Assembly (NCBI GenBank): GCA_963806555.1
Contig: CAWDYR010000016.1
Coordinates: 98,108 to 162,107, forward strand
DNA length: 64,000 nucleotides
Source of the DNA: an uncultured Bacteroidales bacterium
GTDB taxonomy: Bacteria; Bacteroidota; Bacteroidia; Bacteroidales; VadinHA17
Direction of reading: 5' to 3'
Shown: piece after piece, positions 1 through 64,000 of the stretch
How the letters are laid out: each line of letters begins with the position of its first letter
Numbering within the stretch: position 1 is the stretch's first letter
Translations under genes and position numbers: made by a program
The notes under the pieces: generated by a model
Told to the model about the DNA's origin: nothing
Seen by the model: only the letters and a program-made list of their open reading frames with translations
Databases searched by the model: none

Positions 1-264
1 AATTTTTGTTTTACCCTGAAGCGGCACAAAAATCACATGTCCACCACTTACCTCAAGGTCCATATCCTTCTCATATTTTACTCCGATAATATTCAGGTTG
101 TAATGAGTCCCGGAAGGAGCTCCATTCCCTGTAATCTTAACGCTGTTTAAATCGTTAGAGGATATCTGATTCTGCAATTCAGTATCAGATTTTGAGCAGC
201 TCAACATGACTACAATCACCAATGCCACCATTGGGAAAAAGCTTAAAATTTTTCTGATTTTCAT
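1..264 (-). CDS. lipoprotein, N-terminal part only (runs off the window start)
   Basis: A reverse-strand ATG at 264-262 opens an 88-codon stop-free frame to the window edge. It reads MKIRKILSFFPMVALVIVVMLSCSKSD..., a signal peptide plus lipobox Cys. It is absent from the ORF track because no stop lies inside the window. Confidence 0.55.
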   Translation of the reverse strand, partial: MKIRKILSFFPMVALVIVVMLSCSKSDTELQNQISSNDLNSVKITGNGAPSGTHYNLNIIGVKYEKDMDLEVSGGHVIFVPLQGKTKI

Positions 265-894
265 AACATAATTTTTTAGGGACAAACTAAAAATATAATT
301 ATCGGTAAAAAGTTAATCTGCTAATAATAAGATAATTGTAAGCGACAGAAATATTTCCCAAAAAGTCAGTTTATATTATATTCTGAAATTTTTCCCCTAA
401 TGGAATACGTGATTAATCAATAAAAACTGGTTATTCATCTATAAATAAATGCTGTTGGTCAAAATCAAAAGAAGATAAGAATACCAAGATGAAGATTTGA
501 TGAATTTTTCGGGAAAAAACGGAAGACTGAGGACCGAAGTCAGGGCTGACCGTTAAGAATCCCGCCTTGAAGATCTGGGGATCTGCGGAAAAACAAAAAA
601 ATTTCCCGCAGATTTCGCTGATTTTCGCGGAATCCTTCGATTTGGATATTCTGGGTTTTAATCAAGGGGCTGGTTTAGGGGACAGGTGTGAGTTTGTGAG
701 GGGTAGAAGAGCACTCTTGGCTAACAAATTAAATTAATAAGAATTAAAAAAAGTTTAAAAGCCTTATAGAATAGGCACCCCTCTTTGCGAAGCAGAGAGA
801 GCTCTCCCTGAGCGCAGCCGAAGGGGGACGGGGGTGAGTACGTGAAGATCTGTGAATCTGCGGGTAAACACAGATCTCAGAAGACCTAAGTAGA

Positions 895-1126
895 TGAGGC
901 ACCCCGGCCGGGCAAAGCAGATTGTAGAACTGCTCAAAACCTATAGTCGCAGGCCGAAGCCCTCCCTGAAAAGGGGGCCGAGCGTTAAGAAATCAGCCAG
1001 TGGCTGATTTTAGCGAAGGAGCCAGCCTGCAGGGAAGTATGTGGTGTAGGGGAATTGTAATATATTGCAAATCTGTTACATACAGTTTGATTCATAAGCT
1101 ATCCCATTCCTTAGGATCAGCTATGG
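895..1126 (+). repeat. degenerate partial copy (right half) of the nested-palindrome intergenic element
   Basis: caccccggccgggcaaagcagattgtagaactgctcaaaacctatagtc and attgcaaatctgttacatacagtttgattcataagctatcccattccttagg..ctatgg align with the right halves of the copies at 9578, 20709 and 22986. The CCCCTCC hairpin is degraded and about 50 bp are inserted. Confidence 0.6.
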
Positions 1127-1304
1127 GGGACGGGGGTGAGTACGCTGATCAATCTGCGCGATACAAAAAATACCAACAAATTTCTCCAGGTTATCATTGG
1201 TTAAATTACTTAACATAATCTTCATTAATCGACGAACTGATGAGAAAAGATCCCGGTTTTGTAAAAAGTTATTAACCACGGGCATAGCCTCATCAAAAAA
1301 AACC

Positions 1305-3756
1305 ATGTTTATCCTGGTATTACTGGCAGGTGTTGCTACTTTACATTTTGCCTGCAATAAAACCGAAGATTATCCCAGAAAACCTGACCGTCTTGGATCC
1401 GGCAAAGTCAAGTGGGCGGAATCACTGACTCCGGACGGTTGGACTATGGTAACAAATGAAGACGGGGCTACCCTCGGATATTCAAAGAGCTCCGGACTTC
1501 AGCTTATCCAGGTAGACAGATACGCGTTCAAAGATCTCAACAGGAACAACCTGCTGGATCAATTTGAAGACTGGCGCGTTGACTTTAAAACAAGGGCGGC
1601 AAGCATCGTTAAAGAAATCCCGGTCGATCAGATGATGGGCATGAAAATGAATCCATTCGGTATCGGGAGTGTCAACGCTGATGCACTGGATGATGACATC
1701 AGAAACAGACTGGAAATCGGTTACAGACAGCTGCGGGCACCCGGTTCGAATACCACAGGGAGAGTAAAGGCTTCGTGGAACAACATGGTACAGGAGTACA
1801 TAGAAACGCTTGATAGTATTGTCTGTATTCCTGCGGTCTGGATAGCTGACCCAAGATCAGGAGACGTATCCGACTGGCCGAGCCAACCTTGCTATGGCGG
1901 CAACCTTTGATCCTGAGGTCGGAGCCGAATACGGACGACTGATGTCAGAAGAGTGGCGGGCCATGGGAATATCCATGCAGGTCGCGACACAGATGGACCT
2001 GGCTACGGAACCGCGCTGGAAACGTATCTCCGGTACGTTCGGCGAAGACCCCGCCCTGTCAATGGATATGGCCAGAGCCGTAATTAACGGATGGCAATCT
2101 ACCTACGACACAGCCGGAAATGATCTGGGCTGGGGCGAACACAGTGTGAACAACCAGATGAAGCACTGGCCCGGAGACGGTGCCGCCGAAGGCGGACGCG
2201 AGTCGCATACGCGTGACGGGGCATACAACGTATTCCCGGGCGGTCAGTTCTTCACTCATCTCCTGCCATTTGTTGCATGTATGGACCTGCCGGGCAAGAC
2301 TGAAACGGTAACGGCTGCCATGACGAACTTTTCCGTAGGTATTGAAGCGGATGGTTCGCCGGTTGGTAAAAAGCGTGTCGCCTCAAGCTACAGCCCATAT
2401 AAAATCAATACCGTATTGAGAGGAATGTATGGCTGGGATGGCTATATCCTGACGGACTTCGGGATCATTACAGGCAAGAATTTCGGTGTGGAAGATCTGA
2501 CTCCGGCTGAATGCATGTTAGCGATCCTGGAAGCCGGATGTGATGCCTTCGGCGGTGAGGGCAGATCCGGCAAGGAGGACATTGATCTGGCCATGGAAGC
2601 CTATAAACTCGGGGTTAAGAAGCTCGGCGAAGAAGCAATGAATGAGATAATGAGGCACTCGACCGAAAGAATCCTGAGAACCCACTTCAACATCGGGATA
2701 GTTGACAACCCATATCTCAGCATCGAGAAAGCCGAAACGGTTCCAAACAATGCGGAACACAACGCCCGCGGCTACCAGGCGATGCTCAGATCTGTCGTGA
2801 TGCTGAAGAACAGTGGCGGCATTATTCACAAGGCATCGGCAGGAGCAGGAAAATAGACCGTGTATATCCCCAGGGTGTATTTAGCGGCGACTACCGGGCG
2901 GCAAGCCAGTCCCGCAACAGCCAACCCGGCATTCAATCCCGAAGCAGCCGGAGAGTACTTCAATGTCGTAACTGACGCGCTGGCCGCGAAACTTACAGGC
3001 CCGGCGGATGAAAAGGGCAATCGCACGCTATCGCCAAATGACATCATACGTGCATCTGCAGCAGAAATAGCCAGGTGTGACTTCGCTCTTGTCAGGATAA
3101 CCAGTCCTCAAAACGGGAATCCGACATACATGGGATTCGGAGGTGTTACAACTGACGGCAAGGAATATACATATCTGCCTATTTCACTGCAATATCGTCC
3201 CTACACCGCAAATTCAGAATTCGTGCGTAAGGAGTCTATCGGCGGAGATATGATTGAGGTGACAGAGACATCGCCTGATGGTTATGGCGATATGAAGACA
3301 CTGAAAAAGGAGAATCGCTCATATTTCGGCAAGACCGCAATCATCAGGAATGAAAGTGATCTGGATCTCGTACTGAATGCCGCATCTGCGGCCAAAAAGG
3401 TCATTGTTGCTCTAAACGTGTCAAATCCTATGGTGTTCAGGGAATTTGAGAGCAAGGTCGATGCAATCCTTGTGGGATTCGGTGGTGACAGGTCAGCCTG
3501 GCTGCCCGACAAAGCATTCCTTGAGATTATTGCTGGTCAGGTAGAGCCGTCCGGGCTACTGCCACTTCAAATGCCTGCGAATATGGAGACCGTAGAGGCG
3601 CAATTCGAGGATGTGCCGCGGGATATGAAATGTCATGCTGACAGCGACGGCAACACCTATGACTTTGCATTCGGCCTGAATTGGTCGGGCGTGATCAAAG
3701 ACGACCGCACGGCAAAGTATGATGTTCCTCCGATTGTAGGCGGACCACCTGAATAA
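1305..3756 (+). pseudogene. glycoside hydrolase family 3 (beta-glucosidase/xylosidase-like) lipoprotein, disrupted as assembled
   Basis: Collinear ORFs 1197-1910, 1894-2856 and 2860-3756 together read as a GH3 enzyme. Motifs seen: AATFDPEVGAEYGRLMSEEWRAMGI, EPRWKRISGTFGEDP, KHWPGDG and a C-terminal SGLLPLQMP. A lipoprotein signal MFILVLLAGVATLHFAC starts at ATG 1305. There is one frameshift near 1885-1893 and an in-frame TAG at 2854-2856. Confidence 0.8.
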
Positions 3757-3944
3757 AGGGCCCAAAACCATTAATTCTTGAGAAGTTAAACCTAAATTAC
3801 TTAGCATGAAAAGTTTGGCAAAACCCGGTGTTTTAGGATTACTTGTACTTTCAATTATTTTACATTCATGTAAGAAAGAAATGTGTCTACTTTGCATCCT
3901 TAGCCTTTAAGTCTCTCTCCATTAATCCGTACTTTTTTTCTTTT

Positions 3945-3957
3945 TCGCCGTAGGCGA
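3945..3957. repeat. REP-like hairpin tcgccGTAggcga upstream of the Y1 transposase gene
   Basis: Perfect 5-bp stem with a GTA(G) loop, 125 bp upstream of the RAYT-like ORF. The same design recurs at 3997 and, inverted, at 4607. Confidence 0.55.
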
Positions 3958-3996
3958 TTAATTATTGTAGAAAAACAATCATTATATTAATTTTTT

Positions 3997-4009
3997 ACCG
4001 CGTAGCGGT
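3997..4009. repeat. REP-like hairpin accgcGTAgcggt upstream of the Y1 transposase gene
   Basis: Perfect 5-bp stem around GTA, with the tetranucleotide GTAG spanning the loop and stem. It lies 73 bp upstream of ATG 4082. Confidence 0.55.
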
Positions 4010-4081
4010 TAAACAATTGCTTAGAATTCAGAGAATTATTAAATTTGTTCTAGCTGCATTAGTAATTAAAAAATTCAATCT

Positions 4082-4555
4082 ATGAAGCCTGGAACATTCA
4101 CCCAAATTTATGTTCAGTTGGTATTTGCTGTAAAAAACAGGGAAACCGCGTTAAGAAAGGAAATCAGACCTCATGTATTTGAGTATATGAGTGGAATCCT
4201 GACAAATCAGAAACATAAATCCATTATAATTAATGGACTTTCAAATCATGTCCATATTCTCCTTGGATTGAATCCTTCGATTTCTGTTTCAGATACTGTC
4301 CATGAAGTAAAGAGAAGTTCAACGCTATTTATTAACAGAGAGCGACTCTGCTTTGGCAGATTCTCCTGGCAGGAAGGCTATGGAGCATTCAGTTATAGTC
4401 GTTCGCAAATTTCCAATATTTATAAATATATTGAAAATCAGGAAGAAACTCATAAATTTAAAACTTTTCAAGATGAATATGTTCAATATCTTAAAAAACG
4501 TGAAATGGAATTTGATGAACAATTCTTATATGAATTCTGGGAAAATCCTGTTTAA
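4082..4555 (+). CDS. IS200/IS605-family Y1 (HUH) transposase, REP-associated tyrosine transposase (RAYT)-like
   Basis: Intact 157-aa ORF. It has an HUH-type motif HVHIL and the tyrosine region YKYIENQEETH typical of Y1_Tnp/RAYT proteins. There is no tnpB partner. The gene is visibly more AT-rich than the flanking genes and has small GTAG-loop hairpins on both sides. Confidence 0.8.
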   Translation: MKPGTFTQIYVQLVFAVKNRETALRKEIRPHVFEYMSGILTNQKHKSIIINGLSNHVHILLGLNPSISVSDTVHEVKRSSTLFINRERLCFGRFSWQEGYGAFSYSRSQISNIYKYIENQEETHKFKTFQDEYVQYLKKREMEFDEQFLYEFWENPV

Positions 4556-4606
4556 CCTCTTCGAGGTAATAAAACCATTTTTAATATCTCCGGCTACAAT
4601 AGTTTA

Positions 4607-4619
4607 AGCCCTACGGGCT
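4607..4619. repeat. REP-like hairpin agcccTACgggct downstream of the Y1 transposase gene (inverted relative to the upstream pair)
   Basis: Perfect 5-bp stem. The CTAC loop is the reverse complement of the GTAG loops at 3945 and 3997. It lies 52 bp after the stop codon. Confidence 0.55.
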
Positions 4620-4639
4620 AGGTTTAACCCCTGCTGGAG

Positions 4640-4712
4640 GCATGTGGTGGAGGGGAAATTTATGTTACTGAAATTCAATTGCATACAGTTAGATTCATAA
4701 GTTTCCCTATTC
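4640..4712 (+). repeat. solo right-arm fragment of the nested-palindrome element
   Basis: gcatgtggtggaggggaaatttatgttactgaaattcaattgcatacagttagattcataagtttccctattccttaag matches the right arm (ggaggggaaatgtaa..ttgcatacagtt.gattcataagcta.cccattccttagg) of the full copies. It shares the gYatgtggtgKagggga variant with the copy at 1040. Confidence 0.6.
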
Positions 4713-4854
4713 CTTAAGATCGCACATAACATGTTAGTGCCAAATAAAAAAGCAAATATATTCCCTTAATATTATGATTATAAAAAAAGTCCGCTTACTT
4801 TTGCGGCTCGTTAAAGTACTCCATTTAGCGATGGATGCAGGATGGTATGTTTTT

Positions 4855-4891
4855 CGGGGTGTAGCGCTCCCGATAGCAACTGGTTTGGTTC
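4855..4891 (+). repeat. decayed copy of the 5' half of tRNA-Pro
   Basis: cggggtgtagcgctcccgatagcaactggtttggttc repeats the acceptor-5', D-arm and anticodon-stem sequence of the tRNA that starts 20 bp downstream. It has mismatches and no 3' half. Confidence 0.6.
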
Positions 4892-4910
4892 TTAATATAT
4901 AATAGATATA

Positions 4911-5334
<424 letters not shown>

Positions 5335-5598
5335 CCTAAAGAAACGCAGTCAGCAATAAATCAGTTGATTGCGTTTTTATTTATATGACAATTTCCCCAC
5401 TAAGTCCCCATAAGGCTAAATAATCGTTAAAAATCCGCCTTTTCTTAGCACAAACTCGGCCTTTTAATTCCGGGATCTGCTCCTTAACGATGGCAGTTCC
5501 ATGCCCTAATCACTTATCAACGCAAATTAAAAACACTCCAAAAGTTCTTTTTTACCGGGTTATTATAAGGTAGAGTTGCGAATAATCAAAAAAAAACC

Positions 5599-5606
5599 TA
5601 CATTTG
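5599..5606 (+). promoter_or_regulatory. candidate Bacteroidota sigma-A -7 box (TAcaTTTG)
   Basis: It matches the TAnnTTTG consensus and lies 24 bp upstream of ATG 5630. Confidence 0.4.
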
Positions 5607-5629
5607 CAACAGTACATTAAGACACAACC

Positions 5630-5803
5630 ATGGAATCGAAGCAAATTACATTATTGACTGTTTTGGCAAAAAAAATCAGGACAGAAAAGAAAGACAAAGC
5701 CAGGGTTGTTGCAACATTGCGATCAGCAAAAATTTTAACTAAAGGTGGTAATTTTACAACACATTTTAGTACCTTAAATAAGCTAGTCACATCCTCTAAA
5801 TAA
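5630..5803 (+). CDS. 57-aa basic protein, first gene of a coupled two-gene cassette (candidate antitoxin/regulator)
   Basis: The ORF ATG 5630 to TAA 5801-5803 reads MESKQITLLTVLAKKIRTEKKDKARVVATLRSAKILTKGGNFTTHFSTLNKLVTSSK. It is below the ORF-track size cutoff. Its stop overlaps the next start (TAATG). Confidence 0.45.
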   Translation: MESKQITLLTVLAKKIRTEKKDKARVVATLRSAKILTKGGNFTTHFSTLNKLVTSSK

Positions 5804-6435
5804 TGTATCGTAGGAGACCAAACCTACAAATTGGCTTTCATGGTTGTGATGAAACCGTAAGGCACGATTTAGTTACAAAACCAGACTTAGTAAAAAAAAG
5901 TCAAGAATCATACGATTGGTTAGGTCACGGATTCTACGTCTGGGAGAATAATTACCAAAGGGCCTACCAGTGGGCGAAAGATAAAAAAGCTAGAGGTTCA
6001 CTTAATATTCCATCCGTAGTAGGTGTTGTATATCTATTAGACTATTGCCTGGATTTTACTGATTCTGAATTTATAGGAATTATTGCTCACTACTATGATT
6101 TAATGAAGAAGGATTTGCGACTTGCGGGCAAGGAGCTACCTAAAAACAAAGACCTACCTAAAGATGAATATCACGATTTGATAAAAAGAGAACTGGACTG
6201 TGCTGTGATCGAATATTTACATCAAAAGATAGATGAACAAATAACATCAGATATTTCTAAAAAGGGATTTAGTGAATACAAACACTTTGATACAGTTAGA
6301 GGCATCTTTACCGAAGGTGGCCCGGCATTTGAGGGAGCTGGAATTCAAGCTAAAAACCACATACAGATTTGCATAAGAAACCTTTATTGTATAAAAGGGT
6401 TCTTTTCCCCAAGAAAAGAGATAAAATTTCTCTAA
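5803..6435 (+). CDS. hypothetical protein with H-Y-Q ADP-ribosyltransferase-like motif order (DUF3990-like from memory)
   Basis: Intact 210-aa ORF. The motifs appear in the order seen in PARP/diphtheria-type ART cores: IGFHGCD, then WLGHGFYVWENNYQRAYQWA, then NHIQICIRN. The gene is AT-rich. The family assignment is recollection, not a search result. Confidence 0.45.
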   Translation: MYRRRPNLQIGFHGCDETVRHDLVTKPDLVKKSQESYDWLGHGFYVWENNYQRAYQWAKDKKARGSLNIPSVVGVVYLLDYCLDFTDSEFIGIIAHYYDLMKKDLRLAGKELPKNKDLPKDEYHDLIKRELDCAVIEYLHQKIDEQITSDISKKGFSEYKHFDTVRGIFTEGGPAFEGAGIQAKNHIQICIRNLYCIKGFFSPRKEIKFL

Positions 6436-6743
6436 TTGCCGTGTAGAACCAAGATAATAATGATCAATTGATGGACATGACTTTGTATATTTCTTCACCG
6501 GGAGAGCTTAACTTTGAATAGTATAACATGCCGAGGAAGAAAAAGAATCACTATTTATGGCCCAGGTATGCAACTTGTGGGTTTTCATTTTGAAGTTAGC
6601 GGTCCTAGATCAAGACAGTGACCGTACTCTTGTTCAGTTGTTTAAATGAAGGTCTAATCCTTAATACAGCGAACAGAAAAGCCATCAACTTTATCATTAG
6701 GGCCAAACGAAGTTAAAAAGCCTTGCACGAAGTGCCTGGTTGA

Positions 6744-9275
6744 TCAGTGCAAAAACGTAACATCACCGACTTTATCAAAATAATCTCCGTCGGCATACCT
6801 GCCTGAAGCTTTCCATACATATACTCCCTGAACGGCCAGATTGCCGTCCCTGCTGTAGCCATCCCATCCCTGGTAAAGATCCTTGCTTTCATAAATCAAT
6901 ACCCCCCATCTGTTGAATATCTGTAGCTTGTATTCTATTACATTTTCATAGAAAGGCCTGAACACAAAGTCCATTTCCGGATAACAGCCGGGTCTCCATA
7001 CACCGCCTGTTGGCCCGGTTTCATTCCATTTGAAGACATTGGGGAAATCGATGGAACCTATTTTCCAGTCAACCCTTACGGGAGTCAAAAGCTTCGCAGA
7101 ATCGATACAACCGTCTTTTGATGTTACCGTAAGAGTGACAGTGAAACTGCCCTGTTCCAGATATTTGTGATATGGGTTCTTCTCATCAGAGGTATCCCCG
7201 TCGCCGAACTGCCAGAAGGAAATCGAATCATACATGCTGTTGTTTGAAAAGACAACTATCTGTTCGTTGTTGATGACATTCGTGGGATAAGCCTCCAGAA
7301 TAGCAGTGGGGTTCTGATATACCGTTATAATTCCGTTATGTACCGCTTCTCCGGCAATATTATAAACGATAAGCTTCACTATATAGCTGCCGGGCACATA
7401 GTATGTATGGACAGGATTTTCCTTGACGGAGAATTGGCCGTCACCGAAACCCCAGATATAGGTCTCGCCATAAAGGCTATTATTGGTGAATTGCACAGTG
7501 AGGGGTGAACAGCCGACGGTGTCGGGTGAAAAGTCGGCAACCGGAAAAGGAGGCATAACAATCTGTATATGAATAGTGTCAACTCCATAACAACCATATT
7601 TGTCCATTATGGTCTCGTAGGTTATCACATGCGTGCCAAGCCCGGCAGCAGCAGGATCAAAGACATAACCGGTTACTGCAGGTCCGTAAAAGATACCTCC
7701 TGCCGGTGTGGCGTTCAGGTTGATTGCAGGACTGTTGATATACACCGTCCCTACCTTGTCGATATCCACAACGGGTATCGGAACCACGGTTATATCTTCG
7801 GTGTCGGAGTCCTTGCAATCAGGGTTGGCAATACTGTAGCTTATAATATGGGTGCCGGCTCCTGCAGCTGCAGGATCAAAAATATTGCCCGAGACACCCG
7901 GACCAGACCACACACCTCCAAGATCATGGGCGGTAAGTGTTATCGGAGCGCTGTTTATGCACAGGGTATCCATCGTATTGATGGTTGCATCGGGCGTTGC
8001 CACAGTAATGGTTATCTGATCATTGTCCATGCATCCGTTGGAATCAACTATCTTATAGGTTATCGGATGGTTGCCATAGCCGGATATGGCCGGATTGAAA
8101 GTATCGCCAGTCACTCCGGGCCCTGACCAGATACCCCCCATGGATGGAGCAGTGAGAGCGATTATGGTATCGGTTATACACAATGTAGGAATGGGTGTAA
8201 TGGTTGCATCAGGCACGGGTACAACCTTTACTATTGCCGTGTCAGCATCACTGCAGCCTTCCGCATTTGTTATCTCATACCTGATTATATGATTGCCCAC
8301 CCCGGCTACAACCGGATTGAAGGTATTTCCCGATACACCCCGCCCCGACCAGTCACCACCGGAATCATGGGCTGTCAGAGTCACAGGACTGGCATTGGCA
8401 CACATTCTGGTTAACGGATCGATAGTGGCATCGGGATAATCGACAATCAGGATAATTGCTGTTGTAACCACAGGAGGATGGTCCCCGTTCTGCCGGTCCC
8501 TCGGAGGACCCGGTATGTTCGGATCATCATAAGGATTGCAATAATTCCAGTTTCTCAAAGTGACCTGGAAATACTCACCTATCTGTTTATCAGAGGCTAC
8601 ATTTATTACCTTCGACATAACACCTGAACCGGTTACAGGTCCTGTCAGCGTGATTACATTATCGGTATAGGGGTAACTCCTCGATCTGCCCTCAATGGTC
8701 ACCGGCAGCCCGGTCATTGTGATCTCGGTGCCATAAATCCACTGTATCCATCTTGTATTAACATTCGGATTGTCTCTCTCCTGGGGAGGTACACAGTTGA
8801 ACTGGGTAAGATCCTGAAAACGGACGTCCGCACTGTTCCCGAAACATATCGGATAAACCAGAGGATTGATGTGCATATGCCCTCCGTTGTGATCATCGTC
8901 ATCCCACACTGTCACTATCTGTTCCTGGGTGGATGAAGTACACAGAACACCATTTACTATCAGGGTTGCCTGCGGGTGATAATTGCATACATTCCCCCTC
9001 GATGTGTATGTATTTGTAGAAGTTGCCTGAAACACACCAGGACCCGACTGAATTGCAGGAACCGTTTCGATAAACCCGTTACCCCAGTCATACCGTATAC
9101 TTACCGGCGCACCTGCATTGGTCACGCCAGTGTAGCTGACATTCCAAATTGCGGTGACAGGAGAACACAACCGGTCGGGTGTGATGTTGTTTGCCTTGGA
9201 GATTATAGTACAATTCTGCCCAAAAATGCCGGGGTGTAATAGTAGCAGAAACAGATATAGTAACCACTTCCTCAT
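6744..9275 (-). CDS. secreted multi-repeat protein with PKD domains and a T9SS type-B (gliding-motility) C-terminal sorting domain
   Basis: Intact 843 aa with an N-terminal signal peptide. It has four repeats of about 73 aa (LC..PITLTA..GG.WSGPGV.G..F.P...G.G.H.I.Y). Two PKD-like modules are present (WGFGDG..NPVHTY; WQFGDGDTSDEKNPYHKY). The C-terminal FPNVFKWNE...IFNRWGVLIYES...GWDG...GVYVWK...GDVTFLH resembles the type-B CTD. Confidence 0.8.
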   Translation of the reverse strand: MRKWLLYLFLLLLHPGIFGQNCTIISKANNITPDRLCSPVTAIWNVSYTGVTNAGAPVSIRYDWGNGFIETVPAIQSGPGVFQATSTNTYTSRGNVCNYHPQATLIVNGVLCTSSTQEQIVTVWDDDDHNGGHMHINPLVYPICFGNSADVRFQDLTQFNCVPPQERDNPNVNTRWIQWIYGTEITMTGLPVTIEGRSRSYPYTDNVITLTGPVTGSGVMSKVINVASDKQIGEYFQVTLRNWNYCNPYDDPNIPGPPRDRQNGDHPPVVTTAIILIVDYPDATIDPLTRMCANASPVTLTAHDSGGDWSGRGVSGNTFNPVVAGVGNHIIRYEITNAEGCSDADTAIVKVVPVPDATITPIPTLCITDTIIALTAPSMGGIWSGPGVTGDTFNPAISGYGNHPITYKIVDSNGCMDNDQITITVATPDATINTMDTLCINSAPITLTAHDLGGVWSGPGVSGNIFDPAAAGAGTHIISYSIANPDCKDSDTEDITVVPIPVVDIDKVGTVYINSPAINLNATPAGGIFYGPAVTGYVFDPAAAGLGTHVITYETIMDKYGCYGVDTIHIQIVMPPFPVADFSPDTVGCSPLTVQFTNNSLYGETYIWGFGDGQFSVKENPVHTYYVPGSYIVKLIVYNIAGEAVHNGIITVYQNPTAILEAYPTNVINNEQIVVFSNNSMYDSISFWQFGDGDTSDEKNPYHKYLEQGSFTVTLTVTSKDGCIDSAKLLTPVRVDWKIGSIDFPNVFKWNETGPTGGVWRPGCYPEMDFVFRPFYENVIEYKLQIFNRWGVLIYESKDLYQGWDGYSRDGNLAVQGVYVWKASGRYADGDYFDKVGDVTFLH

Positions 9276-9577
9276 AAGCAGTCTTTCACAGGTCCGAATT
9301 CTCGAATTTAATCAACAGGATCATCAGGTTATTTAAATAACAAAGTCAGGGACGAACTGGTAATATTTGACAAACATTGACACTGACCTTGTTTATTAAC
9401 TGCCAGTAATATTAGAAACGATAAGTTGCCCCGATTATTACACTAATTGGCGGTATTCATGGCCCTTTTTGACGAATGGAAGAAGAGGAGAGGAAGTTTA
9501 AGTCTTATTTCCTGACTGCAATCAGGAGTCCGGGGTAGCTTACCCCCAAAGGGCTTGACCCCCAAACCCCCCGAGGG

Positions 9578-9936
9578 CATAGCCGTCAACCTAAGAACCA
9601 GTTTTGGACTGGTAATTATTTAATTAGCTGAGACACAATTAAATAAGTTTCCCCTCCTTTTGAAGGAGGGGTGGCCAGACGGTAAAATCATATCACAGAC
9701 AGAAACTAAATTCGTCTGGCCGGGGTGGTTGATTCAAGTATTTCTCACTACCTTTCAAATGGATAGACTTGAAACATAAATTAACCACCCCGGCCGGGAA
9801 AACAGATTGTAAACCACTCAAAATCTATAGTCCCGGCCACCCCTCCTTGAAAAGGAGGGGAAATGTAAATTATTGCAACTCAGTTGCATACAGTTCGATT
9901 CATAAGCTATCCCATTCTTTAGGTTGATGGCTATGG
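9578..9936 (+). repeat. nested-palindrome intergenic element, full copy A (MITE-like)
   Basis: It starts with catagccgtcaacctaagaa and ends with ttctttaggttgatggctatgg, which form inverted termini. It contains the six-hairpin series described for copy D. The outer boundary is uncertain because C-rich tracts abut both ends. Confidence 0.8.
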
Positions 9937-9975
9937 GTCCCCCTCCGGGGAGAAAATTCAGTATAATAAAAAGGA

Positions 9976-11173
9976 TTAGTTCTTTACGGTTTGGGAGATC
10001 TTTCCTGTTGCCTTGTTTTTAAGGATCAGCTTAACTGTGCCATCCGGCATTGTTTCTTCCTTTACAAGGAAATGATCCTTGTCAAAATCACGGATGGCGC
10101 TGATCTTCTCTGTTTTTTCCCGTCCCCGCCAGGTTTTCAAGCTTCACCGGTTCCCATTTTTTTGATCTGGCAGAACGGAAGCATGCATCCATTATCTCAT
10201 TTACGATATAGCCGTCATAGAAGGTTTCGCATTGGCTGGATCTTTTTTTCAAATGCATTGAACATATCGGTAAACATGTCGGTATAACCAAGTTCCACAA
10301 CTTCATCCCCTACCGGGAAAAGCCAGCCTTTTTCGGTCTCTGCTTTTTCAGCAACATAACCTGTTTTCCCGCCGGCTGTAAACATTTCAAAACCCGTCCT
10401 CAGAAAATTATTAACCCAGATCGTGCCTTCTGTTCCCATGACTTCATCACGGAGATCCATGCCGCCCCGGAATGTCCAGCTTACTTCAAACTGTCCGATA
10501 GCGCCGTTTTCATACCTTACCCATCCAAGAGCGTTATCCTCAGCTTCAATTGGTTTTACAAGGGTATCAGCCCAGCACATCACCTCAACAGGTTTAATGT
10601 CTTTACCTATATAGCTTCGGCTGATCTCAATACAATGACAGCCCATATCCAGCAACACACCTCCTCCCGATATTTCTTTTGTCCAGAACCAGTCGCTGTG
10701 CGGTCCGGGATGTGTTTCACGCGACCTGTGCCCATGTAACCTGCCCTACAGCTCCCATGCCGACAGATTTTAGTGCCTTCAGTGTTTTCGGTGTATAGAC
10801 CAGATCTTCAAGATAGCCGTGCATAACGCCCGCCTTTTCAACAAGGTCAAGCATCTCTTTTGCCTCGGCCGCGTTCCTTCCAAGAGGTTTTGTACAGAAT
10901 ACCGCCTTTCCGGCTGCTACGGCAAGTCTTACAGCTTCAAGATGCAGGTTATTCGGCAGTCCTATTACCACAACGTCAACTTCAGGATCATTTACGGCAT
11001 CTTTCATTGAGGTGGTCCATTTCGGGATCGAGTGCTTTTTTGCAAAAGCTTTCCCCCTTGCCTTCATCACGTGAATAAATAACATGCACTTTATCACGGT
11101 TCCGGTGACCGTTAATCGAAAATGTGTAAAAATCGCCGATGAAACCGGCGCCCAGCATTGCAACTTTAGCCAT
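9976..11173 (-). pseudogene. Gfo/Idh/MocA-family NAD(P)-dependent oxidoreductase, at least 4 frameshifts as assembled
   Basis: The N-terminal Rossmann motif [16 protein letters not shown] (10988-11173) continues through ORFs 10717-11163, 10215-10658 and 10088-10306. A fifth frame ends ...KATGKISQTVKN* at 9976. Confidence 0.75.
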
Positions 11174-11193
11174 AGTATCAGAAATTTAAATTA

Positions 11194-11577
11194 TTACAGA
11201 GATAGTATTTCGATCCTGTTCCCTTCGGGATCCAGGATTACACTTTCATAGTATCCGTCACCCGTAATTCTTGGCATGCCTGCAACAATATAACCGTCAT
11301 TATCCAATCTTGTCGGTCAGCTGGTCAACAATTTCCCTGTCTCCTACATTTACTGCAATATGTGTCAGTCCGGCTGCGCTATCATCCCTGCCTCTGCAAT
11401 GCCTGGCTTGTTCATAAGTTCAATCCTTGCACCGCCGGGAAATGTTAAAAAATAAGAGGTAAATTGTTTCTCTGAATTTACGTATTTTTCACTGACTGTG
11501 CAGGTAAAATACTTAAGAAAGAAGTCTTTCTCTTTCTCAAGATCAAAAGTCCAGATTGCGATGTGGTCAATGTTCAT
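11194..11577 (-). pseudogene. VOC (glyoxalase/bleomycin-resistance fold) family protein, frameshifted
   Basis: MNIDHIAIWTFDLEKEKDFFLKYF... (ORF 11365-11577) continues in another frame as ...[34 protein letters not shown], with the stop at 11194-11196. Confidence 0.65.
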
Positions 11578-11713
11578 CCTTTAGTTACTGTTTAACACCC
11601 GGAAACAAATATAAAAAGAACCTTTATAATTTTTTTCCGGGCAGAACCGGAAAATGAAACTTTTTTGTGATTTACACGTTAAAAATGCAGTGAAGAAAAT
11701 AAAATATGATAGT

Positions 11714-12755
11714 ATGAAAAAAACACTTTTTATCCTGACAATTCTTTTAATCCTGATCAGCTGGCAGTGTTCAAAGATTGATCAGTCAAAAAGAAATCAT
11801 ACAGTAAAGGAATCGATCGAAAACAGCATCGCCGAGATTAATACTGCAATCGATAAGATCTCTGGTTCTATTGGGTATAGCCTGCTTTCTCTATCCGAAG
11901 CCGGTGCAAAATCGGAAACCGGATTTCAGGACAGCATCGACCTTGATCTTATAGCCGGAATCTATGAGTTCAGTCCTGATACCGATTTGCGTCCGCATCA
12001 ATTTTTCCCCTATAGACTTTTCAAAAGAACAGGCAACAGCAATAACCTCGAGGTTAATCTGCCCGAACAGATGGTTTTACATCCAAAACGTCTTCATTTT
12101 TACATAGTAAGCGATCACGGTCCCTGAAAACAATTTCAAAATAACAGCAACAGGTTATCATTTTTATTATAACTGGTGGCATACTTATGATTATAATCTC
12201 GAAGCCGGCTTTATTCTCGATGGAGAAGATGCCGGAAACATGAAAACTTCATCTGCCTGGAAGTCCTCTTCAGAACGTAATTATTTAAACAGCTTTACAT
12301 TTCCCGAAGGATACACTCTTCTGAGAAGCGGACAGACAGGCAATCCTGCCCGGTTTATATTTGCTCTTGCCAAGGGCAATGATACCCTGCTGAAGGAAAC
12401 CCTTGCCTTCTCCGGTGATGGTTTCAACAGGAAAGAAAAGCAATATATCCTGTCGGTCGGGGACGTTGATATAAAAAGAGCAACAGGGATTGACTCAATC
12501 CAGGTTTATCTTAACGGGGTGCTGCAGAAAAAGGCAGGAGCTAAAATCATGTACGAGGCTGATTATGAAGCATCTATCTTCAGCAGGAGGGATATACTCC
12601 TCACCTTTGACGATGGTACACAGGCAAAGCTCAGCGAGTTGATCTCACCGGCTCTCGAAACTCTAAAAACCCTCTCCCGCTCACTTGAAGAAATGTATTT
12701 TTCAAAACACATTGTTGACTATATTGCCCTCAACATATACTATAGCAAACAGTAA
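11714..12755 (+). pseudogene. hypothetical lipoprotein, one frameshift near 12100-12126
   Basis: The signal MKKTLFILTILLILISWQCS starts at 11714. ORF 11654-12127 continues without stops in the frame of ORF 12240-12755 from 12126 onward. I recognise no family. Confidence 0.5.
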
Positions 12756-12815
12756 GTGTTGGAAGGCCAAAATTCGCCCATACGGTTGCCACCGCACCTC
12801 ATTGAAGGGCAGGGG

Positions 12816-13066
12816 CATAGTTATCAACCTAAGGAATACGATAGGCTACGAGTCAAACTATATACAACTGATATACAATATGTACATTTCCCCTCCTTTC
12901 AAGGAGGGGTGGCCGGGACAGAGATTTTGAGAGATTTACAATTTACTTTCCCGGCCGGGGTGGTTAATCTATGTTTCATGACTCTAATCTTGTTAAAGAG
13001 GTGTTTACTATCAATTTGAATAAAGGGAATAAGAAAGGTTTGAACCAACCACCCCGGCCAGACGAA
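12816..13066 (-). repeat. nested-palindrome element, copy B (reverse orientation, internally deleted)
   Basis: catagttatcaacctaaggaa...catttcccctcctttcaaggaggggtggccggg...ccggccggggtggttaatc...aaccaccccggccagacgaat, then about 110 bp are missing. A short terminal remnant (gcttgccc) and G tracts follow up to about 13100. Confidence 0.75.
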
Positions 13067-13314
13067 TAAGATCACGCTTGCCCTTGGGGGGGCAGGGGTG
13101 TGTTAAAACGATATTCATATTGCATATTTCGCTTCACTGAGGTTGACATCAGGTCAATAATAATTCGTTTTCCAGATTTACTTCACTAAACCATCCGGAA
13201 CTTTTCACCCTTCGAGTTGTTTTATAAGAAACCAAATCACGGAAAAATGATTGCCTGTTTTTTTCCTGAATTATCCCGACACATTTAATCAATAACCATA
13301 AATTAATTACTTCC

Positions 13315-14292
13315 ATGATAAGCTTAAAAACAAAGTATATGGGACTGGACCTTAAAAATCCGGTGATCGTAGGTGCAAATGATCTGATAACAAATCCTGA
13401 CAACCTGAAAAGAATTGAGGATCAGGGCGCCGGCGGCAATTGTTTACAAATCGCTGTTTGAAGAGCAGATCCAACTTGAAAATCTGGAAATGTTTGAGCT
13501 TAAAACTGAATATGAGGAACGGAATGCGGAAATGATCACTCTTTTTCCCGAATTCAAATCAGGAATACAGTTATCCTGTTCAGCACTTAATGAAACTTAA
13601 AAAAGCAAAGGAATCGGTTTCGATACCGGTTTTCGCAAGCCTGAATGCAGTAAATGATGATACCTGGATTGAATATGCCAGAGAGATTGAAAAGACGGGA
13701 GTTGACGGACTGGAGCTCAACTTTTACACTCTTCCTGAAAAGTCGGATGACAATTATGAAGATATGGAAGCGAAGCAGTTAAAGACACTGATGAAAGTCA
13801 GGGCGGCAGTGAAAATACCACTCTCTGTGAAACTTAGTCCTTATTACACTAATCCGCTTAAATTCATTTCGGAACTTGAAGCATGCCGGAGCAAATGCGA
13901 TTCGTCCTCTTCAACAGGCTTTTTCAACCCGACATCGACATCGAAACCGAAAAGCATCACTTCCCGTACAGTCTGAGCCATCCGGAAGATCACAGACTGC
14001 CTTTAAGGTTTGCAGGATTGCTGTACGGAAACACCGAAAGCCTCCATCTGCACAAGTTCGGGGATATTCAGCGGTCAGCGACGTTATCAAAATGATGCTG
14101 GCAGGCGCTGATTGCGTTCAGGTTGTGAGCACCCTTTACCTGCACCAGATAGAGGTGCTTGGATCGATAATCAGCGATATTGAAAAATGGATGGTGGAAA
14201 AGGGATACGATACTATCGACAGCTTCAGGGGGAAATTGTCAAAGAACAAAGTCGGAAGACAAGATCCCGTACTCCCGCGCTCAATATATTGA
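13315..14292 (+). pseudogene. dihydroorotate dehydrogenase-like (PyrD/PreA-fold) protein, several frameshifts
   Basis: MISLKTKYMGLDLKNPVIVGANDL...GAG(A)IVYKSLFEEQI starts at ATG 13315. It continues through ORFs 13415-13600, 13590-13976, 13883-14095 and 13876-14292 (..MLAGADCVQVVSTLY..). A paralogue lies at 39135-40112. Confidence 0.7.
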
Positions 14293-14363
14293 TTTCAAAC
14301 TAAGCACATCTGCAATCCTGAAGAAATATAAAGCCATCAATTGAGATTTCTCTGAAGAACTTA

Positions 14364-14505
14364 CACAGAGGTCCACTGAGAAGACACAGAGGTCCACAGA
14401 GAGAATTTTATCAGGCTGAAGCCAGACTCTGTGGAACTCTGTGTATCCTCTGTGGAACTCTGTGTAATGTTTCTTTTATGAAAACTTTCACAGAGGTCCA
14501 CAGAG
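14364..14505. repeat. array of five 17-mers CACAGAGGTCCACAGAG (2 forward, 2 reverse, 1 forward) between convergent genes
   Basis: The copies lie at 14364, 14385 (forward), 14427, 14448 (reverse, CTCTGTGGAACTCTGTG) and 14489 (forward). The last copy ends one base before the feoB stop codon. The array can fold into a long hairpin. Confidence 0.85.
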
Positions 14506-14506
14506 A

Positions 14507-16884
14507 TTAAGTAAAGAGCAGGGATCCTGTCTGGAACACGACGAATGAGAGCAACCAGGCAACTGATGTAGTATAAAAGACAGTAAATGCCGCCCATTTC
14601 CAGCTGCCCGATTCCCTCTTTATCGCCGCAATGACCCCGACACACGGGAAATAGGTAAGGATGAACAGTAAAAAAGTGAATGCAATAACAGGTGTTATGC
14701 CTCTTTCCCCGGGAACTGATTCATGTGTCCGGAGCTTCTCAACGAGAGAATTCTGAGCCGGCTTGTTATCAGTCAGATAAAGGATACCCAGTGTACTCAC
14801 CACCACTTCTTTGGCTGCAAGGCCCGAGAGCAGGCTTACACTTAACCTCCAGTCAAAACCAAGAGGCTTCATCACAGGTTCAATTCCCCTTCCGATCATC
14901 CCCATGATACGAATTGCTCTGAATCTCGCTTTTGTCTGATTCCGGAATAACCCGTGTTTCTTGGGAAATTGCTCAGAATCCAGATTATAATGGAAGCAAG
15001 CAGTATCACCCCTCCTATTTTTCTAAGGTACAGGGAGGTCCTGAACCATACGTGCCTTATAATGCTCCTGTGGGTAGGAATGCGGTAAGGAGGAAGCTCC
15101 ATTACAAAGGGGATATCGGCCGATTTAATAAAGACCCGTTTCAGGAGACAGGGCTGACGACAATTGCAAAAACTACTCCTAGTGAATAAAGAAGAAACAG
15201 CACAGACCCCTGATTCCTGGGAAAGAAGGCGGAAATAAATAAGATATAGACCGGCAGCCTTGCACTGCACGACATAAAAGGTGTGATCAGCATTGTTATG
15301 AGACGGTCGCGCCGGCTGTCAATTATCCTTGTTGCCATAATAGCCGGAACATTGCATCCAAAACCCATGAACAGAGGAATAAATGACTTCCCGTGAAGAC
15401 CGATCTTATGCATCACTTTATCCATAATAAATACCGCCCTGGCCATATAACCTGTATCCTCCATGAATGAGATCAGGATAAAAAGGATAATGATATTCGG
15501 AAGAAAAACTATCACTCCGCCTACTCCGCCAATAATGCCGTCAACAAGAAAGTCCCTGAATATTCCTGCAGGAATGGCTGAAATCGTTAACTCTGAAATT
15601 TTTCCAATCAGCAGCTCCAGCCAGTGCTTCGGATATGCCCCAAGGAAAAAGGTGCTGTAAAATGTCACCCACATAAAGAGCAGGAAGATTGGGATACCCA
15701 GATATTTATTGGTCAGGTAGTTATCGATGATCTTTGTCTTTCTGAAGCCCCTCTTCTTTCCCTTCTTTCAGGGTCTCTTTAAGAGCTCCGGATATAAACC
15801 CATACCTGAGATCGGTAATTACAGTATCAACAGGATCAAGATAAAGCTTTTCAAGCCTGCCGTATTCCTTTCTGGCTGCTGCCCTGATCTCCTCAGGATT
15901 GACACAACGCCTGATTTCACCTGAGAACTCAGCATCGTTTTCGAGAAGTTCAATGGCAAGATACCTGCCTGAGATAATATTGGTAAAGGTTCTGTTCTCT
16001 TCAATTTTTATCTTCGACTGTATGGCACAGATCGCGTTTTCAATCTCGGTGCCATAATTGACATGTATATGCCGGACTATCGGCTCCCTGTTTTCATAAA
16101 CCTCAATTATTTTATCGAAAAGTTCCTTTATACCTTTTCCCTTTGAGCTTACAGCCGGGATCATGGGTACTCCCAGTAATTTTCCAAGGGAATGATAATC
16201 AAGTATGTCACCCCTTGCCTCAAGTTCATCGAACATGTTAAGGGCAATCACCATCTGGATCCCCATGTCGATAAGCTGGGTAGTCAGATACAGATTTCTC
16301 TCAAGATTTGATGAATCGACAATGTTGACAACTATATCAGGCTTGCTGTCGAAAATAAAGTTCCTCAGATAGATTTCTTCCGGGGAATAACTTTTCAATG
16401 AATAGGTACCCGGCAGGTCGACCAGTGAAAATGTATAACCCGATTGCCTGTAGACAGCTTCTTTGGAATCTACGGTAACTCCCGCGTAATTACCTACCTT
16501 TTCCCGTGAGCCTGACGCGTAATTAAAAAGGGTTGTCTTTCCTGAATTTGGATTTCCTACGAGCGCTACCTGGAGATGCTTGCTTTTTTCGAGCCACGAA
16601 TCCGATCCTTCCTCAGTTACAAGAGTCCCGTTTGAGGGGATGACCTCCTTTATCTCGTCTTCCCCCGAGACTTCAATAAGCAAGGCTTCGCTCTTTCGCA
16701 GCGAAACGTGGTAGCCCATTATTTTATATTCAATCGGATCGCGCAGAGGGGCTTTTTTAATGACCTCCACGATTTTACCGACAATAAACCCCATCTCCAT
16801 CAGCCGCTGCCTGAACTGACCTCTGCCCTTTATTTTCAATATTATCCCCGCTTGCCCTTCTACAAGATCGTACAGTGTCGTCAT
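14507..16884 (-). pseudogene. feoB: ferrous iron transporter FeoA-FeoB fusion, at least 3 frameshifts
   Basis: ORF 15721-16884 has a FeoA-like N-terminus followed by the G-domain GNPNSGKTTLFN. The membrane domain continues in ORFs 15141-15674, 14896-15270 and 14507-14905. Confidence 0.85.
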
Positions 16885-16930
16885 GCTATAGTTTCAAAAC
16901 AAAGAACTAACCTTTAATCTCAGAGAATGT

Positions 16931-17542
16931 TCAATCTACCTTAACCTTCACAACTACCTTCCTGACCTGAGCGTTTACTCCATCCTTCAATCCGGGCCTG
17001 TGCAGGTCGGAAGGGAAAAAGATAAAAAACTTCTCAGGGGTGGCTTTGTTATTCACGCCATCCCTGACAGTCATGAATTCTATGTCTTTTGCCGGGTCGT
17101 ATGGCACAAGAACATCCTGTTTCTGTGAAACCGGCCCCACCCCTATCAACTCATTTCCACTTACAACATATTGAATATCAATATATTTTTGATGCGCTTC
17201 ATATCTTGCGTCCTCTTCATTCTTTGAAAGATATTCGCTCACGGCAACATACAGATTGTCACCATCGATATCATAACGTTTCAGTTCAAGAGCCTTGAGA
17301 TCCGTTGTTTTTAAATAATTAAAGGCTTTATCCCATCTCTCCCTGTTCTTAAAATAGGAGATTGCAAAAGCCTTCCGGTCAATTGACTGGTCAGGCTTTA
17401 CCTGCCACCCGTTTAGCCATTCGCCATCGCTGAACCATTTATCCAGCTTACCGTTGCTCCAGCTTTCCGGATTGTCATTACCGGTACAACCTGCCATGCT
17501 TAACAAAATTGCCATCATGATTTTAAAAATTGATTTTTTCAT
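16931..17542 (-). CDS. YhcH/YjgK/YiaL-family (DUF386) lipoprotein
   Basis: Intact 203 aa with the signal LLSMAGC. The motif HQKYIDIQYVVSGNELIG...FFIFFPSDLHRP is typical of the family. Confidence 0.65.
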   Translation of the reverse strand: MKKSIFKIMMAILLSMAGCTGNDNPESWSNGKLDKWFSDGEWLNGWQVKPDQSIDRKAFAISYFKNRERWDKAFNYLKTTDLKALELKRYDIDGDNLYVAVSEYLSKNEEDARYEAHQKYIDIQYVVSGNELIGVGPVSQKQDVLVPYDPAKDIEFMTVRDGVNNKATPEKFFIFFPSDLHRPGLKDGVNAQVRKVVVKVKVD

Positions 17543-17656
17543 ATAATTATCTATTGTTTACACTGTTCCAATACCAGGGTATTACTCTGATTAATGGGCA
17601 AAAGTTATAAAAAATGCAGTCATCTGAATCGCTGTCATTAAAATTTATGAGGATCA

Positions 17657-18509
17657 TCAGAGAAATTGTTCAATCTGTCTGTAACATTCCCTCCAGAAAT
17701 CACCGTCTGAGCTTTCATTCATCCACGGAACAGTCCGGGATCTGCCTCTTAAATCATACACTGATCCGTCAGTAAGATCTTCTCTTTCAAGAGTTTTTTC
17801 AAGAATCAAAGCTACCTTCCGGGCGCTCACCATGAACGGCGCACCTGTTTTATACATGACCCTGAACCATTGGCTTTGCATCCTGTAAATATGCGAACTG
17901 AAAACACCCGGATTAAACGCAATAAATTTCATTCCGGATCCCTTATGCAGCTCAGAATAATGTTTGCACATCAGAGCAAGTAACAGCTTTGATTCCGAAT
18001 ATGCTTTTAAAGGCCTGTAGGTTTTTTTTGAAGATGTGAACGAGAGACCGGGCTTTGCAACATGATAGACGGGCGAAGTGACAGCAACTGAAATTAACGG
18101 CTTATCTTCCACCCTGCTTCTTATAATTATCTCATTCACCAGAAGATGCGACAGGAAATTCACCTGAAATGTATATTCAAAGCCATCTGAAGTTACCGTC
18201 AGATCAGGGGGAGACAATATTCCGGCATTATTTATAATTATGTCAAAATTAAAGGAATCACAAATCTTTCTGATTGTTCCGGCTGTCTGTTTCAGATCGC
18301 TGAAATCGGTGGTGAATAATTTAAACCTCGGGTCTATCTGCCTCTTTACCGGAAGGATTCCTGCCTGTTGCAACAACTTCAAATCCCTTGTCCAGGTAGA
18401 GTTTAACGAGTTCAAGACCAAGTCCTGAAGTGCCACCCGTGATAAGTACCGTCCGTAAATCAGATAAGGATCTCTGCATTCGCTTAAGTCTGAAGCTGAA
18501 AAACATCAA
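17657..18509 (-). pseudogene. short-chain dehydrogenase/reductase (SDR), one frameshift
   Basis: The N-terminal TVLITGGTSGLGLEL (ORF 18321-18509) joins ORF 17657-18436, which carries the SDR core (NNAG, Y..SK). Confidence 0.75.
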
Positions 18510-18609
18510 ACTTAATAAAAAGAAACGATGTAAACTTTTCGTAAATTTGCATTAATCAACACTGGTTACAGGGTCAAAATCTTATAAATCCGGACATGAG
18601 GAAAATATT

Positions 18610-19318
18610 ATGATATTAATTTGTGCTGTGTTATGGACAGGTTGCTTTGCCCAGACGACCCGTGTCTACGAGAAAGGTATCTCCCTTGAGGAAAGTCTGA
18701 GGTCTATCGGTTCCCTGGCACCGTATGAATCAGGGGGATTGGGATTCGATAACAGGTACGAAGGGGTGAAGGGAAGCCCGAGGTTGTCAGATACTCTCCT
18801 TCCATCCCTGCTTCGATTAAAAGGACAGGATTCATATGTTGCGCTGAAATCCGATATTGATCTTGTTCAGAATTCAGTAATTTATCGCCATCCCAATAGC
18901 GGGAAACTCTTCGTAATTCCTGCAAGTAATGTTGAAGAATTAATTATAGCCGGGGATGGTAAGGATCTCGTATTCAGAACCACCTACGGAAAAACCTTTG
19001 AAAAGGAATTGAAGGATCAAAAGTTCATCCAGGTTCTGAAAGATGGTGATTATCAGTTTATTAAAATGCCGGTTAAAATTTTTGTACGAGGCTGACTATA
19101 AAAAAGCTTACAGTTCCGACAGAAGATTCGATGAATTTCAGGCAAAAGACAGATATTATCTTCTGGGACCCGATAATGTATTTTATCAAATCCAGCTAAA
19201 CAGAAAATCAGTTTTGAAAATATATCCTGACAAGAAGAAAGTCATTGAACAGGAACCTGATGAAAAGTCATTTGCTGATAAAGAACAGATGATCGTCTCG
19301 CTCCTTAAAAAGTTTTGA
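18610..19318 (+). pseudogene. hypothetical secreted protein, frameshift near 19085-19095
   Basis: The signal is MILICAVLWTGCFAQ. ORF 18610-19095 continues in the frame of ORF 19043-19318 (..VKIFVR/ADYKKAYSSDRRF..). I recognise no family. Confidence 0.45.
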
Positions 19319-19433
19319 TTTTCAACAGTTGTTCCGGCTGCAGGTTTTATCTGAATTTAATATTCAGACTGAAGATTTTCGGTATATGAAGTAAGGAAAA
19401 TTGAATATTTTTACATTATAAAACCCAAAAATC

Positions 19434-20654
19434 ATGAAAAAGAAAAATTTGTTCATCAACCTGTTAGTTCTGATGATCCTCTGTCCGGTAAATTTGCTTT
19501 CGCAGGATTGGGTTCAGTTCAGGGGAAGCGGCCGCGACAGCAAGGTAACTGGCTTCAAGGCACCGAAAACCTGGCCTGCCGAGCTTAAACAGCTCTGGAA
19601 GGTTAATGTTGGATTCGGAGATGCTTCTCCGGTGCTCTCAGGTAAGAAGATATATCTTGCAACAAGGCAGGATGCCAATGAGGTGATTCTTTGCCTTGAC
19701 GCTGCAACGGGAAAGGAGATATGGAAAACCACCTACCCTGCTCCTGCTGTTACAGGCCCTGCCAGTTCGCACCCCGGACCAAGGAGCACACCCTCTGTGG
19801 CTGATGGAAAAGTTGTTACTTTTGGTGTCTCAGGGATCCTTACATGCCTGGATGCCTCAACCGGGAAAGTACTCTGGAAAAAGGAGAATCCCACGAATGC
19901 CGTTCCTCAATTCTTTACAGGAATGTCACCTCTTTTGACCGATGGAATTTGTATAGCTCACCTGGGAACCAAGGATAAAGGTGAAGTAGTGGCCCTTGAT
20001 CTTGCAACCGGAAACGAAAAATGGAAATGGGAAGGTGACGGACCCTCTTATTCTTCTCCATCGGTAATGGTCATGGACGGTAAAAAGCAGATCATTGTTC
20101 AGACAGAAAAGAATCTTGTGGCGCTGAGCCTTACCGACGGCAAACTGCTCTGGCAGATACCTACGCCCGTGCAACAGCGTTTCTATAACGCTCCAAGTCC
20201 ATATATTAACGGTCAGATAATTTACTTTACGGGTCAGGGTAGCGGAATAAAAGCAATCCAGGTCAGTAAGGAGGGTGATAAATTTGTGACTAAGGAATTA
20301 TGGAGTAATCCTGATATTGGCGCCAAATGGAATACTCCGGTGCTGAAGGACGGATTCCTGTTCGGATTCACCGACCAGAGAAGGATTTATTGTGTAAATG
20401 CAGCCACAGGTGCAACCGCCTGGTATGACAGCGCAGTAAACAGCGATTTTGCGACCATCGTGGATTGTGGTTCTGTACTTATGGGATTGCCAAGCACTTC
20501 AAACCTCATAGTATTCAAACCCGATACAAAAAGCTATCAGGAAGTCGCCCGTTACAAGGTGTCTGAAACTCCTGTTTATTCATTTCCGCTGATCGCAGGT
20601 AATGATATTTATGTAAAAGACGCTGAATCACTTACGCTTTACAGCCTGGAGTGA
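19434..20654 (+). CDS. PQQ-like beta-propeller repeat protein (BamB-like fold), secreted
   Basis: Intact 406 aa with a signal peptide. Repeats of the type DA.TGKE.W occur (DAATGKEIWK, DASTGKVLWK, DLATGNEKWKW, TDGKLLWQ, NAATGATAWY). Confidence 0.7.
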   Translation: MKKKNLFINLLVLMILCPVNLLSQDWVQFRGSGRDSKVTGFKAPKTWPAELKQLWKVNVGFGDASPVLSGKKIYLATRQDANEVILCLDAATGKEIWKTTYPAPAVTGPASSHPGPRSTPSVADGKVVTFGVSGILTCLDASTGKVLWKKENPTNAVPQFFTGMSPLLTDGICIAHLGTKDKGEVVALDLATGNEKWKWEGDGPSYSSPSVMVMDGKKQIIVQTEKNLVALSLTDGKLLWQIPTPVQQRFYNAPSPYINGQIIYFTGQGSGIKAIQVSKEGDKFVTKELWSNPDIGAKWNTPVLKDGFLFGFTDQRRIYCVNAATGATAWYDSAVNSDFATIVDCGSVLMGLPSTSNLIVFKPDTKSYQEVARYKVSETPVYSFPLIAGNDIYVKDAESLTLYSLE

Positions 20655-20708
20655 CAGGAACTAAGCCCCCTGCCCCTCTCTGGCTTCATGTACTCACCCC
20701 CCCTGCCC

Positions 20709-21073
20709 CATGGCTGTCGGCTTAAGAATAAGTTTTAGACTAAGAATTATTTAATTAGCTGAAATACAATTAAATAACTTTCCCCTCCTTTTAAAGGAGG
20801 GGTGGCCAGACGTGAAATCATCTTACAGGCTGAAATTAAATTCGTCTGGCCGGGGTGGTTGATTTAAGTCTTTCTTATCAAGAAGTTTTTTCAAGCAAGC
20901 TTAGAATTTTGAAACATAGATTAACCACCCCGGCCGGGAAAGCGAATAGTAACCGTTTAAAAGTCAATCGGCCCGGCCACCCCTCCTTGAGAAGGAGGGG
21001 AAATGTAATATATTGAATATCTGTTATATACAGTCTGATTTAGAAGCTATCCTATTTTTTTAGATTGGCTATG
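20709..21073 (+). repeat. nested-palindrome element, full copy C
   Basis: It has the same module order as copies A and D. The sequence is catggctgtcggcttaagaa...tttcccctccttttaaaggaggggtggccagacg...cgtctggccggggtggtt...aaccaccccggccggg...cccggccacccctccttgagaaggagggg...gattggctatg. It lies between two convergent genes. Confidence 0.8.
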
Positions 21074-21109
21074 CTCCCCGCCCCCTCTCTACTTTGTGAC
21101 AGTAATTTC

Positions 21110-21895
21110 TCAGATCTTTTCTTTGAGAAGTATCTGACGGAGTTCATTTGGTGTTATCCTTTCCCTTGCTTCGCCGCCTTCAGCCACGGTTATTGTACCT
21201 GATTCCTCCGATACGACAACTACCAGGGCATCAGTGTGTTCTGAAATACCCAGAGCGGCCCGGTGCCTCATCCCGAAATGCGAAGGGACCGACACCCTGT
21301 CGGTGATAGGCAAAGGACAGCGGGCTGCAAATATTTTGCCGTCCTCTATTAAAACTGCTCCGTCGTGCAAGGGAGAATTTTTAAAGAAAATAGTTTCGAG
21401 TAGTTCTGCGCTAATCTCTGCATAGAGTTTTTCTCCCCCTTCAGAATAGATATCCAGACTGCTTTTTCTTCCAAGCACGATAAGCGCCCCGGTTTTCTTG
21501 GCGGCCATTGATTCGGCAGCCCTGACAATCTCCTCAGCTTCTTTCGGATTACTCTCTTCATCTTCGACGACTGCAAAAATTTTTCCAAATGAAAATCTTC
21601 GCCGGCTCATATACCTGTTGCCTATAACAAGCAGGAACCTCCGCACCTCCTGCTGGAAAACGATTATGAGGGCAATTACCCCAACTCCGATTACCTGACC
21701 GAGTAAAGCGCTTATCAGCTCCATCTTGAGCGCTTTGACCACAAGCCAGAACATGTAAATAAAGAAGATACCAATAAAGATGCTCAATGCTGCGGTCCCT
21801 CTTATAAGCTTATAAAGCTGAAAGAGGATAAATGCCACAAGGAAAATATCTATTATATCCAGGACTTTGATATCAAGCACCATTTTACAGATCAA
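21110..21895 (-). CDS. cdaA: diadenylate cyclase CdaA (DisA_N domain, membrane-anchored)
   Basis: Intact ORF with N-terminal TM helices. The motifs DGAVLIEDGKIFAARCPLP, GMRHRAALGISEHTDALVVVVSEESG are present. Confidence 0.85.
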   Translation of the reverse strand: MICKMVLDIKVLDIIDIFLVAFILFQLYKLIRGTAALSIFIGIFFIYMFWLVVKALKMELISALLGQVIGVGVIALIIVFQQEVRRFLLVIGNRYMSRRRFSFGKIFAVVEDEESNPKEAEEIVRAAESMAAKKTGALIVLGRKSSLDIYSEGGEKLYAEISAELLETIFFKNSPLHDGAVLIEDGKIFAARCPLPITDRVSVPSHFGMRHRAALGISEHTDALVVVVSEESGTITVAEGGEARERITPNELRQILLKEKI

Positions 21896-21941
21896 TAAAA
21901 GGTAAAAATATGAAAACTACCGTAATAATCAGAATAAAAAA

Positions 21942-22823
21942 TCAGCCGTCAGTTTCCTGCCCTAAGTTCCGCTTATAAACTGATTTTTTAAGCTGCTCCA
22001 CAAGTTTAACTGCCTGGACCGCCTCTTTAACATCATGAACCCGCAGTATATCGCATCCATTCATCAAGGCAATGGTATTTAAAACGGTGGTCCCGTTAAG
22101 AGCCCCTTCCGGAGTTGTTTCAAGTGTTTTCCAGATCATTGATTTTCGCGACACACCTGCCATCAACGGAAGTCCGGCAATTGAGAAATCACTTAAGCGA
22201 TCCAGTAACATAAAATTATCCTGTGTGGTTTTTCCGAATCCGAAGCCGGGATCCAGGATTATATCTTTTACGCCCATTGAATGCAGCCTGTAGATCCTTT
22301 CTCCAAACCACCTGAGAATATCAGCAACCACATCATCATAAGCCGGACTCCTCTGCATGGTGGCCGGATCACCCTGCATGTGCATCAGGATATACGGAAC
22401 TTCAAGCTCTCTGACATAATCGAACATCTTTGCATCCGCCTCTCCGCCTGAAATGTCGTTTATTATTCCGGCTCCGCATTCCCGTACAGCCTCCTTTGCT
22501 ATCTCAGCCCTGAAAGTGTCGACAGAAATCATAACATCGGGAAATTCACGGTTAATGGCTCTGATTGCTTTAAGTACCCTGTTTCTTTCTTCATCGATCG
22601 AAATGTTCTGTGCTCCCGGCCTGGAAGAATAACCTCCGACATCAATAATATCCGCTCCGTCAGTAATCATCTGAAGTACAGCTTTGATTATGCTTTCGTC
22701 GTCAGTATACCTGCTCCCCGGGTAGAATGAATCAGGAGTTGTATTCACAATCCCCATTACCTTCGGGACAGAAAGATCAAGCAGCTTTCCATTAACGTTG
22801 ATGTATCGTACCTTTAAATCCAT
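21942..22823 (-). CDS. folP: dihydropteroate synthase
   Basis: Intact 293 aa with GIVNTTPDSF, DIIDVGGYSSRPGA and DPGFGFGKT motifs. Confidence 0.9.
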   Translation of the reverse strand: MDLKVRYINVNGKLLDLSVPKVMGIVNTTPDSFYPGSRYTDDESIIKAVLQMITDGADIIDVGGYSSRPGAQNISIDEERNRVLKAIRAINREFPDVMISVDTFRAEIAKEAVRECGAGIINDISGGEADAKMFDYVRELEVPYILMHMQGDPATMQRSPAYDDVVADILRWFGERIYRLHSMGVKDIILDPGFGFGKTTQDNFMLLDRLSDFSIAGLPLMAGVSRKSMIWKTLETTPEGALNGTTVLNTIALMNGCDILRVHDVKEAVQAVKLVEQLKKSVYKRNLGQETDG

Positions 22824-22985
22824 GCCAGGTTATTTTATTCATCTAATTTAACTGATTTAAGTTACAATGCATCGGCTATTAAGAATTTCGGATTGCGGAG
22901 GCTGTATCAACACGCGACCTCCTGAACCGGCGCTTATATAGATTATGCCTCTTCCACCGGGAAAGGGGATAAAAGGAGTGCGGTG

Positions 22986-23341
22986 CATAGCCAAAGAGTC
23001 AATTTTAATCTGAGGATTATTTAATTAGCTGAAACACAATTAAATAACTTTCCCCTCCTTTTGAAGGAGGGGTGGCCAGACGGTGAAATCATCTCACACG
23101 CAGAAACTAAATTCGTCTGGCCGGGGTGGTTGATTCAAGTCTTTTTTTATTACTTATATTCTAATGGATAGACTTGAAACATAGATTAACCACCCCGGCC
23201 GGGAAAACAGATTGTAAACTCCTCAAAATCTATAGTCCCGGCCACCCCTCCTTGAAAAGGAGGGGAAATGTAAAATATTGCAAATCTGTTACATACAGTT
23301 TGATTCATAAGCTAACCCATTCCTTAGGTTGACGGCTATGG
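22986..23341 (+). repeat. nested-palindrome element, full copy D (best preserved; reference for hairpin coordinates)
   Basis: Six hairpins are seen. H1 is 23017-23047 (ttatttaatt/aattaaataa). H2 is 23052-23072 (cccctcc/ggagggg). H3 is 23076-23120 (ccagacg/cgtctgg). H4 is 23121-23198 (ccggggtggtt..ttcaagtc/gacttgaa..aaccaccccgg). H5 is 23199-23241 (ccggg/cccgg). H6 is 23245-23265 (cccctcc/ggagggg). The right arm runs to ggctatgg at 23341. Confidence 0.85.
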
Positions 23342-23430
23342 CGAATAGGGGGTGATTTTGTGCAAAGGGGATTAATCTATATAAGTGCCCCTGAACCCCT
23401 CCCAAAGAGGCTGTCTAAAAATTCCTTTTT

Positions 23431-23532
23431 AACCGCAAAGATCGCTAAGATGTCGCAAAGAACGCAAAGCTAAAGCACATATGTTCAGCTCTTTGCGAAC
23501 TTTGCGGTTTTCCTTTGCGCCCTCTGCGGTTA
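23431..23532. repeat. array of CGCAAAG words (3 forward, 4 reverse) forming a long hairpin
   Basis: The sequence is aaCCGCAAAG..gtCGCAAAGaaCGCAAAG..(loop)..CTTTGCGaaCTTTGCGGttttcCTTTGCGccCTCTGCGGtt. It lies in the divergent folP/tmk intergenic region next to element copy D. Confidence 0.8.
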
Positions 23533-23610
23533 AGGGATTTTGCTTAATATGGAACCATTAATGATTTTTAAAAAACTGAATATAAGTTTCCTTCTTTGAC
23601 AGGGCATTAT

Positions 23611-23618
23611 TACTTTTG
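23611..23618 (+). promoter_or_regulatory. candidate -7 box TActTTTG upstream of tmk
   Basis: It matches TAnnTTTG and ends 22 bp before ATG 23641. Confidence 0.4.
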
Positions 23619-23640
23619 TACCGAATGAAATCGGAAGCCA

Positions 23641-24327
23641 ATGAAGCTTTTTGTAATTGAGGGAGTTGATGGGTCAGGAAAATCAACGCAGCTTAATCTT
23701 TTAAAAGATTTTATAACCCAAAAAGGCTTTGAATGCAAATATCTGCACTTCCCCAGGACTGATGCACCCTACTTCGGAGAATTAATTGCCAGGTTCCTGA
23801 GGGGCGAGTTTGGCAGTCTTAAGGATGTCGACCCTTATCTTGTCGCAATGCTTTATGCCGGCGACCGGAGTGATGCTGCACCTGTAATATCAGGCTGGCT
23901 CAAAGACAAAAAGATTGTCCTCCTTGACAGGTACACCTATTCAAATATTGCCTACCAGTGTGCTAAAATCGAAGATCGCGGGTTACAGGAAAAGCTGATG
24001 GAGTGGATCATGTCGCTTGAGTTTAACCATTTTGCAATACCGAAGCCCGACCTGAACATCTTTCTCGACGTACCGTTTTCATTCACTGAGCAGAAATTAT
24101 CCTCCTCCCGGTCAGGTACCGACAGGGATTACCTTAACGGCAGCAGGGATATTCATGAAGGAAGCCTTAACTTCCAGAAAAAAGTAAGAGATATCTACCT
24201 GAAGGTTGCAGAAACCGATAATCGCCTGGTTGTCGTAGATTGCAGCGGAAAGGAAGGGAAAATGTTGTCGCCCGAAGCTATTTCGGAACTCATCCGTAAA
24301 ATAATCACCGCTAAAAAACTGATTTGA
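23641..24327 (+). CDS. tmk: thymidylate (dTMP) kinase
   Basis: Intact 228 aa with the P-loop FVIEGVDGSGKSTQ and a DRY-type motif (LLDRYTYSNIAYQ). Confidence 0.88.
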   Translation: MKLFVIEGVDGSGKSTQLNLLKDFITQKGFECKYLHFPRTDAPYFGELIARFLRGEFGSLKDVDPYLVAMLYAGDRSDAAPVISGWLKDKKIVLLDRYTYSNIAYQCAKIEDRGLQEKLMEWIMSLEFNHFAIPKPDLNIFLDVPFSFTEQKLSSSRSGTDRDYLNGSRDIHEGSLNFQKKVRDIYLKVAETDNRLVVVDCSGKEGKMLSPEAISELIRKIITAKKLI

Positions 24328-25559
24328 TGAAGATCCCAGTGCTGATTTCCAGGGTAGTCACCGGACTCGTATTTATGTTTTCAGGGATCGTGAAAGCCGT
24401 CGATCCGCTTGGTTCCACATATAAATTCCAGGATTATTTTCAGGCTTTCGGCCTGGATTTTATGCTGCCAGTCGCACTTCCGCTGGCGATTCTGCTTTGT
24501 ACCGCAGAGTTTATATCAGGTTTTTCGGTTTTATCGGGATACAGGCAGAAGACCGGTATATGGGGAGTGCTTATCCTTATGCTGATATTCACACCCCTGA
24601 CCCTGGTTCTGGCTCTCACTAATCCTGTTTCCGATTGTGGCTGCTTCGGCGATGCAATTCATCTCACCAACTGGCAGACTTTCGGGAAGAATATTGTCCT
24701 GTTGATCTTTGCCTTAATCCTGTTCGCCGGAAGAAAAAATGTTCCGGTTCGTTTCAGCCCGCTTAAGGAATGGACATTAGTTTCAGGAGTAGCTGTTCTC
24801 TTTGTTGTTTTCTCCCTGCTGAACCTGATATATTTACCCCTTCTTGATTTTCTGCCTTACAAAACAGGCAATAACATACCCGGGCTAATGACTATTCCTG
24901 AGGGAAAGCCTGTCGATGAATATAAAACAACATTTATATATGAAAAGGAAGGCCAGACGAAGGAATTCTCCCTGGAAAATTATCCTGCCAATGATTCAAC
25001 GTGGAAATTTGTTGACCAGAAATCAGTACTTGTCAAAAAAGGGTATCTTCCCCCGGTCCATGACTTTGTCATCACCACTGCTGAAGGCGAAGATATAACC
25101 GCCGGAATACTTGACAACGAGGGCTTTACTCTTCTTATGATCTCAAAAAAGCTTGAGGAGGCAGATCCTTCCCGGCTTAAAACCGGATTTGATCTTGGAA
25201 CTGCATGTCTCTCAGCGGGAATTGATTTTCATATTGTGACCTCTTCAGGAACCAGCCTTTTAAAAGAATACAATAATGGTCTGTCAATCTGCAGCGCTGA
25301 TGAAACGACCCTGAAAACAATTGTCCGTGCAAACCCCGGCTATCTTCTGCTCAAAGCCGGAACGGTGTCAGGAAAATGGTCGTGGGCCGGCATTCCGTCC
25401 GCAGAAAAGCTTAAAGATTACGTTTCGGGCAAAGACCTCAGAAAGGCTGATAACAAAAGCCCTGTCCTGATCGTTTATACTGCGGGTCTATCAATAATGG
25501 TACTGCTTTTGTTGATAAGTTCTTTTTACAGGAGAAAACAGGGTTCTTCAGAAAAGTGA
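24324..25559 (+). CDS. DoxX/MauE-like membrane protein with a soluble C-terminal domain
   Basis: Intact 411 aa. The N-terminal TM helices are VVTGLVFMFSGIVKAVDPLG. A CGCFG motif and a terminal TM helix are present. The start overlaps the tmk stop by 4 bp. Confidence 0.55.
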   Translation: MMKIPVLISRVVTGLVFMFSGIVKAVDPLGSTYKFQDYFQAFGLDFMLPVALPLAILLCTAEFISGFSVLSGYRQKTGIWGVLILMLIFTPLTLVLALTNPVSDCGCFGDAIHLTNWQTFGKNIVLLIFALILFAGRKNVPVRFSPLKEWTLVSGVAVLFVVFSLLNLIYLPLLDFLPYKTGNNIPGLMTIPEGKPVDEYKTTFIYEKEGQTKEFSLENYPANDSTWKFVDQKSVLVKKGYLPPVHDFVITTAEGEDITAGILDNEGFTLLMISKKLEEADPSRLKTGFDLGTACLSAGIDFHIVTSSGTSLLKEYNNGLSICSADETTLKTIVRANPGYLLLKAGTVSGKWSWAGIPSAEKLKDYVSGKDLRKADNKSPVLIVYTAGLSIMVLLLLISSFYRRKQGSSEK

Positions 25560-25621
25560 TATTTGTAAGTGCATTGATTTACAATGATATTTCTACCGAA
25601 TTAATTATTTATTTAAACATT

Positions 25622-26377
25622 ATGAGAAAAAAAATTGTTGCCGGGAACTGGAAGATGAACATGGATCTGGCTGAGGGACTTAAATTTGCAGAGACAGTTA
25701 ACGCATATTTTGTTACAAAGCCTCCTGAGGCTGAGGTTATCCTGTGTACTCCTTTTATCCACCTTGCAGGTGTTTCTGAAATTGTGAAGAACAGCAAGGT
25801 GTTGTGCGGCGCTCAGAACTGCGCATCAGAGCCGGCAGGCGCCTTTACGGGTGAAGTCTCCCCGCAGATGATAAAAAGTACCGGGGCAGGGTATGTTATT
25901 ATCGGCCACTCGGAAAGAAGATCATACTATCATGAAGATGATAAGATCCTGAATAAAAAAACGGTACTTGCCCTGGCAGCCGGGCTGAAAGTCATATTCT
26001 GCTGCGGCGAGGTGCTTCAGGAGAGAGAATCCGGGAAACATCTTGCTGTCGTGAAAAAACAGGTCGCGGAAGGTTTATTTAATATTCCGGAGGCAGAATT
26101 CAGAAAAGTTGTAATCGCTTACGAACCTGTGTGGGCTATCGGTACCGGTTTGACGGCAACCCCTGACCAGGCACAGGAAATGCATAAATATATCCGTGGT
26201 CTTATAAAGGAAAAATACGGGGCTGACTGTGCAGAGAACCTTACGATACTCTATGGCGGAAGCGCCAAGCCTTCGAATGCCAGGGAGTTATTTTCAAAGC
26301 CTGATGTAGACGGAGGTTTGATCGGCGGAGCATCATTGAAAAAGGAAGATTTCTGCGCTATTGTCGAATCATTCTAA
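25622..26377 (+). CDS. tpiA: triosephosphate isomerase
   Basis: MRKKIVAGNWKMN starts at ATG 25622, inside track ORF 25556-26377. Motifs IIGHSERR, AYEPVWAIGTG and GGASLK are present. Confidence 0.92.
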   Translation: MRKKIVAGNWKMNMDLAEGLKFAETVNAYFVTKPPEAEVILCTPFIHLAGVSEIVKNSKVLCGAQNCASEPAGAFTGEVSPQMIKSTGAGYVIIGHSERRSYYHEDDKILNKKTVLALAAGLKVIFCCGEVLQERESGKHLAVVKKQVAEGLFNIPEAEFRKVVIAYEPVWAIGTGLTATPDQAQEMHKYIRGLIKEKYGADCAENLTILYGGSAKPSNARELFSKPDVDGGLIGGASLKKEDFCAIVESF

Positions 26378-26388
26378 TTAAATTGTAA

Positions 26389-29300
26389 ATGGTAGTAAGG
26401 CTCCTGATATCCGGATTCACATTCCTTTTTTTAACTGCCGGAACATTGTTTCCACAGGTAAAGCCGGTCTTTAGCGGTGAACCTGAGAAATACAGCCAGG
26501 AGCTTAGGTCATATATGGGAACGGGCCTTAACGTGGAACAGACGGCCAGTCTCAACTTATTCCTGGCAAAATGGGATAGCTCCGGTTTCAGCACAAACGT
26601 CAAACGCCTCACAATAAATATCTCAAATCAGATGGTCACCAGGCAGATGAGAGGCGTTCCCCATTTCGATCAACTCCTCAGGACAATTTATAATTTTACG
26701 GAATATAATGTAAGCCCCGATCTGTTTACACGCTGGCTTACAGGGCTCAGCGAGATGCTTTTCAAGCCTGAAGCAACAAATGATAATATATTAAGGTATA
26801 TCCAGAATACAAGTTACCTGATTGGCGAAAATGTACTTTTCAATTCCGCATCCGTAAAATGGAAAGTAAAAAATGCCGTTCCGGTTCTAAGTTATGACAC
26901 ATTGTTTAAAGCAGTTCTGAGAGATGCCACACTTACCTGTTACTCTCAGAGGGACAGCACTGAAATATACAATGTTTCCGGGACATTCTATCCTTCACTT
27001 CTCCAGTTCAGGGGCACAAGAGGTACTGTTACCTGGGAGAAGGCAGGATTTGCCAGAGTGGACGTCTTCGCAACACTGGAGAATTACACTATCAATACCA
27101 CAAAGAACGGATTCACCTGCGACTCGGCAAAACTAAGTCATAAAGGTTATTTTAAGGAACCTGTTTACGGAGTGCTGAGCGATCAGGCTGCCAGCATCAT
27201 AAACAGGGAAAAAGCTACATTTCCGCATTTTGAGACCTATACCAGGAATTTCAGGATCCGGAACATCTTTAAAGACGTAGACTATGAGGGCGGCTTGTTA
27301 TTCGAAGGAGCCAATGTTAAGGGAATGGGTGAAAGGACGATCCCGGCTACCATAAGATTTTTCAGAAATGATTCTCTCTTCATAAAAATTACCTCCAATG
27401 AGTTTGTCTTTTCAGCCAGCGGTCTGAGTGGCCAGGAAACAGCCGCAACCCTCTACCTTGAAAGAGACTCCATATTTCACACAAACCTGGGATTTTCATT
27501 TAATTCGGCCGCCAGGCAGGTTAACCTCTTCCGGACAAACAATCCGGTTTCGCCGAGCCCTTACTTCAACACTTTCCACAACCTTGACATGTATTTTGAA
27601 AGCCTGTCGTGGGATATGAACAGCACGAAGATCCTTATATCAAGGCCGCGGGGAGCAGCAATGGGTCAGGCTCTGTTCCAGTCCATCTCTTTCTTTAATG
27701 CTGACTATTTCCTCAGCCTGATGAATCTTGATAATTATCATCCGTTAACAAGATTAAAACAGTTTGCTGAATATTATTACTCCACAACTTTTCCGGTAAG
27801 TGAATTTGCAAAATGGGTGAACAAATCTGAAGATTATGTTACCGGGATGTGCATCGACATGGCTAACAAGGGATTCATATTCTATGACAGAGCCAATCGT
27901 GAGGTTACCCTCAAGGACAAGATAAAGGACTATATAGATTCCTATTCCGGCAAAATAGATTACGATGTACTTTCAATCTTCAGCGAAACAAAAGCGCCTG
28001 TCGATAATGCGGTACTCGATCTTAAGACGTACGGACTGACTGTAAACGGCGTAAAAAATGTATTTCTGAGCGATTCACAGAAAGTTGCAATATATCCCTA
28101 TAACAGGCAGCTGACAATTCTCAAAAACAGAAGCTTTAAGTTCGACGGTGTGGTTCAGGCAGGCCTCTTCACAATATTCGGTCACAATTTTCAATTCAGC
28201 TATGATACGTTCAAGATCAGGCTGACTAATATAGATTCAATAAAAGTAGCTGTTGAGACGGATAAAGATGATGCTTACGGGAATCCCCTGATACGTGATG
28301 TTAACAGTATGATCCAGCTTTCAACCGGTGAACTCTATATTGACGACCCTAAAAATAAATCGGGTTTAAAAAGTCTTGCCCAATATCCAATAATAGATGC
28401 CACTGCATATTCATATATTTTCTATGACAGCATCCCCGGAATGGAAGGGATCTACAAACGAAAGGATTACTTTTTCAGGGTCAACCCCTTTTCGTTTGAG
28501 AACATAGACCACTATACAAAGGAGGATTTTAACCTCTCCGGTGAGTTTTTCGCGGGGAATATATTAAAGCCTATGAAGCAGTTTCTTACTGTTCAGGAGA
28601 ACAATTCACTTGGCTTTAAGATGGATATCCCACAAGAAGGAGTTGATCTTTATGACGGCAAAGGGAGATTTTATGATTTCATAGAAATGTCGAACAGCGG
28701 ACTTACAGGTAGCGGGACCCTTAAACACCTGTCGGCAACAACTGTATCGGATGATTTTAAATTTTATCCCGATTCAATGCTGACACAGGCTGCTACCTTC
28801 AATCTTTCAAATGACGGTTCGGGATTATATCCTGAATTGAAGAGTGAGGATGTAAGAATAAGATGGCTGCCCTGGGAAGATCAATGGCTGGCATATAATT
28901 CAGCCGGTAAGAATTTTGATATGTTCGAAAACAAGACCGCCCTCGACGGGAGCCTTAAACTCACATCCTCCCGGCTTAACGGGACCGGCATTTTAAACAC
29001 TCCCGATTCAAGGATCAACTCCAACTCTTTTTCTTTTACCTCAAATTCCATAAGGGCCGATACTGCTGATTATAACCTGAAATCGCCTTCAACAAACGGT
29101 TATGCCTTTATTGCTGAAAATGCAAATCTGGATGTCAATTTTGACAGTAAGGTGAGCCGGTTCCATCTTAATACCGATTCTTCGGTGGTTAAGTTCCCCG
29201 AGATCCAGTATATATGTACAATGACGGATTTCGAGTATGATATGACCAACAGGATCCTGAACATGGAGCAAAAGGGAAAAACCGCATCTCCGGGGCTGAT

Positions 29301-30897
29301 CCCTCCCGGTAAGTTGCTCGCCATCAACAGGAACGAAGTCTCCAGACCAACTTTTTTTGCCACTAACAGCCTGAGCGACACCATAGCTTTTACCTCACTG
29401 AAGGCAAAATACAATGTTGACAAGGAATCTATCGAAGCCGAAAATATCAGTTATATCCCTATTGCCGATGCCCTGATCCAGCCCGAAAACGGCAGGATAA
29501 CAATCGACAGGAAGGCAAAAATACAGAGACTCAAAAATGCATTTATTGCAGTGAACAACCGCCATCTGCTTCATTCTGCAGACATCGATATTGAATCGAC
29601 AAAGAGATATTCAGGCAGCGCTGTCTATGATTATGTTCAGGAGGATAATGAAAGGATGCCCATCAGCTTTCCGGAGATCACTGTCGACACACTGACAACA
29701 AGCGCCAGGGGATTCATTGCTCCCGAACAAAAATTCATGCTCAGTCCGGCCTTCACTTTTGCAGGTGATGTGTTTCTTTCCGCAGGAAAAAGCGAATTGT
29801 TGTTTACAGGTTCGGCAGGCATTTTACACGACTGCAGTGCAATTAAGAGCTACCCGGTAAAATTCAAGTCGCTCATTGATCCGAAAAATGTGATGATCCC
29901 GTTAACTGAAAAACCACGCGATTCGAATGATAACCTGGTGTTTTCCGGGTCATACATAAATATTGATTCGTCAATTGTTTATCCGGCTTTCCTGTCACAG
30001 CAGAAGGCGTGGACTGACGTCGGACTTGTAACTGCCGACGGGGTGCTCTATTACAACAAGGCAAAAGGGACTTATCAGATCTCCTCCGTTGAAAAGGTAG
30101 CCAACCCGGCCATGAACGGGAATATGGTCTCTCTTGCAAGGAATCTTTGCACACTCTCGGGTGAAGGGAATCTTAATCTCGGGGCAAACTTTGATCTGGT
30201 CAAGATGGCTGGCGCCGGAAGCTTTGTTCAGACAGCTGACTCAGGCATAATAGATATCAAGGCAATTCTTGCACTCGATTTCTATTTCTCAGCCGATGCA
30301 CTAAAGCTTATGAGTGACGAGTTCAGAATGATGCCTACCCTCAAACCCGTTAATATGAATTCCGATTTCATAAACAAGGGTATGAATGATCTTCTTGGCA
30401 CCAGCGCGGCAACTCAGCTTAAAACAGAAACCGACCTGTTCGGCCTGTCGGGTAATCTGCCAAGAGAGTATAACTATGAAATTCTTCTGAATGAGGTTAA
30501 TCTCAGGTGGAACCCATCGACATCTTCATTCAGATCGAAAGGTAAGATCGGAATAGGATTTATAGGCAGCCAGCCAATGAATATTTATGTTGACGGATTT
30601 ATTGAAATCCAGCGGAGAAGGACCGGCGATCTGATTGATATTTATCTGAAAGCTGATGAATCGACCTGGTATTATTTCTCATATTTCAAGGGTGTAATGA
30701 TGGCACAGGCAGCAAATATTAATTTCAATACCCTTATAGCCAACCTGAAAACCAAAGACAGGAAGCATCCCGATTCATCACTCAGGGTACCATACACTTA
30801 TATGATAGCTGTTGAAGACAGGCTCGGCAAATTTCTCAGACGCATGTCAGGAGATAATTTTGACGATTCTTCCCCTCTTGATGGCTTAATCAGGTGA
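26389..30897 (+). CDS. very large (1502-aa) hypothetical protein with an N-terminal hydrophobic anchor
   Basis: This is the longest uninterrupted ORF in the window. The N-terminus LLISGFTFLFLTAGTLFPQ looks like a signal or anchor. I recognise no domain and see no internal repeats. Confidence 0.7.
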   Translation: MVVRLLISGFTFLFLTAGTLFPQVKPVFSGEPEKYSQELRSYMGTGLNVEQTASLNLFLAKWDSSGFSTNVKRLTINISNQMVTRQMRGVPHFDQLLRTIYNFTEYNVSPDLFTRWLTGLSEMLFKPEATNDNILRYIQNTSYLIGENVLFNSASVKWKVKNAVPVLSYDTLFKAVLRDATLTCYSQRDSTEIYNVSGTFYPSLLQFRGTRGTVTWEKAGFARVDVFATLENYTINTTKNGFTCDSAKLSHKGYFKEPVYGVLSDQAASIINREKATFPHFETYTRNFRIRNIFKDVDYEGGLLFEGANVKGMGERTIPATIRFFRNDSLFIKITSNEFVFSASGLSGQETAATLYLERDSIFHTNLGFSFNSAARQVNLFRTNNPVSPSPYFNTFHNLDMYFESLSWDMNSTKILISRPRGAAMGQALFQSISFFNADYFLSLMNLDNYHPLTRLKQFAEYYYSTTFPVSEFAKWVNKSEDYVTGMCIDMANKGFIFYDRANREVTLKDKIKDYIDSYSGKIDYDVLSIFSETKAPVDNAVLDLKTYGLTVNGVKNVFLSDSQKVAIYPYNRQLTILKNRSFKFDGVVQAGLFTIFGHNFQFSYDTFKIRLTNIDSIKVAVETDKDDAYGNPLIRDVNSMIQLSTGELYIDDPKNKSGLKSLAQYPIIDATAYSYIFYDSIPGMEGIYKRKDYFFRVNPFSFENIDHYTKEDFNLSGEFFAGNILKPMKQFLTVQENNSLGFKMDIPQEGVDLYDGKGRFYDFIEMSNSGLTGSGTLKHLSATTVSDDFKFYPDSMLTQAATFNLSNDGSGLYPELKSEDVRIRWLPWEDQWLAYNSAGKNFDMFENKTALDGSLKLTSSRLNGTGILNTPDSRINSNSFSFTSNSIRADTADYNLKSPSTNGYAFIAENANLDVNFDSKVSRFHLNTDSSVVKFPEIQYICTMTDFEYDMTNRILNMEQKGKTASPGLIPPGKLLAINRNEVSRPTFFATNSLSDTIAFTSLKAKYNVDKESIEAENISYIPIADALIQPENGRITIDRKAKIQRLKNAFIAVNNRHLLHSADIDIESTKRYSGSAVYDYVQEDNERMPISFPEITVDTLTTSARGFIAPEQKFMLSPAFTFAGDVFLSAGKSELLFTGSAGILHDCSAIKSYPVKFKSLIDPKNVMIPLTEKPRDSNDNLVFSGSYINIDSSIVYPAFLSQQKAWTDVGLVTADGVLYYNKAKGTYQISSVEKVANPAMNGNMVSLARNLCTLSGEGNLNLGANFDLVKMAGAGSFVQTADSGIIDIKAILALDFYFSADALKLMSDEFRMMPTLKPVNMNSDFINKGMNDLLGTSAATQLKTETDLFGLSGNLPREYNYEILLNEVNLRWNPSTSSFRSKGKIGIGFIGSQPMNIYVDGFIEIQRRRTGDLIDIYLKADESTWYYFSYFKGVMMAQAANINFNTLIANLKTKDRKHPDSSLRVPYTYMIAVEDRLGKFLRRMSGDNFDDSSPLDGLIR

Positions 30898-30924
30898 ATG
30901 TTAATAATTTCACAACATATCCAG

Positions 30925-31625
30925 TTGCAGATATTTTATGCCACCGAAATTAAGGGGTCGGTTGTGTCCTTGACCCGGTCGAGTCGGGACATTGTGTAAG
31001 GGTATTAAGGATGAAGAAGGGAAGTTCCGTAACGATTGTTGACGGAAAAGGTAATCTGTATGAAGGATTTATAAGCGATCCGGATCCCCATGCCTGCAAA
31101 ATAACAATAACGGACATCAAAAAGGACTTTGAGAAAAGGGATTACAGGCTCCATATAGCAATTTCGCCATTAAAAAATTATGAAAGGTTTGAATGGTTTG
31201 TCGAGAAAAGCGTTGAAATAGGTATTGACGAGATCACACCGCTCCTGTGCAGGAATACAGAAAAGCCGGGAATAAAGGCTGACCGCATCAACAGTATTAT
31301 TATTTCAGCCATGAAACAGTCGGTCAAAGCCTTCAGGCCGGTTCTGAACCAGCCGGTCACTTTTGAAGAATTTCAGTATCTTGATCTTCCCGGGACCAGG
31401 ATGATCGCGCATTGCAGGAAAAGTGAAAGAAGCCGCGTTGACCAGGTCTGCGGAAAGGGTGAAGATGCTTTAATGCTTATAGGTCCGGAAGGAGATTTCA
31501 CCGAAGAAGAGGTCTCCAGGGCCGTGAACAACGGGTATAAGCCTGTACACCTGGGGATGAGCAGGTTAAGAACAGAAACGGCAGGTATCTGTGCCTGCCA
31601 TTCCATATATTTCATTAACCAGTGA
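30925..31625 (+). pseudogene. rsmE: 16S rRNA (uracil1498-N3)-methyltransferase RsmE, frameshift near 30955-30970
   Basis: TTG 30925 gives (M)QIFYATEIKGS... in one frame. It then shifts to ..LDPVESGHCVRVLRMKKGSSVTIVDGKGNLYEG... in the frame of ORF 31011-31625. The C-terminal LIGPEGDFTEEEV and LGMSRLRTETA are typical. Confidence 0.75.
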
Positions 31626-31627
31626 TT

Positions 31628-31852
31628 CTAATCAGCTGCCTTTTCTTCTTCCTGGTCTGTTCCCTTTTCATCAGCCCCCTCTTCCCCCTCCTCTACCGTT
31701 TTGGAAGTCCATCTGCCAGACCTGCGAAGAGCCTGATCGATAATATATTCGATCTGTCCGTTAGTGCTGCGGAATTCATCAGCAGCCCATTTCTCAACGG
31801 CTCTCAGCTTTCTGGGATTAATCCTTAGAACAAATGGCTTTTTATCGCTCAT
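31628..31852 (-). CDS. Arc/MetJ-type ribbon-helix-helix DNA-binding protein with an acidic tail
   Basis: MSDKKPFVLRINPRKLRAVEKWAADEFRSTNGQIEYIIDQAL fits the Arc-family pattern (PF.LR.P..L......A....RS.N.EI). The ATG lies 2 nt after the SPFH gene stop. Confidence 0.55.
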   Translation of the reverse strand: MSDKKPFVLRINPRKLRAVEKWAADEFRSTNGQIEYIIDQALRRSGRWTSKTVEEGEEGADEKGTDQEEEKAAD

Positions 31853-31854
31853 AA

Positions 31855-32709
31855 TCAAGAATGTAAAGTTCCTGTATTTACTACCGGGGTAGCATCTTTA
31901 TCGGAGCACAGGACAACCATAAGGTTGCTTACCATTGCAGCTTTCCGTTCCTCATCGAGTTCGACGATCTTCTTATCTGAAAGCTGTTCAAGAGCCATCT
32001 GCACCATTGATACTGCTCCCTCAACAATTTTGAATCTTGCCGCGACAACAGCGGTAGCCTGCTGACGCCTTAACATTGCATTTGCGATCTCCTCGGCATA
32101 AGCAATGTAATTGATTCTGGCTTCGATAACTTCAATCCCTGCAATTATCAACCTCTCACGTATCTCTCTTTCAAGTTCATCATTGACCTCTTCCCCTCCG
32201 CTGCGGAGGGTCATCACTGCTTCGTGATCCTCAAGATTGTCGTATGGATACAATCCTGCAAGTTTCCTCAGGGCAGCATCGCTCTGTACCAGGACAAAAT
32301 GCTGGTAATCATCCACCTCAAATACAGCCTTATATGTTTCCGAAACCCGCCATACAAGTACGAATCCTATCTTAATCGGATTCCCCAGTTTGTCATTTAC
32401 TTTGATCGGCTCACTGTCGAAATTACGGGCACGGAGGGATATTTTCCTCTTCAGGTAAAAAGGATTTACCCAGAAGAAACCATTGTCCCTTATTGTTCCG
32501 TTGTAAGCTCCGAAGAGGACCATTACGCATGATCCGTTAGGTTCCACAATTGTGAAGCCGATAAGTGTCAGCACGGTTAAAAGCGTCATAACAGCCCCCA
32601 GCCAGATAATGTCGTTGTTAAATGCGACAATGGTCCCGACCGATCAGCAATACCGCAGCCAGAGCAGCCAGATAACCTGAAACAGGTTGAACAGTAAATT
32701 CATTTTTCA
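31855..32709 (-). pseudogene. SPFH/band-7 domain membrane protein, frameshift near 32640
   Basis: MKNEFTVQPVSGYLAALAAVLLIG.. (ATG 32709) shifts into ORF 31855-32589. That ORF carries the SPFH core (..FWVNPFYLKRKISLRARNFDSEPIKVND..). Confidence 0.7.
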
Positions 32710-32765
32710 TAGCTTTATGATATTATTTTAATATCACAAATATATCATTTTAATTTTACATAAGC

Positions 32766-32795
32766 AAAAAAAAACGCAGGAAAAATTTCCTGCGT
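32766..32795 (-). terminator. rho-independent terminator after the sigma-factor/small-ORF pair
   Basis: On the minus strand, acgcaggaaa-tt-tttcctgcgt is followed by a run of 9 T. It lies 12 bp downstream of the stop at 32807. Confidence 0.7.
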
Positions 32796-32806
32796 CCGTT
32801 GATTCT

Positions 32807-33007
32807 TTAATGTTTGCTCCTGACCCGCTTTATTAACCGGTCTGTAAGCTTTTTCCCCGGAACTGGTTTAACCTGTCTCAGGAGATCTATCACATCGTGA
32901 AATTGCGGGTAAAAACCCCAGGCATCGTCATAGATGTCTATTTCGTCAGTCGGAATTTCAGGATATGAAAGAAAAGGAGTAGAATTTGTTCCCATAGGCT
33001 TCTTCAT
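32807..33007 (-). CDS. 66-aa hypothetical protein downstream of the sigma factor
   Basis: Intact ORF 49 bp downstream of the sigma-factor stop and immediately followed by a strong terminator. It has no TM segment and I recognise no family. Confidence 0.4.
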   Translation of the reverse strand: MKKPMGTNSTPFLSYPEIPTDEIDIYDDAWGFYPQFHDVIDLLRQVKPVPGKKLTDRLIKRVRSKH

Positions 33008-33055
33008 ATATTATTTATTAGAAAACGCCCGACGGGATCAAAAATTGTACTATTA

Positions 33056-33644
33056 TCAGTTAAATGTGAGTGATATTTTTTTCTCTTCCATCATTTTCCT
33101 CATGTTAATGAGGGCATATCTCATGCGTGCCAAGTGCCGTATTAATGCTAACTTCCGTTATATCAGCAATTTCCTTGAAACTAAGGCCTGAGTAGTGTCT
33201 GAGGATAACAACTTCCCTCTGGTCGTCAGGGAGCTGACTGATCAGCATCCTGATATCCTTCTGGATTTGTTTCTTGATAAGATGATCTTCAATGTTTGAT
33301 TCTGCAAACTTCCTGGAATTAAACAGATCTGATTCATAATCGTCGTTCGAAACAGTGTTGAGTTGTTTGATCCTGCGAAAATGGTCGATTATCAGGTTGT
33401 GGGCAATTCGCATGACCCAGGAAATAAATTTCCCGTTGTCGTAATACTTACCGGATTTAACAGACTGGATCACTTTCAGGAAAGTGTCCTGAAATAGATC
33501 TTCAACAAGTGCCTGATCGCGTATATAAAGGCTTATATAAGCGTAGACTTTGTTTTTGTGACGGTGGATTAGTGTTTCGAAGCAGGACTGCTCACCTTTT
33601 ACAAACTTCTCGATAAGTTCGTAATCGGACATCATTTTCTTCAT
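33056..33644 (-). pseudogene. sigma-70 family (ECF-type) RNA polymerase sigma factor, frameshift near 33125-33135
   Basis: Region 2 is DLFQDTFLKV..W.MRIAHNLIIDHFRR. Region 4 is QREVVILRHYSGLSFKEIADITEVSINTALG. The last 23 codons (MRYALINMRKMMEEKKISLTFN*) are in a shifted frame. Confidence 0.8.
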
Positions 33645-33752
33645 AGCTCTCTCTTTTTAAAGGTTTAAAGAGTAGAGTTGTTGAATAGGCAATCCAGGTT
33701 TTTGGTTAATAATGAGTACAAAGAAAAACAAATTTTTTTAATATGAAAGTAT

Positions 33753-33760
33753 TACTTTTG
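33753..33760 (+). promoter_or_regulatory. candidate -7 box TActTTTG upstream of uvrA
   Basis: TAnnTTTG match 42 bp before ATG 33802. Confidence 0.35.
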
Positions 33761-33801
33761 ATTTTTTACGAAAATTTTAAAAAAAAGTTTCAAAATCAGT
33801 T

Positions 33802-36596
33802 ATGGAAGGGAATATTGAGATCAGGGGAGCAAGGGTTCATAATCTGAAAAATATAAGTCTCAGCATACCAAGAAACAGGTTTATTGTAATTACGGGAGTT
33901 TCAGGATCGGGGAAATCTTCTCTTGCTTTCGATACAATTTATGCCGAAGGGCAGAGAAGGTATGTTGAGAGTCTCTCATCGTATGCGCGTCAATTTCTGG
34001 GCAGGATGAATAAACCTGAAGTCGATTTTATAAACGGGATCCCTCCTGCCATTGCAATAGAACAGAAGGTAAATTCGCGGAATCCGCGGTCAACAGTCGG
34101 AACTTCAACAGAGATCTATGATTATCTGAGGCTTTTGTATGCGAGGATCGGCAGGACATTTTCACCTGTTTCGGGAAAAGAGGTTAAGCGTCACAGCGCC
34201 GACGACCTCGTCAACTACCTTACATCCCTGCCGGAAGGTACAAAAGTGGTTATAACCTCACCCGGGAGCATCCCTGAAACCATTAAAATGCAGGAATACT
34301 TTTCATTTCTTGTAAAACAGGGGTTCAACCGGCTGGAGGAAAACGGTGAACTGATCAGGATTGACGGCCCGGTTGATGAACACAAGTTCAGTCCCTGCCA
34401 GAAGGTTAATATTGTCATCGACCGGCTGGTGACCAGCAATGATTCAGATAACATGAGCCGGTCAGCCGATTCAGCCCAGACCGCTTTTCAAACGGGTAAA
34501 GGACATTGCCAGGCTGTTGTTTTTGGAGACAACGGGTTGACAAGAGAAAATTTCTCTGTCAAATTTGAAGAAGATGGAATTGAATTTGAAGAACCGTCAG
34601 AATACTTTTTCAGTTTTAACAATCCCATTGGTGCATGTCCGGTTTGTGAAGGATATGGAAAAATTATAGGTATAGATGAGAATCTTGTAATACCCGACCA
34701 GAATCTTTCTGTCTTTCAGGATGCCATTGCCTGCTGGAAAGGGGAATCGATGAAAAAATGGAAAGAGCGTCTGGTATCAAGCGCCGACCTGTTTGACTTC
34801 CCGGTACATAAACCGTACTATCAGCTTACCGATGAGCAGAAAGAGCTTATCTGGAAGGGGAACAGGTATTTTTACGGGCTGAACCGGTTCTTTGAACATC
34901 TCGAAGAAAAGAAATACAAGATCCAGTACAGGGTTCTGCTGAGCCGTTACCGGGGCAAGACGATCTGTCCGGAATGCAAAGGGAGCAGGCTGAGAAAAGA
35001 GACATCGTATGTAAAGGTATCGGGAAGGACAATACAGGAGCTTGTATCCCTTCCGGTAGGAAGGTTTTACTCACTTCTCGCGGATATTGAGCTGACGGAG
35101 GCGGAGGCAAAAATCGCGGAACGGCTTCTCAAAGAGATCAGCCAGAGGTTGAAATTCCTTATCGATGTGGGTCTCTCCTATCTTACTCTTAACCGGCTGT
35201 CATCATCCTTATCAGGGGGAGAATCACAGCGGATAAACCTTGCAACTTCGCTCGGAAGCAACCTGGTGGGATCGATGTATATTCTTGATGAACCGAGCAT
35301 CGGCCTTCATCCGCGTGATACAAATCTTCTTGTAAAAGTTCTTAAGGAGCTCAGGGATCTTGGGAATTCGGTTCTTGTTGTTGAACATGAAGAGGAAATA
35401 ATAAGGGCGGCCGATGAGATAATCGATATGGGCCCTGAAGCCGGACGGCTTGGCGGTGAAGTTGTATTCCAGGGGGGCACTGACTTTTCTGAAAATAACC
35501 GTTCTCTTAACGGCATCCTACCTTAGCGGCAGGATGGCGGTAAAAGTCCCTGCCATACGAAGAAAATGGCATAGTTTTATCGAGATAAAGGGAGCAAGGG
35601 AGAACAATCTTAAAAACATAGATGTAAAATTTCCTCTGCATACCATTACGGCTGTAACAGGGGTGAGCGGATCAGGCAAATCAAGCCTCGTCACCGATAT
35701 TCTTTATAATGCCTTGTCGAACAGGATAAACGGGAACAACCTGAAACCGGGTCAGTTCCGTGAAATAACGGGTGATGTCTCAAGGCTAACCGGCATCGAG
35801 CTTGTTGATCAGAATCCCATCGGGAAATCGAGCCGGTCGAATCCGGTGACTTATATCAAGGCGTATGATGAGATAAGGAAGCTTTTTGCAGAGCAGCAGG
35901 CATCGGTACAGAATAATTTCAGAGCATCTCATTTCTCATTTAATATTGATGGCGGGAGATGCGAAGAGTGCCAGGGTGAAGGCATCATAAGGGTTGAGAT
36001 GCAGTTTATGGCCGATGTTGAGCTGACCTGCGAAAGCTGTAAGGGCATGCGGTTCAAGAGGGAGATACTTGAGGTCAGATATCACGGTAAGAATATATAT
36101 GACATGCTCGAGATGACAATTGATGAAGCCATTGAATTCTTTGAAAGTCACCCGGGGAAAAATGAAAAGAGAATTATTGAAAAGCTTAAGCCGCTTGCTG
36201 ATGTCGGACTGGGTTATATCAAGATGGGGCAGTCATCGAGCACATTGTCAGGCGGGGAAAGCCAAAGGGTTAAGCTTGCATACTTTCTGAGCCAGGAAAA
36301 GGGATCGGGTCATATCCTGTTCATCTTTGACGAACCTACAACCGGGCTTCATTTTCATGATATCAACAAGCTGCTCAAATCAATCAATGCACTTGTGGAT
36401 CATGGTCATTCCGTAATACTTATCGAACATAACCAGGAAGTTATTAAGTGCTGCCGACTGGGTTATAGATCTTGGTCCGGAGGGTGGAGAGGAAGGCGGA
36501 TACGTGGTTTTTGAAGGTAAACCTGAGGATCTGGCAAAAAACAGGAAATCTTATACAGGGCATTTCCTGGCGCCGAAACTGAAAAAAAACACATAG
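33802..36596 (+). pseudogene. uvrA: excinuclease ABC subunit A, at least 2 frameshifts
   Basis: The motifs IRGARVHNLKNI, GVSGSGKSSLAFDT, a second GVSGSGKSSL and LSGGESQR twice are present. The shift at the G6 run 35472-35477 is repaired by removing one G. A second shift lies near 36449-36455. The true end ..[14 protein letters not shown] is at 36594-36596. Confidence 0.92.
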
Positions 36597-36616
36597 GAAC
36601 GTTGATGCAATTATTC

Positions 36617-37060
36617 CTATTGTTTTATTTTGAATCCGAACATAATTGAAACACACCCGCTTGCAGGAGTAACCTCCTGTTTTGTTGAGGTATTGACTTT
36701 CATAACTATGCGGAGCTGCTGGCTTGACTGAAGCTTAAAATCCCAGATGCCTGAAAAGTTTGAATCTTTGTTGGAATAAAGGACATTCTTATTTGCATCG
36801 AGAACCGTAATTTCAATACCCGGCAGCATTTCGTCACAGCATATTGCAAGACGGTATTCCATATCGGAATAGAAAGTTTTAAACAGTTCAGCCTCTTCAC
36901 CTTCAACAAGAACTGCTGCGTGATAATTCCCGTCGTGGATGTAGGATCCAAGTTCAGGAAGACAGGTTTTTTTGGCAAAGGTCTTGCACTGGCCATTAAC
37001 ATTAAGGCCGGAAAAAATCAAAAATAGAACCAGTATTGAAAAAGTCCTGAATATTTTCAT
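36617..37060 (-). CDS. hypothetical secreted protein (147 aa, Cys-containing)
   Basis: Intact ORF with the signal peptide MKIFRTFSILVLFLIFSGLNVNG. I recognise no family. Confidence 0.5.
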   Translation of the reverse strand: MKIFRTFSILVLFLIFSGLNVNGQCKTFAKKTCLPELGSYIHDGNYHAAVLVEGEEAELFKTFYSDMEYRLAICCDEMLPGIEITVLDANKNVLYSNKDSNFSGIWDFKLQSSQQLRIVMKVNTSTKQEVTPASGCVSIMFGFKIKQ

Positions 37061-37159
37061 TATTATTTGATTTTGTTTTTATGTTATGATCGAATCAGCA
37101 TGGTTGCGGCATCCTGAGCTTTTCAATCCGACATCGGCATACCATGCAGGTTAAATATG

Positions 37160-38080
37160 CTATTTGACGAAGCTGTTCCTTATCTCACCGACAACAGTTG
37201 CGAGCTCTTTAAATACTTCCGGGGTAAGATCTGCCTGCACTTCTGATTTCAGGACCGTGACATTGGTAGTCTTATCGTATTCGGGTCTGATTGGTGTTGT
37301 TTTCAGGGTTATCTTATCAAATACAGTCTTAACTCTGGCTACCTGTGCCAGAAGCTCATCTATGGCGGGATTTCCCTTGCTGTCTCCCAGAAGGTTGATA
37401 AGAATATCAACTGAAAGTTTCTGATCAATGATCCTTCCTACTAGTTTGTTACCATTGAAATCCTTCATATCGATAAGCTGGGTGGAGATGTAGAGGCCTT
37501 CCATCCATCCGCCTGTAAGAACGATGGCTGCAATTGCGGGCTGGCCATTATCCTCGAGATAGGAATTTGAATTAAGGTATGTCTGGGAAACAATATCCAT
37601 TATAACCTCAGTGTCATGAATATTCTGTTCCAGTCTGTCGATATCTTCCTGCAGGATAGCATCAAGGATACCCAGACCGTCCGCCATCTTTTTTGCGGCA
37701 TTCATGTAGTTGATTATAAGCTGTGTCTGATCGTACAGGCTGGCGAAACTCAGATCGCATGTATAAATACCAAGATTGAGCGCCATGCTCTTATTGGTAT
37801 TGTAGTTTTTTGTGTTTTCGACAGGATTCAGAAGCTTGTCATCGAATAAAGCTCCGGCAGATTTAATGAGCATAGCAGATTCGAGTGGGGAAGGAAGAGT
37901 ATAGAAGATGGTCTCTGCTTTCTTTATTTCATCATAAATAGCGGCATTATTCTTTGACACATCCAAAGAATCTGCTTCTTTTTTTGTGCCTTTACCGCCC
38001 GAATTGCAGCTTGAAAGAATTAATGCGAACAGAATTGTCATTGCCAGAACACGGTTGGTAGTTAGAAGAAGTTTATTCAT
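37160..38080 (-). CDS. hypothetical lipoprotein (306 aa)
   Basis: Intact ORF with the lipoprotein signal ILFALILSSCNSGG. I recognise no family. Confidence 0.55.
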   Translation of the reverse strand: MNKLLLTTNRVLAMTILFALILSSCNSGGKGTKKEADSLDVSKNNAAIYDEIKKAETIFYTLPSPLESAMLIKSAGALFDDKLLNPVENTKNYNTNKSMALNLGIYTCDLSFASLYDQTQLIINYMNAAKKMADGLGILDAILQEDIDRLEQNIHDTEVIMDIVSQTYLNSNSYLEDNGQPAIAAIVLTGGWMEGLYISTQLIDMKDFNGNKLVGRIIDQKLSVDILINLLGDSKGNPAIDELLAQVARVKTVFDKITLKTTPIRPEYDKTTNVTVLKSEVQADLTPEVFKELATVVGEIRNSFVK

Positions 38081-38176
38081 TTTCGAGGTTTTTTTAAGAT
38101 TCTCTGTGTAATCAGTGCTAAATTAGTACATTATTTTTATTTATCAATAACGCTAAAATCTAATAAATGGTATTTC

Positions 38177-38184
38177 TAACTTTG
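38177..38184 (+). promoter_or_regulatory. candidate -7 box TAacTTTG
   Basis: TAnnTTTG match 17 bp before ATG 38201. Confidence 0.4.
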
Positions 38185-38200
38185 TAACAAATAATTACAA

Positions 38201-38716
38201 ATGATCAGATCTGAAAAAAGACTTAAGGAGCTTGCTCTCGTTTTGGACAGGGATAATCCCCTGCAGATAGAGGATGCGATTGAAGTTCTAAGGAACACCC
38301 AGCCTTTCGAAGGCGCCATAGGTCTGTTGATCTCATACTTTAACAGAAGCGATAATTCGTCAATAAGGAAAGAGATTACAAATTTTATGAATGACCTTAA
38401 AGATCAGGCGGCATGCCGGGAGGTGATGGAGGAGATAAAGAAGAAGATACTTCCCGACACTCTCAGAATGTTAGTCTCATCGTGCTGGCAGTCGGGTCTG
38501 GATTATGCGGCTTTCTCAGCCGACTTTGCAGGCATATTTCTTTTTACGGAGGATTATATGACTGCAGTTGAATGTTTTACCGTAATCGAGTCGTCAGCCC
38601 AAAATTTGACGCGAAAAGAGAAAGATGAGATCATCAGAATTATAACGGAGGGCTCTGCCCTGAGGTCGGAGGAAATGACAGCCCTGGAAACTGAACTCAT
38701 TTCCGTTTTAAAGTAA
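38201..38716 (+). CDS. hypothetical cytoplasmic helical protein (171 aa)
   Basis: Intact ORF with no signal peptide and a helical-repeat-like composition. I recognise no family. Confidence 0.5.
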   Translation: MIRSEKRLKELALVLDRDNPLQIEDAIEVLRNTQPFEGAIGLLISYFNRSDNSSIRKEITNFMNDLKDQAACREVMEEIKKKILPDTLRMLVSSCWQSGLDYAAFSADFAGIFLFTEDYMTAVECFTVIESSAQNLTRKEKDEIIRIITEGSALRSEEMTALETELISVLK

Positions 38717-38731
38717 GAAGGGGGATTCGGT

Positions 38732-39093
38732 CCATAGCTGCATCTTAAGGAATGCCATGGCTTATAAATACAACTGTATACCACTGAGTTGCAATAGATT
38801 TTACATTTCCCCTCCTTTTCAAGGAGGGGTGGCCGGGACTAAACATTTTGAGGGGTTTACAATTTGTTTTCCCGGCCGGGGTGGTTAATCTATGTTTAAA
38901 GTCTATCCAATTGAAAAAAGGTAATAAGAAAGACTTGAATCAACCACCCCGGCCAGACGAATTTAGACTCTGCGTGAGATATGATTTCACCGTCTGGCCA
39001 CCCCTCCTTCAAAAGGAGGGGAAACTTATTTAATTGTACTTCAGCTAATTAAATAATTATCATTCTAAAACTGATTCTTAGGATCGGCAATGG
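38732..39093 (-). repeat. nested-palindrome element, full copy E (reverse orientation)
   Basis: The reverse complement aligns end to end with copies A, C and D. The plus-strand sequence reads ccatagctgcatcttaaggaa...catttcccctccttttcaaggaggggtggccggg...aaccaccccggccagacg...cgtctggccacccctccttcaaaaggagggg...aattaaataa...ggcaatgg. It lies between convergent genes. Confidence 0.8.
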
Positions 39094-39134
39094 TTTAACC
39101 ACCCGGCCGGTTATGGGTTTCGGTCGCCCGCTAT

Positions 39135-40112
39135 TTATTCAAACGAGGAAAAATACTTCATGAACTGGGTTCTTTCAAATATCGCAGGTTCAGGGTAATT
39201 AAGATAGTTCAGCCTGCCTCTGAAATCGCCGATACTTTTGAAGTTGTTAGCTGCCATCCAGTCCGATATCTGCTTGTTCATAGTTTTGAGATACCCTATA
39301 CCTTTATTATATAGTACTGAACAAACCTGAACGGTATTGGCTCCTGCAAGCAGATATTTTACGGCATCCTGACCGGAATGCACACCTGTGGAGGCTGAAA
39401 TATCAAGCTTTATGTCCTGCGCGCTGGCCATTCCTATCCATCTGAGGACATGTCTTTTTTCACTTTCGTTGCTGAATATCGATGCAGGTATTACTTCCAT
39501 CCTGTTAATGTCGATATCAGGTTCATAAAACCTGTTAAACATGACAACGCCTTCGATTCCCCTCATATAGAACTGGTCGAGCATATACAGGATATTGGAG
39601 AATCTGAATCCGATTTTCAGGGCAACCGGGATAGTAATTGTCTTTTTAAGATTTTCAATCAGGTCGAAATAGAGTTTTTCCGATTCAGCGGATGACTTCT
39701 TCCTGTCGACAGGCATAAAAAATACATTGATCTCGATTGCATCAGCGCCTGCATCCTCAATGTTTTTTGCAAATCCGGTCCATCCTTTTGAGGAATAGCA
39801 ATTGATGCTCGGGATAACCGGAATGCTAAGGCTTTTCTTTGCATTCCTGATCAGATCAAGATAAGTATCAACCGAATTTGATTGTATATAATTTGCAATA
39901 TAGTCATCTGCTTCCGGGAATCCCGGAGTTGAAGGGAATTGAATTGATATGATAATTTATCTGTTCCTCAAAAAGCGATTTCAGAACCACCGCCCCTGCC
40001 CCTGAATCCTCAGCTTCCCTGAGCTGGCCAATAGTTGAGGTGAGCCTGCTGCTGCTGACGATCAGCGGGCTTTGAAGAGTAAAACCCAGGTATTTTGCAT
40101 AAGTTTTTCCAT
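39135..40112 (-). pseudogene. dihydroorotate dehydrogenase-like protein (paralogue of 13315-14292), at least 3 frameshifts
   Basis: ATG 40112 gives MEK(T)YAKYLGFTLQSPLIVSSS..GAGAVVLKSLFEEQI after correcting the A/T run at 40104-40108. It continues through 39659-39844 to ORF 39135-39716 (..LLAGANTVQVCSVLY..). Confidence 0.7.
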
Positions 40113-40140
40113 ATTATCAATGGTTTCTTTGAATTGGATT

Positions 40141-40811
40141 TTACTTTCTTTCACCAAATATAAGACTTCCTATCCTTACTATTGTACTCCCCTCGCTCAC
40201 CGCAATTTTATAATCACCCGACATTCCCATTGAGATCTCTTTGAAACTCAGGCTGTCTCTTAAAATAACTTTCTTTAAGTTCATGAAAGCAATCGCAAGA
40301 TATCTGAACTCTTTTCGGATCTGTTCAGGCATCATCGGTGAATGTTGCCATTCCCATCACACCGCAAATTCTTATGAAGTTCATTTTCCGGAAATCTCAG
40401 AACCTGCAGCTTCATGAAGTTCCTCCATGCTGAAACCAAATTTTGTCTCTTCCTCTGCAATATGGATCTGCAGAAGACAGTCTATTACCCTGTGAATCTT
40501 AGAAGCTTCGGAGTTTATCTGTTTCATTAATTTAAAGGTATCAACAGATTCGATCATGCTGATAAAAGGCACGATATACTTTACTTTGTTTGATTGCAGA
40601 TGGCCAATAAGATGCCATTCAATGTCAGCGGGAAGTGAATCTTTTTTGGAAAGCAGCTCCTGAACCCGGTTTTCGCCGAAGCATTTATGACCCGAATTAT
40701 ATGCTTCAAGAATAGTCTTCGGACAGGTTTTGTTTTTGATACGGCAACAAGTTTTACAGAAGCAGGCAACTGTTCTTTGAGTAATCTGATATTTGAAGCA
40801 ATTTCAGCCAT
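40141..40811 (-). pseudogene. yggS: YggS-family pyridoxal-phosphate homeostasis protein, about 3 frameshifts
   Basis: MAEIASNIRLLKEQLPASVKLVAVSKTKPV (ORF 40581-40811) continues in ORFs 40381-40572 and 40141-40335 (..MGMSGDYKIAVSEGSTIVRIGSLIFGER). Confidence 0.8.
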
Positions 40812-42205
40812 TTATAAGATTTTTCTCTGTGACTCTCGTGCTTCCTCAATGGATCTCTGTGTAACTTAAAATCAGAACTAAAAGAGAGGATCGCAGGGGG
40901 CCCGAGCTCTAAGTCGAGAAGATGAATTACGAGTCCGCTCCTCAGCTTGGGTTCAAACCAGGTTGTTTTTGGAGGCATTATATTTCCCGAATCCGCAATA
41001 TTTATAAGCTGCTTCATCGAAACCGGATAAAGGGCAAATGCGACTTTCATCTCTCCGCTGTCGACCCTTCTCTTAAGCTCATCAAGTCCTCTGATGCCGC
41101 CAATGAAATCAATTCTTTTTGACCGTCTGAGATCCTGGATATCAAGAATCGGTTTAAGTACCTGCTCAGCGAGTATTGTAACATCAAGCACTCCTATCGG
41201 ATCATTGTCGTTATAAGTACCTGGTTTTGCCGACAGGCTGTACCATTTACCTTCGATGTACATTGAAAAGTCATGCAGCTTTTCAGGCTTGTAGATCCGG
41301 GCGCCTTTCTCATTAACAACAAATCCCTTGGAGAGTCTTGAAAGAAACTCATCCACAGTAAGACCATTAAGGTCTTTCACGGTGCGGTTATAGTCCATGA
41401 TCCTCAGCTGGTTGTCGGGGAAATGCACGGCTAAAAAATAATTGAACTCCTCGGTACCCTTATACCCGGGGCTCTTTTCCCGCTTCTCTTTGCCAACAAG
41501 CGCTGCCGCAGCGGTGCGATGATGACCGTCGGCAACATAGGTAAACGGAACTTTTTCTGCAAAAAGCTTTTCAATCAGTCTGTTTGTATCCTGGTTTTTT
41601 ACTACCCAGAAATGATGTCCGATACCGTCGTCGGCGACAAAGTCATATTCCGGCTTCTCGCTAAGAACTATTGAGTTGACGATATCATCGATCTCTTTTA
41701 CTGCCGGATAGGTGAAGAAAACAGGTTCAATATTTGCATTATTGACTCTGACATGGATCATGCGGTCCTGTTCTTTATCAGGCCTGGTAAGTTCATGTTT
41801 TTTTATGATCCCGTTCAGATAATCATCTACTGAAGCGCATCCGGCAATTCCATACTGTGTCCTGCCCTGCATGGTCTGGGCATAGATATAAAAATGAGGC
41901 TCCTGATCCTGTTTCAGCCAGCCTTTTTTCTGCCACAAAGCAAAATTATCAACTGATTTCTTATAAACTTCTTCAGAATGAACGTCCGTACCGGGAGGAA
42001 GATCGATCTCTGAACGTGTAATATGAAGAAGAGAACACTCCTTGCCCTTTGCCATTTTCATTGCCTCCTCAGTATTCATTACATCGTAAGGCAGGCATGC
42101 CAGATCCCTGGCAATATCATGGGGAGGTCTTAACCCCCTGAAAGGTTTGACAACAGCCATCTTATTTCTACTTATATTCCAAGTATTTTTATTTATTTCT
42201 GTCAC
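40754..42205 (-). CDS. DUF1015 domain-containing protein (real start probably 42160; 3' end uncertain)
   Basis: MAVVKPFRGLRPPHDIA... is the usual DUF1015 N-terminus. Homology-like sequence ends around ..TWFEPKLRSGLVIHLLD (about 40900). The remaining roughly 45 codons overlap yggS and look like read-through. Confidence 0.7.
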   Translation of the reverse strand: MTEINKNTWNISRNKMAVVKPFRGLRPPHDIARDLACLPYDVMNTEEAMKMAKGKECSLLHITRSEIDLPPGTDVHSEEVYKKSVDNFALWQKKGWLKQDQEPHFYIYAQTMQGRTQYGIAGCASVDDYLNGIIKKHELTRPDKEQDRMIHVRVNNANIEPVFFTYPAVKEIDDIVNSIVLSEKPEYDFVADDGIGHHFWVVKNQDTNRLIEKLFAEKVPFTYVADGHHRTAAAALVGKEKREKSPGYKGTEEFNYFLAVHFPDNQLRIMDYNRTVKDLNGLTVDEFLSRLSKGFVVNEKGARIYKPEKLHDFSMYIEGKWYSLSAKPGTYNDNDPIGVLDVTILAEQVLKPILDIQDLRRSKRIDFIGGIRGLDELKRRVDSGEMKVAFALYPVSMKQLINIADSGNIMPPKTTWFEPKLRSGLVIHLLDLELGPPAILSFSSDFKLHRDPLRKHESHREKSYKWLKLLQISDYSKNSCLLL

Positions 42206-43131
42206 TTTTGTTTATTAATCTGAATTTTTCGATTTCCGGTTTTGAAAAAGTCAATTATCTGATGGGCTGCCGCCACGCCTGCATTCATGTTTGCTTCTTC
42301 GGTCTGGGCTCCCATCTTTTTCGCCGTAAAAATAAATCTTCCCTTGTACTTTTCCTCAAAAACAGCTTTACAATCGGGTTCAATATCTGCAAGGTATCTG
42401 AAGTCGGGACGTTCTTCAAAAATTTTCAGACAGATCATCTTCGTTAATAATCTCCTTCCGGGCTGTATTGATAAGAACAGCATCATCAGGCATTCTTTTT
42501 AACAGGTCGTACCCTATGGATTTATCTGTTATGTCATTGGCAGGCAGATGAAGTGAAACATAACGGCATTTTGAATACAATTCTTCAGCCCTCCAGCACA
42601 CCTTGACTCCTGAGGCTCTGATTACTTCGCCCGGTACAAAAGGATCGTAGGCATACGTATCCATGCCAAATCCCTTTGCAATTCCCGCAACAAATTTTCC
42701 GACATTTCCAAAAGCATGGACACCCATAGTCTTCCCCCTGAGTTCCGTATCCTGATTTACCGCTAAATCCCTGCCGTGCATGGTAGAGCATTAACTCAAA
42801 CACCAAGTTCTGCGACTGCATTTGAATTCTGGCCGGGAGTATTCATTGCCACCACATTATGTGCGGTGCAGGCATCAAGATCCAGGTTATCATACCCGGC
42901 GCCTGCCCTTACTACTATTTTCAGTTTTGTGGCAACATCCAGAATTTCCGGATTAACAATATCGCTGCGTACAATCAAAGCATCGGCATCAGTTACGGCT
43001 GAAAGTAATTCAGAAGTACTCTTGTAGTTTTCAAGGAGACGAAATTTATAGCCTGCTGATTCAACAATCAGACGTATCTGTTTAACAGCCACGGGGGCAA
43101 ACGCTTTTTCAGTTGCAACAAGTATCTTCAT
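42202..43131 (-). pseudogene. serA: D-3-phosphoglycerate dehydrogenase (2-hydroxyacid dehydrogenase family), 2 frameshifts
   Basis: ORFs 42796-43131 (..VVRAGAGYDNLD..), 42416-42781 (GKTMGVHAFGNVG, NAD site) and 42202-42486 are collinear. The start overlaps the serC stop by 4 bp. Confidence 0.8.
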
Positions 43132-44199
43132 GATGCTGCTTCAAATTCCTTCATAGTGTCGACCAGCGCTTTAACACTCTCTGCCGGAAGGGCATTATAT
43201 GTTGAAGCCCGGAAACCACCCACAGACCTGTGACCTTCAATACCAAGCATCCCTTTTGATTTTGCAAACTCGGCAAATGGTTTTTCAAGCTCTTTGTAAC
43301 CATCGGCCATAACGAAACAGATATTCATAAGCGAACGGTCGTCCGGATCTTTGATCGTAGGAACAAAAAGCCTGTTCCTCTCAATTTCATCATAAAGCAT
43401 TTTTGCCTTTTCAATATTTCTCTTCTGGATTGCCTTAACACCACCCAGATCCTTCAGCCAGTGCAGTGTCTGTTGTGCGGCAAATACTGGCAAAGACAGG
43501 CGGAGTGTTGAACATTGATTCTGCCTTGATATGCGTCCTGTAGTCGAGCATCGTCGGAATCGGACGTGTTACCTTACCCAGAACATCATCTTTAATGATG
43601 ACCAATGTTACTCCTGCCGGAGCCAGATTTTTCTGTGCACCTGCATAAATAAGGGAGTATTTCGATACATCAACCGGACGGCTGAAAATATCGGATGACA
43701 TGTCTGCCACAAGCGGAATCGTAACATCCGGATCTTTTTTCAGTTCGGTTCCATAAATTGTGTTGTTTGTTGTAATATGGAAATAGTCGGCATCGGAAGG
43801 AACGGTATAGTTCTTTGGAATAAAGTTGTAAAGCTTATCCTTTGAAGAGGCAACTTCAACAACTTCTCCGTATAATTTAGCCTCTTTCAGAGCCTTATTA
43901 GCCCATTCGCCCGTATTCAGGTATGCTGACTTTTTATTCATCATGTTCATCGGGACCATTGCAAACTGAAGACTGGCGCCACCCCCCAGAAAGATCACCT
44001 GGTATCCGGCCGGTATCTCAAGCAATTCCTTGACAAGGGCAATTGTATCGTTCATACATGCAACAAATTCCTTGCTGCGGTGCGAAATCTCCAGGACAGA
44101 CAGGCCTGATCCGGCAAAATCCCTGATTCCTTCAATTGTTTTATCAATCGTGTACTGGGGAAGAATTGAAGGGCCTGCGTAAAAGTTGTGTTTTTTCAT
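43128..44199 (-). pseudogene. serC: phosphoserine aminotransferase, one frameshift near 43440-43490
   Basis: [18 protein letters not shown]... (ORF 43435-44199) plus ..[17 protein letters not shown].. (ORF 43128-43493). Confidence 0.88.
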
Positions 44200-44277
44200 G
44201 ATGAATATGTTTTAATTTTAAGTGTTAATGACATGTCTTGCAAAAGATAATCAAAAATTGATCGTATTGTTAATTAT

Positions 44278-45021
44278 TTAACACATGATCAGATCAAACT
44301 GTAAAGAGCCATCGACAAGGATGCCATCCCGTATTAACGGAATTTTATCAGTAAAATCAGGAGTAAGGCAGAATTCGATGCAGTCATCAAGCCCCTTATC
44401 CCTCAGTCTTGAGCGTTGAGCGACCTTTTCAATGTATGTCATCATTTCGTCTTTTGCCATTGACCACAAGTCAACAGAAGCAAGTGTCGAATCGCATATT
44501 GTTGAATATAAAGATGTTTCCAGTAGCTTGCCTGCAATGGCCCCTGCACAGAGGGTATCTTCAAGGTTAAACCTGTTTTTCCAGCCGGCGCAAAACAGAA
44601 TGACATTTTTGTCCCGGTCTGCAATCCATCTGACAAGCGAACTTAAATTAAGAAAGGAACCAATTACAATATTACCGGCATTCGAGGCCTGGTTAATAAT
44701 CCCGGTTCCGTTGGTGGTGCTGTAGACAATAGTCTTTCCGGCAACTTTCTCACGGGTAAAATTGAAAGGTGAATTCCCGAAATCAGCAAAATCAAGGACA
44801 TAACCGTCACGCTCGGCGGCCACAAGGTATCCTTTGCTTTTATAATTCCTTGCTTCCTCTATAGTTCCAACAGGGATAATTGAAGCTGCCCCGTTCTCAA
44901 AAGCAGTGCAAATTGCGGAAGTAGCCCTCAGGATATCGATAATTACAACTATTGAATCATAATGCCCTTCAGTTTCGTAAAGGGCAGGTGAGAAACAAGT
45001 TTCAAGCTTTCTTTTGATCAT
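44278..45021 (-). CDS. 2-phosphosulfolactate phosphatase (ComB) family protein
   Basis: Intact 247 aa. The motif VVIIDILRATSAICTAFENGA...AAERDG is typical of the ComB family. Confidence 0.7.
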   Translation of the reverse strand: MIKRKLETCFSPALYETEGHYDSIVVIIDILRATSAICTAFENGAASIIPVGTIEEARNYKSKGYLVAAERDGYVLDFADFGNSPFNFTREKVAGKTIVYSTTNGTGIINQASNAGNIVIGSFLNLSSLVRWIADRDKNVILFCAGWKNRFNLEDTLCAGAIAGKLLETSLYSTICDSTLASVDLWSMAKDEMMTYIEKVAQRSRLRDKGLDDCIEFCLTPDFTDKIPLIRDGILVDGSLQFDLIMC

Positions 45022-45043
45022 CCCTGTTTATTAGACAAATTAG

Positions 45044-45178
45044 TCCGTTTTATCTGCGTTAACCTGCCTGCCGGCAGGCAGGTCTGCGAAATCTGCGGGA
45101 AAACAAATTAATCCACTTTATCTGCGTTAACCTTCCTACCGGCAGGCAGGTCTGCAAAATCTGCGGAAAAAAATATCC
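45044..45178. repeat. two tandem 68/67-bp units containing a 22-bp palindrome and CTGCG words
   Basis: Unit 1 is 45044-45111 and unit 2 is 45112-45178. Unit 1 holds the perfect palindrome acctgcctgcc/ggcaggcaggt (45062-45083), followed by tCTGCGaaatCTGCGGGaaaac. The repeat lies between the gcvT stop and the ComB-like start. Confidence 0.85.
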
Positions 45179-46288
45179 TTAACTTTTATTATATATCGGC
45201 AGGTTAACCACCTTTGCTTTCAGATCTTTATTTCTTATCCGGATAAAAATCTCACTGTCAGGTTCCCAATAGCCTTTTGGAAGATAAGCCATTCCGATGC
45301 CCTGCTTCATCATAGGCGACATGGTTCCTGAGGTTACCTCCCCTATTACCACTCCCTTTGCATCCACAACCTCATAATGCTGCCGCGGGATACCCCGGTC
45401 GATCATTACGAAACCCTTCAGCCTTCTTGAAACACCCTCCTCCTTTTGCTTAAACAGCAGATCTTTATCAATAAAATCCTTGTAATCGGCAAATTTGGTG
45501 ATCCATCCCAGTCCGGCTTCAATTGGTGAAGTCTGGTCGTTGATATCATTACCGTAGAGGCAATAGCCCATTTCAAGGCGTAATGTATCCCTTGCCCCCA
45601 GGCCTATAGGTTTGATATCAAATTCCTTCCCGGCTTCAAAGACAGCTTTCCACAGAGCCGGACCATCTTCATTCCTTACATAAATCTCACATCCTCCTGC
45701 TCCGGTATAACCGGTTGTTGAGAAGATGACATCTTTTATGCCGGCAAATTCAATTATTTTAAAGGTGTAGTATTCCATATCCTCAATGGTTGAGGCGGTA
45801 AGCTTCTGCATTGCCCTTAATGCCAGCGGACCCTGAACAGCCAGCTGGGCAATTTCATCTGAAACGTTTATAAGATCGCGGCCTGTGATAACCCCGAATT
45901 TACGGGCGTTCAAAACACACCAGTTCCAGTCTTTTTCAATATTTGCCGCATTTACAACAAGCAGGTATTTTTCGTTGTTGAACCTGTAAACAAGGAGATC
46001 ATCGACGATACCACCTTTGCTGTTTGGGAAACATGAGTACTGGATTTTCCCGTCAACCAGTGCGGATACATCATTTGAAGTTATATACTGAAGGTAATTA
46101 AGCGCTGACGGGCCGGTAACCCAGAATTCACCCATATGAGAAACGTCGAAGACGCCAACACCCTCACGCACTGTTATATGCTCCATTGTTATACCGGTAT
46201 ACTCAACCGGCATGTTGTAGCCGGCAAAAGGAACCATTTTGGCTCCTGCTTCCTCGTGGAATTTTGTAAAAGCTGTGTTCTTCATCAA
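45179..46288 (-). CDS. gcvT: glycine cleavage system aminomethyltransferase (T protein)
   Basis: Intact 369 aa with [23 protein letters not shown] and ARDTLRLE motifs. Confidence 0.92.
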
Positions 46289-46477
46289 TTATATGGCTTC
46301 AACCTGGTCTGCAAAGAACCCAAAGTTTTTTGTCTTTAAGTCTGATTATTGTCAGAGTTCAGGTAAATTCTGATTTCCAGATTATTTTAACTGCATAAAA
46401 TTAGAATATATTTCCCTATTACAAAAGAATTGGTTTTAACAAGTTATTTATAGCCAGACAGGAGAATAAAATTTTAC

Positions 46478-46485
46478 TATATTTG
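46478..46485 (+). promoter_or_regulatory. candidate -7 box TAtaTTTG upstream of the Hpt/STAS pair
   Basis: TAnnTTTG match 48 bp before ATG 46533. Confidence 0.35.
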
Positions 46486-46532
46486 TTAGACACTAAGTAC
46501 CTTGTGTATAGAAAAGGACCAACCTATTCACT

Positions 46533-46883
46533 ATGGATTATAAATTCATAAAGACAGACTACCTTGAAATGGTTGCAAGTGGAGATAATGAACTTGTTAA
46601 GGAGCTGGTAATAATGTTCAGGGAGCAGGTAACAGAGATGTATTCTGAGATGAAAACACATCTTACAAATAAGGATTATCAGGCCCTGGGTCTTCTGGCT
46701 CATAAAGCAAAAACCTCTGTTGCAATCATGGGAATGGATGATCTTGCTGAAATACTTAAAAACTTCGAACTTCAGGCAAAAGAGGGAAAGGATCCGCAGG
46801 AATATGAATCGTATATCGACAGGTTTGGAGATGACACTAAATCGGCATTGGTTGAGCTTGATACTCTGATTAATAAATTATAA
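46533..46883 (+). CDS. Hpt (histidine phosphotransfer) domain protein
   Basis: Intact 116 aa. LGLLAHKAKTSVAIMG resembles the Hpt H-K-[LA]-K-[GS]-S phosphohistidine motif in a four-helix context. Confidence 0.55.
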   Translation: MDYKFIKTDYLEMVASGDNELVKELVIMFREQVTEMYSEMKTHLTNKDYQALGLLAHKAKTSVAIMGMDDLAEILKNFELQAKEGKDPQEYESYIDRFGDDTKSALVELDTLINKL

Positions 46884-46895
46884 AACCCGGCTGAA

Positions 46896-47231
46896 ATGAT
46901 CAATATTGAAAGAAGAGGCAAGATTGACATCATTACTTTCACGGTCAACAAGATAAATGCTACTACAATTGATGAGATAAAGGAAGGTGTAACGAAGGCG
47001 TTCGAAAATCCCAACTCCAAAGTCATTATTGACCTGAAAGGTGTTGAATATATCGACAGTTCAGGCTTTGCCTGGTTCCTCTCGCTTCACAAGGCTGCCA
47101 AGAACAATTTTGGCATGTTAAAATTTGCTAATCCCGAGCCCAGGGCAACAGAGCTTTTCCATACCCTTCACCTTCACACCGTCTTTGAGATTTTTGATGA
47201 TCTGGAAGCGTGTATACGGTCATTCAGATAA
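46896..47231 (+). CDS. STAS-domain anti-sigma-factor antagonist-like protein
   Basis: Intact 111 aa. VIIDLKGVEYIDSSGFAWFLSLHK contains the conserved D-S-S-G phospho-serine region. Confidence 0.75.
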   Translation: MINIERRGKIDIITFTVNKINATTIDEIKEGVTKAFENPNSKVIIDLKGVEYIDSSGFAWFLSLHKAAKNNFGMLKFANPEPRATELFHTLHLHTVFEIFDDLEACIRSFR

Positions 47232-47254
47232 AGAAATCCGTAAACTGGACCGAA

Positions 47255-47294
47255 GAACCCACCCCCGACCCCTCCGAGGAGGGGAGCCGAAGAG
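47255..47294 (+). repeat. 40-bp hairpin element AACCCACCCCCGACCCCTCCGAGGAGGGGAGCCGAAGAG (copy 1, 3' of clpB)
   Basis: It has a CCCCTCC/GGAGGGG hairpin preceded by a C-rich tract. A direct copy lies at 50121-50161 and an inverted copy at 50040-50072. Confidence 0.8.
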
Positions 47295-47330
47295 AAAAAT
47301 CCAACTCTCAGAATAACTCTTTTAATTTAT

Positions 47331-49932
47331 TTAATCGCCTTTCTTACTTGTAAACCGGAGGTGGTCCTTTTCCACATCTATTAATACAGTCTCTTCCCTG
47401 AGGATCTTACCTGCAATTATCTCTTTTGACAACTCATTAACTATTGCCTTCTGTATAAGTCTTTTTACCGGACGTGCACCCGACTGGGGATCATACCCCT
47501 GATTTGCCAGCCAGTCGATCGCCTCCTCAGAAACTTCAAGCTGCATATCGTTATTCTCAAGCATCTTCTTCAGGTTATCGAGCTGAATTCTGACTATTTC
47601 CCTTATCTGATTGAGGTCTAACGGTCTGAACATAACGATTTCATCCACCCTGTTAAGAAATTCAGGTCTTAATGATCTTCTCAGCAGCATGAATATGTCT
47701 TTCCTCAGCTGTTCAGTCTCTGCTTCAGGCATGTTATTCTTCCATTTTTCCATCCTGTCCCTGATAATGTCAGAGCCAAGGTTGGAGGTCATTATTATAA
47801 TAACATTCCTGAAGTTGACGGTTCGTCCCTTGTTATCGGTAAGCCGGCCGTCATCAAGCACCTGGAGAAGCAGGTTAAAAAGATCGGGGTGTGCCTTTTC
47901 AATTTCATCAAGCAGAACGACTGAATATGGTTTATGCCTTACAGCCTCAGTCAGCTGACCACCCTCCTCATATCCGATATATCCCGGAGGGGCGCCTATA
48001 AGTCTGGATACAGAATGTCTCTCCTGGTACTCCGACATATCGATACGGGTCAGGAGGTTTTCATCATTGAACAGGAATCCGGCAAGAGCCTTGGCAAGCT
48101 CAGTTTTCCCAACGCCTGTTGAGCCGATGAAGATAAAGGAGCCTACCGGCTTTTTCTGATCCTGAAGTCCTGCCCTGGATCTCCTCACTGCATCAGCCAC
48201 TGCGCTGATTGCCTCATCCTGTCCCACAACCCTCTTGTGAAGCTCATCTTCCAGCCTGAGGAGTTTCTCTTTTTCGCTTTCAAGCATCCTCGTCACCGGA
48301 ATGCCTGTCCACCTTGAAACAATTTCTGCAATTTCTTCCGATCTCACCTCTTCCTGCACCAATGACCCCTTGCTCCTTTTCTTTTCAATTTTATCCTTCA
48401 GTCCGGAAATCTCTTTTTCCATCTCTATTATTTTTCCATAACGGATTTCGGCAACCTTACCATAATCCCCCTTTCGTTCAGCTTCATCGGCTTCAAACCT
48501 CAGGGTTTCAACCTGTTCCTTTTTATCCTGAACATTTTCTATCATCTCCTTCTCTGATTTCCAGGCAGCCATCAGCTCATCTTTTTTTGACTGCAGATCA
48601 GCAAGCTCTTTTGAGATCTGCTGTTCCTTAATGGTATCCCCATCCCTGCGGATAGCTTCCCTCTCAATTTCCAGGCGTGTTATTGCACGGGTGGTTTCGT
48701 CAATCTCTTCGGGAACTGAATTCATTTCCAGACGCAATCGTGAAGCAGCCTCATCAATCAGGTCAATCGCCTTATCAGGCAGGAAGCGATCGGTAATGTA
48801 ACGTGTTGAAAGATCAACGGCTGCAATTATTGCTTCATCCCTGATTATAACCTTGTGATGGGTTTCATATTTCTCACGCACTCCCCTCAGGATGGAGATT
48901 GAGTCTTCCCTTCCCGGTTCATCAACTATCACGACCTGAAATCTTCGTTCCAAGGGCTTTATCCTTTTCGAAATACTTCTGGTATTCATTAATTGTTGTT
49001 GCTCCTATAGCCCGAAGTTCGCCACGGGCAAGAGCAGGCTTAAGTATGTTGGCTGCATCCATGGCTCCCTCCGATTTACCGGCGCCGACAAGGGTATGAA
49101 TCTCATCTATAAAAAGAATAATCTCACCATCTGATGCAATAACCTCATTCACAACCGATTTAAGTCTTTCTTCAAACTCGCCTTTATATTTTGCTCCCGC
49201 AATGAGGGCGCCCATATCGAGCGAATAAATGGTTTTCGATTTAAGGTCCTCCGGCACATCGCCCCTTACTATGCGGTGTGCAATACCTTCTGCGATAGCT
49301 GTCTTTCCCACTCCCGGCTCCCCAATCATTATAGGATTGTTTTTTGTCCTCCGTGTGAGGATCTGAAGTATACGCCGTATCTCATCATCCCTCCCTACAA
49401 CGGGATCAAGCTTACCGGACCTTGCACGTTCATTCAGGTTTATGGCATACCGGTTAAGGGAATTAAATGACTCTTCCGATGTCGGATTTTCGACAGTTGC
49501 ACCTTTTCTCAATTCGCTTACAGCCGCCCTGAGGTCTTTCATTGTAACTCCGTAGTCCTTAAGGATCTGGGATGCTTCATCAGAAGTGTCAAGGATGCCC
49601 ATCAGAATATGCTCGGTGGTGACAAATTTGTCTTTCATCTTTGAGGCGTTGTCATTGGCTTTACGAATGGCTTCTGTAGCGCCTGCTGAAAGGTAGGTTT
49701 CACCCCCCGTTACTCTTGGATAAGTGTCAATCAGCTTCTCAACGTCTGTCAAAACAACATTGGTGCTGACACCCATCTTTCCCAGCAGCCATTCGGTTGT
49801 ATTTTCAGCCTCGCTCAGAACTCCATGAAGTAAATGGGCACACTCGACTGCCTGCTGTCCTTTTGCACTGGCAATATTAAATGCCTGCTGGACTGATTCC
49901 TGGGCTTTAAGGGTGAAGTTATTCAGATTCAT
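47331..49932 (-). pseudogene. clpB: ATP-dependent chaperone ClpB, one frameshift near 48950
   Basis: [12 protein letters not shown] starts at ATG 49932. Both AAA+ modules are present ([10 protein letters not shown]; GSTGVGKTELAKAL). ..KYFEKDKAL|[12 protein letters not shown] is restored by deleting one base of the CC pair at 48950-48951. Confidence 0.92.
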
Positions 49933-50039
49933 GTCTATGTCATTTGTTTCAAGATACAACAATTTTACTGCCAGCTGAATTATTTGTCGTTTTGGCATCA
50001 TTCCGGGGGGATTGGATGTCAATATGGCTGCTCCCCTCC

Positions 50040-50072
50040 TGGGAGGGGCCGGGGGTGGGTTTGTCTTCCTGA
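50040..50072 (-). repeat. inverted copy of the clpB-flanking hairpin element
   Basis: gctcccctcctgggaggggccgggggtgggtt is the reverse complement of aacccacccccggcccctcccaggaggggagc. It lies in the clpB leader/upstream region. Confidence 0.75.
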
Positions 50073-50120
50073 CTTGAAAAAAACCGTACCAAATCCTTCA
50101 GCGAGGGGAATATAAGAATT

Positions 50121-50161
50121 GAACCCACCCCCAACCCCTCCGGAGGAGGGGAGCCGAAGAG
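50121..50161 (+). repeat. direct copy of the clpB-flanking hairpin element (5' side of clpB)
   Basis: gaacccacccccaacccctccggaggaggggagccgaagag is nearly identical to 47255-47294. Confidence 0.8.
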
Positions 50162-50314
50162 AAGAACCCTTCCCTCAGGATATTCTTATTGACAAAAAAG
50201 GAAAAATATATAACAGATGGTCGGGTCGAAAAAGAAATTATGTTCCTATGATTCCGTATCAGGTGAAGGACTTTGCGTTTAAATAAAACGGTATCTTTAA
50301 AGAAAAAAAGCCGA

Positions 50315-50902
50315 ATGAGCAAACTTCTCTGGAAACCCGGAACAATGATCTATCCGTTACCCGCTGTAATGGTTAGCTGCGGCGCCACACCGGAAGAATA
50401 TAACATACTTACCATAAGCTGGACAGGAACGATCTGCACCGATCCTCCCATGTGTTATATTTCAGTCAGACCGTCAAGGCATTCTTACGGGATCATAAAG
50501 AAAAACGGCGATTTCGTTATAAACCTGACGACAAAAAAGCTGGCCTTTGCAACTGACTGGTGCGGTGTTAAATCAGGAGCTGAGCATAATAAATTCAAAG
50601 AGATGGAACTTACTCCTGTTGCCGCGACAAAAGTTAAGGCGCCAATGATAATGGAATCGCCTGTAAATATAGAGTGTGTTGTAAAGGAGATAAAAGAACT
50701 GGGAACTCATCACATGTTCATTTCAGAAGTAGTAGCTGTAAATGCGGAAAAAGAACTGTTTGATGAAAAGACAGGCGTTTTCAGGTTATTTGACGCTAAT
50801 CCTATATGCTACTCTCACGGCAAATATTTTGAAACCGGCAATTTAATAGGGAAATTCGGGTTCTCTGTTGAAAAGAAGAATGCCAGGAACAGGAAAAAAT
50901 AG
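50315..50902 (+). CDS. flavin reductase-like (FMN-binding split-barrel) protein
   Basis: MSKLLWKPGTMIYPLPAVMVSCG...YNILTISWTG starts at ATG 50315, inside track ORF 50273-50902. Confidence 0.7.
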   Translation: MSKLLWKPGTMIYPLPAVMVSCGATPEEYNILTISWTGTICTDPPMCYISVRPSRHSYGIIKKNGDFVINLTTKKLAFATDWCGVKSGAEHNKFKEMELTPVAATKVKAPMIMESPVNIECVVKEIKELGTHHMFISEVVAVNAEKELFDEKTGVFRLFDANPICYSHGKYFETGNLIGKFGFSVEKKNARNRKK

Positions 50903-51079
50903 TACCTGATTGTTGAAAACTTGCATTATTTAGTTACTATCAAATACTTAAATTCAGCTGTTAATAACTTAACAGAACTCCTGGAGAAATACCGGTATTG
51001 AAATTAGTCTGAAAAGGTCTGTAGACCAGCCTTGTGAATGTCTTTCGCCAGTTGTGACTGTTGTAACTGATTATTTGCG

Positions 51080-54000
51080 ATGAGTGAGCGGATTCTTGAA
51101 ACACTGATGCAGTTGTTTGCGTTAATTGCTGAACCTCAGCAGTATGATGCAGATAAGAAAGGTGTTGTGGAAGCATTTCTCAGCCGGTTACTGGATCAGG
51201 AACTTGTAAAGAAATACCTTGCCCTTTATAATGATTCCTATGAACAGGCAAAGGAGAAGCTTGAAAAAAGCACTCCCGAAAGACGCGAAGGCGCTATCGC
51301 AATAAGGATAACAAAACTTTGCAAGGAGATCAATGATCAGGGACAGCTCGATCAGGAACAAAGGATCGTTGTTGTAATTCAGGCTCTTGAATTCTGCAAG
51401 ACAGGGAAAGAAGCGGCAAGTCCCCTCGAATTGGGTTTCATAGCTACTTTAGCCGATGGTTTGAATATTTCAGCTGAAGAATATGACACTATTGAGAAAT
51501 TCGTTCTGAATCCTTTCACTCAGATCCCGTCTTCACCGAATATCCTTATAATAAACGGAGAAAAATCAAAAGCTGATTCTGAGGCAAAATTCGTCAGAAA
51601 GGAACTACTTAAAGGTCAGATCTGGGTTCTTTTTGTCTCATCGGTGAACATGTATTTCATGAAGTTCATCAGGTCGGGTGAACTCACAATGAATGGTCAG
51701 CTGCTCCAGGAGAATAAAGTTTACCCTATCAGCCAGGGCTCTTCCATTAAGGGTTACAATATTTCTCCGGTTTATTTCTGGGACATAACGATGCAATTCC
51801 TGAAGGAAGAGTTCCGGTCATCACGCGTGGTTTATGAAGTTAACAACCTCGAATACAGGTTCAAGACCGGGGAAGTAGGTATTCATCACATGACCTTCAG
51901 GGGTGAATCGGGCAGGATGATTGGAATTATGGGAGCCAGCGGAGCCGGTAAATCAACACTGCTGAGCGTTCTGAACGGGATCAATCCTCCGCATGATGGT
52001 GAAGTTATAATAAATGGCATCAGCATCCACAAGGAGAAGGAGAAGATTAAAGGCCTTATCGGATACGTATCACAGGATGATCTTCTGATTGAGGAGCTTA
52101 CAGTTTTTGACAACCTCTATTACAATGCCAGGCTCTGTTTCGGCAACCTGACTGAGGAGGAGATTGTGGGCAGGGTTGAGAGTGTCCTTAAGAACCTGGG
52201 ACTTTACGAAATAAGGAACATGAAAGTCGGATCGCCCCTTAATAAAAAGATAAGCGGCGGTCAGAGAAAGAGGCTCAATATTTCGCTTGAACTCATCAGG
52301 GAACCTGCAATCCTTTTCCTCGACGAGCCTACATCAGGTTTGTCTTCAAGGGATTCTGAAAACATACTGGACCTGTTGAAAGAGCTGTCGCGGAAAGGCA
52401 AGCTTCTGTTCATTGTAATCCACCAGCCCTCCTCCGACATTTTCAAAATGTTCGACAGGCTCATCATTCTTGATACGGGCGGATTCATGATCTATAACGG
52501 GAATCCTGTCGACTCGATTGAGTACTTTAAACGGAGGATTGGCCAGGCTAACTACAGTGAAAGTGAGTGTTATGCCTGTGGTAATGTCAATCCCGAACAG
52601 ATCTTCAATATAGTTGAAACAAGGGTGTTCAATGAAAGCGGGGAACCAACCGAAACCCGCAGAATATCGCCTGCAGAGTGGCGGAGACTTTATGAAGTCC
52701 AAAGGAAACCAGACAAACCGGAAACGGCAGGTCCTCTGCCGGAAATCAATTTTAAAACTCCCGGTAAGTTCAGGCAGTTTGTGGTTTATATTCAGCGGGA
52801 TGTACTGTCAAAAATTGCGGATCTGCAGTACCTGCTTATTACTCTTCTTGAGGCTCCGGTCCTTGCATTTTTCCTTGCCTTTCTCATAAGATACTTTGAT
52901 GAGAGCGCTAAAAATCCCAGGTATTACCTTATTGATAACAGCAACCTGCCTGTTTACATTTTCATGTCAGTTATTGTTGCCATCTTCATGGGGTTGACAG
53001 TAAGTGCGGAGGAAATCATCAAAGACAGGAAAATTCTTAAGACGGGAAACCTTCCTTAACCTGAGCTGGAACAGCTATCTCATGTCAAAAGTTTTTGTCC
53101 AGTTTGGAATTTCGGCAATCCAGGCACTTACCTTTGTAGTGATCGGCAACGCTATCACCGGTATCAGAGGAATGACATTCCAGTACTGGCTGGTGCTTTT
53201 CTCATGCTGGGCTTCAGCAAATATGCTTGGGCTGGTCATTTCCGACAGTTTTAAAACAGTTGTTACAATTTATATTCTTATCCCTTTCCTTGTAATTCCC
53301 CAGATCATCCTGAGCGGAGTCCTTGTCAAGTTCGAGAAACTGAATCCAAATATTTCTTCACCGGTAACGATACCTTTCTACGGGGAGATGATAACAGCAA
53401 GATGGGGTTATGAAGCGCTGGCTGTCAAACAGTTCATTGACAACAAATATGAACGGAATTTCTACGTATTCGACAAGTCGATGAGCGAGGCAAGATTTAA
53501 AAAGGACTATTGGAACTCAAAGCTAAAGGGGAACCTTGATAAAATAATGATCGACCTTCAGAAGGGATCAAGGGATGATGATTTTGATGATGATCTTTTG
53601 CTTGTTTCGAATGAAATAGAAAAAGAGATGGCTCTGCTTCCGGGAAATAAAATTTGAAAAAGCCGCGGAGCTGACTCCCGAAAAGATAACTCCTGAAATA
53701 GTAACAGGCTGCACTGGAATATATTGAGTCAGTCCGCAGGTACTATGTCAGGAAATACAATGTCGCCAACAGCCAGCGCGACGAATCTGATTACAAGGCT
53801 GGAATCTGAAAATAAGGCTGCATTCCAGGAGCTTAAAGAACAACTATTTCAACCTCTCGCTGGAAGAGTCAGTCACTGCAAAGAATGACACCCAGAAAAC
53901 AATTGACTATAAAGGGGAATTGGTTCAGAAACTGGATCCAATATATCTGGATCCCGGAAACAAATTCATCAAAGCTCATTTCTACTCGCCGACAAAACAG

Positions 54001-54121
54001 GTTTTTGGCATGGTATGCAGGCACTTTTATAATTAATGTCCTTGTTATCTGGAGTATGACTCTGCTTCTATATCTGATTCTATATTTCAGGGTACTTAAG
54101 AAAATTCTGAGCTCTGGGTGA
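51080..54121 (+). pseudogene. ABC transporter, fused ATPase + ABC-2 type permease with an N-terminal extension; many frameshifts in the 3' third
   Basis: Walker A is GASGAGKSTLL, the signature is ISGGQRKRL and Walker B is ILFLDEPTSGL. The permease continues in ORF 53004-53657. The tail up to ..LILYFRVLKKILSSG* (54121) is broken into several frames between 53650 and 53900. Confidence 0.75.
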
Positions 54122-54173
54122 AAAGCTTATAGGGAAGAAGACAAAAGGAACTGACAGGGAACTTATATAAGAC

Positions 54174-54204
54174 AAGAGGCCGCCTCAGGAGAGACAGCCT
54201 CTTT
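54174..54204. terminator. candidate bidirectional terminator hairpin between convergent genes
   Basis: The stem aagaggc..(16 nt)..gcctctt lies between the ABC transporter end and the DUF1987 gene end. The T-run is weak. Confidence 0.35.
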
Positions 54205-54252
54205 AGTAAGGTAATTTAAACCAATCATTTAAGACAAGCCAACGAGGGAGAT

Positions 54253-54633
54253 TTAATCTGTAATCTCGATCATCTTAAAAGGCACCCTGATTATTGATTC
54301 ATAATCTTCTCCTGCCTCAAGCATATCTTCATCATCTTCCTCATAATACCAGTTAACTTCAACATCGTTTTTAGCCTTATGTATGGCTTCGAGCTTCTTG
54401 AATACGTCAAGGATACACTTGGAAGAACTGGTGTTGAAGTACTCCAGCTTGATATTCACAACTGTCTTGCCAAGCGGAGATTCCTTATAGCTGTCGAGCC
54501 AGTCAACTAATGGTTTATAAAATTCTACAGAGTTTTCGGGTATTGAACGTCCTTTTATTTCAAAGACACCCTCTGTGGCATCAAATTTAATTGTCGGGGT
54601 CTTTGGTGTTCCTTCAATAATGATCGGTTCCAT
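54253..54633 (-). CDS. DUF1987 (SiaC-like) regulatory protein
   Basis: Intact 126 aa. LEYFNTSSSKCILDVFKKLE and VNWYYEEDDEDMLEAGEDY match my recollection of the DUF1987/SiaC family. Confidence 0.7.
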   Translation of the reverse strand: MEPIIIEGTPKTPTIKFDATEGVFEIKGRSIPENSVEFYKPLVDWLDSYKESPLGKTVVNIKLEYFNTSSSKCILDVFKKLEAIHKAKNDVEVNWYYEEDDEDMLEAGEDYESIIRVPFKMIEITD

Positions 54634-54668
54634 ATTTGCTTTTTTTAGGTTTGTTTCAGTCTGATTAG

Positions 54669-55227
54669 TTAATTTATCTCACCCACCAGTATGTTGAGGT
54701 AGAAAAATGAGCATTTATCATTATACTCCTTAAAAGTATATTCAAGCTTATTACCTGTTTTCCGTGCAATATCAACAAGACCCAGGCCACCGCCGCCTTT
54801 CGAGGATATTCTCTGATGGTTGAGAATAAATTTGTAAAGTTCAGTTATCTCCTCGTGACTGGATCTGTTTATCCTCTTTATTTTTTCCTCAAGTTTCTCA
54901 ACGTGCTCGGAACGGATGAAATTCCCGGTAACAATTTTATAACCACCATTAACTTTGTTGATCGCAAGCAACCCGTATTTATCATAGGTCTGATCCTCAA
55001 AATCCTCCGGGACTTTGTCAACATGATGATAAAGATTCTGAAGACTTTCAACAAGAACGTTGTAGACTCTTTTTCTGAGCTTTGATTGTTCGTTTTCCCT
55101 TAACGAGCTTTTCCTCGACGGTATCAAGGACTTTGTTGATTATATCCGAATCGATATTACCCTTGTAATAAACGATACTATTTCCGTTTAAGAGACCGGA
55201 GAAATAACTTTCAACATCAAAGCCCAT
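54669..55227 (-). pseudogene. SiaB-like (GHKL-type ATP-binding) serine kinase partner of DUF1987, one frameshift near 55120-55140
   Basis: MGFDVESYFSGLLNGNSIVYYKGNIDSDIINKVLDTVEEKL (ATG 55227) shifts into ORF 54669-55127. That ORF has ..ESLQNLYHH.. and GGGGLGLVDIARK, a G-rich ATP-lid-like motif. It sits immediately upstream of the DUF1987 gene. Confidence 0.5.
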
Positions 55228-55376
55228 TAAGCTTCATTTTTATGACTGCAATAATAATACGGTAACAAATATATAAAAAATCTAACCATTTGTTTTTCGA
55301 TGATTTTATAATTGCCCCAACATTTTGATCAAAAATACCCGGAAGATGATGAATGTAAGTTTAGACCAGACTTATT

Positions 55377-56519
55377 CTATAATCCACGATTTTTCTTTGA
55401 TCCCTCATAAAGCTCATATTTCACCAGGAGACATTCAAGCGATCCGTTATACAGGGTTAGTTTTTGCCTGTGTTTCAAGCCTACCTTTTTCAAAGCTTCT
55501 TTATCGGAGGTTATCAGGAAAGCTTTATAACCAGGGAAATTATGCTTTAACGTCGTGCCGATCATGCCATACAGGTTTTCGGATTCAGGTTGCTTCATAC
55601 GCTCACCGTAAGGAGGATTCATTATTATGTAACCGTTGTCGTGTGTCCTCTTAAGGTTACTGAAATCCTGCTGTTCCACGGATATAATATCAGAAAGACC
55701 TGCAGATTCTATATTATCCTTTGCAAAAGAAACCGCACTTTTATCTATATCGCTGCAACTGATCCTGATATCGGTTTTATTTATTCCCGCTTCGGATTCT
55801 TCTTTTATTTTGATAAAGAGATCCTCATCGTAATCCATCCATCTCTGAAAACCAAAATAACTCCTGAACTTTCCGGGAGGAATTCCGGAGGCAATCAGTG
55901 CAGCTTCAACAGGAATTGTACCCGAACCACACATTGGATCCAACAGCGGTATGGTCCTGTCCCATCCTGACAGTAAAACAATCCCTGCAGCGAGAACTTC
56001 ATTAATCGGAGCCAGACCCTGTTCCCTGCGGTATCCTCTTTTATAAAGTGGAATTACTGACGAATCGACACTGACAGTAACCTGGTCATTACTAATGTGG
56101 AGATTGAAAAGGATATCAGGATTGGTAGTGCCAACGGAGGGGCGCCTTCCGGTTTTTTGGCTGAACCGGTCGGCGATGGCATCCTTGAGAAGCAATCCGG
56201 CATAACCTGTATGATTAAATACCGGTGAATGAACCACAGGAACCACCGAAAATGTCATGTCCGTATCGAGGTACTTTTCCCAGGCTATCTTCAGGCTGTT
56301 TCTGTAAAGATCGTCTGAAGACCTGATCCGGAATTCAGCAATCTCCATCAGTACCGACATTGCAGTCCTGGCACAGTAATTCACCTTATACAAAATGGCG
56401 GGATCACCCTCAAAAATTACAGCACGGTTTGCCGGTTTTGCATCCTGTATACCAAGACCTTTCAGCTCGGCCGCAAGGATATTTTCAAGGCCGAAAAGGG
56501 TTTTTGCGATTAATCTCAT
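55377..56519 (-). CDS. THUMP-domain class I SAM-dependent RNA methyltransferase (UPF0020/RlmL-like)
   Basis: Intact 380 aa with DPMCGSGTIPVEAA (SAM motif I) and IIMNPPYGERM (NPPY motif IV). Confidence 0.8.
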   Translation of the reverse strand: MRLIAKTLFGLENILAAELKGLGIQDAKPANRAVIFEGDPAILYKVNYCARTAMSVLMEIAEFRIRSSDDLYRNSLKIAWEKYLDTDMTFSVVPVVHSPVFNHTGYAGLLLKDAIADRFSQKTGRRPSVGTTNPDILFNLHISNDQVTVSVDSSVIPLYKRGYRREQGLAPINEVLAAGIVLLSGWDRTIPLLDPMCGSGTIPVEAALIASGIPPGKFRSYFGFQRWMDYDEDLFIKIKEESEAGINKTDIRISCSDIDKSAVSFAKDNIESAGLSDIISVEQQDFSNLKRTHDNGYIIMNPPYGERMKQPESENLYGMIGTTLKHNFPGYKAFLITSDKEALKKVGLKHRQKLTLYNGSLECLLVKYELYEGSKKNRGL

Positions 56520-56542
56520 TTAAAAATCTCCAGATCAGGATT

Positions 56543-58142
56543 TCAGTAACCAAGAATTTTATTATATACTGTCTTTTCAGAAATTACCTGCAATGCTTTT
56601 TCAACAACTGGATCACCTTCATTAAGAATCTGCCAGTATTCATTTGTCTTCCAGATATTTGAGGCAACAAGAGCCCTCAACGACCTCAATATTTCCTCCC
56701 TTGAAATTAAAAACTCCGGATCATTGTATTTCACACCACTGTCTTCACCCTTTTTTATAAAACCTGCAATATCTTCGGCTGAGAAACTGAAATTCTCCTT
56801 ATAATCTTTAAATGTTTTAAACTCGGAGATAAGCTTGTCCCTGTTTTTATCAGCGTATTCCAGGGTGAAAGAACTAATTATCCCCCTCCTTACAAGATTT
56901 CTGTAGTAATCTGAGTAATTGGAAGTATCGGCAGGAACAAAAAGATCGGGCATAATTCCTCCTCCGCCATATACTGTCCGCTTGTTCACGATAGTTCTGA
57001 ATTTCAGTGAATCAGGAAAATGAACACTGTCGGCAGATATCATTTCGCCATCGGTATACCTCTTGTAGAAGTTGGCAAGATATTTATCATAACCTTCATT
57101 ATAAGGGCTTTGAATTAACCTGCCGGTAGGTGTAAAGTACCTTGCAATTGTAAGCCTGATCATCGAACCGTCGGGAAGATAGTAGCCATTCTGAACGAGT
57201 CCCTTGCCGAAAGTACGACGTCCGACAATTATACCCCTGTCCCAGTCCTGTATTGCGCCGGCAAGAATTTCACTTGCAGAGGCAGATCCTTCATCTGTCA
57301 GTATAGCTACCCTTGCATTGGCCAGTATTCCTGCTCCGGTGGATGTGAAGTCCTGTCTTGGAGTTTTACGACCGCTAAGATAAACCAGCAATTTTTTATC
57401 GGGGAAGAAATTATCTGCCACGTCGGTAGCTGCGATCATATAACCGCCGCCATTTGAGCGGAGATCGAGAATCAGGTTTTTCATGTTGTTCTTCTGCAAT
57501 TGCATAACAGCACCTGAAAACTCCTTATCAGTAGTTGCGGCAAACTTGTTAAGTTTAATATAACCAGTCTCTTTATCAAGCATGTAGGCTGCATCAAGGC
57601 TGTTTATCGGAATTTTATCCCTGACAATTGTAAAATCAAGGACATCCTTTTCCCCCTTTCTGAATATGCTCAGATTAACTTTGGTTCCTTTCATTCCCAG
57701 GAGCCTTGTCCGTACGCCGGTGGTCGAAATTCCGATTCCTGTCACTTTCTCTCCGTTAATAGTGATTATCCTGTCGCCTGAATGGATGCCAACTTTTTCA
57801 GACGGTCCTCCCGATATCGGGTCAATGACTATAATGGTATCGCGCAGAAGGTTAAACTGGATACCTATTCCTTCAAAATTGCCATTCAGCGGCTCATTCA
57901 TTTCCTTCACATCTTTTGCCGAGATGTAAACAGAGTGAGGATCGAGGCTTTTAAGCAATTCAACAAGCGTTTTTTCAGTTACTTTGTTAATATCTGTTGT
58001 ATCGACATAAAAATTATCAATCAGGCTCAATGCCCTTCCGACTTTAGCAGTGTTTTCGCTAACTTCCTGAGATAAAACCGATTGACTTAGAAATATGAAT
58101 GCTACAAATCCTATAATTAAAACATATTTTTCTGATTTTCAT
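56543..58142 (-). pseudogene. S41-family C-terminal processing peptidase, frameshift in the signal-peptide region (about 58120-58130)
   Basis: ATG 58142 gives MKIRKI.. and then shifts to VLIIGFVAFIFLSQSVLSQE...SLIDNFYVD, the frame of ORF 56543-58030. A PDZ region, GGGYM and ILTDEGSASASE are present. Confidence 0.82.
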
Positions 58143-58317
58143 ATAAACTCCATTTCTTTTCTGTGGACTGCTTCTTCTCCTGTACTTTGTGAAATAAAAA
58201 AGATTTAACAACTTACATTATACATCGGGAGAAACAGTGTTGCACAGATCGCGTAAATATTAATCTTATATCATATTAAAAACAACTTCTTAAGCTAAAT
58301 GTTGCTTTAGTTGGAAA

Positions 58318-59847
58318 TTATTCCCATTCAATGGTTGATGGCGGTTTTGAACTGATATCATAAACCACCCTGTTGATTCCTTTGACCTTATTTATTATCT
58401 CATTTGAGATAAGTCCAAGAAAATCATACGGCAGTTTTGACCAGTCTGCAGTCATCCCGTCTGTAGAGACCACAGCTCTCAGGACAACGGCATTTTCGTA
58501 TGTTCTTTCATCGCCCATAACCCCTACAGATTTCACAGGCAGGAGTATTACCCCGGCCTGCCACACGGAATCGTACAAACCGTGTTTTTTAAGGCCATCA
58601 ATGAATATCTGATCAGCATCCTTCAATATTTCAAGCTGCCCTCTTGTGATTTTACCAAGCAGCCTTATTGCCAGACCCGGACCTGGGAAAGGATGTCTCT
58701 TTAAAATAATATCGGGTAATCCAAGCGCCTGTCCGACTTTTCTGACTTCATCCTTAAAAAGAAGCCGTAACGGTTCAATAACTTTAAGATGCATTTTTTC
58801 TGGGAGTCCGCCTACGTTATGGTGCGATTTTATAGTTGCTGAAGGACCATTAACCGAAACAGATTCAATTACATCCGGATAAATGGTTCCCTGGGCTAAC
58901 CATTTTACATCTTTAACTTTGCTTGCCTCCTCATCAAAGACATCAACAAACACCCTGCCAATTATCTTCCTTTTTTTCTCAGGATCGCTCACACCTTCAA
59001 GATTATCGAGAAACCTGTCGCTGGCCTTAACTCCAATGACATTAAGTCCCAGACCCTCGTATGACTCTATAACTTTATCGTATTCTCCTTTCCTCAGGAG
59101 ACCGTTATCAATAAAAATACACGTCAGATTCGGTCCGATAGCCCTGTGCAGCAGCATTGATGCCACTGAGGAATCAACACCTCCCGAAAGACCGAGAATA
59201 ACCCTGTCATTACCAATTCTGTTCTTCAGATCATTTACCGTCGATTCAACAAACGAAACAGGTGTCCAATTCTGAGAACAGCCGCAGATATCGACAACAA
59301 AGTTTTTGAGCATCTGAAGCCCCTCGGTTGTATGATAGACTTCCGGATGGAACTGGATTCCCCAGGTTTTTTCATTGATTATTCTGAAAGCTCCTGCTTT
59401 TACAGCAGCTGTCGAACCCGTAATTTCATAACCATCAGGGATCCTTTCGATTGTGTCTCCGTGTGACATCCAGATCTGGGTTCCCTGCTTAATATCTCTA
59501 AAAAAGGGATCAGTGTGATCAAGATGCACAAGATTAGCTCTTCCATATTCCCTTGTTGCGGAAGGGAGAACTTCGCCGCCATAGCTTTGTACAAGAAGCT
59601 GAGCACCATAGCAAACTCCCAGGAGAGGTATTGTCCCTTTGATTGCTGACAGATCGGGTTTTGGGGAATTCGCATCACGGACCGAAAATGGACTTCCGGA
59701 CAGGATTACACCTTTGACAGTTTTATCAGGAGCAGGGAAATGGTTAAAGGGATGAATTTCACAATAAACATTTATCTCCCGTATTCTTCTGGCTATCAGC
59801 TGTGTATATTGAGATCCAAAATCAAGGATCAGTATTTTCTCCTGCAC
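58318..59847 (-). CDS. guaA: glutamine-hydrolysing GMP synthase
   Basis: Intact 509 aa with a GATase domain (GVCYGAQL), the ATP-PPase motif [11 protein letters not shown] and the C-terminal PPSTIEWE. Confidence 0.95.
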
Positions 59848-60025
59848 TTTTATTTAATCAATTAATGGCTTCAGAGTGTCGGAAAATTCTCCCGGATTCT
59901 GAGCTGTTAAAAACCTCCATTATTTATCACCCCTGAATTCCAACCAGGTATTTTTCCGGATCTGTTCTTATTCAGCCCCTTTTGAGGGGGAAGGGGTATA
60001 GTTTGCAAAGATAACGATTCTTTTT

Positions 60026-60951
60026 TTATTGACGGGATAGCTTATAAATGTCATAGGTAGAACCATCGATTGCAGGAATTGTGGCAGGGAATATTGATCT
60101 GGCTTCTTCCACCAGAAACGAAATATTCTTATACCGGGCGGAGAAATGACCTATTATCAGGGTTTTAACATTTGCATCACGGGCAACCTTTGCCGCATCA
60201 AGGGTTGTAGAATGACCAGTCGTCAGGGCAAGTTCTGTCAGTGTCTGATCAAAGGTGGATTCGTGGTAAAGGACATCCACATCTTTAACGAATGATGCAA
60301 GGCGGCTGAAATACATTGTATCGCTGCAATATGCATAGGATAAAGGCTTTGGCGGTGGAATTGTCAACTGTTCATTGGGGATTACTTCTTCCATCGCCGG
60401 TGACAAAATCTTCTCCCTTTTTAATGGCGCGAATCCTTACAACAGGAATACCGAATTCTGTAATTGCTTCCTTCTTTATGTTCCTGTCTGGCTGTTTTTC
60501 CCTGAAAATGAATCCAAAAGCATCAATCCGGTGCTTAAGCGGGAAAGATGTAACCGTAACATGCTTTTCATCAAGGATTATGACAGGGTCGTTGCCCCTC
60601 AGAGGAGTAAAAATGATCTCAAAATTAAGGTTGATGTCAAAATCCCTCAGATGTGACAACATCATCAGGTTGTAATTTTCGGGAGCATAAAGATGAACCG
60701 GGTTTACCCGTCCCATCAGGTTAAATGTCGACAGTAATCCGTAAAGACCGAAAACATGATCGCCGTGGAGATGACTTATGAAATATGTGATTGATTTTCC
60801 CGAATTTCATCCTGCACTTCCGGAGCTGCATCTGGGTTCCTTCGCCGCAGTCGATTAAAAACAAACGCTCATGTGCATTGAGCACATGAGCGGAAGGATA
60901 TCTTTCTGATGTCGGCAATGCAGAACTGCTCCCAAGTATGGTCAGTTTCAT
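60026..60951 (-). pseudogene. rnz: ribonuclease Z, about 3 frameshifts
   Basis: MKLTILGSSSALPTSERYPSAHVL...LIDCGEGTQ starts at ATG 60951. The HxHxDH region is broken by a shift near 60780 (assembled as ..INHIFHKSSPRRS.. in ORF 60721-60957 instead of ..FISHLHGDH..). The gene continues in ORFs 60372-60716 and 60026-60406. Confidence 0.82.
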
Positions 60952-60977
60952 CGGCACCCTGCAATGCTTGTATTATT

Positions 60978-61316
60978 TTATGATATCATCTTTTCGGCTT
61001 CAGCGACAGATGCTGTTATGGTGAGCACAGTATCGAGCTGTGAAATAGTGATTAGTCTTTCAACTGCTTCGCTTAGACCGCAGAGAACGAAGGTGCCACC
61101 GGCATTTTTGCACAACCTGTTAGCAACCAGGATGGCACTCAACCCGGAAGAGTCGCAATACTGACATTTTTCAAGGTCAAGAATTATATTCTTTTCACCT
61201 TTACCAGAAACAAGCACAAGCTCCGATTTAAGAGCAGGTGCAATGTGTGTATCAAGCTTTTCCGACTGAATCTGAATTACCGTGCTGTTGTTCCGACTCT
61301 CAATATTGAAATCCAT
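60978..61316 (-). CDS. STAS-domain anti-sigma-factor antagonist-like protein (second copy)
   Basis: Intact 112 aa. ILDLEKCQYCDSSGLSAILVANR has the DSSG motif. Confidence 0.75.
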   Translation of the reverse strand: MDFNIESRNNSTVIQIQSEKLDTHIAPALKSELVLVSGKGEKNIILDLEKCQYCDSSGLSAILVANRLCKNAGGTFVLCGLSEAVERLITISQLDTVLTITASVAEAEKMIS

Positions 61317-61353
61317 AGTTATAGATTTAATACCATAAATTTAACTATTTTTT

Positions 61354-63460
61354 CTATTTCCGGGAAGCTTTATTTTCTTTTTCTTCCATTTCTTCTTTTA
61401 AAGCAGCAAGTTGCGTAATATCTCCGAGGGTTGTCTTTTCAACATTCGGCTTGGCTTTTCTTGAAGATTTCTTTGGAGATTCGGAATCGGCTTTTTTGGT
61501 TGTGTTTTCAGCAGCCTTCTTTTCATCCTCAAATACCCGGCTGTGGGAAAGAATTATCTTCTTGGCTGATTTGTTGAATTCGATGACTTTGAACTGTAGT
61601 TTTTCATCAACTTTTGCAATCGTACCGTCTTCTTTTACAAGATGTTTAGGAGTTACAAATCCTTCAACACCATAAGGAAGAGCTATAACGGCGCCTTTGT
61701 CGAATACTTCAACAACGGTTCCTTCATGAACTGAGTCAACGGTAAACAGACTTTCAAAAACATCCCATGGATTCTCTTCAAGCTGTTTATGTCCAAGACT
61801 TAGCCTTCTGTTCTCTTTATCAATTTCAAGAACCACAACTTCTATTTCGGAGTCGATTGAAGTAAACTCAGCGGGATGCTTAATCTTCCTGGTCCATGAA
61901 AGGTCAGATATATGAATTAATCCGTCAACACCCTCTTCAATTTCAACGAAGACACCAAAATTTGTAAAGTTCCTGACTTTGGCAGTATGTTTTGAGCCAA
62001 CAGTATATTTTTCATCGATGTTCTGCCACGGATCCAGCTTTAAGCTGTTTGATCCCGAGTGACATTTTCCTTTCAGTCCTGTCGAGGGTAAGAATAACTG
62101 CTTCCACCTCTTCACTTACTTTAAGGAACTCCTGTGCACTGCGCAGATGCTGTGACCAGGACATTTCAGATACATGGATCAGTCCCTCAACGCCGGGAGC
62201 TATCTCAACAAAAGCTCCATAGTCGGCCATTACAACAACTTTTCCTTTTACCTTATCACCAACTTTGAGATCAGGATCGATTGAATCCCACGGATGCGGA
62301 GTAAGTTGTTTCAAACCAAGGGCAATCCTTTTCTTATCGTCATCAAAATCGAGAATTACAACATTGAGTTTCTGGTCAAGCTGTACAATCTCTTCCGGAT
62401 GGTTAACGCGACCCCATGAAAGGTCAGTGATGTGAATAAGGCCATCAACGCCGCCAAGGTCGATGAATACACCATATGATGTTATATTTTTAACAGTTCC
62501 TTCAAGGACCTGTCCTTTTTCAAGTTTGGCGATTATTTCCTTCTTCTGCAATTCGAGTTCAGCTTCAATAAGAGCCTTATGCGATACGACAACGTTCTTA
62601 AATTCCTGGTTGATCTTTACTACCTTGAATTCCATTGTCTTACCAACGTAAACATCATAATCCCGGATTGGCTTAACATCTATCTGTGAACCAGGGAGGA
62701 ATGCTTCGATGCCAAAAACATCGACTATCATACCGCCTTTTGTTCTGCATTTAATGTAACCTGTTATGATCTCATCCTTCTCGAGAGAAGCGTTTACACG
62801 GTCCCACGAATTTATTGCGCGGGCTTTTTTATGTGACAGAAGAAGCTGTCCTTTTTTATCTTCCTGGCTTTCCACATAAACCTCAACCGTGTCGCCAACT
62901 TTCAGATTCGGATTATAACGGAATTCGTTCAGACTAACTACACCTTCCGATTTATAACCTATGTTGACAACCACTTCACGGGGGGTCATCTGGATTACAG
63001 TACCGGTAACTACCTCGTCAACTGCAACAGTTGAGAGGGTTTTATCGTACAATGCTTCGTATTCTTTATATTTTGGAGAAGTCCGGAGTTCCTCATTTTC
63101 AAAGCTTTCCCAGTCAAATTCCTGGGCTGTAGGATAATATTTAGCATCGAGCCTGTTTTCAACTGCTTCAACTTCCTCAATTTCAGGTACCAATGCGGTT
63201 ATCCTTGTTTTTTTCTCAACGGGAAGCTCAACCGGAATTTCGGTTTCAGCTTCAACGGATTCAGCAGCTTCCTCATCGGTTTCTGCTGCCTCAGGCAGAA
63301 CAACAGCTTCAGGATCGTCGAGCAGGGTTTCTTCTTCAATTTCCTGCTTTACGGCTTTTTCCTTAATCTCTTTTATTTTCACTTTTTTTGCCGGCTTTAA
63401 GCCATCCTCAATGTTTTCAACCTCTTCTTTTTTGGTCGGTTTTTTCTTGATTTCAGTCAT
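61354..63460 (-). pseudogene. rpsA: 30S ribosomal protein S1 with an acidic N-terminal extension, one frameshift near 62034
   Basis: ORFs 62012-63460 and 61354-62115 carry consecutive S1 (OB) repeats. ..RKMSLGIKQLK|(A)DPWQNIDEKYTVGSKH.. is restored by deleting one base of the CC pair at 62034-62035. Confidence 0.9.
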
Positions 63461-63522
63461 AATTGTAATTAAAAAGTACTAATAATTAATAAGTTAGACA
63501 TTATGTTGTAAAAAATAGTCTG

Positions 63523-63530
63523 CAAAGATA
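63523..63530 (-). promoter_or_regulatory. candidate -7 box TAtcTTTG upstream of rpsA
   Basis: The reverse complement of caaagata is tatctttg, which matches TAnnTTTG. It lies 63 bp upstream of the start at 63460. Confidence 0.35.
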
Positions 63531-63595
63531 TCAGTTTTTTATAAATATCCATAACAAAATCAGGGATTTTCATATGACAGGTATCAGCTTTCTGG

Positions 63596-63879
63596 AGGGA
63601 GCGAGGGAGCGAGGGAGCGAGGGAGCGATGGAGCGAGGGAGCGAGGGAGAGATGGAGCGAGGGAGCGAGGGAGCGAGGGAGCGAGGGAGCGAGGGACGAT
63701 GGAGCGAGGGAGCGATGGAGCGAGGGAGCGAGGGAGCGATGGAGCGAGGGAGCGATGCGCAGGGCATCAGGGCACAGAGCCAGGGCTAGAGCGCAGGGAG
63801 CGGGGAGCAGGGAGCAGGGGAGCGAGGGAGCGAGGGAGACGATGGGAGCGATGGAGCGAGGGAGCGAGGGAGCGAGGGA
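63596..63879 (+). repeat. 8-bp tandem array (GAGGGAGC)n with GATGGAGC variants and a degenerate centre
   Basis: Direct reading shows period 8, which is not a multiple of 3. The plus strand is purine-rich and I count 28 G3+ tracts. The array is interrupted by related G-rich sequence at about 63757-63800. Confidence 0.9.
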
Positions 63880-63921
63880 CTCTGCGAAACTCTGCGGATT
63901 TAAATCTGCGAAACTCTGCGA
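63880..63921. repeat. CTCTGCG word repeat (member of the CTYTGYG family)
   Basis: CTCTGCGaaaCTCTGCGGatttaaatCTGCGaaaCTCTGCGag directly abuts the 8-mer array. Confidence 0.75.
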
Positions 63922-64000
63922 GAAATAAAAAGTTCCATGGATACACCAGACTCTTTGCTACCAACTGCCTGCAACGTGCTTTCTGATGACAACTCAAAGT

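Follow-up and report, generated by a model that had tools for sequence, protein, structure and literature searches.

Palindromic intergenic repeats of an uncultured Bacteroidales bacterium are gene-less derivatives of a compact element carrying a DUF559 nuclease gene

The window analyzed here, 64,000 nucleotides from an uncultured Bacteroidales genome, holds several copies of a ~360-nt palindromic element lying between genes, which raises the question of what these repeats are, whether they move, and what could move them. A reading of the sequence alone had counted four complete copies, a fifth with an internal deletion, and two fragments of the right arm, all intergenic and without a cognate transposase in the window. 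This inventory was borne out by an nhmmer search with a profile of the four complete copies, by concordant repeat finding and alignment, and by the positions of open reading frames (ORFs), and no partner enzyme was found in the window.

Copies in the window and constraint on their stems

From end to end, the element consists of a terminal inverted repeat (TIR), an AT-rich arm, hairpin H2 (CCCCTCC..GGAGGGG), H3, GGGGTGGTT, the gene where present, AACCACCCC, H5, H6, a second arm, and the opposite TIR. In the coding form, about 30 nt and then a 123- to 125-aa DUF559 gene lie between GGGGTGGTT and AACCACCCC, so that the gene occupies the loop of the central hairpin, H4. The TIRs (CATAGCCGTCAACYTAAG and CTTARGTTGACGGCTATG) are 18 to 20 bp long, with both ends covarying between subfamilies, and the termini are of the CATAGCCGTCAAC..TTAAG type. 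The copies, together with a separate IS200-like unit, are as follows.

891..1127, + strand: fragment F, right half (nhmmer matches 891-977 and 1048-1127), comprising the H4 3' strand, H5, H6, right arm, and right terminus
3926..4636, + strand: IS200-like unit of ~711 bp, separate from the element, with Y1 tnpA at 4082-4555 and hairpins CGCCGTAGGCG and ACCGCGTAGCGGT at the left end and AGCCCTACGGGCT at the right end
4627..4720, + strand: fragment G, right arm (nhmmer E 1e-12), adjoining the right end of the IS200-like unit
9578..9936, + strand: copy A, full, gene-less (nhmmer match 9577-9939, E 2e-127); termini CATAGCCGTCAACCTAAGAA and TTCTTTAGGTTGATGGCTATG; H2 9651-9671, H3 9673-9721, H4 9722-9791, H5 9792-9838, H6 9840-9860; remnant of the DUF559 start codon (ATGGATA) at 9759-9765
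12816..13081, - strand: copy B, internally deleted (nhmmer match 13067-12813, E 3e-56; envelope 13081-12811)
20709..21073, + strand: copy C, full, gene-less (nhmmer match 20708-21077, E 2e-117), in the convergent spacer that separates a BamB-like gene from cdaA; H2 20782-20802, H4 20852-20931, H6 20980-21000
22980..23341, + strand: copy D, full, gene-less (nhmmer match 22980-23342, E 3e-128), in the divergent folP-tmk spacer; ATG remnant at 23164-23170
38732..39093, - strand: copy E, full, gene-less (nhmmer match 39092-38729, E 2e-126), in a convergent spacer

These copies and fragments ranged from 94 to 365 nt and totaled about 2.0 kb, or 3.2% of the window. None of them contained an intact element ORF, and the only ORFs overlapping any copy (12685-12930 and 12756-13019) both read through copy B itself. 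Copy B had previously been delimited at 12816-13066; the copy is real, but its right limit lies at about 13081. As read from the sequence, its degenerate left terminus (CAAGCGTGATCTTA) is fused directly to the H3 3' strand, and comparison with the gene-carrying locus L141 revealed that its H4 loop retains DUF559 codons 1 to 10 (ATTGATAGTAAACACCTCTTTAAC) and the last ~15 nt of the gene. Nested in the H6 loop of fragment F (973-1046) is a 74-nt mini-insert, of which 19 copies with 77 to 100% identity were found across the window and the fetched loci.

Every copy matched its own reverse complement, indicating that the entire element is palindromic, and the predicted fold was very stable on both strands (fold z-scores of -15 and -13). 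Among 16 copies from four genomes, pairwise identity was 96% in the stems and 65% elsewhere, with the termini being the least conserved part (47 to 49%). Thus, the hairpin stems hardly vary, in contrast to the drifting loops, arms, and termini, which strongly bears out the earlier impression that stems are alike and loops differ. Moreover, the terminal stem of H3/H5 was kept (mean of 6.3 bp versus 0.7 bp in shuffles) across 13 different stem sequences. The stem identity, together with the intact stems of the copy E orthologues described below, supports constraint on the stems and hence the selection on structure that had been suspected. The weakness of the termini would be odd if they were the substrate of an enzyme.

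Insertion, target sites, and inversion of the center

Comparison of filled and empty sites revealed that two ~93%-identical relatives (L079 and L080), and also L078, have no copy D in the orthologous spacer. The inserted segment is 464 nt long (22929..23392, + strand) and contains copy D, with outer 17-bp inverted termini (GGCRCTTATATAGATTA) and a flanking 8-bp target site duplication (CCTGAACC). This insertion represents another family of small elements, with which copy D is nested, and a second copy of its outer termini occurs in L011 (4331-4544). In the window, only this composite has a clean duplication; none was seen for copies A, C, and E, and the GGGCAGGGG pair around copy B, formerly proposed as a target duplication, is not clean and was rejected, as the left GGGCAGGGG lies 8 nt from the true left end of B. 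Related copies, in turn, showed target duplications of 8 to 10 bp, and their sites were the loops of C5-6 N4 G5-6 hairpins. Exact direct repeats of at least 7 nt flanked 5 of the 22 complete elements, with 0.09 expected and none of 2,000 permutations reaching 5. These results confirmed that the element family is mobile, non-autonomous in the window, and intergenic, and showed that it inserts between genes, preferring loops of C-run/G-run hairpins, with 8- to 10-bp duplications. Such a preference explains the G/C tracts that had been noticed next to most element termini.

Many genes are split in these assemblies, which therefore probably contain nanopore homopolymer errors, and these would blur junctions within G/C runs. 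The related genomes also hold other families of miniature inverted-repeat transposable elements (MITEs) with 8- and 9-bp duplications.

Recent spread had been suggested earlier, but spread was not only recent: MAG MFD02809.bin.2.7 (L035), whose flanking DNA is ~91% identical, carries a copy at the site of copy E. In L035, the center (H3-H4-H5) is inverted relative to the arms: copy E and the L035 center were 79% identical in inverted alignment and 55% in direct alignment, while H2 and H6 were identical at 20 of 21 and 21 of 21 positions, respectively. The stems of this orthologous pair are intact and the arms are 64 to 81% identical. H2 and H6 form 30-nt inverted repeats, and the element center lying between them can therefore flip. 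In total, the element occupied at least 40 loci in three related MAGs, while ~110 kb from more distant relatives contained no copies, with compact spacers at the corresponding loci.

A gene-carrying form encoding a Vsr-like nuclease

The same element occurs in a sister genome and in metagenomes in a form of ~725 nt that carries a 123- to 125-aa DUF559 gene (PF04480, a Vsr-like nuclease). A search for longer elements sharing the termini, as the sequence-only reading had proposed, identified relatives (L210, L141, and L123, each ~725 nt), but their sole gene is DUF559, which is not a known transposase. The center of copy A aligned end to end with L141 except for one clean ~370-nt deletion of the gene. 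In addition, tblastn with the L141 ORF detected intact genes or remnants within the H4 loops of many copies, and the loops of gene-less copies held differing coding remnants (residues 1 to 25, 26 to 58, 28 to 72, or both gene ends), which fits independent deletions rather than empty sites. The ~360-nt repeats of the window are thus shown to be non-autonomous, gene-less derivatives of the compact ~725-nt element, from which the gene was deleted.

No intact DUF559 copy was present in the 64-kb window or in the fetched loci of the closest relative. MAG MFD00905.bin.1.196, by comparison, contained at least four intact gene copies at unrelated loci, and dN/dS was 0.13 to 0.34 among three of its loci (L207, L208, and L210) and L211 from another metagenome. 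Judging from these ratios, the dispersed gene is functional and under purifying selection. The arrangement of TIR, arm, hairpins, and DUF559 was kept in lineages whose proteins are only ~70 to 76% identical (L141, L123, and L210).

DUF559 is very common in bacteria and has a structure solved; to our knowledge, no role has been assigned to the family. Seven ORFs matched the Pfam DUF559 family (E 1e-28 to 1e-34), and PDB entry 3HRL was matched in sequence (E 6e-22). An AlphaFold model (pLDDT 79) resembled 3HRL (TM-score 0.85), the catalytic domain of I-Bth0305I (3R3P; Foldseek E 3e-5, TM-score 0.79) and, more weakly, Vsr (1VSR; E 0.03), with R2 also among the weak fold matches (E 0.03). D56, E67, D69, and H73 were invariant in the alignment. 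We infer that the protein is a nuclease of the Vsr-like PD-(D/E)XK type; among solved structures, a homing endonuclease catalytic domain ranks second in closeness to it. At 123 to 125 aa, it amounts to the catalytic domain alone, with no obvious DNA-binding or strand-transfer domain.

Beyond this lineage, a 26-nt H6 motif was found, among the matches listed, in metagenome contigs of 34 to 71% GC, and in contigs of 40 to 66% GC, DUF559 genes are flanked by these hairpins. A full or partial DUF559 gene lay within 900 nt in 25 of 53 informative loci, and gene-less modules outnumbered gene-carrying ones in every GC class. In high-GC relatives, the gene and the hairpin module occur without arms or TIRs, and their mode of spread may differ. 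We found no earlier description of the element in the searchable literature or in Rfam; with Rfam 15, the window gave only tRNA-Pro, and nothing meaningful was matched on copy A or on five gene-carrying elements.

Candidate enzymes and significance

Which enzyme moves the element? Our preferred explanation, to which we assign a probability of roughly 60%, is that the repeats are gene-less derivatives of the DUF559 element and that DUF559 acts in trans, cutting targets and recognizing stems, targets, or both. The protein would be supplied from intact copies elsewhere in the genome, would recognize the sequence-conserved stems (H2, H4, and H6) and/or the palindromic C-run/G-run targets, and would make staggered cuts yielding the 8- to 10-bp duplications. 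Spread would then be limited to elements whose stems are intact, and this would account for near-invariant stems beside decaying loops, arms, and gene remnants. On this reading, the DUF559 nuclease would itself move the element. We know of no precedent for a 123-aa nuclease without a DNA-binding or strand-transfer domain as a sole transposase.

Alternatively, a DDE-type transposase may act in trans on a TIR-bounded element in which DUF559 is cargo (e.g., a repair, addiction, or anti-restriction nuclease) and the conserved hairpins serve that gene itself as regulatory structures, terminators, or protein-binding sites. TIRs and duplications of 8 to 10 bp are the classic signature of DDE transposases, and both are present here, the TIRs being 18 to 20 bp; other MITE families with 8- and 9-bp duplications share the genomes, and the high-GC relatives that keep gene and hairpins without arms or TIRs indicate that the two layers are separable. 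We nevertheless consider this unlikely. Across roughly 1.2 Mb of related loci (the relevant genomes being read as ~8-kb pieces), no longer element with these termini was found: TIR pairs more than ~0.9 kb apart never delimited a single longer element, the wider pairs being separate neighboring copies. The DDE-type autonomous partner expected earlier found no support in these loci, where the only longer relatives sharing the termini encode the DUF559 nuclease. Moreover, the conserved arrangement at ~70 to 76% protein identity, combined with purifying selection, is unexpected for dispensable cargo, and conservation is lower in the TIRs than in the internal stems.

It is quite improbable that the order of events was reversed, with a free-standing DUF559 homing endonuclease gene invading the central loop of an older REP- or MITE-like hairpin repeat and the gene-less form being ancestral. 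The closest solved relatives do include a homing endonuclease (PMC3239194), some copies have very short H4 loops (e.g., L021 and L049), and gene-less modules are the commoner form in all GC classes; the differing coding remnants in gene-less loops, however, argue against this order, as does the 13-bp inverted repeat of H4, which brackets the gene in every lineage seen.

Also highly improbable is the suggestion that the repeats are structured RNA or DNA serving the host (a terminator, insulator, or protein-binding site), selected at each locus, with mobility incidental or extinct. The intact stems of the gene-less copy E orthologues amid diverging arms and loops, the stable fold on both strands, and the strictly intergenic placement, convergent spacers included, would suit such a role. 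Against it stand the presence/absence variation between ~93%-identical genomes, the target duplications, the compact, copy-free spacers of the next relatives, the lack of an Rfam family match, and the equal frequency of G-T and T-G pairs, which gives no sign of one transcribed strand.

Scarcely credible is a REPIN/PATE-like hairpin repeat moved by the Y1 (HUH) enzyme at 4082-4555 or by a related RAYT (REP-associated tyrosine transposase): fragment G directly adjoins the Y1 unit, Y1 enzymes act on hairpins, and L044 carries a second Y1/RAYT-like gene flanked by CCGCCTTGAAAGGCGG hairpins with a loop resembling that of H6, but the tnpA (Pfam Y1_Tnp E 2e-24; NCBIfam IS200 60 bits, cutoff 55) belongs to its own ~711-bp unit, whose ends and hairpins (GTAG/CTAC type) are unrelated to the element and which moves on its own (a 92%-identical copy nested in a different MITE in L036 and a tnpA-deleted copy in L038, both in different surroundings), Y1 transposition does not produce TIRs with 8- to 10-bp duplications, and the gene found inside the element is DUF559.

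The DUF559 element shares features with several known systems. Like the MITEs Correia, Nezha, and RUP, the repeats are ~360 nt long, non-coding, multicopy, intergenic, and able to fold back, with TIRs and target duplications; they nest into one another and are deletion derivatives of a longer coding element with shared ends. Unlike in MITEs, the longer partner encodes a 123-aa Vsr-like PD-(D/E)XK nuclease (DUF559) rather than a DDE transposase, conservation is highest in the internal hairpin stems and not at the termini, and these stems are found again across phyla, in contigs of 34 to 71% GC among the matches listed. REPIN and PATE are small hairpin repeats moved by Y1 transposases, and the IS200/IS605-PATE and RAYT/REPIN systems are likewise very small, with one small nuclease-type gene, conserved cis-acting hairpins, and abundant gene-less hairpin derivatives, those of REPIN being inverted doublets; they differ in using Y1 HUH enzymes without TIRs or duplications, whereas PD-(D/E)XK, TIRs, and duplications occur here. 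For PD-(D/E)XK cutting in transposition, TnsA of Tn7 and the restriction-like endonuclease domain of R2 retrotransposons are precedents, although each acts alongside another catalytic partner (the DDE protein TnsB and a reverse transcriptase, respectively) and the ~725-nt element has no second gene. The EDxHD/Vsr-like homing endonuclease I-Bth0305I shares the nuclease fold, and both are nucleases of selfish elements. I-Bth0305I, however, has an N-terminal NUMOD/HTH DNA-binding region, resides within a group I intron, and homes to one allelic site only, whereas DUF559 here is a bare catalytic domain in a TIR-bounded element with many dispersed intergenic sites, duplications, and gene-less copies. 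I-Bth0305I is active as a dimer and its target is pseudo-palindromic (PMC3239194), which parallels the palindromic C-run/G-run targets of this element.

For annotation, the repeats are a hazard: they create spurious ORFs (e.g., "PLLFKEGWP"), break short-read assemblies, and could pass for structured RNA genes. Their spread explains the bloated intergenic DNA of this Bacteroidales lineage compared with its relatives. In an earlier statistical analysis, DUF559 genes were enriched in predicted programmed inversions (PMC9881135), an enrichment explained by the position of the gene between 30-nt inverted hairpin repeats and by the flipping of this central part between orthologues. These findings point to a possible role of DUF559, a large family of unknown function, in DNA mobility, and make this role testable through binding and cutting of the hairpins by the nuclease and mobilization of a marked mini-element. 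Tentatively, the DUF559 proteins of this lineage may be the mobility enzymes of a previously unrecognized class of very small fold-back transposable elements spread across bacterial phyla, in which a single ~123-aa Vsr-like PD-(D/E)XK gene would be enclosed by hairpin-bearing inverted repeats and gene-less hairpin derivatives would be shed, able to fill intergenic DNA. If true, this would provide a function for a large unknown family and a new enzyme type in prokaryotic transposition.

Copies of the element and their conserved stems

Copies of the ~360-nt palindromic element were located by repeat search, by a seven-way alignment and with nhmmer, whose profile came from the four full copies (these score E 1e-117 to 1e-128), and every copy proposed in the sequence-only reading was recovered.

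Element copies in the window (nhmmer coordinates)
9577-9939, + strand, full copy A
20708-21077, + strand, full copy C
22980-23342, + strand, full copy D
38729-39092, - strand, full copy E
12813-13067, - strand, deleted copy B
891-977 plus 1048-1127, right-arm fragment F
4627-4720, right-arm fragment G

All of these copies sit between ORFs, as had been claimed, and each matches its own reverse complement, while the element folds far better than shuffled sequence on both strands (z = -15 and -13). The termini are of the type CATAGCCGTCAAC..TTAAG. PKD domains together with a CHU_C type IX secretion signal in a neighbouring protein place the host in Bacteroidota. Rfam, searched at the gathering score and at permissive E-values with the window, copy A and five gene-carrying elements, gave no matching family.

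In an alignment of 16 copies from four genomes, the stems CCCCTCC/GGAGGGG (hairpins H2 and H6) and GGGGTGGTT/AACCACCCC (central hairpin H4), along with those of H3 and H5, were invariant or nearly so. Pairwise identity was 96% in the stems versus 65% elsewhere, in line with the earlier impression of similar stems and variable loops; the termini were the least conserved part (47-49%), and the central H4 loop varied in length between roughly 5 and 110 nt and came in unrelated sequence types. Partial copies broke in hairpin loops. Across 163 distinct segments, the terminal stem of H3/H5 averaged 6.3 bp, compared with 0.7 bp in shuffles, and was built from 13 different sequences, indicating that H3 and H5 are conserved as structures and H2, H4 and H6 as sequences. 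G-T and T-G pairs in H3/H5 numbered 6 versus 5, giving no strand bias in this RNA test, which is weak because it pools the strands.

Several other repeats were observed. A 74-nt mini-insert (GGGGGCCGAGCGTTAAGAAATCAGCCAGTGGCTGATTTTAGCG...GTGGTG) at 973-1046 had 18 more copies in the loci fetched from related genomes or metagenome contigs (L-numbers; e.g., L005 3221-3293 and L210 1828-1902), lying within the H2 or H6 loop in the copies read, gene-carrying ones included; it could itself be a nested mobile unit of even smaller size. Two copies of CCCCNACCCCTCCGAGGAGGGGAGCCGAAGAG (47262-47315 and 50129-50182) form a hairpin with the CCCCTCC/GGAGGGG stem of H2 and H6, and a tandem 68-nt repeat at 45035-45170 contains the palindrome CCTGCCTGCCGGCAGGCAGG. 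After the tRNA-Pro gene at 4911-4986 come two or three ~175-nt units in tandem (region 4911-5334; repeats D6 and D7), each consisting of the tRNA 3' end AATCCTGCCACCCCGAC and a terminator-like hairpin; they resemble a scar left by tandem duplication or by integration at the tRNA. The window ends in a long imperfect tandem array (63570-63900; 8-nt unit GGAGCGAG/GGAGCGAT, about 26 registers), and L005 and L071 have comparable C/T-rich simple repeats on the flanks of element copies. Finally, many genes of the window, among them the conserved GH3, GFO/IDH/MocA, dihydroorotate dehydrogenase-like (DHO_dh) and FeoB genes, are split into adjacent ORFs (1197-3756, 10215-11163, 13590-14292 and 14361-16884), suggesting homopolymer errors of long-read assembly rather than true pseudogenes; exact G/C-run lengths in the window are thus not to be trusted.

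Distribution, targets and inversion

An exact 18-mer from the H3/H4 junction was searched in a species-representative genome collection, and the real matches among those listed all came from three Microflora Danica MAGs labelled "uncultured Bacteroidales" (at least 16, at least 16 and at least 8 loci). Copy E was present at the orthologous site in L035 (MFD02809.bin.2.7; ~91% identical to window 34675-42610). Empty and filled sites could be compared at the folP-tmk spacer, reached in three relatives via FolP homologues: the stretch 22929-23392 was absent from L079 (GCA_049283055.1) and L080, both ~93% identical to the window, and the L078 spacer likewise lacked copy D. The empty site in L079 and L080 reads ..GACCTGCCGAACCCCTCC.., and the window insertion is bordered on both sides by CCTGAACC, an 8-bp duplication. 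Since this 464-nt insertion has 17-bp termini of its own (GGCRCTTATATAGATTA) and encloses the 363-nt copy D between outer parts at 22929-22979 and 23343-23392, two small TIR elements are nested here, copy D and a second one. A 214-nt element in L011 (4331-4544) also ends in GGCRCTTATATAGATTA and has only these termini in common with the insertion. In more distant relatives (PKD protein 85-88% identical), gene order was the same, spacers were very short, and no element copy occurred across ~110 kb. The copy A site lacked the copy in its sole comparison, a more distant relative (PKD protein 88% identical), and at the copy C site the relative's DNA 3' of cdaA was not alignable to the window. The family is thus limited to one lineage and varies in presence between close genomes, but it is also partly old, because copy E is shared with L035; its spread is not solely recent.

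Exact direct repeats of at least 7 nt lay right at the termini in 5 of 22 non-redundant complete elements (CCCTTCAGG, CCTTTGAAGG, CCCGTCTT, GGGTATAG and GACGGGG), and in several further elements the flanking repeats differed by one base. Permuted pairings of left and right flanks gave a mean of 0.09, and five was reached in 0 of 2000 permutations. The duplicated target is usually the loop and inner stem of a C5-6 N4 G5-6 hairpin, and hairpins of the CCCCCC-TTCA-GGGGGG type are the preferred targets. Hairpin loops are thus favoured for insertion of this element family, which accounts for the G/C tracts noticed at the termini and for the GGGCAGGGG pair near copy B, a target context rather than a clean target-site duplication. 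The same hairpin family flanks another DUF559 lineage (L134 4252-4620 and flanks). Around the L134 gene the hairpins read CCCCCC-TTCA-GGGGGG-CAGGGGGG, also seen in L006 (4028-4102) and L078 (9684-9758), and two MAGs share, without any difference, a 75-nt repeat composed of hairpins of this kind.

The element centre can invert. Copy E and its L035 orthologue have collinear arms and an inverted H3-H4-H5 centre (79% identity inverted versus 55% direct), and the L141 centre is likewise flipped relative to the window copies, which agrees with a published finding that predicted programmed inversions are enriched in DUF559 genes (PMC9881135).

A DUF559 gene in the central hairpin

Metagenome contigs were scanned with the 26-nt H6 hairpin GGCCACCCCTCCTTGARAAGGAGGGG, and at least 120 stretches matched, on contigs of 34-71% GC; all matches listed had the module (A)ACCACCCCGGCC - hairpin - GGCCACCCCTCCTTGAAAAGGAGGGG in common. 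Clustering of nearby ORFs yielded one recurrent protein, DUF559 (PF04480, E 1e-28 to 1e-34), a Vsr-like nuclease homologous to PDB 3HRL (E 6e-22). For its AlphaFold model (pLDDT 79), the first structural match was 3HRL, followed by the I-Bth0305I homing endonuclease catalytic domain (E 3e-5, TM-score 0.79) and by Vsr. Among PADLOC defence-system profiles, matches were limited to DpdF and a methyl-directed restriction-enzyme model, and were weak and partial.

In low-GC contigs and MAG MFD00905.bin.1.196, the H4 loop was the exact site of the gene, and the element was typical in all other respects, with the layout TIR-arm-H2-H3-GGGGTGGTT-[~30 nt + ATG...stop]-AACCACCCC-H5-H6-arm-TIR and a total of about 725 nt (L141, L123, L210). 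The centre of copy A aligned end to end with L141 except for one ~370-nt deletion, running from codon 3 (ATGGATA|) to 8 nt ahead of the stop codon; copy B retained codons 1-10 and the last ~15 nt, and the unrelated H4-loop types of other copies were different leftovers of this one gene (residues 1-25, 26-58 or 28-72). No DUF559 coding sequence was found in the window. The window repeats derive, by loss of the gene, from a TIR-bounded element that carries DUF559 and duplicates its target. At least four intact dispersed gene copies occur in MFD00905.bin.1.196 (L006, L207, L208, L210), and dN/dS of 0.13-0.34 among L207, L208, L210 and L211 indicates that the protein is under selection.

In high-GC contigs (L091 430-700; L131; L090), a gene-less H4'-H5-H6 module recurs in tandem with a 67-nt period, several per contig, behaving as a REP-type repeat in unrelated phyla.

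Candidate mobility enzymes

We infer, with a probability of roughly 0.4, that the element is moved by the DUF559 nuclease provided in trans. Recognition by this enzyme would involve the palindromic targets, the conserved stems or both, and its cuts would be symmetric and staggered. The main rival, a less probable one, is that the TIR layer is moved by a DDE transposase not seen here, with DUF559 as cargo. The proposed search for a longer element sharing the termini yielded the ~725-nt form and no larger autonomous element, in that no TIR pair more than ~0.9 kb apart formed a single longer one, and the genes after the half-copies in L037 and L011 were ordinary host ones (YqeY, ABC transporter, amylase).

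Two minor alternatives concern the gene and the repeats themselves. A homing gene may have invaded a pre-existing repeat; the known homing enzymes of introns and inteins include Vsr-like nucleases (PMC3239194, PMC3424549), but the H4 loops contain gene leftovers of several kinds, which points to independent deletions instead. The repeats may instead be a host-serving structured element; copy E and its L035 orthologue keep intact stems with arms only 64-81% identical, although neither has the gene, which favours this reading, but the polymorphism of the family between close genomes speaks against it. The last alternative, also minor, that the Y1 transposase mobilises the repeats, is rejected, as the enzyme belongs to a ~711-bp unit with its own ends and independent movement, linked to the 360-nt element solely by adjacency.

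The IS200-like unit and a MITE family
3926-4636 (window), self-contained IS200-like unit with Y1 tnpA at 4082-4555 (Pfam Y1_Tnp E 2e-24; NCBIfam IS200 above cut-off)
L036 4560-5480, MITE with termini CTAATCTTTATACACA and 9-bp duplications
L069 6600-7045, same family
L054 1020-1710, same family
L070 2925-3525, same family

The IS200-like unit has flanking GTAG/CTAC-type hairpins of its own, and a 92%-identical copy in L036 and a tnpA-deleted copy in L038 are nested in a different MITE (CTAATCTTTATACACA termini, 9-bp duplication). This MITE is inserted there into the TTGAAAAGG loop of H2 or H6, and such repeated insertion makes the hairpin loops shared landing pads. Its family contains Y1 gene remnants and many small GAAA-loop hairpins. 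In L044 (6640-7300), a divergent Y1/RAYT-like gene precedes three tandem CTCCCTACACCGCCTTGAAAGGCGGAG hairpins, a classic RAYT-REP arrangement within the same genomes.

MITEs are well known. Searches of Rfam and of the searchable literature, including that on DUF559, on Vsr-like proteins with mobile or inverted-repeat elements and on EDxHD, turned up no account of a free-standing DUF559 gene within conserved hairpin inverted repeats that is TIR-bounded, duplicates its target and sheds gene-less copies. If the DUF559 nuclease does move the element, it would represent a new type of transposase.

Follow-up and report, generated by a model that had tools for sequence, protein, structure and literature searches.

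A mobile two-gene cassette that pairs a CmdT-like ADP-ribosyltransferase-fold protein with a small basic partner in an uncultured Bacteroidales genome

A pair of coupled genes in an uncultured Bacteroidales genome, encoding proteins of 57 and 210 aa, raises the question of what the larger protein is and whether the pair could act as a toxin-antitoxin (TA) or defence module, as an initial annotation had proposed from the letters of the DNA. The window is the whole stretch of DNA analysed, 64,000 nt long, and all coordinates are positions within it (Table 1). The two genes form an operon, and the start-stop overlap claimed for them was confirmed from the ORF coordinates and the sequence: the TAA stop of the small ORF (5801-5803) and the ATG start of the large one (5803-5805) have one base in common, giving TAATG at 5801-5805. 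Across loci the gap between the two genes is mostly -1 to +5 nt. The operon has its own promoter, and in 55 of 77 loci the Bacteroidota-type motif TAnnTTTG precedes the small ORF by 23-38 nt, as against 5% of random 73-nt windows that contain it. DNA likeness to other cassette loci starts at 5597, and the stretch common to them is 5597-6440 only; outside the promoter and the gene pair, the cassette loci compared showed neither terminal repeats nor other conserved DNA. The conserved unit consists only of a Bacteroidota promoter and two genes.

Table 1. Features of the cassette and of its surroundings, with positions in the window.
Feature	Position	Strand	Remarks
tRNA-Pro(TGG)	4911..4986	+	then two tandem ~176-nt units (tRNA 3' end and terminator; repeats D1, D2)
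Third copy of tRNA-Pro 3' end (AATCCTGCCACCCCGAC)	5318..5334	+	left edge of insert
Low-GC insert with cassette, 1.38 kb	5335..6714	.	absent from genus relatives
Bacteroidota-type -7 promoter motif TAnnTTTG (TACATTTG)	5599..5606	+	31 nt upstream of small ORF start
57-aa basic partner protein, putative antitoxin and/or folding partner	5630..5803	+	ATG start, pI 10.9
210-aa CmdT-like ADP-ribosyltransferase-fold protein	5803..6435	+	H13/Y45/Q188; helical insert ~residues 88-154
Half copy of tRNA-Pro terminator left arm (AAAAAGCCTTGCACGAAGTGCC)	6715..6736	+	right edge of insert (repeat D3)

The cassette was acquired horizontally within a local, low-GC insert. The insert has a GC content of 36%, whereas the window as a whole has 43%, and the GC3 values of the 57-aa gene (0.31) and the 210-aa gene (0.28) lie below that of the adjacent 843-aa gene (0.49), which agrees with the AT-rich islet described earlier. 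To the right of the insert, the match to genus relatives picks up again at ~6730-6754, and the next gene downstream of the cassette is convergent and encodes the 843-aa protein, of T9SS type. Placement at a tRNA gene holds for this site but not for the family, since only one of 80 other loci has a tRNA no more than 1.5 kb from the cassette. In the source genome, the cassette points to a rearranged tRNA-Pro hotspot at which a small insert was acquired horizontally. Its acquisition as a low-GC insert makes the reading of the cassette as a candidate TA or defence module reasonable.

The small ORF is a genuine gene, found immediately upstream of the enzyme homologue in 80/80 genome loci, and its mismatch rates at the three codon positions (0.44/0.33/0.61) follow a coding substitution pattern; on these two grounds the pairing is not due to chance. 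The expected conservation of the small ORF alongside the large one in other genomes is therefore seen, and homologous small ORFs are also carried by Acinetobacter and Rhizobium plasmids. Two small, co-oriented and coupled genes that are kept as an obligatory pair, in all 80 loci and on plasmids, have the layout of a type II TA module. The two proteins co-diverge (r=0.81, Mantel 0/999), with the partner evolving ~1.6 times as fast as the enzyme, yet in step with it. The partner family has the motif Q.kLL..LAkk...sL.sA[KG]IL.k.G.fT..Y.NL and is strongly basic, with a median pI of 10.1. The partner matches no family in Pfam, PADLOC or PDB, and a Pfam scan of 30 partner sequences gave no significant match. 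As judged by these comparisons and those described below, it belongs to no known family and is neither DUF3791 nor CmdA-like. In a few members of the partner family, faint and scattered winged-helix-type Pfam matches were seen, which are not significant.

The distribution of the pair is patchy and mobile, as is that of type II TA modules. Among 61 sampled related genomes, four gave a homologue match, the source genome included, and only two other sampled species of the same genus have a homologue, each 48% identical. The family is very large, with at least 4,600 clusters when sequences are grouped at 90% identity and about 2,000 when they are grouped at 50%, and it spans Bacteroidota chromosomes and Proteobacterial plasmids. 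Homologues were found on 70 plasmids, of which 46 are conjugative or mobilizable, and the pair is present on Proteobacterial plasmids that include 8.5-kb and 13-kb Acinetobacter plasmids. The phage genomes searched gave only a weak partial match, in Synechococcus phage S-B28. Flanking genes differ between loci, none besides the pair being conserved (80 loci), and they are mostly housekeeping genes; the enrichment in defence islands that had been suggested as a check was not seen among 119 nearest-neighbour proteins.

The 210-aa protein contains all three motifs on which its first reading as an ADP-ribosyltransferase (ART) was based, IGFHGCD (residues 10-16), LGHGFYVWEN (40-49) and NHIQICIRN (185-193). 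They supply H13, Y45 and Q188, a predicted NAD+-binding and catalytic triad of the H-Y-[E/D/Q] type of the ART clan. In a set of 122 family sequences, H13 is kept in 116/116 ungapped sequences and Y45 is invariant (122/122), while position 188 is Q in 118/122 and E in 2/122. With glutamine as the third residue of the triad, transfer could be weak or its chemistry altered. Further notable residues are E48, R53, D132, R166, E171 and H186. Searches of family libraries returned no relevant Pfam or NCBIfam match for either protein of the cassette, and for the large one ART-PolyVal (PF18760), Arr and Tpt1 gave no Pfam match. A DUF1408 match (E=0.016) was taken as noise because it lies inside the helical insert and below the cut-off. 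Searches of PDB sequences by phmmer and by profile hmmsearch gave nothing significant for the enzyme. A match to ornithine aminotransferase (E=0.045) in the PDB sequence search was spurious, and one to Exotoxin A (E=0.14-0.4) was in the correct register and not significant.

The fold was addressed with an AlphaFold model built from 122 diverse sequences, which reached a pLDDT of 96.1 and a pTM of 0.90 (40 close homologues gave a pLDDT of only 48). In this model the triad lies on predicted strands, with H13 in strand 8-16, Y45 in 43-48 and Q188 in 186-191. In a Foldseek comparison with PDB, ranks 1-7 were all ART-clan proteins, namely NatT, Tpt1/KptA, PARP1 and the ADP-ribosyltransferase AcrIF11; lower ranks held further PARP-domain entries, SRO1 and RCD1. 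All E-values were 0.05 or worse. The top match was NatT of the NatRT TA complex (8qnl_C; E=0.05, TM 0.38), and the Tpt1 structures matched over ~75 columns at E 0.7 or worse. In the BFVD viral library, ART-PolyVal-like proteins were matched with a probability of 0.96-1.0 (E=7e-5 to 1e-3). The ART fold, which had been proposed for checking by this same route, is assigned because nearly all top PDB and viral matches are consistent with it and not because of one strong match, the individual scores being weak.

A more specific relation is given by CmdTAC (PD-T4-9), an anti-phage defence of E. coli built from a toxin, an antitoxin and a chaperone (TAC; PMC9519451, PMC11618068, bioRxiv 10.1101/2024.02.24.581848). 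It acts against T-even phages. [quoted passage not shown] CmdT requires CmdA to fold and accumulate, and without CmdA it is not toxic (PMC11618068, PMC11445053). The 210-aa protein matches the PADLOC model of CmdT, PD-T4-9_A, with E=6e-7 over HMM positions 5-59 of 191, and the match recurs in a six-frame search of its own genome (E=1.6e-5). The same model is matched by 49/58 diverse relatives, the best at 1e-9. By hhalign, the family profile aligns with two CmdT-like toxins of TAC operons at probabilities of 96.8% (E 2.6e-10) and 96.2% (E 2.5e-9), over ~65 aligned columns, so that the homology to CmdT is partial and limited to the N-terminal half. The CmdT HMM, hhalign and the structural comparison agree on the H-Y-Q ADP-ribosyltransferase reading. 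On sequence grounds the closest characterised relative of the protein is CmdT, as a distant one. CmdT had not been named in the initial annotation.

The likeness to CmdTAC comprises the homologous ART domain with its HY-[E,D,Q] triad, a catalytic tyrosine in a G-x-G-x-Y-F-W-E context, a toxin size of ~190-210 aa, and a compact mobile operon in which the toxin gene is accompanied by that of a small helical partner. The cassette differs in that it has no SecB-like chaperone gene (CmdC): none is present in the two-gene operon and no neighbour is conserved across 80 loci, whereas the CmdT-like reference loci (L104 and L105) do have SecB-like ORFs. The partner lies upstream of the toxin, while CmdA lies downstream, and it has 57 aa and no chaperone-addiction tail, while CmdA consists of N-terminal helices and a long disordered tail of that kind. 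No similarity to CmdA was detectable, as hhalign of the partner family against two CmdA-position proteins gave a probability of <1%, and no cassette protein matched PADLOC PD-T4-9_B. The cassette enzyme also has a helical insert of its own and a C-terminal H-I-Q-I-C-x-R-N motif.

The best explanation of these data, at a probability of about 0.6, is an autonomous mobile bicistronic operon that encodes a chaperone-independent relative of CmdT, that is, a CmdT-related type II TA or abortive-infection module. In such a module, the 57-aa protein would be made first from the shared mRNA by translational coupling. The H-Y-Q enzyme, a putative toxin, would bind NAD+ via H13 and Y45 and transfer ADP-ribose, Q188 occupying the catalytic E/D/Q position. 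Judging from CmdT, its putative target would most likely be a nucleic acid (RNA), and the modification would lead to growth arrest. The basic helical partner would bind the enzyme and putatively neutralise it, and it may also aid its folding, as CmdA does for CmdT. The enzyme would be released when the partner, the faster-evolving of the two, disappears as a result of plasmid loss, phage infection or stress. From the initial interpretation, the ART fold, the coupled partner and the acquired insert are retained; DUF3990 membership, defence-island enrichment and a general placement at tRNA genes are not.

Several observations weigh on the other side. The partner is strongly basic, and many antitoxins are acidic. 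The flanks hold mostly housekeeping and not defence genes. For a CmdT-type enzyme, the N-terminal restriction of the likeness, the PDB Foldseek E-values of at least 0.05 and the glutamine at the third triad position were counted likewise.

ADP-ribosyltransferases that target RNA or DNA, such as DarT, CmdT and RhsP2, have recently become a rapidly expanding topic in work on bacterial immunity and toxins. The present family is abundant, compact and highly conserved, and it is unnamed, annotated neither by Pfam or NCBIfam nor by a product name. Should it be a TA or abortive-infection module, the CmdT warhead would also work without a SecB-type chaperone sensor and under a wholly different 57-aa controller, which would raise the questions of what triggers it and which target is modified, and annotation pipelines could then name thousands of gene pairs now labelled 'hypothetical protein'. 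A bolder proposal, which we hold only tentatively and at less than even odds, is that the cassette represents a large cross-phylum family of chaperone-free CmdT-type nucleic-acid ADP-ribosyltransferases with a new ~57-aa mini-partner, in which the H-Y-Q triad specifies a base or RNA modification distinct from those of known ARTs. The partner is unrelated to CmdA, DarG, Xre-type antitoxins and DUF3791, and it might then be an inhibitor, a folding helper and a nucleic-acid-binding regulator at once.

Since CmdT is toxic only when CmdA is co-produced, the role of the 57-aa partner may not be simple neutralisation. The enzyme could instead need the partner as an obligatory positive factor and be active only when complexed with it, the small protein helping it to fold, linking it to its substrate (e.g., as a nucleic-acid-binding subunit) or regulating transcription. 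The dependence of CmdT on CmdA (PMC11618068, PMC11445053), the very basic character of the partner and its family, the faint winged-helix-type matches and the tight co-divergence of the two proteins would all suit such a role. This alternative is nevertheless unlikely, as the partner bears the classic signature of an antitoxin, being encoded upstream, translationally coupled to the enzyme and faster to evolve, and the winged-helix matches are scattered and below significance. A dual role of the 57-aa protein is compatible with the evidence.

Slightly less likely again is an NAD+ glycohydrolase toxin which depletes NAD+, like the RES-domain toxins MbcT or NatT, with the small protein still serving as antitoxin. 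Glutamine in place of the catalytic acid favours hydrolysis or weak transfer in some ARTs, and this replacement is seen in nearly all family sequences; NatT is also the top structural match. That match is weak, however, and the sequence homology is to CmdT, a proven RNA transferase whose own family tolerates Q (PMC11618068). The many conserved arginines (R53, R129, R166) would, in addition, suit a nucleic-acid substrate.

An improbable alternative is a non-toxic accessory enzyme that spreads horizontally, whether an RNA 2'-phosphotransferase-like protein, an ART that modifies small molecules or antibiotics (Arr-like) or a regulatory modifier of proteins. It would fit the presence of Tpt1/KptA among the fold matches, the location of the cassette amid housekeeping genes and not in defence islands, and the high conservation of the enzyme, whose identity is 70-87% across orders. 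The Tpt1 matches are short and weak, though, neither Arr nor Tpt1 was found by Pfam, and patchy spread, small plasmids and an obligatory mini-partner are typical of addiction or defence modules.

Membership of the DUF3791-DUF3990 pair family, catalogued as PADLOC candidate PDC-M13, a resemblance noted in the initial annotation, is very improbable and largely refuted: a few close homologues are labelled 'DUF3990 domain-containing' in UniRef, PADLOC PDC-M13B matches weakly (E=0.0027) and the H and Y motifs are in register in hhalign, but PF13151 (gathering threshold 32.2 bits) matches neither the 210-aa protein at E<=1, nor any of 58 relatives at E<=0.01, nor the genome in six frames at E<=10, and among the matches listed the precomputed Pfam field is '-' for 120/120 homologues and PF13151 for all true DUF3990 proteins. 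Alignment of DUF3990 with the family profile gave a probability of 7.6% (E=0.0046), and 0.1% was obtained when the partner was aligned with a protein confirmed as DUF3791 (E=1.2e-16 to PF12668). The pairing of DUF3990 with DUF3791 is itself correct at a real DUF3990 locus (L101), which likewise has a small ORF upstream, but that family differs from the one described here. Both systems share ART-clan membership, a series of motifs of the type H-G / G-x-G-F-Y / Q-Y-C and a small partner encoded upstream in the same orientation; at ~155 aa, the DUF3990 protein is shorter and has no helical insert, and the partner families are unrelated.

DarT/DarG and the RES-Xre modules (MbcTA, ParST, NatRT) are likewise two-gene modules with NAD+-using ART-clan toxins, while the cassette has neither a macrodomain (DarG) nor an Xre/DUF2384 antitoxin, and the RES catalytic motifs differ from H-Y-Q with no match at the sequence level. 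ART-PolyVal (PF18760), which was matched best in the structural comparison with the viral library, falls in the same H-Y-type ART clade. Its members are domains of giant multi-domain proteins of phages and conjugative elements, whereas the cassette enzyme stands alone with its mini-partner.

The 210-aa large protein of the cassette is homologous to CmdT, the toxin of the CmdTAC toxin-antitoxin-chaperone system (PD-T4-9 in PADLOC), which ADP-ribosylates mRNA and blocks translation in T-even phage infection (PMC9519451; PMC11618068; bioRxiv 10.1101/2024.02.24.581848). The PADLOC model of CmdT, PD-T4-9_A, matches residues 8-62 of the large protein (E=6e-7; E=1.6e-5 in a six-frame search of its own genome) and is matched by 49 of 58 diverse relatives, with a best value of 1e-9. 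No significant match to the large protein was found in Pfam or NCBIfam, and no sequence match among PDB entries; faint Pfam matches among the 58 relatives were to PARP in two and Exotox-A_cataly in one. This is a large family, with 4,616 clusters at 90% identity; at the 50% level there are 2,069 representatives (E<=1e-3), and homologues carry a hypothetical-protein annotation. Two Bacteroidota CmdT-like toxins share operons with SecB-like chaperone genes, in the order toxin-antitoxin-chaperone at locus L104 and antitoxin-chaperone-toxin at locus L105. Using hhalign, the family profile aligned to these two toxins with probabilities of 96.8% and 96.2% (E 2.6e-10 and 2.5e-9), over a span containing both the H-G and the G-x-G-x-Y-F-W-E motif as well as the helix and strand that come next.

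The permuted operon of L105 (1483-2734, Bacteroidota genome G179) runs from an 81-aa antitoxin-position gene through the SecB-like gene to the toxin, and adjoins a helicase-like gene. The C-terminal end of its toxin reads PEIQICV, like the HIQICI motif of the cassette enzyme family. Its first small gene contains an L..vGIL stretch with a faint likeness to the partner motif, which is not significant (hhalign E=0.076).

Three motifs had been read in the initial annotation as an H..Y..Q series of ADP-ribosyltransferase (ART) type, IGFHGCD (residues 10-16), LGHGFYVWEN (40-49) and NHIQICIRN (185-193), and an alignment of 122 diverse sequences establishes this series as the signature of the family. 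Y45 is invariant (122/122), H13 is kept in all 116 ungapped sequences, and position 188 holds Q in 118 of the 122 and E in two. Conservation of at least 93% was also found for G14, S33, W39, G41, G43, W47, E48, R53, G74, C82, N115, R129, D132, R166, E171 and H186. With 122 diverse sequences as input, AlphaFold gave a model with pLDDT 96.1 and pTM 0.90, in which strands span residues 8-16 (H13), 43-48 (Y45), 70-78, 164-169, 186-191 (Q188) and 197-201, with an insert of two helices at about 88-154. A Foldseek search of the PDB with this model returned no match at E<=1e-3; ranks 1-7 were from the ART clan only, namely NatT of NatRT (E=0.05), AcrIF11 (6kyf, an ADP-ribosyltransferase), Tpt1/KptA and PARP1. 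At lower ranks the PARP-domain entries SRO1 and RCD1 were intermixed with unrelated folds, and among viral models ART-PolyVal-like and unnamed phage proteins were matched (E=7e-5 to 1e-3, probability 0.96-1.0). These consistent, individually modest matches, together with the homology to CmdT, are the basis for assigning the large protein an ART fold.

The two genes are coupled as first described, the TAA stop of the 57-aa ORF overlapping the ATG of the 210-aa ORF in TAATG. Direct database search returned just three small-protein entries because such ORFs are rarely called as genes; when the DNA of 80 genome loci was read, the small ORF was found upstream of the enzyme gene at every one. In 78 loci an ORF of about 54-64 aa ends -8 to +18 nt from the enzyme start, and the remaining two carry it too, one of them starting with GTG. 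Its substitutions are coding-like, with mismatches at rates of 0.44, 0.33 and 0.61 for the first, second and third codon positions. The small proteins are basic (median pI 10.1) and share the motif Q.kLL..LAkk...sL.sA[KG]IL.k.G.fT..Y.NL, which also occurs in small ORFs 5' of plasmid homologues in Acinetobacter and Rhizobium. This obligatory partner co-evolves with the enzyme: pairwise distances of the two proteins correlate (r=0.81, Mantel 0/999), with the small protein diverging about 1.6 times faster. No Pfam, PADLOC or PDB family was found for it, and no significant similarity to CmdA-position proteins. Very probably, the cassette encodes an ART related to CmdT together with a true, conserved partner.

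The start region of the small ORF (5623-5640, CACAACCATGGAATCGAA) forms an 18-nt inverted repeat with the enzyme codons for GFHGCD (5831-5848); the RNA duplex energy is -20.9 kcal/mol, whereas elsewhere in the gene windows reach about -6. In a set of 76 loci, pairing between these two regions was stronger than in controls (mean -8.7 versus -5.5, Wilcoxon p=5e-11), a signal that is in part trivial, ATGGAA being complementary to TTTCAT. Such pairing might tune translation of the partner.

Similarity of DNA between loci is limited to 5597-6440, and no conserved neighbour genes other than the pair were found. The unit carries its own promoter: at 55 of 77 loci the Bacteroidota -7 motif TAnnTTTG is found 23-38 nt 5' of the small ORF, compared with a background of 5%. 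Any homologue is present in only 4 of 61 related genomes. Within the genus two other genomes have one, each 48% identical, and proteins of 78-87% identity are found in other Bacteroidota families and orders. Homologues of 38-41% identity lie on 70 plasmids, mostly Proteobacterial, of which 46 are conjugative or mobilizable and which include Acinetobacter plasmids of 8.5 kb and 13 kb. This distribution is the profile of a selfish two-gene module that moves horizontally. Across the 80 loci the cassette usually sits a median 177 nt 3' of a gene on the same strand (63 of 78 loci), often a housekeeping one (TyrRS in five, MiaA in three), as if intergenic sites close to terminators were preferred. 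The phage genomes searched yielded no homologue beyond one weak partial match, a hypothetical protein of Synechococcus phage S-B28 (MK016662.1 / NC_048171.1, 24419-24649) with 30% identity to enzyme residues 13-86 (E=3e-4).

With a probability of roughly 0.6, the cassette is a toxin with a neutralising partner. The enzyme would use NAD+ to ADP-ribosylate nucleic acid, by analogy with CmdT an RNA, and so arrest growth; less probably it is a NADase toxin, although the CmdT relationship favours the nucleic-acid target. The small protein, whose translation is coupled and comes first, would bind and neutralise the enzyme, and like CmdA might perhaps aid its folding. Less probably it is a positive cofactor or adaptor, which the tight co-divergence would also suit; its upstream position, coupled translation and faster evolution speak for neutralisation. 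Under the toxin and neutralising-partner reading, loss of the partner would free the toxin, with plasmid addiction or abortive infection as the outcome. A non-toxic enzyme is unlikely, though it would fit the genomic surroundings, since defence-island enrichment was not seen among the 119 nearest neighbours, chiefly housekeeping genes (TyrRS, MiaA, RecA, transporters) with only a few integrases, HTH proteins and methyltransferases; the patchy distribution, the occurrence on small plasmids and the obligatory partner argue against it. CmdT-type ART toxins are already known from CmdTAC; the two-gene, chaperone-free module with a new partner is new relative to the literature, in which no paper using the term 'CmdT-like' was found.

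Membership in DUF3990, a family initially noted as similar, is largely refuted: the PF13151 model has no match in the protein, its 58 relatives or the genome, precomputed PF13151 domains mark true DUF3990 proteins while 120 of 120 listed homologues have no Pfam domain, and hhalign to a 35-sequence DUF3990 alignment gave a probability of 7.6% (E=0.0046), in register only at the N-terminal H and Y motifs. The cassette is a non-member and at most a distant clan relative, and comparison with DUF3791 ruled out that identity for the small protein. The pairing of the two families that was pointed out at the outset is itself correct, a DUF3791 gene lying directly upstream of DUF3990 at a genuine locus (L101 1274-2183, Bacteroidota genome G183). 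There an overlapping 87-aa ORF of no Pfam family follows, and the unit may comprise three genes. No paper assigning a function to DUF3791 or DUF3990 was found in the literature search.

Coordinates of the cassette and its insertion site
Feature	Position	Strand	Remark
tRNA-Pro(TGG)	4911-4986		
Third tRNA-Pro 3'-end copy	5318-5334		foreign sequence starts directly after
-7 promoter motif TACATTTG	5599-5606		TAnnTTTG consensus
Small ORF, 57 aa	5630-5803	+	partner gene
Large ORF, 210 aa	5803-6435	+	ART-type enzyme gene
Terminator left arm resumes	6715-6736		right end of insert

The cassette segment is AT-rich (GC 36% versus 43% for the window), with GC3 of 0.31 and 0.28 for its genes versus 0.49 for the neighbouring gene. 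Its description as an islet at a tRNA gene holds in the window and is no family trait, a tRNA being present at 1 of 80 loci. The last 17 nt of tRNA-Pro are repeated at 5146 and 5318, so that 4911-5334 consists of the tRNA, a tandem pair of units, each about 176 nt long (tRNA 3' end and terminator hairpins), and a third 3'-end copy. The left arm of the terminator hairpin, the 17-mer AAAAAGCCTTGCACGAA, is found at 4992-5008, 5168-5184 and 6715-6731, the last copy shortly ahead of where the convergent 843-aa gene has its stop. Because the left arm resumes there, a 1.38-kb insert (5335-6714) interrupts the third unit. Four species of the genus (L096, L097, L099 and L100) have the 843-aa gene orthologue followed, after about 190 to 1,500 nt, by a same-strand tRNA-Pro, without the cassette; their tRNA segment, also with repeat units, is inverted relative to the window. 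The cassette is therefore an acquisition, and the rearranged tRNA-Pro site is a hotspot of recombination and inversion. Just 5' of tRNA-Pro, a second low-GC patch contains a gene for an IS200-like Y1 transposase (4082-4555; PF01797, E=2e-24; weak match to REP-associated tyrosine transposase), which is solitary and flanked by inverted repeats of 25 nt (3991-4015 and 4549-4573).

Follow-up and report, generated by a model that had tools for sequence, protein, structure and literature searches.

The divergent folP-tmk intergenic region of this uncultured Bacteroidales bacterium contains a non-coding sequence built largely of hairpins, which raises the question of what kind of element it is and how it is mobilised. 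Here, the whole stretch of DNA that was analysed (64 kb) is called the window, and the element under study is called copy D. We conclude that copy D belongs to a family of non-autonomous MITEs with IS231-type ends, a reading that we hold to be very probably correct. A MITE had been among the possibilities named in the sequence-only reading of this locus, and the proposal is upheld by terminal inverted repeats (TIRs), 10-bp target duplications, autonomous insertion sequences (ISs) that carry the same ends and a close relative in which the site is empty.

Alignment to the other copies places copy D at positions 22986-23340 on the + strand (355 bp). The start proposed in the sequence-only reading was right, and its end, 23341, lies 1 nt too far. 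A single ORF of 52 aa, with no Pfam match, is the only coding capacity found inside copy D. Its left terminus (22986-22998, + strand) is degenerate: in the alignment of copies, 7 nt are missing after CATAGCC when compared with CATAGCCGTCAACCTAAG, with the deletion point at CATAGCC^AAAGAG, and no TIR match was found at this left end within 6 edits. The right TIR (23319-23340, - strand) is intact. Its reverse complement, CATAGCCGTCAACCTAAGGAAT, has 0 mismatches to the 18-nt consensus and fits the IS231-subgroup signature CAT-------AA--TAA---. The outermost ends had been described as inverted repeats, and this is clear in other copies, for example copy B (9578-9935), but not in copy D, where the left terminus is damaged.

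All six of the proposed hairpins are present in copy D at the places given for them. H1 lies in the left arm (23017-23047, TTATTTAATT / AATTAAATAA), and its arms (23017-23026 and 23038-23047) are complementary at 10/10 positions. This hairpin is specific to the subfamily of the window and is missing from a subfamily of ~318 bp. H2 (23049-23077, TTTCCCCTCCTTTTGAAGGAGGGGTGGCC; arms 23052-23060 and 23064-23072, 9/9 complementary) is the left copy of a 29-nt inverted module and is kept in all family members. H3 (23074-23122, GGCCAGACG ... CGTCTGGCC) has arms at 23074-23082 and 23114-23122, again 9/9 complementary. The central hairpin, H4 (23119-23200), consists of a base, GGCCGGGGTGGTT / AACCACCCCGGCC (23119-23134 and 23185-23200, 94% complementary), and a distal stem (23131-23142 and 23170-23181, 92% complementary). 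H5 (23197-23243, GGCCGGG ... CCCGGCC) has longer arms, 23197-23213 and 23227-23243, which are 82% complementary. H6 (23240-23268; arms 23245-23253 and 23257-23265, 9/9 complementary) is the right copy of the 29-nt module and the reverse complement of the H2 module. The claim that these two modules mirror each other is borne out by 97% complementarity between 23049-23077 and 23240-23268. A mirror order of the form A-B-C-C'-B'-A' had been suggested for the whole element. It applies to the termini, to H2 and H6, which are true mirror images, and to H4, which is self-palindromic, but not to H1, which has no mirror partner, nor to H3 and H5, which are different hairpins with only GGCC-closed stems in common. 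The window has 8 occurrences of the motif CCCCTCCTTNNNAAGGAGGGG, compared with 0 expected. Folded as RNA, the whole element reaches -143.7 kcal/mol versus -80.2 for shuffles (z -11.7). The corresponding DNA fold is -72.2 (z -9.1), and judged from this fold cruciform formation by the element is plausible.

The family is repeated within the window, which holds seven copies: copy D and six others (A, A2, B, E, C and F). Copy B (9578-9935, + strand) is full length and has the best-preserved termini (0 and 2 mismatches). Copy C (20709-21073, + strand) is full length with diverged termini and lies between convergent genes, and copy F (38733-39092, - strand), also full length, has an ortholog with an inverted core in a sister MAG (L035). 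Copy A (891-1125, + strand) is rearranged; what is left is its 3' portion, which starts at the H4 3' arm and runs to the right end, with ~70 bp of extra sequence within H6. Copy E (12816 to approximately 13075, - strand) is truncated within H3, and copy A2 (4627-4727, + strand) is a right-arm remnant only. All of the window copies are intergenic, with no orientation rule, and their neighbour genes are divergent, convergent or co-directional. The adjoining genes are housekeeping genes and include no recombinases.

Beyond the window, a scan with the H4 pattern found relatives in at least 14 Bacteroidales/Rikenellaceae MAGs, one of which has at least 24 loci. Many metagenomes carry relatives, and parts of the element are present in 35 of 120 metagenome loci that were chosen by the terminus alone. 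Viral contigs scanned for the terminus gave 0 matches, and copy D matched nothing in plasmid and phage collections by blastn. A literature search with the terminus and H4 sequences returned nothing but unrelated primer coincidences. The Collinsella loci returned by the H4 pattern were rejected as an unrelated intergenic palindrome with 34-bp arms and no match to the element profile.

The termini of the family read CATAGCCGTCAACYTAAG; copy B and dozens of relatives have this sequence at each of their two ends, and the terminal inverted repeats extend over ~18-22 bp (CATAGCCGTCAACYTAAGRA). The target duplication is 10 bp, with the consensus SSCTnnAGSS from 22 clean cases. When flanks are compared by length k, their identity peaks at 0.72 for k = 10 (0.43 for k = 9, 0.44 for k = 11), and a cross-pair control gives 0.39; 12 of 28 flank pairs have at most one mismatch at 10 bp. 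At copy D, no 10-bp duplication is recognisable (GAGTGCGGTG vs GCGAATAGGG). The IS231 subgroup of the IS4 family has the end signature CAT-------AA--TAA--- and direct repeats of 10-12 bp (PMC2266710). CATAGCCGTCAACCTAAGAA fits this signature at every specified position. In addition, the ends of the element are identical at 16/20 positions to those of IS231F, taken from pBtoxis, where IS231F has an 11-bp duplication. To judge by these matches, the ends belong to the IS231 subgroup of the IS4 family. The sequence-only reading had recognised no named family. The MITE itself does appear to be undescribed, but its ends are those of a well-known subgroup.

Candidate autonomous partners carry the same ends. 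A search by terminus found 15 IS-length elements with these termini (1.44-1.86 kb), each with a single ORF, and the YREK motif is intact in 14 of them. Their ORFs score 193-225 bits against the NCBIfam model NF033592 (IS4 family; cutoff 115), which is the sole model above cutoff for these ORFs and is also the best model for IS231F. The ORFs also match Pfam DDE_Tnp_1, and in a pairwise comparison one of them is 34% identical to the IS231F transposase (E 2e-64). D78, D149 and E284 (DDE) are invariant in the partners, as are Y277, R280, E284 and K291 (YREK). The spacings of 71 (D-D) and 135 (D-E) fall within the D(60-110)D(100-150)E pattern of the IS231 subgroup, and its Y(2)R(3)E(6)K pattern is present as well. 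Homologs retrieved solely by a protein search likewise lie between these termini and perfect 10-bp duplications. One of these homologs is annotated from a Bacteroidia MAG, and co-occurrence of the MITE and the partner ISs is established at class level only (Bacteroidia). The IS231F transposase gave no tblastn match in the window and the MAG loci. A YREK-regex match beside a copy in L047 is an esterase-like protein, not a transposase.

The likeness between the MITE and these ISs stops at the ends. By blastn-short, similarity is confined to the terminal 17-22 bp. We considered whether the MITE arms or H6 come from the right end of one IS subgroup, to which a likeness was noticed by eye, and rejected this, since the best nhmmer match (E 0.15, with reversed-sequence controls at E ~3) is not significant. 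Because the arms and core have no significant similarity to the partner ISs past the terminal 17-22 bp, the interior is not traceable to these ISs.

Copy D is itself enclosed by an outer small TIR element (22929-23389), whose termini are GGCGCTTATATAGATTA and, as the reverse complement at the other end, GGCACTTATATAGATTA. The outer element is flanked by an 8-bp target duplication, CCTGAACC, with its left copy at 22921-22928 and its right copy at 23390-23397 (both + strand). At the orthologous folP-tmk locus of a relative with a 95% identical folP protein (L217), the sequence corresponding to 22929-23397 of the window is missing. This empty site records insertion of the composite, i.e., the outer element together with D, and not of D alone. 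Copy D is a fossil, with its 7-nt deletion in the left terminus and no duplication that can be recognised.

The interior of the family is a modular set of GC-clamped, AT-looped hairpins, and its members form a series from a 135-bp single-hairpin form to multi-hairpin forms of 320-480 bp. The H3-H4-H5 core between the H2 and H6 modules (23078-23239 in copy D) is invertible, as seen from the comparison of copy F with its ortholog in L035. The two genomes are ~91% identical. At this locus the arms are collinear; the cores align (80% identity) only when one of them is reverse-complemented, and the core has thus been inverted since the genomes diverged. In a second subfamily, the core is flipped in 2 of ~26 copies (L022 and L024 vs ~24 others), and one core orientation is found in ~90% of copies. 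We do not take the core to be an element of its own that is nested in the MITE, as all copies found via H4 alone keep the CATAGCC... ends.

The hairpins survive alignment of the copies, as the sequence-only reading had expected of real structures: 93% of cells are paired over 48 distinct copies, versus 24-53% when the partners are slid, and in H5 the value is 97%. Covariation is found in part, namely in H3, where 4 of 8 pairs have double-sided (compensatory) changes. Within one MAG, the copies are 91% identical in their stems and 78% identical in their loops. The H4 base is kept in copies chosen by their termini alone, whose loops vary from ~50 to 190 nt, and H2 and H6 are invariant too in such copies, even where the loops differ completely. 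The stronger conservation of stems than of loops, together with the compensatory changes in H3, hints at a constraint beyond the neutral decay of a selfish element. It is mainly this elaborate hairpin core, which can flip, that makes the family notable. A MITE family with IS231-type ends and a hairpin interior appears to be undescribed, while the kind of element is ordinary.

We suggest a mechanism of mobilisation in trans, modelled on IS231/MIC231 and other members of the IS4 family. In this scheme, a DDE/YREK transposase supplied by an autonomous IS of ~1.6 kb with the same ends would bind both termini and excise the element. It would then cut a GC-flanked, palindrome-like target (S-S-C-T-n-n-A-G-S-S) with a stagger of 10 bp, and insertion at these cuts would generate the 10-bp duplication. 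The interior would not be derived from the IS. Since H2 and H6 are 29-nt inverted copies and each is itself palindromic, they act as both inverted and direct repeats, and recombination or template switching between them can flip or delete the H3-H4-H5 core. The analysis shows the termini, the duplications, the partner ISs, the empty site, the inversion and the modularity; from these we infer mobilisation in trans, and likewise any role that the hairpins may have.

The behaviour of the core invites a further reading that is compatible with the MITE, in which the stretch from H2 to H6 is a functional DNA module carried by it, either a cruciform or protein-binding site that aids end pairing or an invertible switch. 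We regard this as rather unlikely. It would fit the inversion at an orthologous locus between ~91%-identical genomes and the 2 flips among ~26 copies in another subfamily, the DNA fold (z -9.1), and the invariance of H2/H6 and the H4 base in terminus-selected copies despite wholly different loops. The 91% vs 78% identity of stems and loops within one MAG and the compensatory changes in H3 point the same way, as do two GGGGTGG and two CCACCCC motifs at symmetric positions ~53 bp apart. However, ~90% of copies share one orientation, so the flips look like rare accidents and not like a running switch. The Bacteroidetes -7 motif TAnnTTTG is in no full copy and promoter-like or sigma-70-like sites are not in excess, on which grounds an invertible promoter was rejected, and the neighbours are housekeeping genes, not recombinases. 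The GC-rich stems and AT-rich loops may differ merely in mutation rate or alignment reliability. Moreover, functional relatives of 135 bp have the same ends but lack the core, which is thus dispensable for the working of the ends. That the core was selected as a self-contained module (a cruciform/protein-binding site or a switch), captured and distributed by the IS231-type ends, is in our view improbable. If it were true, the MITE would serve to spread a functional structured element to hundreds of Bacteroidales intergenic regions.

There are two other readings, to which we give little credence. A structured non-coding RNA, small or cis-regulatory and present in many copies, had been put forward in the sequence-only reading, and the very stable fold (-143.7 kcal/mol, z -11.7), the hairpins kept over 48 distinct copies (93% of cells paired) and some covariation in H3 would suit it. 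Nevertheless, Rfam gave nothing at gathering score for the whole window, and at E <= 1 the local search gave two chance-level matches (E 0.6-0.7) and thus no relevant family. The copies lie in either orientation amid divergent, convergent and co-directional genes, with no promoter motif and no hairpin with a properly placed U-tract terminator. Stem mismatches (16 G.T vs 12 A.C) reveal no strand preference, and both strands fold alike because the element is near-palindromic. Terminal repeats, target duplications and copies in a truncated or decayed state characterise a transposon rather than a family of RNA genes. With no Rfam match, promoter motif, orientation rule or G.U vs A.C strand asymmetry, the RNA gene reading is left without support, and we consider it very unlikely. 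Still less credible is a REP/BIME-like cluster of palindromes whose spread depends on a RAYT-type (Y1) transposase or on recombination, not on a DDE transposase. The element does have several short GC-rich palindromes of alternating orientation, intergenic and in high copy number, and the inverted doublet of H2 and H6 resembles a REPIN. Yet in ~70 copies found via H4 alone the units never occur without the CATAGCC... termini, the target duplication is fixed at 10 bp, and the partners with the same ends encode a DDE transposase.

The reading as a MITE has several consequences. In uncultured Bacteroidales, such repeats take up a noticeable part of the DNA between genes (7 copies in 64 kb). Assemblies break at them, and they can be misread as regulatory sites or RNA genes. 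Once the family has a name and its ends are defined, the repeats can be masked and counted. The findings extend the range of IS231-type elements from Bacillus to Bacteroidota. The principle of MIC231, in which just the ends are kept and a passenger lies between them, is extended likewise, and also from gene cassettes to high-copy non-coding MITEs. The modular series and the core flip between hairpin-shaped inverted repeats provide an example of how MITE interiors get rebuilt. In addition, the partner transposases have a defined palindromic target of 10 bp, which makes them tractable for the study of target choice in the IS4 family.

Among known systems, Correia/CREE of Neisseria, ERIC/IRU, RUP, Nezha, BrickBuilt of P. 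gingivalis and MITE239/464/700 are alike in being short, non-coding, intergenic and strongly folding. Classical bacterial MITEs and those of P. gingivalis also have TIRs and a target duplication and occur in many copies, some nested or decayed. The P. gingivalis MITEs differ in their IS5-type ends (GAGACCTTTGCA). Correia and ERIC elements duplicate TA. Compared with classical MITEs, the element here has other ends (IS4/IS231) and another parent IS family, duplicates 10 bp of target and contains a multi-hairpin core set between 29-nt inverted modules. In 'type II' MITEs, similarity to the parent IS is restricted to the ends (PMC4596501), and the same is true of this element. Invertons, which are common in Bacteroidales, offer a likeness to the core, a segment of ~160-170 bp between 29-nt inverted repeats whose two orientations were both observed at an orthologous site. 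Unlike in invertons, the core here has no inner promoter motif, no recombinase gene adjoins it and one orientation makes up ~90%; the flip therefore looks like occasional recombination between inverted repeats.

Within the IS4 family, the target of the element resembles the Tn10 hotspot NGCTNAGCN, and as with Tn10/IS10 it has a symmetric core, CTnnAG, with G/C flanks. The element duplicates 10 bp, not 9 bp, and though the IS10 subgroup has CT... ends, the CAT... ends found here place it in the IS231 subgroup. With IS231 of the Bacillus cereus group the agreement includes the ends, which show the signature of the subgroup and 16/20 identity to those of IS231F. It also includes the length of the duplication, close to one turn of the helix: the element has 10 bp, IS231F has 11 bp in pBtoxis, and the subgroup has 10-12 bp. 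The partner ISs also duplicate 10 bp, within the range of the subgroup. The duplicated target of the element is GC-flanked and palindrome-like; Hallet and colleagues are said to have found in 1994 that IS231A favours a GGG(N)5CCC target. The partner transposases have DDE and YREK, exceed the cutoff of the NCBIfam model that IS231F also matches, and include the protein that is 34% identical to its transposase.

MIC231 cassettes have only the IS231 inverted repeats in common with the IS and are mobilised in trans (PMC6199540; PMC1196294). The element here is likewise non-autonomous, with just the inverted repeats in common with its IS and no transposase, and its modular family echoes the statement that 'IS231-MIC231 elements are modular'. 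MIC231 cassettes have a conserved 'CA region' beside the left repeat (PMC6199540); such a region (Cs then As) was not found after the left terminus in copies B, C and F or in the short subfamily, and IS231F has one. MIC231 cassettes are 0.7-3 kb long with one or more passenger coding sequences (PMC6199540), whereas the element here is 135-480 bp, non-coding, and has hairpins inside instead of genes. The hosts of IS231 and MIC231 are Bacillota, whereas the host here belongs to Bacteroidota, and the copy number here is far higher, at 7 per 64 kb.

On every testable point the 355-bp non-coding element in the folP / tmk spacer, copy D, is a MITE. This was one of the possibilities raised by the sequence-only reading, and it is borne out by sharp termini, 10-bp duplications, partner insertion sequences (ISs) that encode a transposase between the same termini, and an empty site at the copy D locus, the last for a block larger than the element. 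When 23 copies from other genomes are aligned, the boundaries are sharp (CATAGCCGTCAACYTAAG ... CTTARGTTGACGGCTATG) and direct repeats lie outside them. Across 28 terminus pairs, the identity of left and right flanks peaks at 10 bp (0.72, vs 0.43 at 9 bp and 0.44 at 11 bp; 0.39 for the flanks of different copies, as a control), and 12 of the 28 have at most one mismatch in their 10-bp flanks. The target consensus of 22 clean duplications, S-S-C-T-n-n-A-G-S-S, is palindrome-like. By alignment copy D spans window 22986-23340; the start proposed earlier stands, while the end at 23341 does not. No 10-bp duplication is recognisable at its flanks, and the left of the inverted termini ascribed to it is damaged by a 7-nt deletion.

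The empty-site comparison set the folP-tmk spacer of the window against those of genomes with a close folP homolog. Spacer lengths are 817 bp (window), 456 bp (sister MAG) and 388 bp (GCA_049283055.1). The last of these (L217), a related genome with a folP protein 95% identical, aligns on both sides of the locus and lacks window 22929-23397, a block that exceeds copy D in size. Copy D is hosted by an outer small TIR element (22929-23389), which contributes about 106 bp of its own. This outer element ends in separate 25-nt inverted termini, GGCGCTTATATAGATTA on one side and GGCACTTATATAGATTA (reverse complement) on the other, and is flanked at 22921-22928 and 23390-23397 by an 8-bp duplication without mismatches, CCTGAACC. 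The orthologous site in L217 lacks this outer element, and the window and the fetched loci hold no other copy of it. Since GCA_049283055.1 lacks the block and copy D is nested in an element with an 8-bp duplication, the locus records insertion events in the window's lineage. Adjoining copy D, window 23420-23540 is dense in short CGCAAAG/CTTTGCG and TCTGCG units, which recur at 45035-45170 as two 68-bp tandem units; the block at 23.4 kb is conserved in L217 and therefore predates the insertion. Other repeats in the window are two ~175-bp tandem units containing hairpin-plus-T-run motifs, which follow a tRNA gene at 4911-4985 (4970-5042/5146-5218 and 5070-5162/5242-5334; whole block 4911-5334), and, near the window end (63570-63907), a long array of 8-nt units (GGGAGCGA / GGGAGCGAT variants, at least 26 registers).

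The expectation that copy D is not alone is confirmed by blastn, nhmmer and alignment, which find seven copies in the window, and by relatives in other MAGs. Copies B (9578-9935), C (20709-21073), D and F (38733-39092, minus strand) are full length; A (~891-1125), A2 (~4627-4727) and E (12816-~13075) are truncated. All seven are intergenic, and the window copies follow no orientation rule relative to neighbouring genes (D divergent; C and F convergent; B and E co-directional). In a scan of one genome per species with the base of the central hairpin H4, at least 14 MAGs assigned to Bacteroidales, Rikenellaceae or 'Bacteroidota' carry the family, and one MAG alone has at least 24 loci. Typical copies also occur on contigs binned outside Bacteroidota. 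One, on a 2.4-kb contig of a Cloacimonadota MAG, is likely mis-binned, since it is nearly identical to a Rikenellaceae copy; the other, on a 383-kb contig of a 'delta proteobacterium' MAG, could reflect mis-binning or horizontal spread. Collinsella matches to the H4 pattern were ruled out as copies. They belong to a perfect palindrome, intergenic and conserved, whose arms are ~34 bp long (L015:5348-5420 and about 25 more loci); it has the 13-mer GGCCGGGGTGGTT in common with H4 and is otherwise unrelated. Rearranged copy A is bracketed by a 20-bp direct repeat, GGGGGACGGGGGTGAGTACG (822-841 / 1127-1146), too long and too offset to be its 10-bp duplication and probably part of another G-rich repeat. 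In four copies, all of the window's lineage, H2 or H6 is interrupted in its loop or stem by ~70 bp of extra sequence (…GGGGGCCGAGCGTTAAGAAATCAGCCAGTGGCTGATTTTAGCGAAGGAGCCAGCCTGCAGGG…): window ~962-1045 (core match 978-1015), L005:3226-3263, L047:1873-1910 and L080:3294-3331. The extra sequence may mark a subfamily variant, or it may be a tiny insertion with this hairpin as its target.

In its terminus, its 10-bp duplication and its GC-flanked target the MITE resembles IS231, and this likeness prompted further tests. Table 1 of 'IS4 family goes genomic' (PMC2266710) lists CAT-------AA--TAA--- for the ends of the IS231 subgroup and 10-12 bp for its direct repeats; the MITE terminus, CATAGCCGTCAACCTAAGAA, agrees at every specified position. 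In IS231F, read from the annotated plasmid pBtoxis, one end is CATGCCCATCAACTTAAGAA and the opposite one ...GGA; the duplication there is 11 bp, and 16/20 end positions are identical to the MITE. A metagenome scan with the terminus as query gave 120 loci, in which 33 terminus pairs are spaced 100-800 bp and 15 are spaced 1.44-1.86 kb. The long elements hold one ORF each, scoring 193-225 bits on NCBIfam NF033592 (IS4 family, cutoff 115), also the best model of IS231F (353 bits), and matching Pfam DDE_Tnp_1. The L103 protein, from one such partner IS, is 34% identical to the IS231F transposase (E 2e-64). The Y-x2-R-x3-E-x6-K motif is intact in 14/15 partner ISs, and the catalytic D, D and E are invariant in alignment with IS231F, at spacings (71 and 135) within the family definition. 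A profile search of the protein database returned 956 relatives at E <= 1e-40, a list in which metagenome proteins and named IS231 transposases of Bacillus intermingle; one entry bears the annotation 'MAG: IS4 family transposase [Bacteroidia bacterium]'. The contigs of three relatives all carry ISs bounded by the MITE termini, with perfect 10-bp duplications (GTGGAGACAC, its reverse complement, and GGGATGGGGG). Because this protein route is independent of the DNA pattern, it independently confirms the link between MITE and ISs. Judged from sequence, the MITE ends belong to the IS231 subgroup of the IS4 family, and we infer that the MITE is mobilised in trans. All insertions of one partner IS subgroup (L206-L211, L103, L172, L205, L213-L215) sit in one and the same 14-bp palindrome, TTGTG-nnnn-CACAA; both orientations occur, and the duplications are 10 bp long (GTGGAGACAC, for example). 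This implies either that the subgroup chooses its target very specifically or that the site is part of a repeat.

Between these ends, direct reading and an inverted-repeat scan locate all the hairpins listed earlier for copy D: H1 (23017-23026 / 23038-23047), H2 (23052-23060 / 23064-23072), H3 (23074-23082 / 23114-23122), H4 (23119-23134 / 23185-23200, distal stem 23131-23142 / 23170-23181), H5 (23197-23213 / 23227-23243) and H6 (23245-23253 / 23257-23265). Their supposed mirror order is partial: it holds for the termini and for H2/H6, and H4 is a palindrome in itself, while H1 is unpartnered and H3 and H5 differ. The 29-nt modules around H2 and H6 (23049-23077 vs 23240-23268) are 97% complementary, and the CCCCTCCTTNNNAAGGAGGGG motif occurs 8 times in the window vs 0 in shuffles. 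The folding energy of copy D is -143.7 kcal/mol for RNA (z -11.7) and -72.2 kcal/mol for DNA (z -9.1); in the minimum-energy fold, long-range H2-H6 pairing closes a three-way junction of H3, H4 and H5.

The family is modular. Similarity to the partner ISs is confined to the terminal 17-22 bp; a by-eye resemblance of the long arm to the right end of one IS subgroup was not significant. Elements of 135 bp have the same ends and arms with one CCCCTCC/GGAGGGG hairpin only, and those of ~318 and ~355 bp have it doubled around a cluster of GGCC-bounded hairpins; in further relatives the H4 loop is much longer or the H5-H6 module is present twice, and many more short elements combine these ends with interiors that are unrelated but just as structured. 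A distinct repeat family in the window (47262-47315, 50129-50182) has a CCCCTCC..GGAGGGG-type hairpin, CCCCNACCCCTCCGAGGAGGGGAGCCGAAGAG. The core can also turn. Window 34675-42178 has a syntenic counterpart, about 91% identical, in locus L035 of the sister MAG, an uncultured Bacteroidales; copy F has its ortholog there, and the two share the degenerate left terminus and the flanks. Since the arms are collinear and the H2-H6 segment aligns only as the reverse complement (80% identity, vs 63% direct), the core has been inverted between the 29-nt modules after the split of the two genomes. Two copies of the ~318-bp subfamily, L022 and L024, are flipped in the same way vs about 24 copies in the common orientation. 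In our view the flips reflect occasional recombination or template switching and not a running switch. H2 and H6 are each palindromic and thus also direct repeats of each other, so the core-less 135-bp forms are readily explained as deletions.

The hairpins survive alignment: across 48 distinct cores, pair counting finds 93% of stem cells paired, vs 24-53% with partners slid. Five pairs (18 cells), mostly in H3, show double-sided changes, and the covariation score is 0.051 vs 0.030 in shuffles. Invariance of the H4 base in this set follows from the H4-base scan itself; copies picked by terminus alone have the base intact as well. Within one MAG, identity is 91% in stems and 78% in loops. Such figures indicate that the hairpins are under some constraint. 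They are no sign of a structured RNA, another reading offered from sequence, and further checks bring no support for one: no Rfam family matches, the Bacteroidetes -7 motif is absent, promoter-like or terminator-like sites show no excess, copies lack an orientation rule, and stem mismatches are balanced (G.T 16, A.C 12). The hairpins may have some role in the MITE; we consider it improbable that their core is a selected DNA module that the MITE carries.

The view that the element belongs to no named family holds in part. No description of it was found in the searchable literature, while its ends are those of the IS231 subgroup. The IS5-type MITEs of Porphyromonas are unrelated to it. Nor is it a MIC231, since passenger gene and CA region are both absent. 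MIC231 cassettes have only the IS231 repeats in common and are moved in trans (PMC6199540; PMC1196294). The MITE family follows the same logic, with common ends and differing interiors, but without passenger genes.
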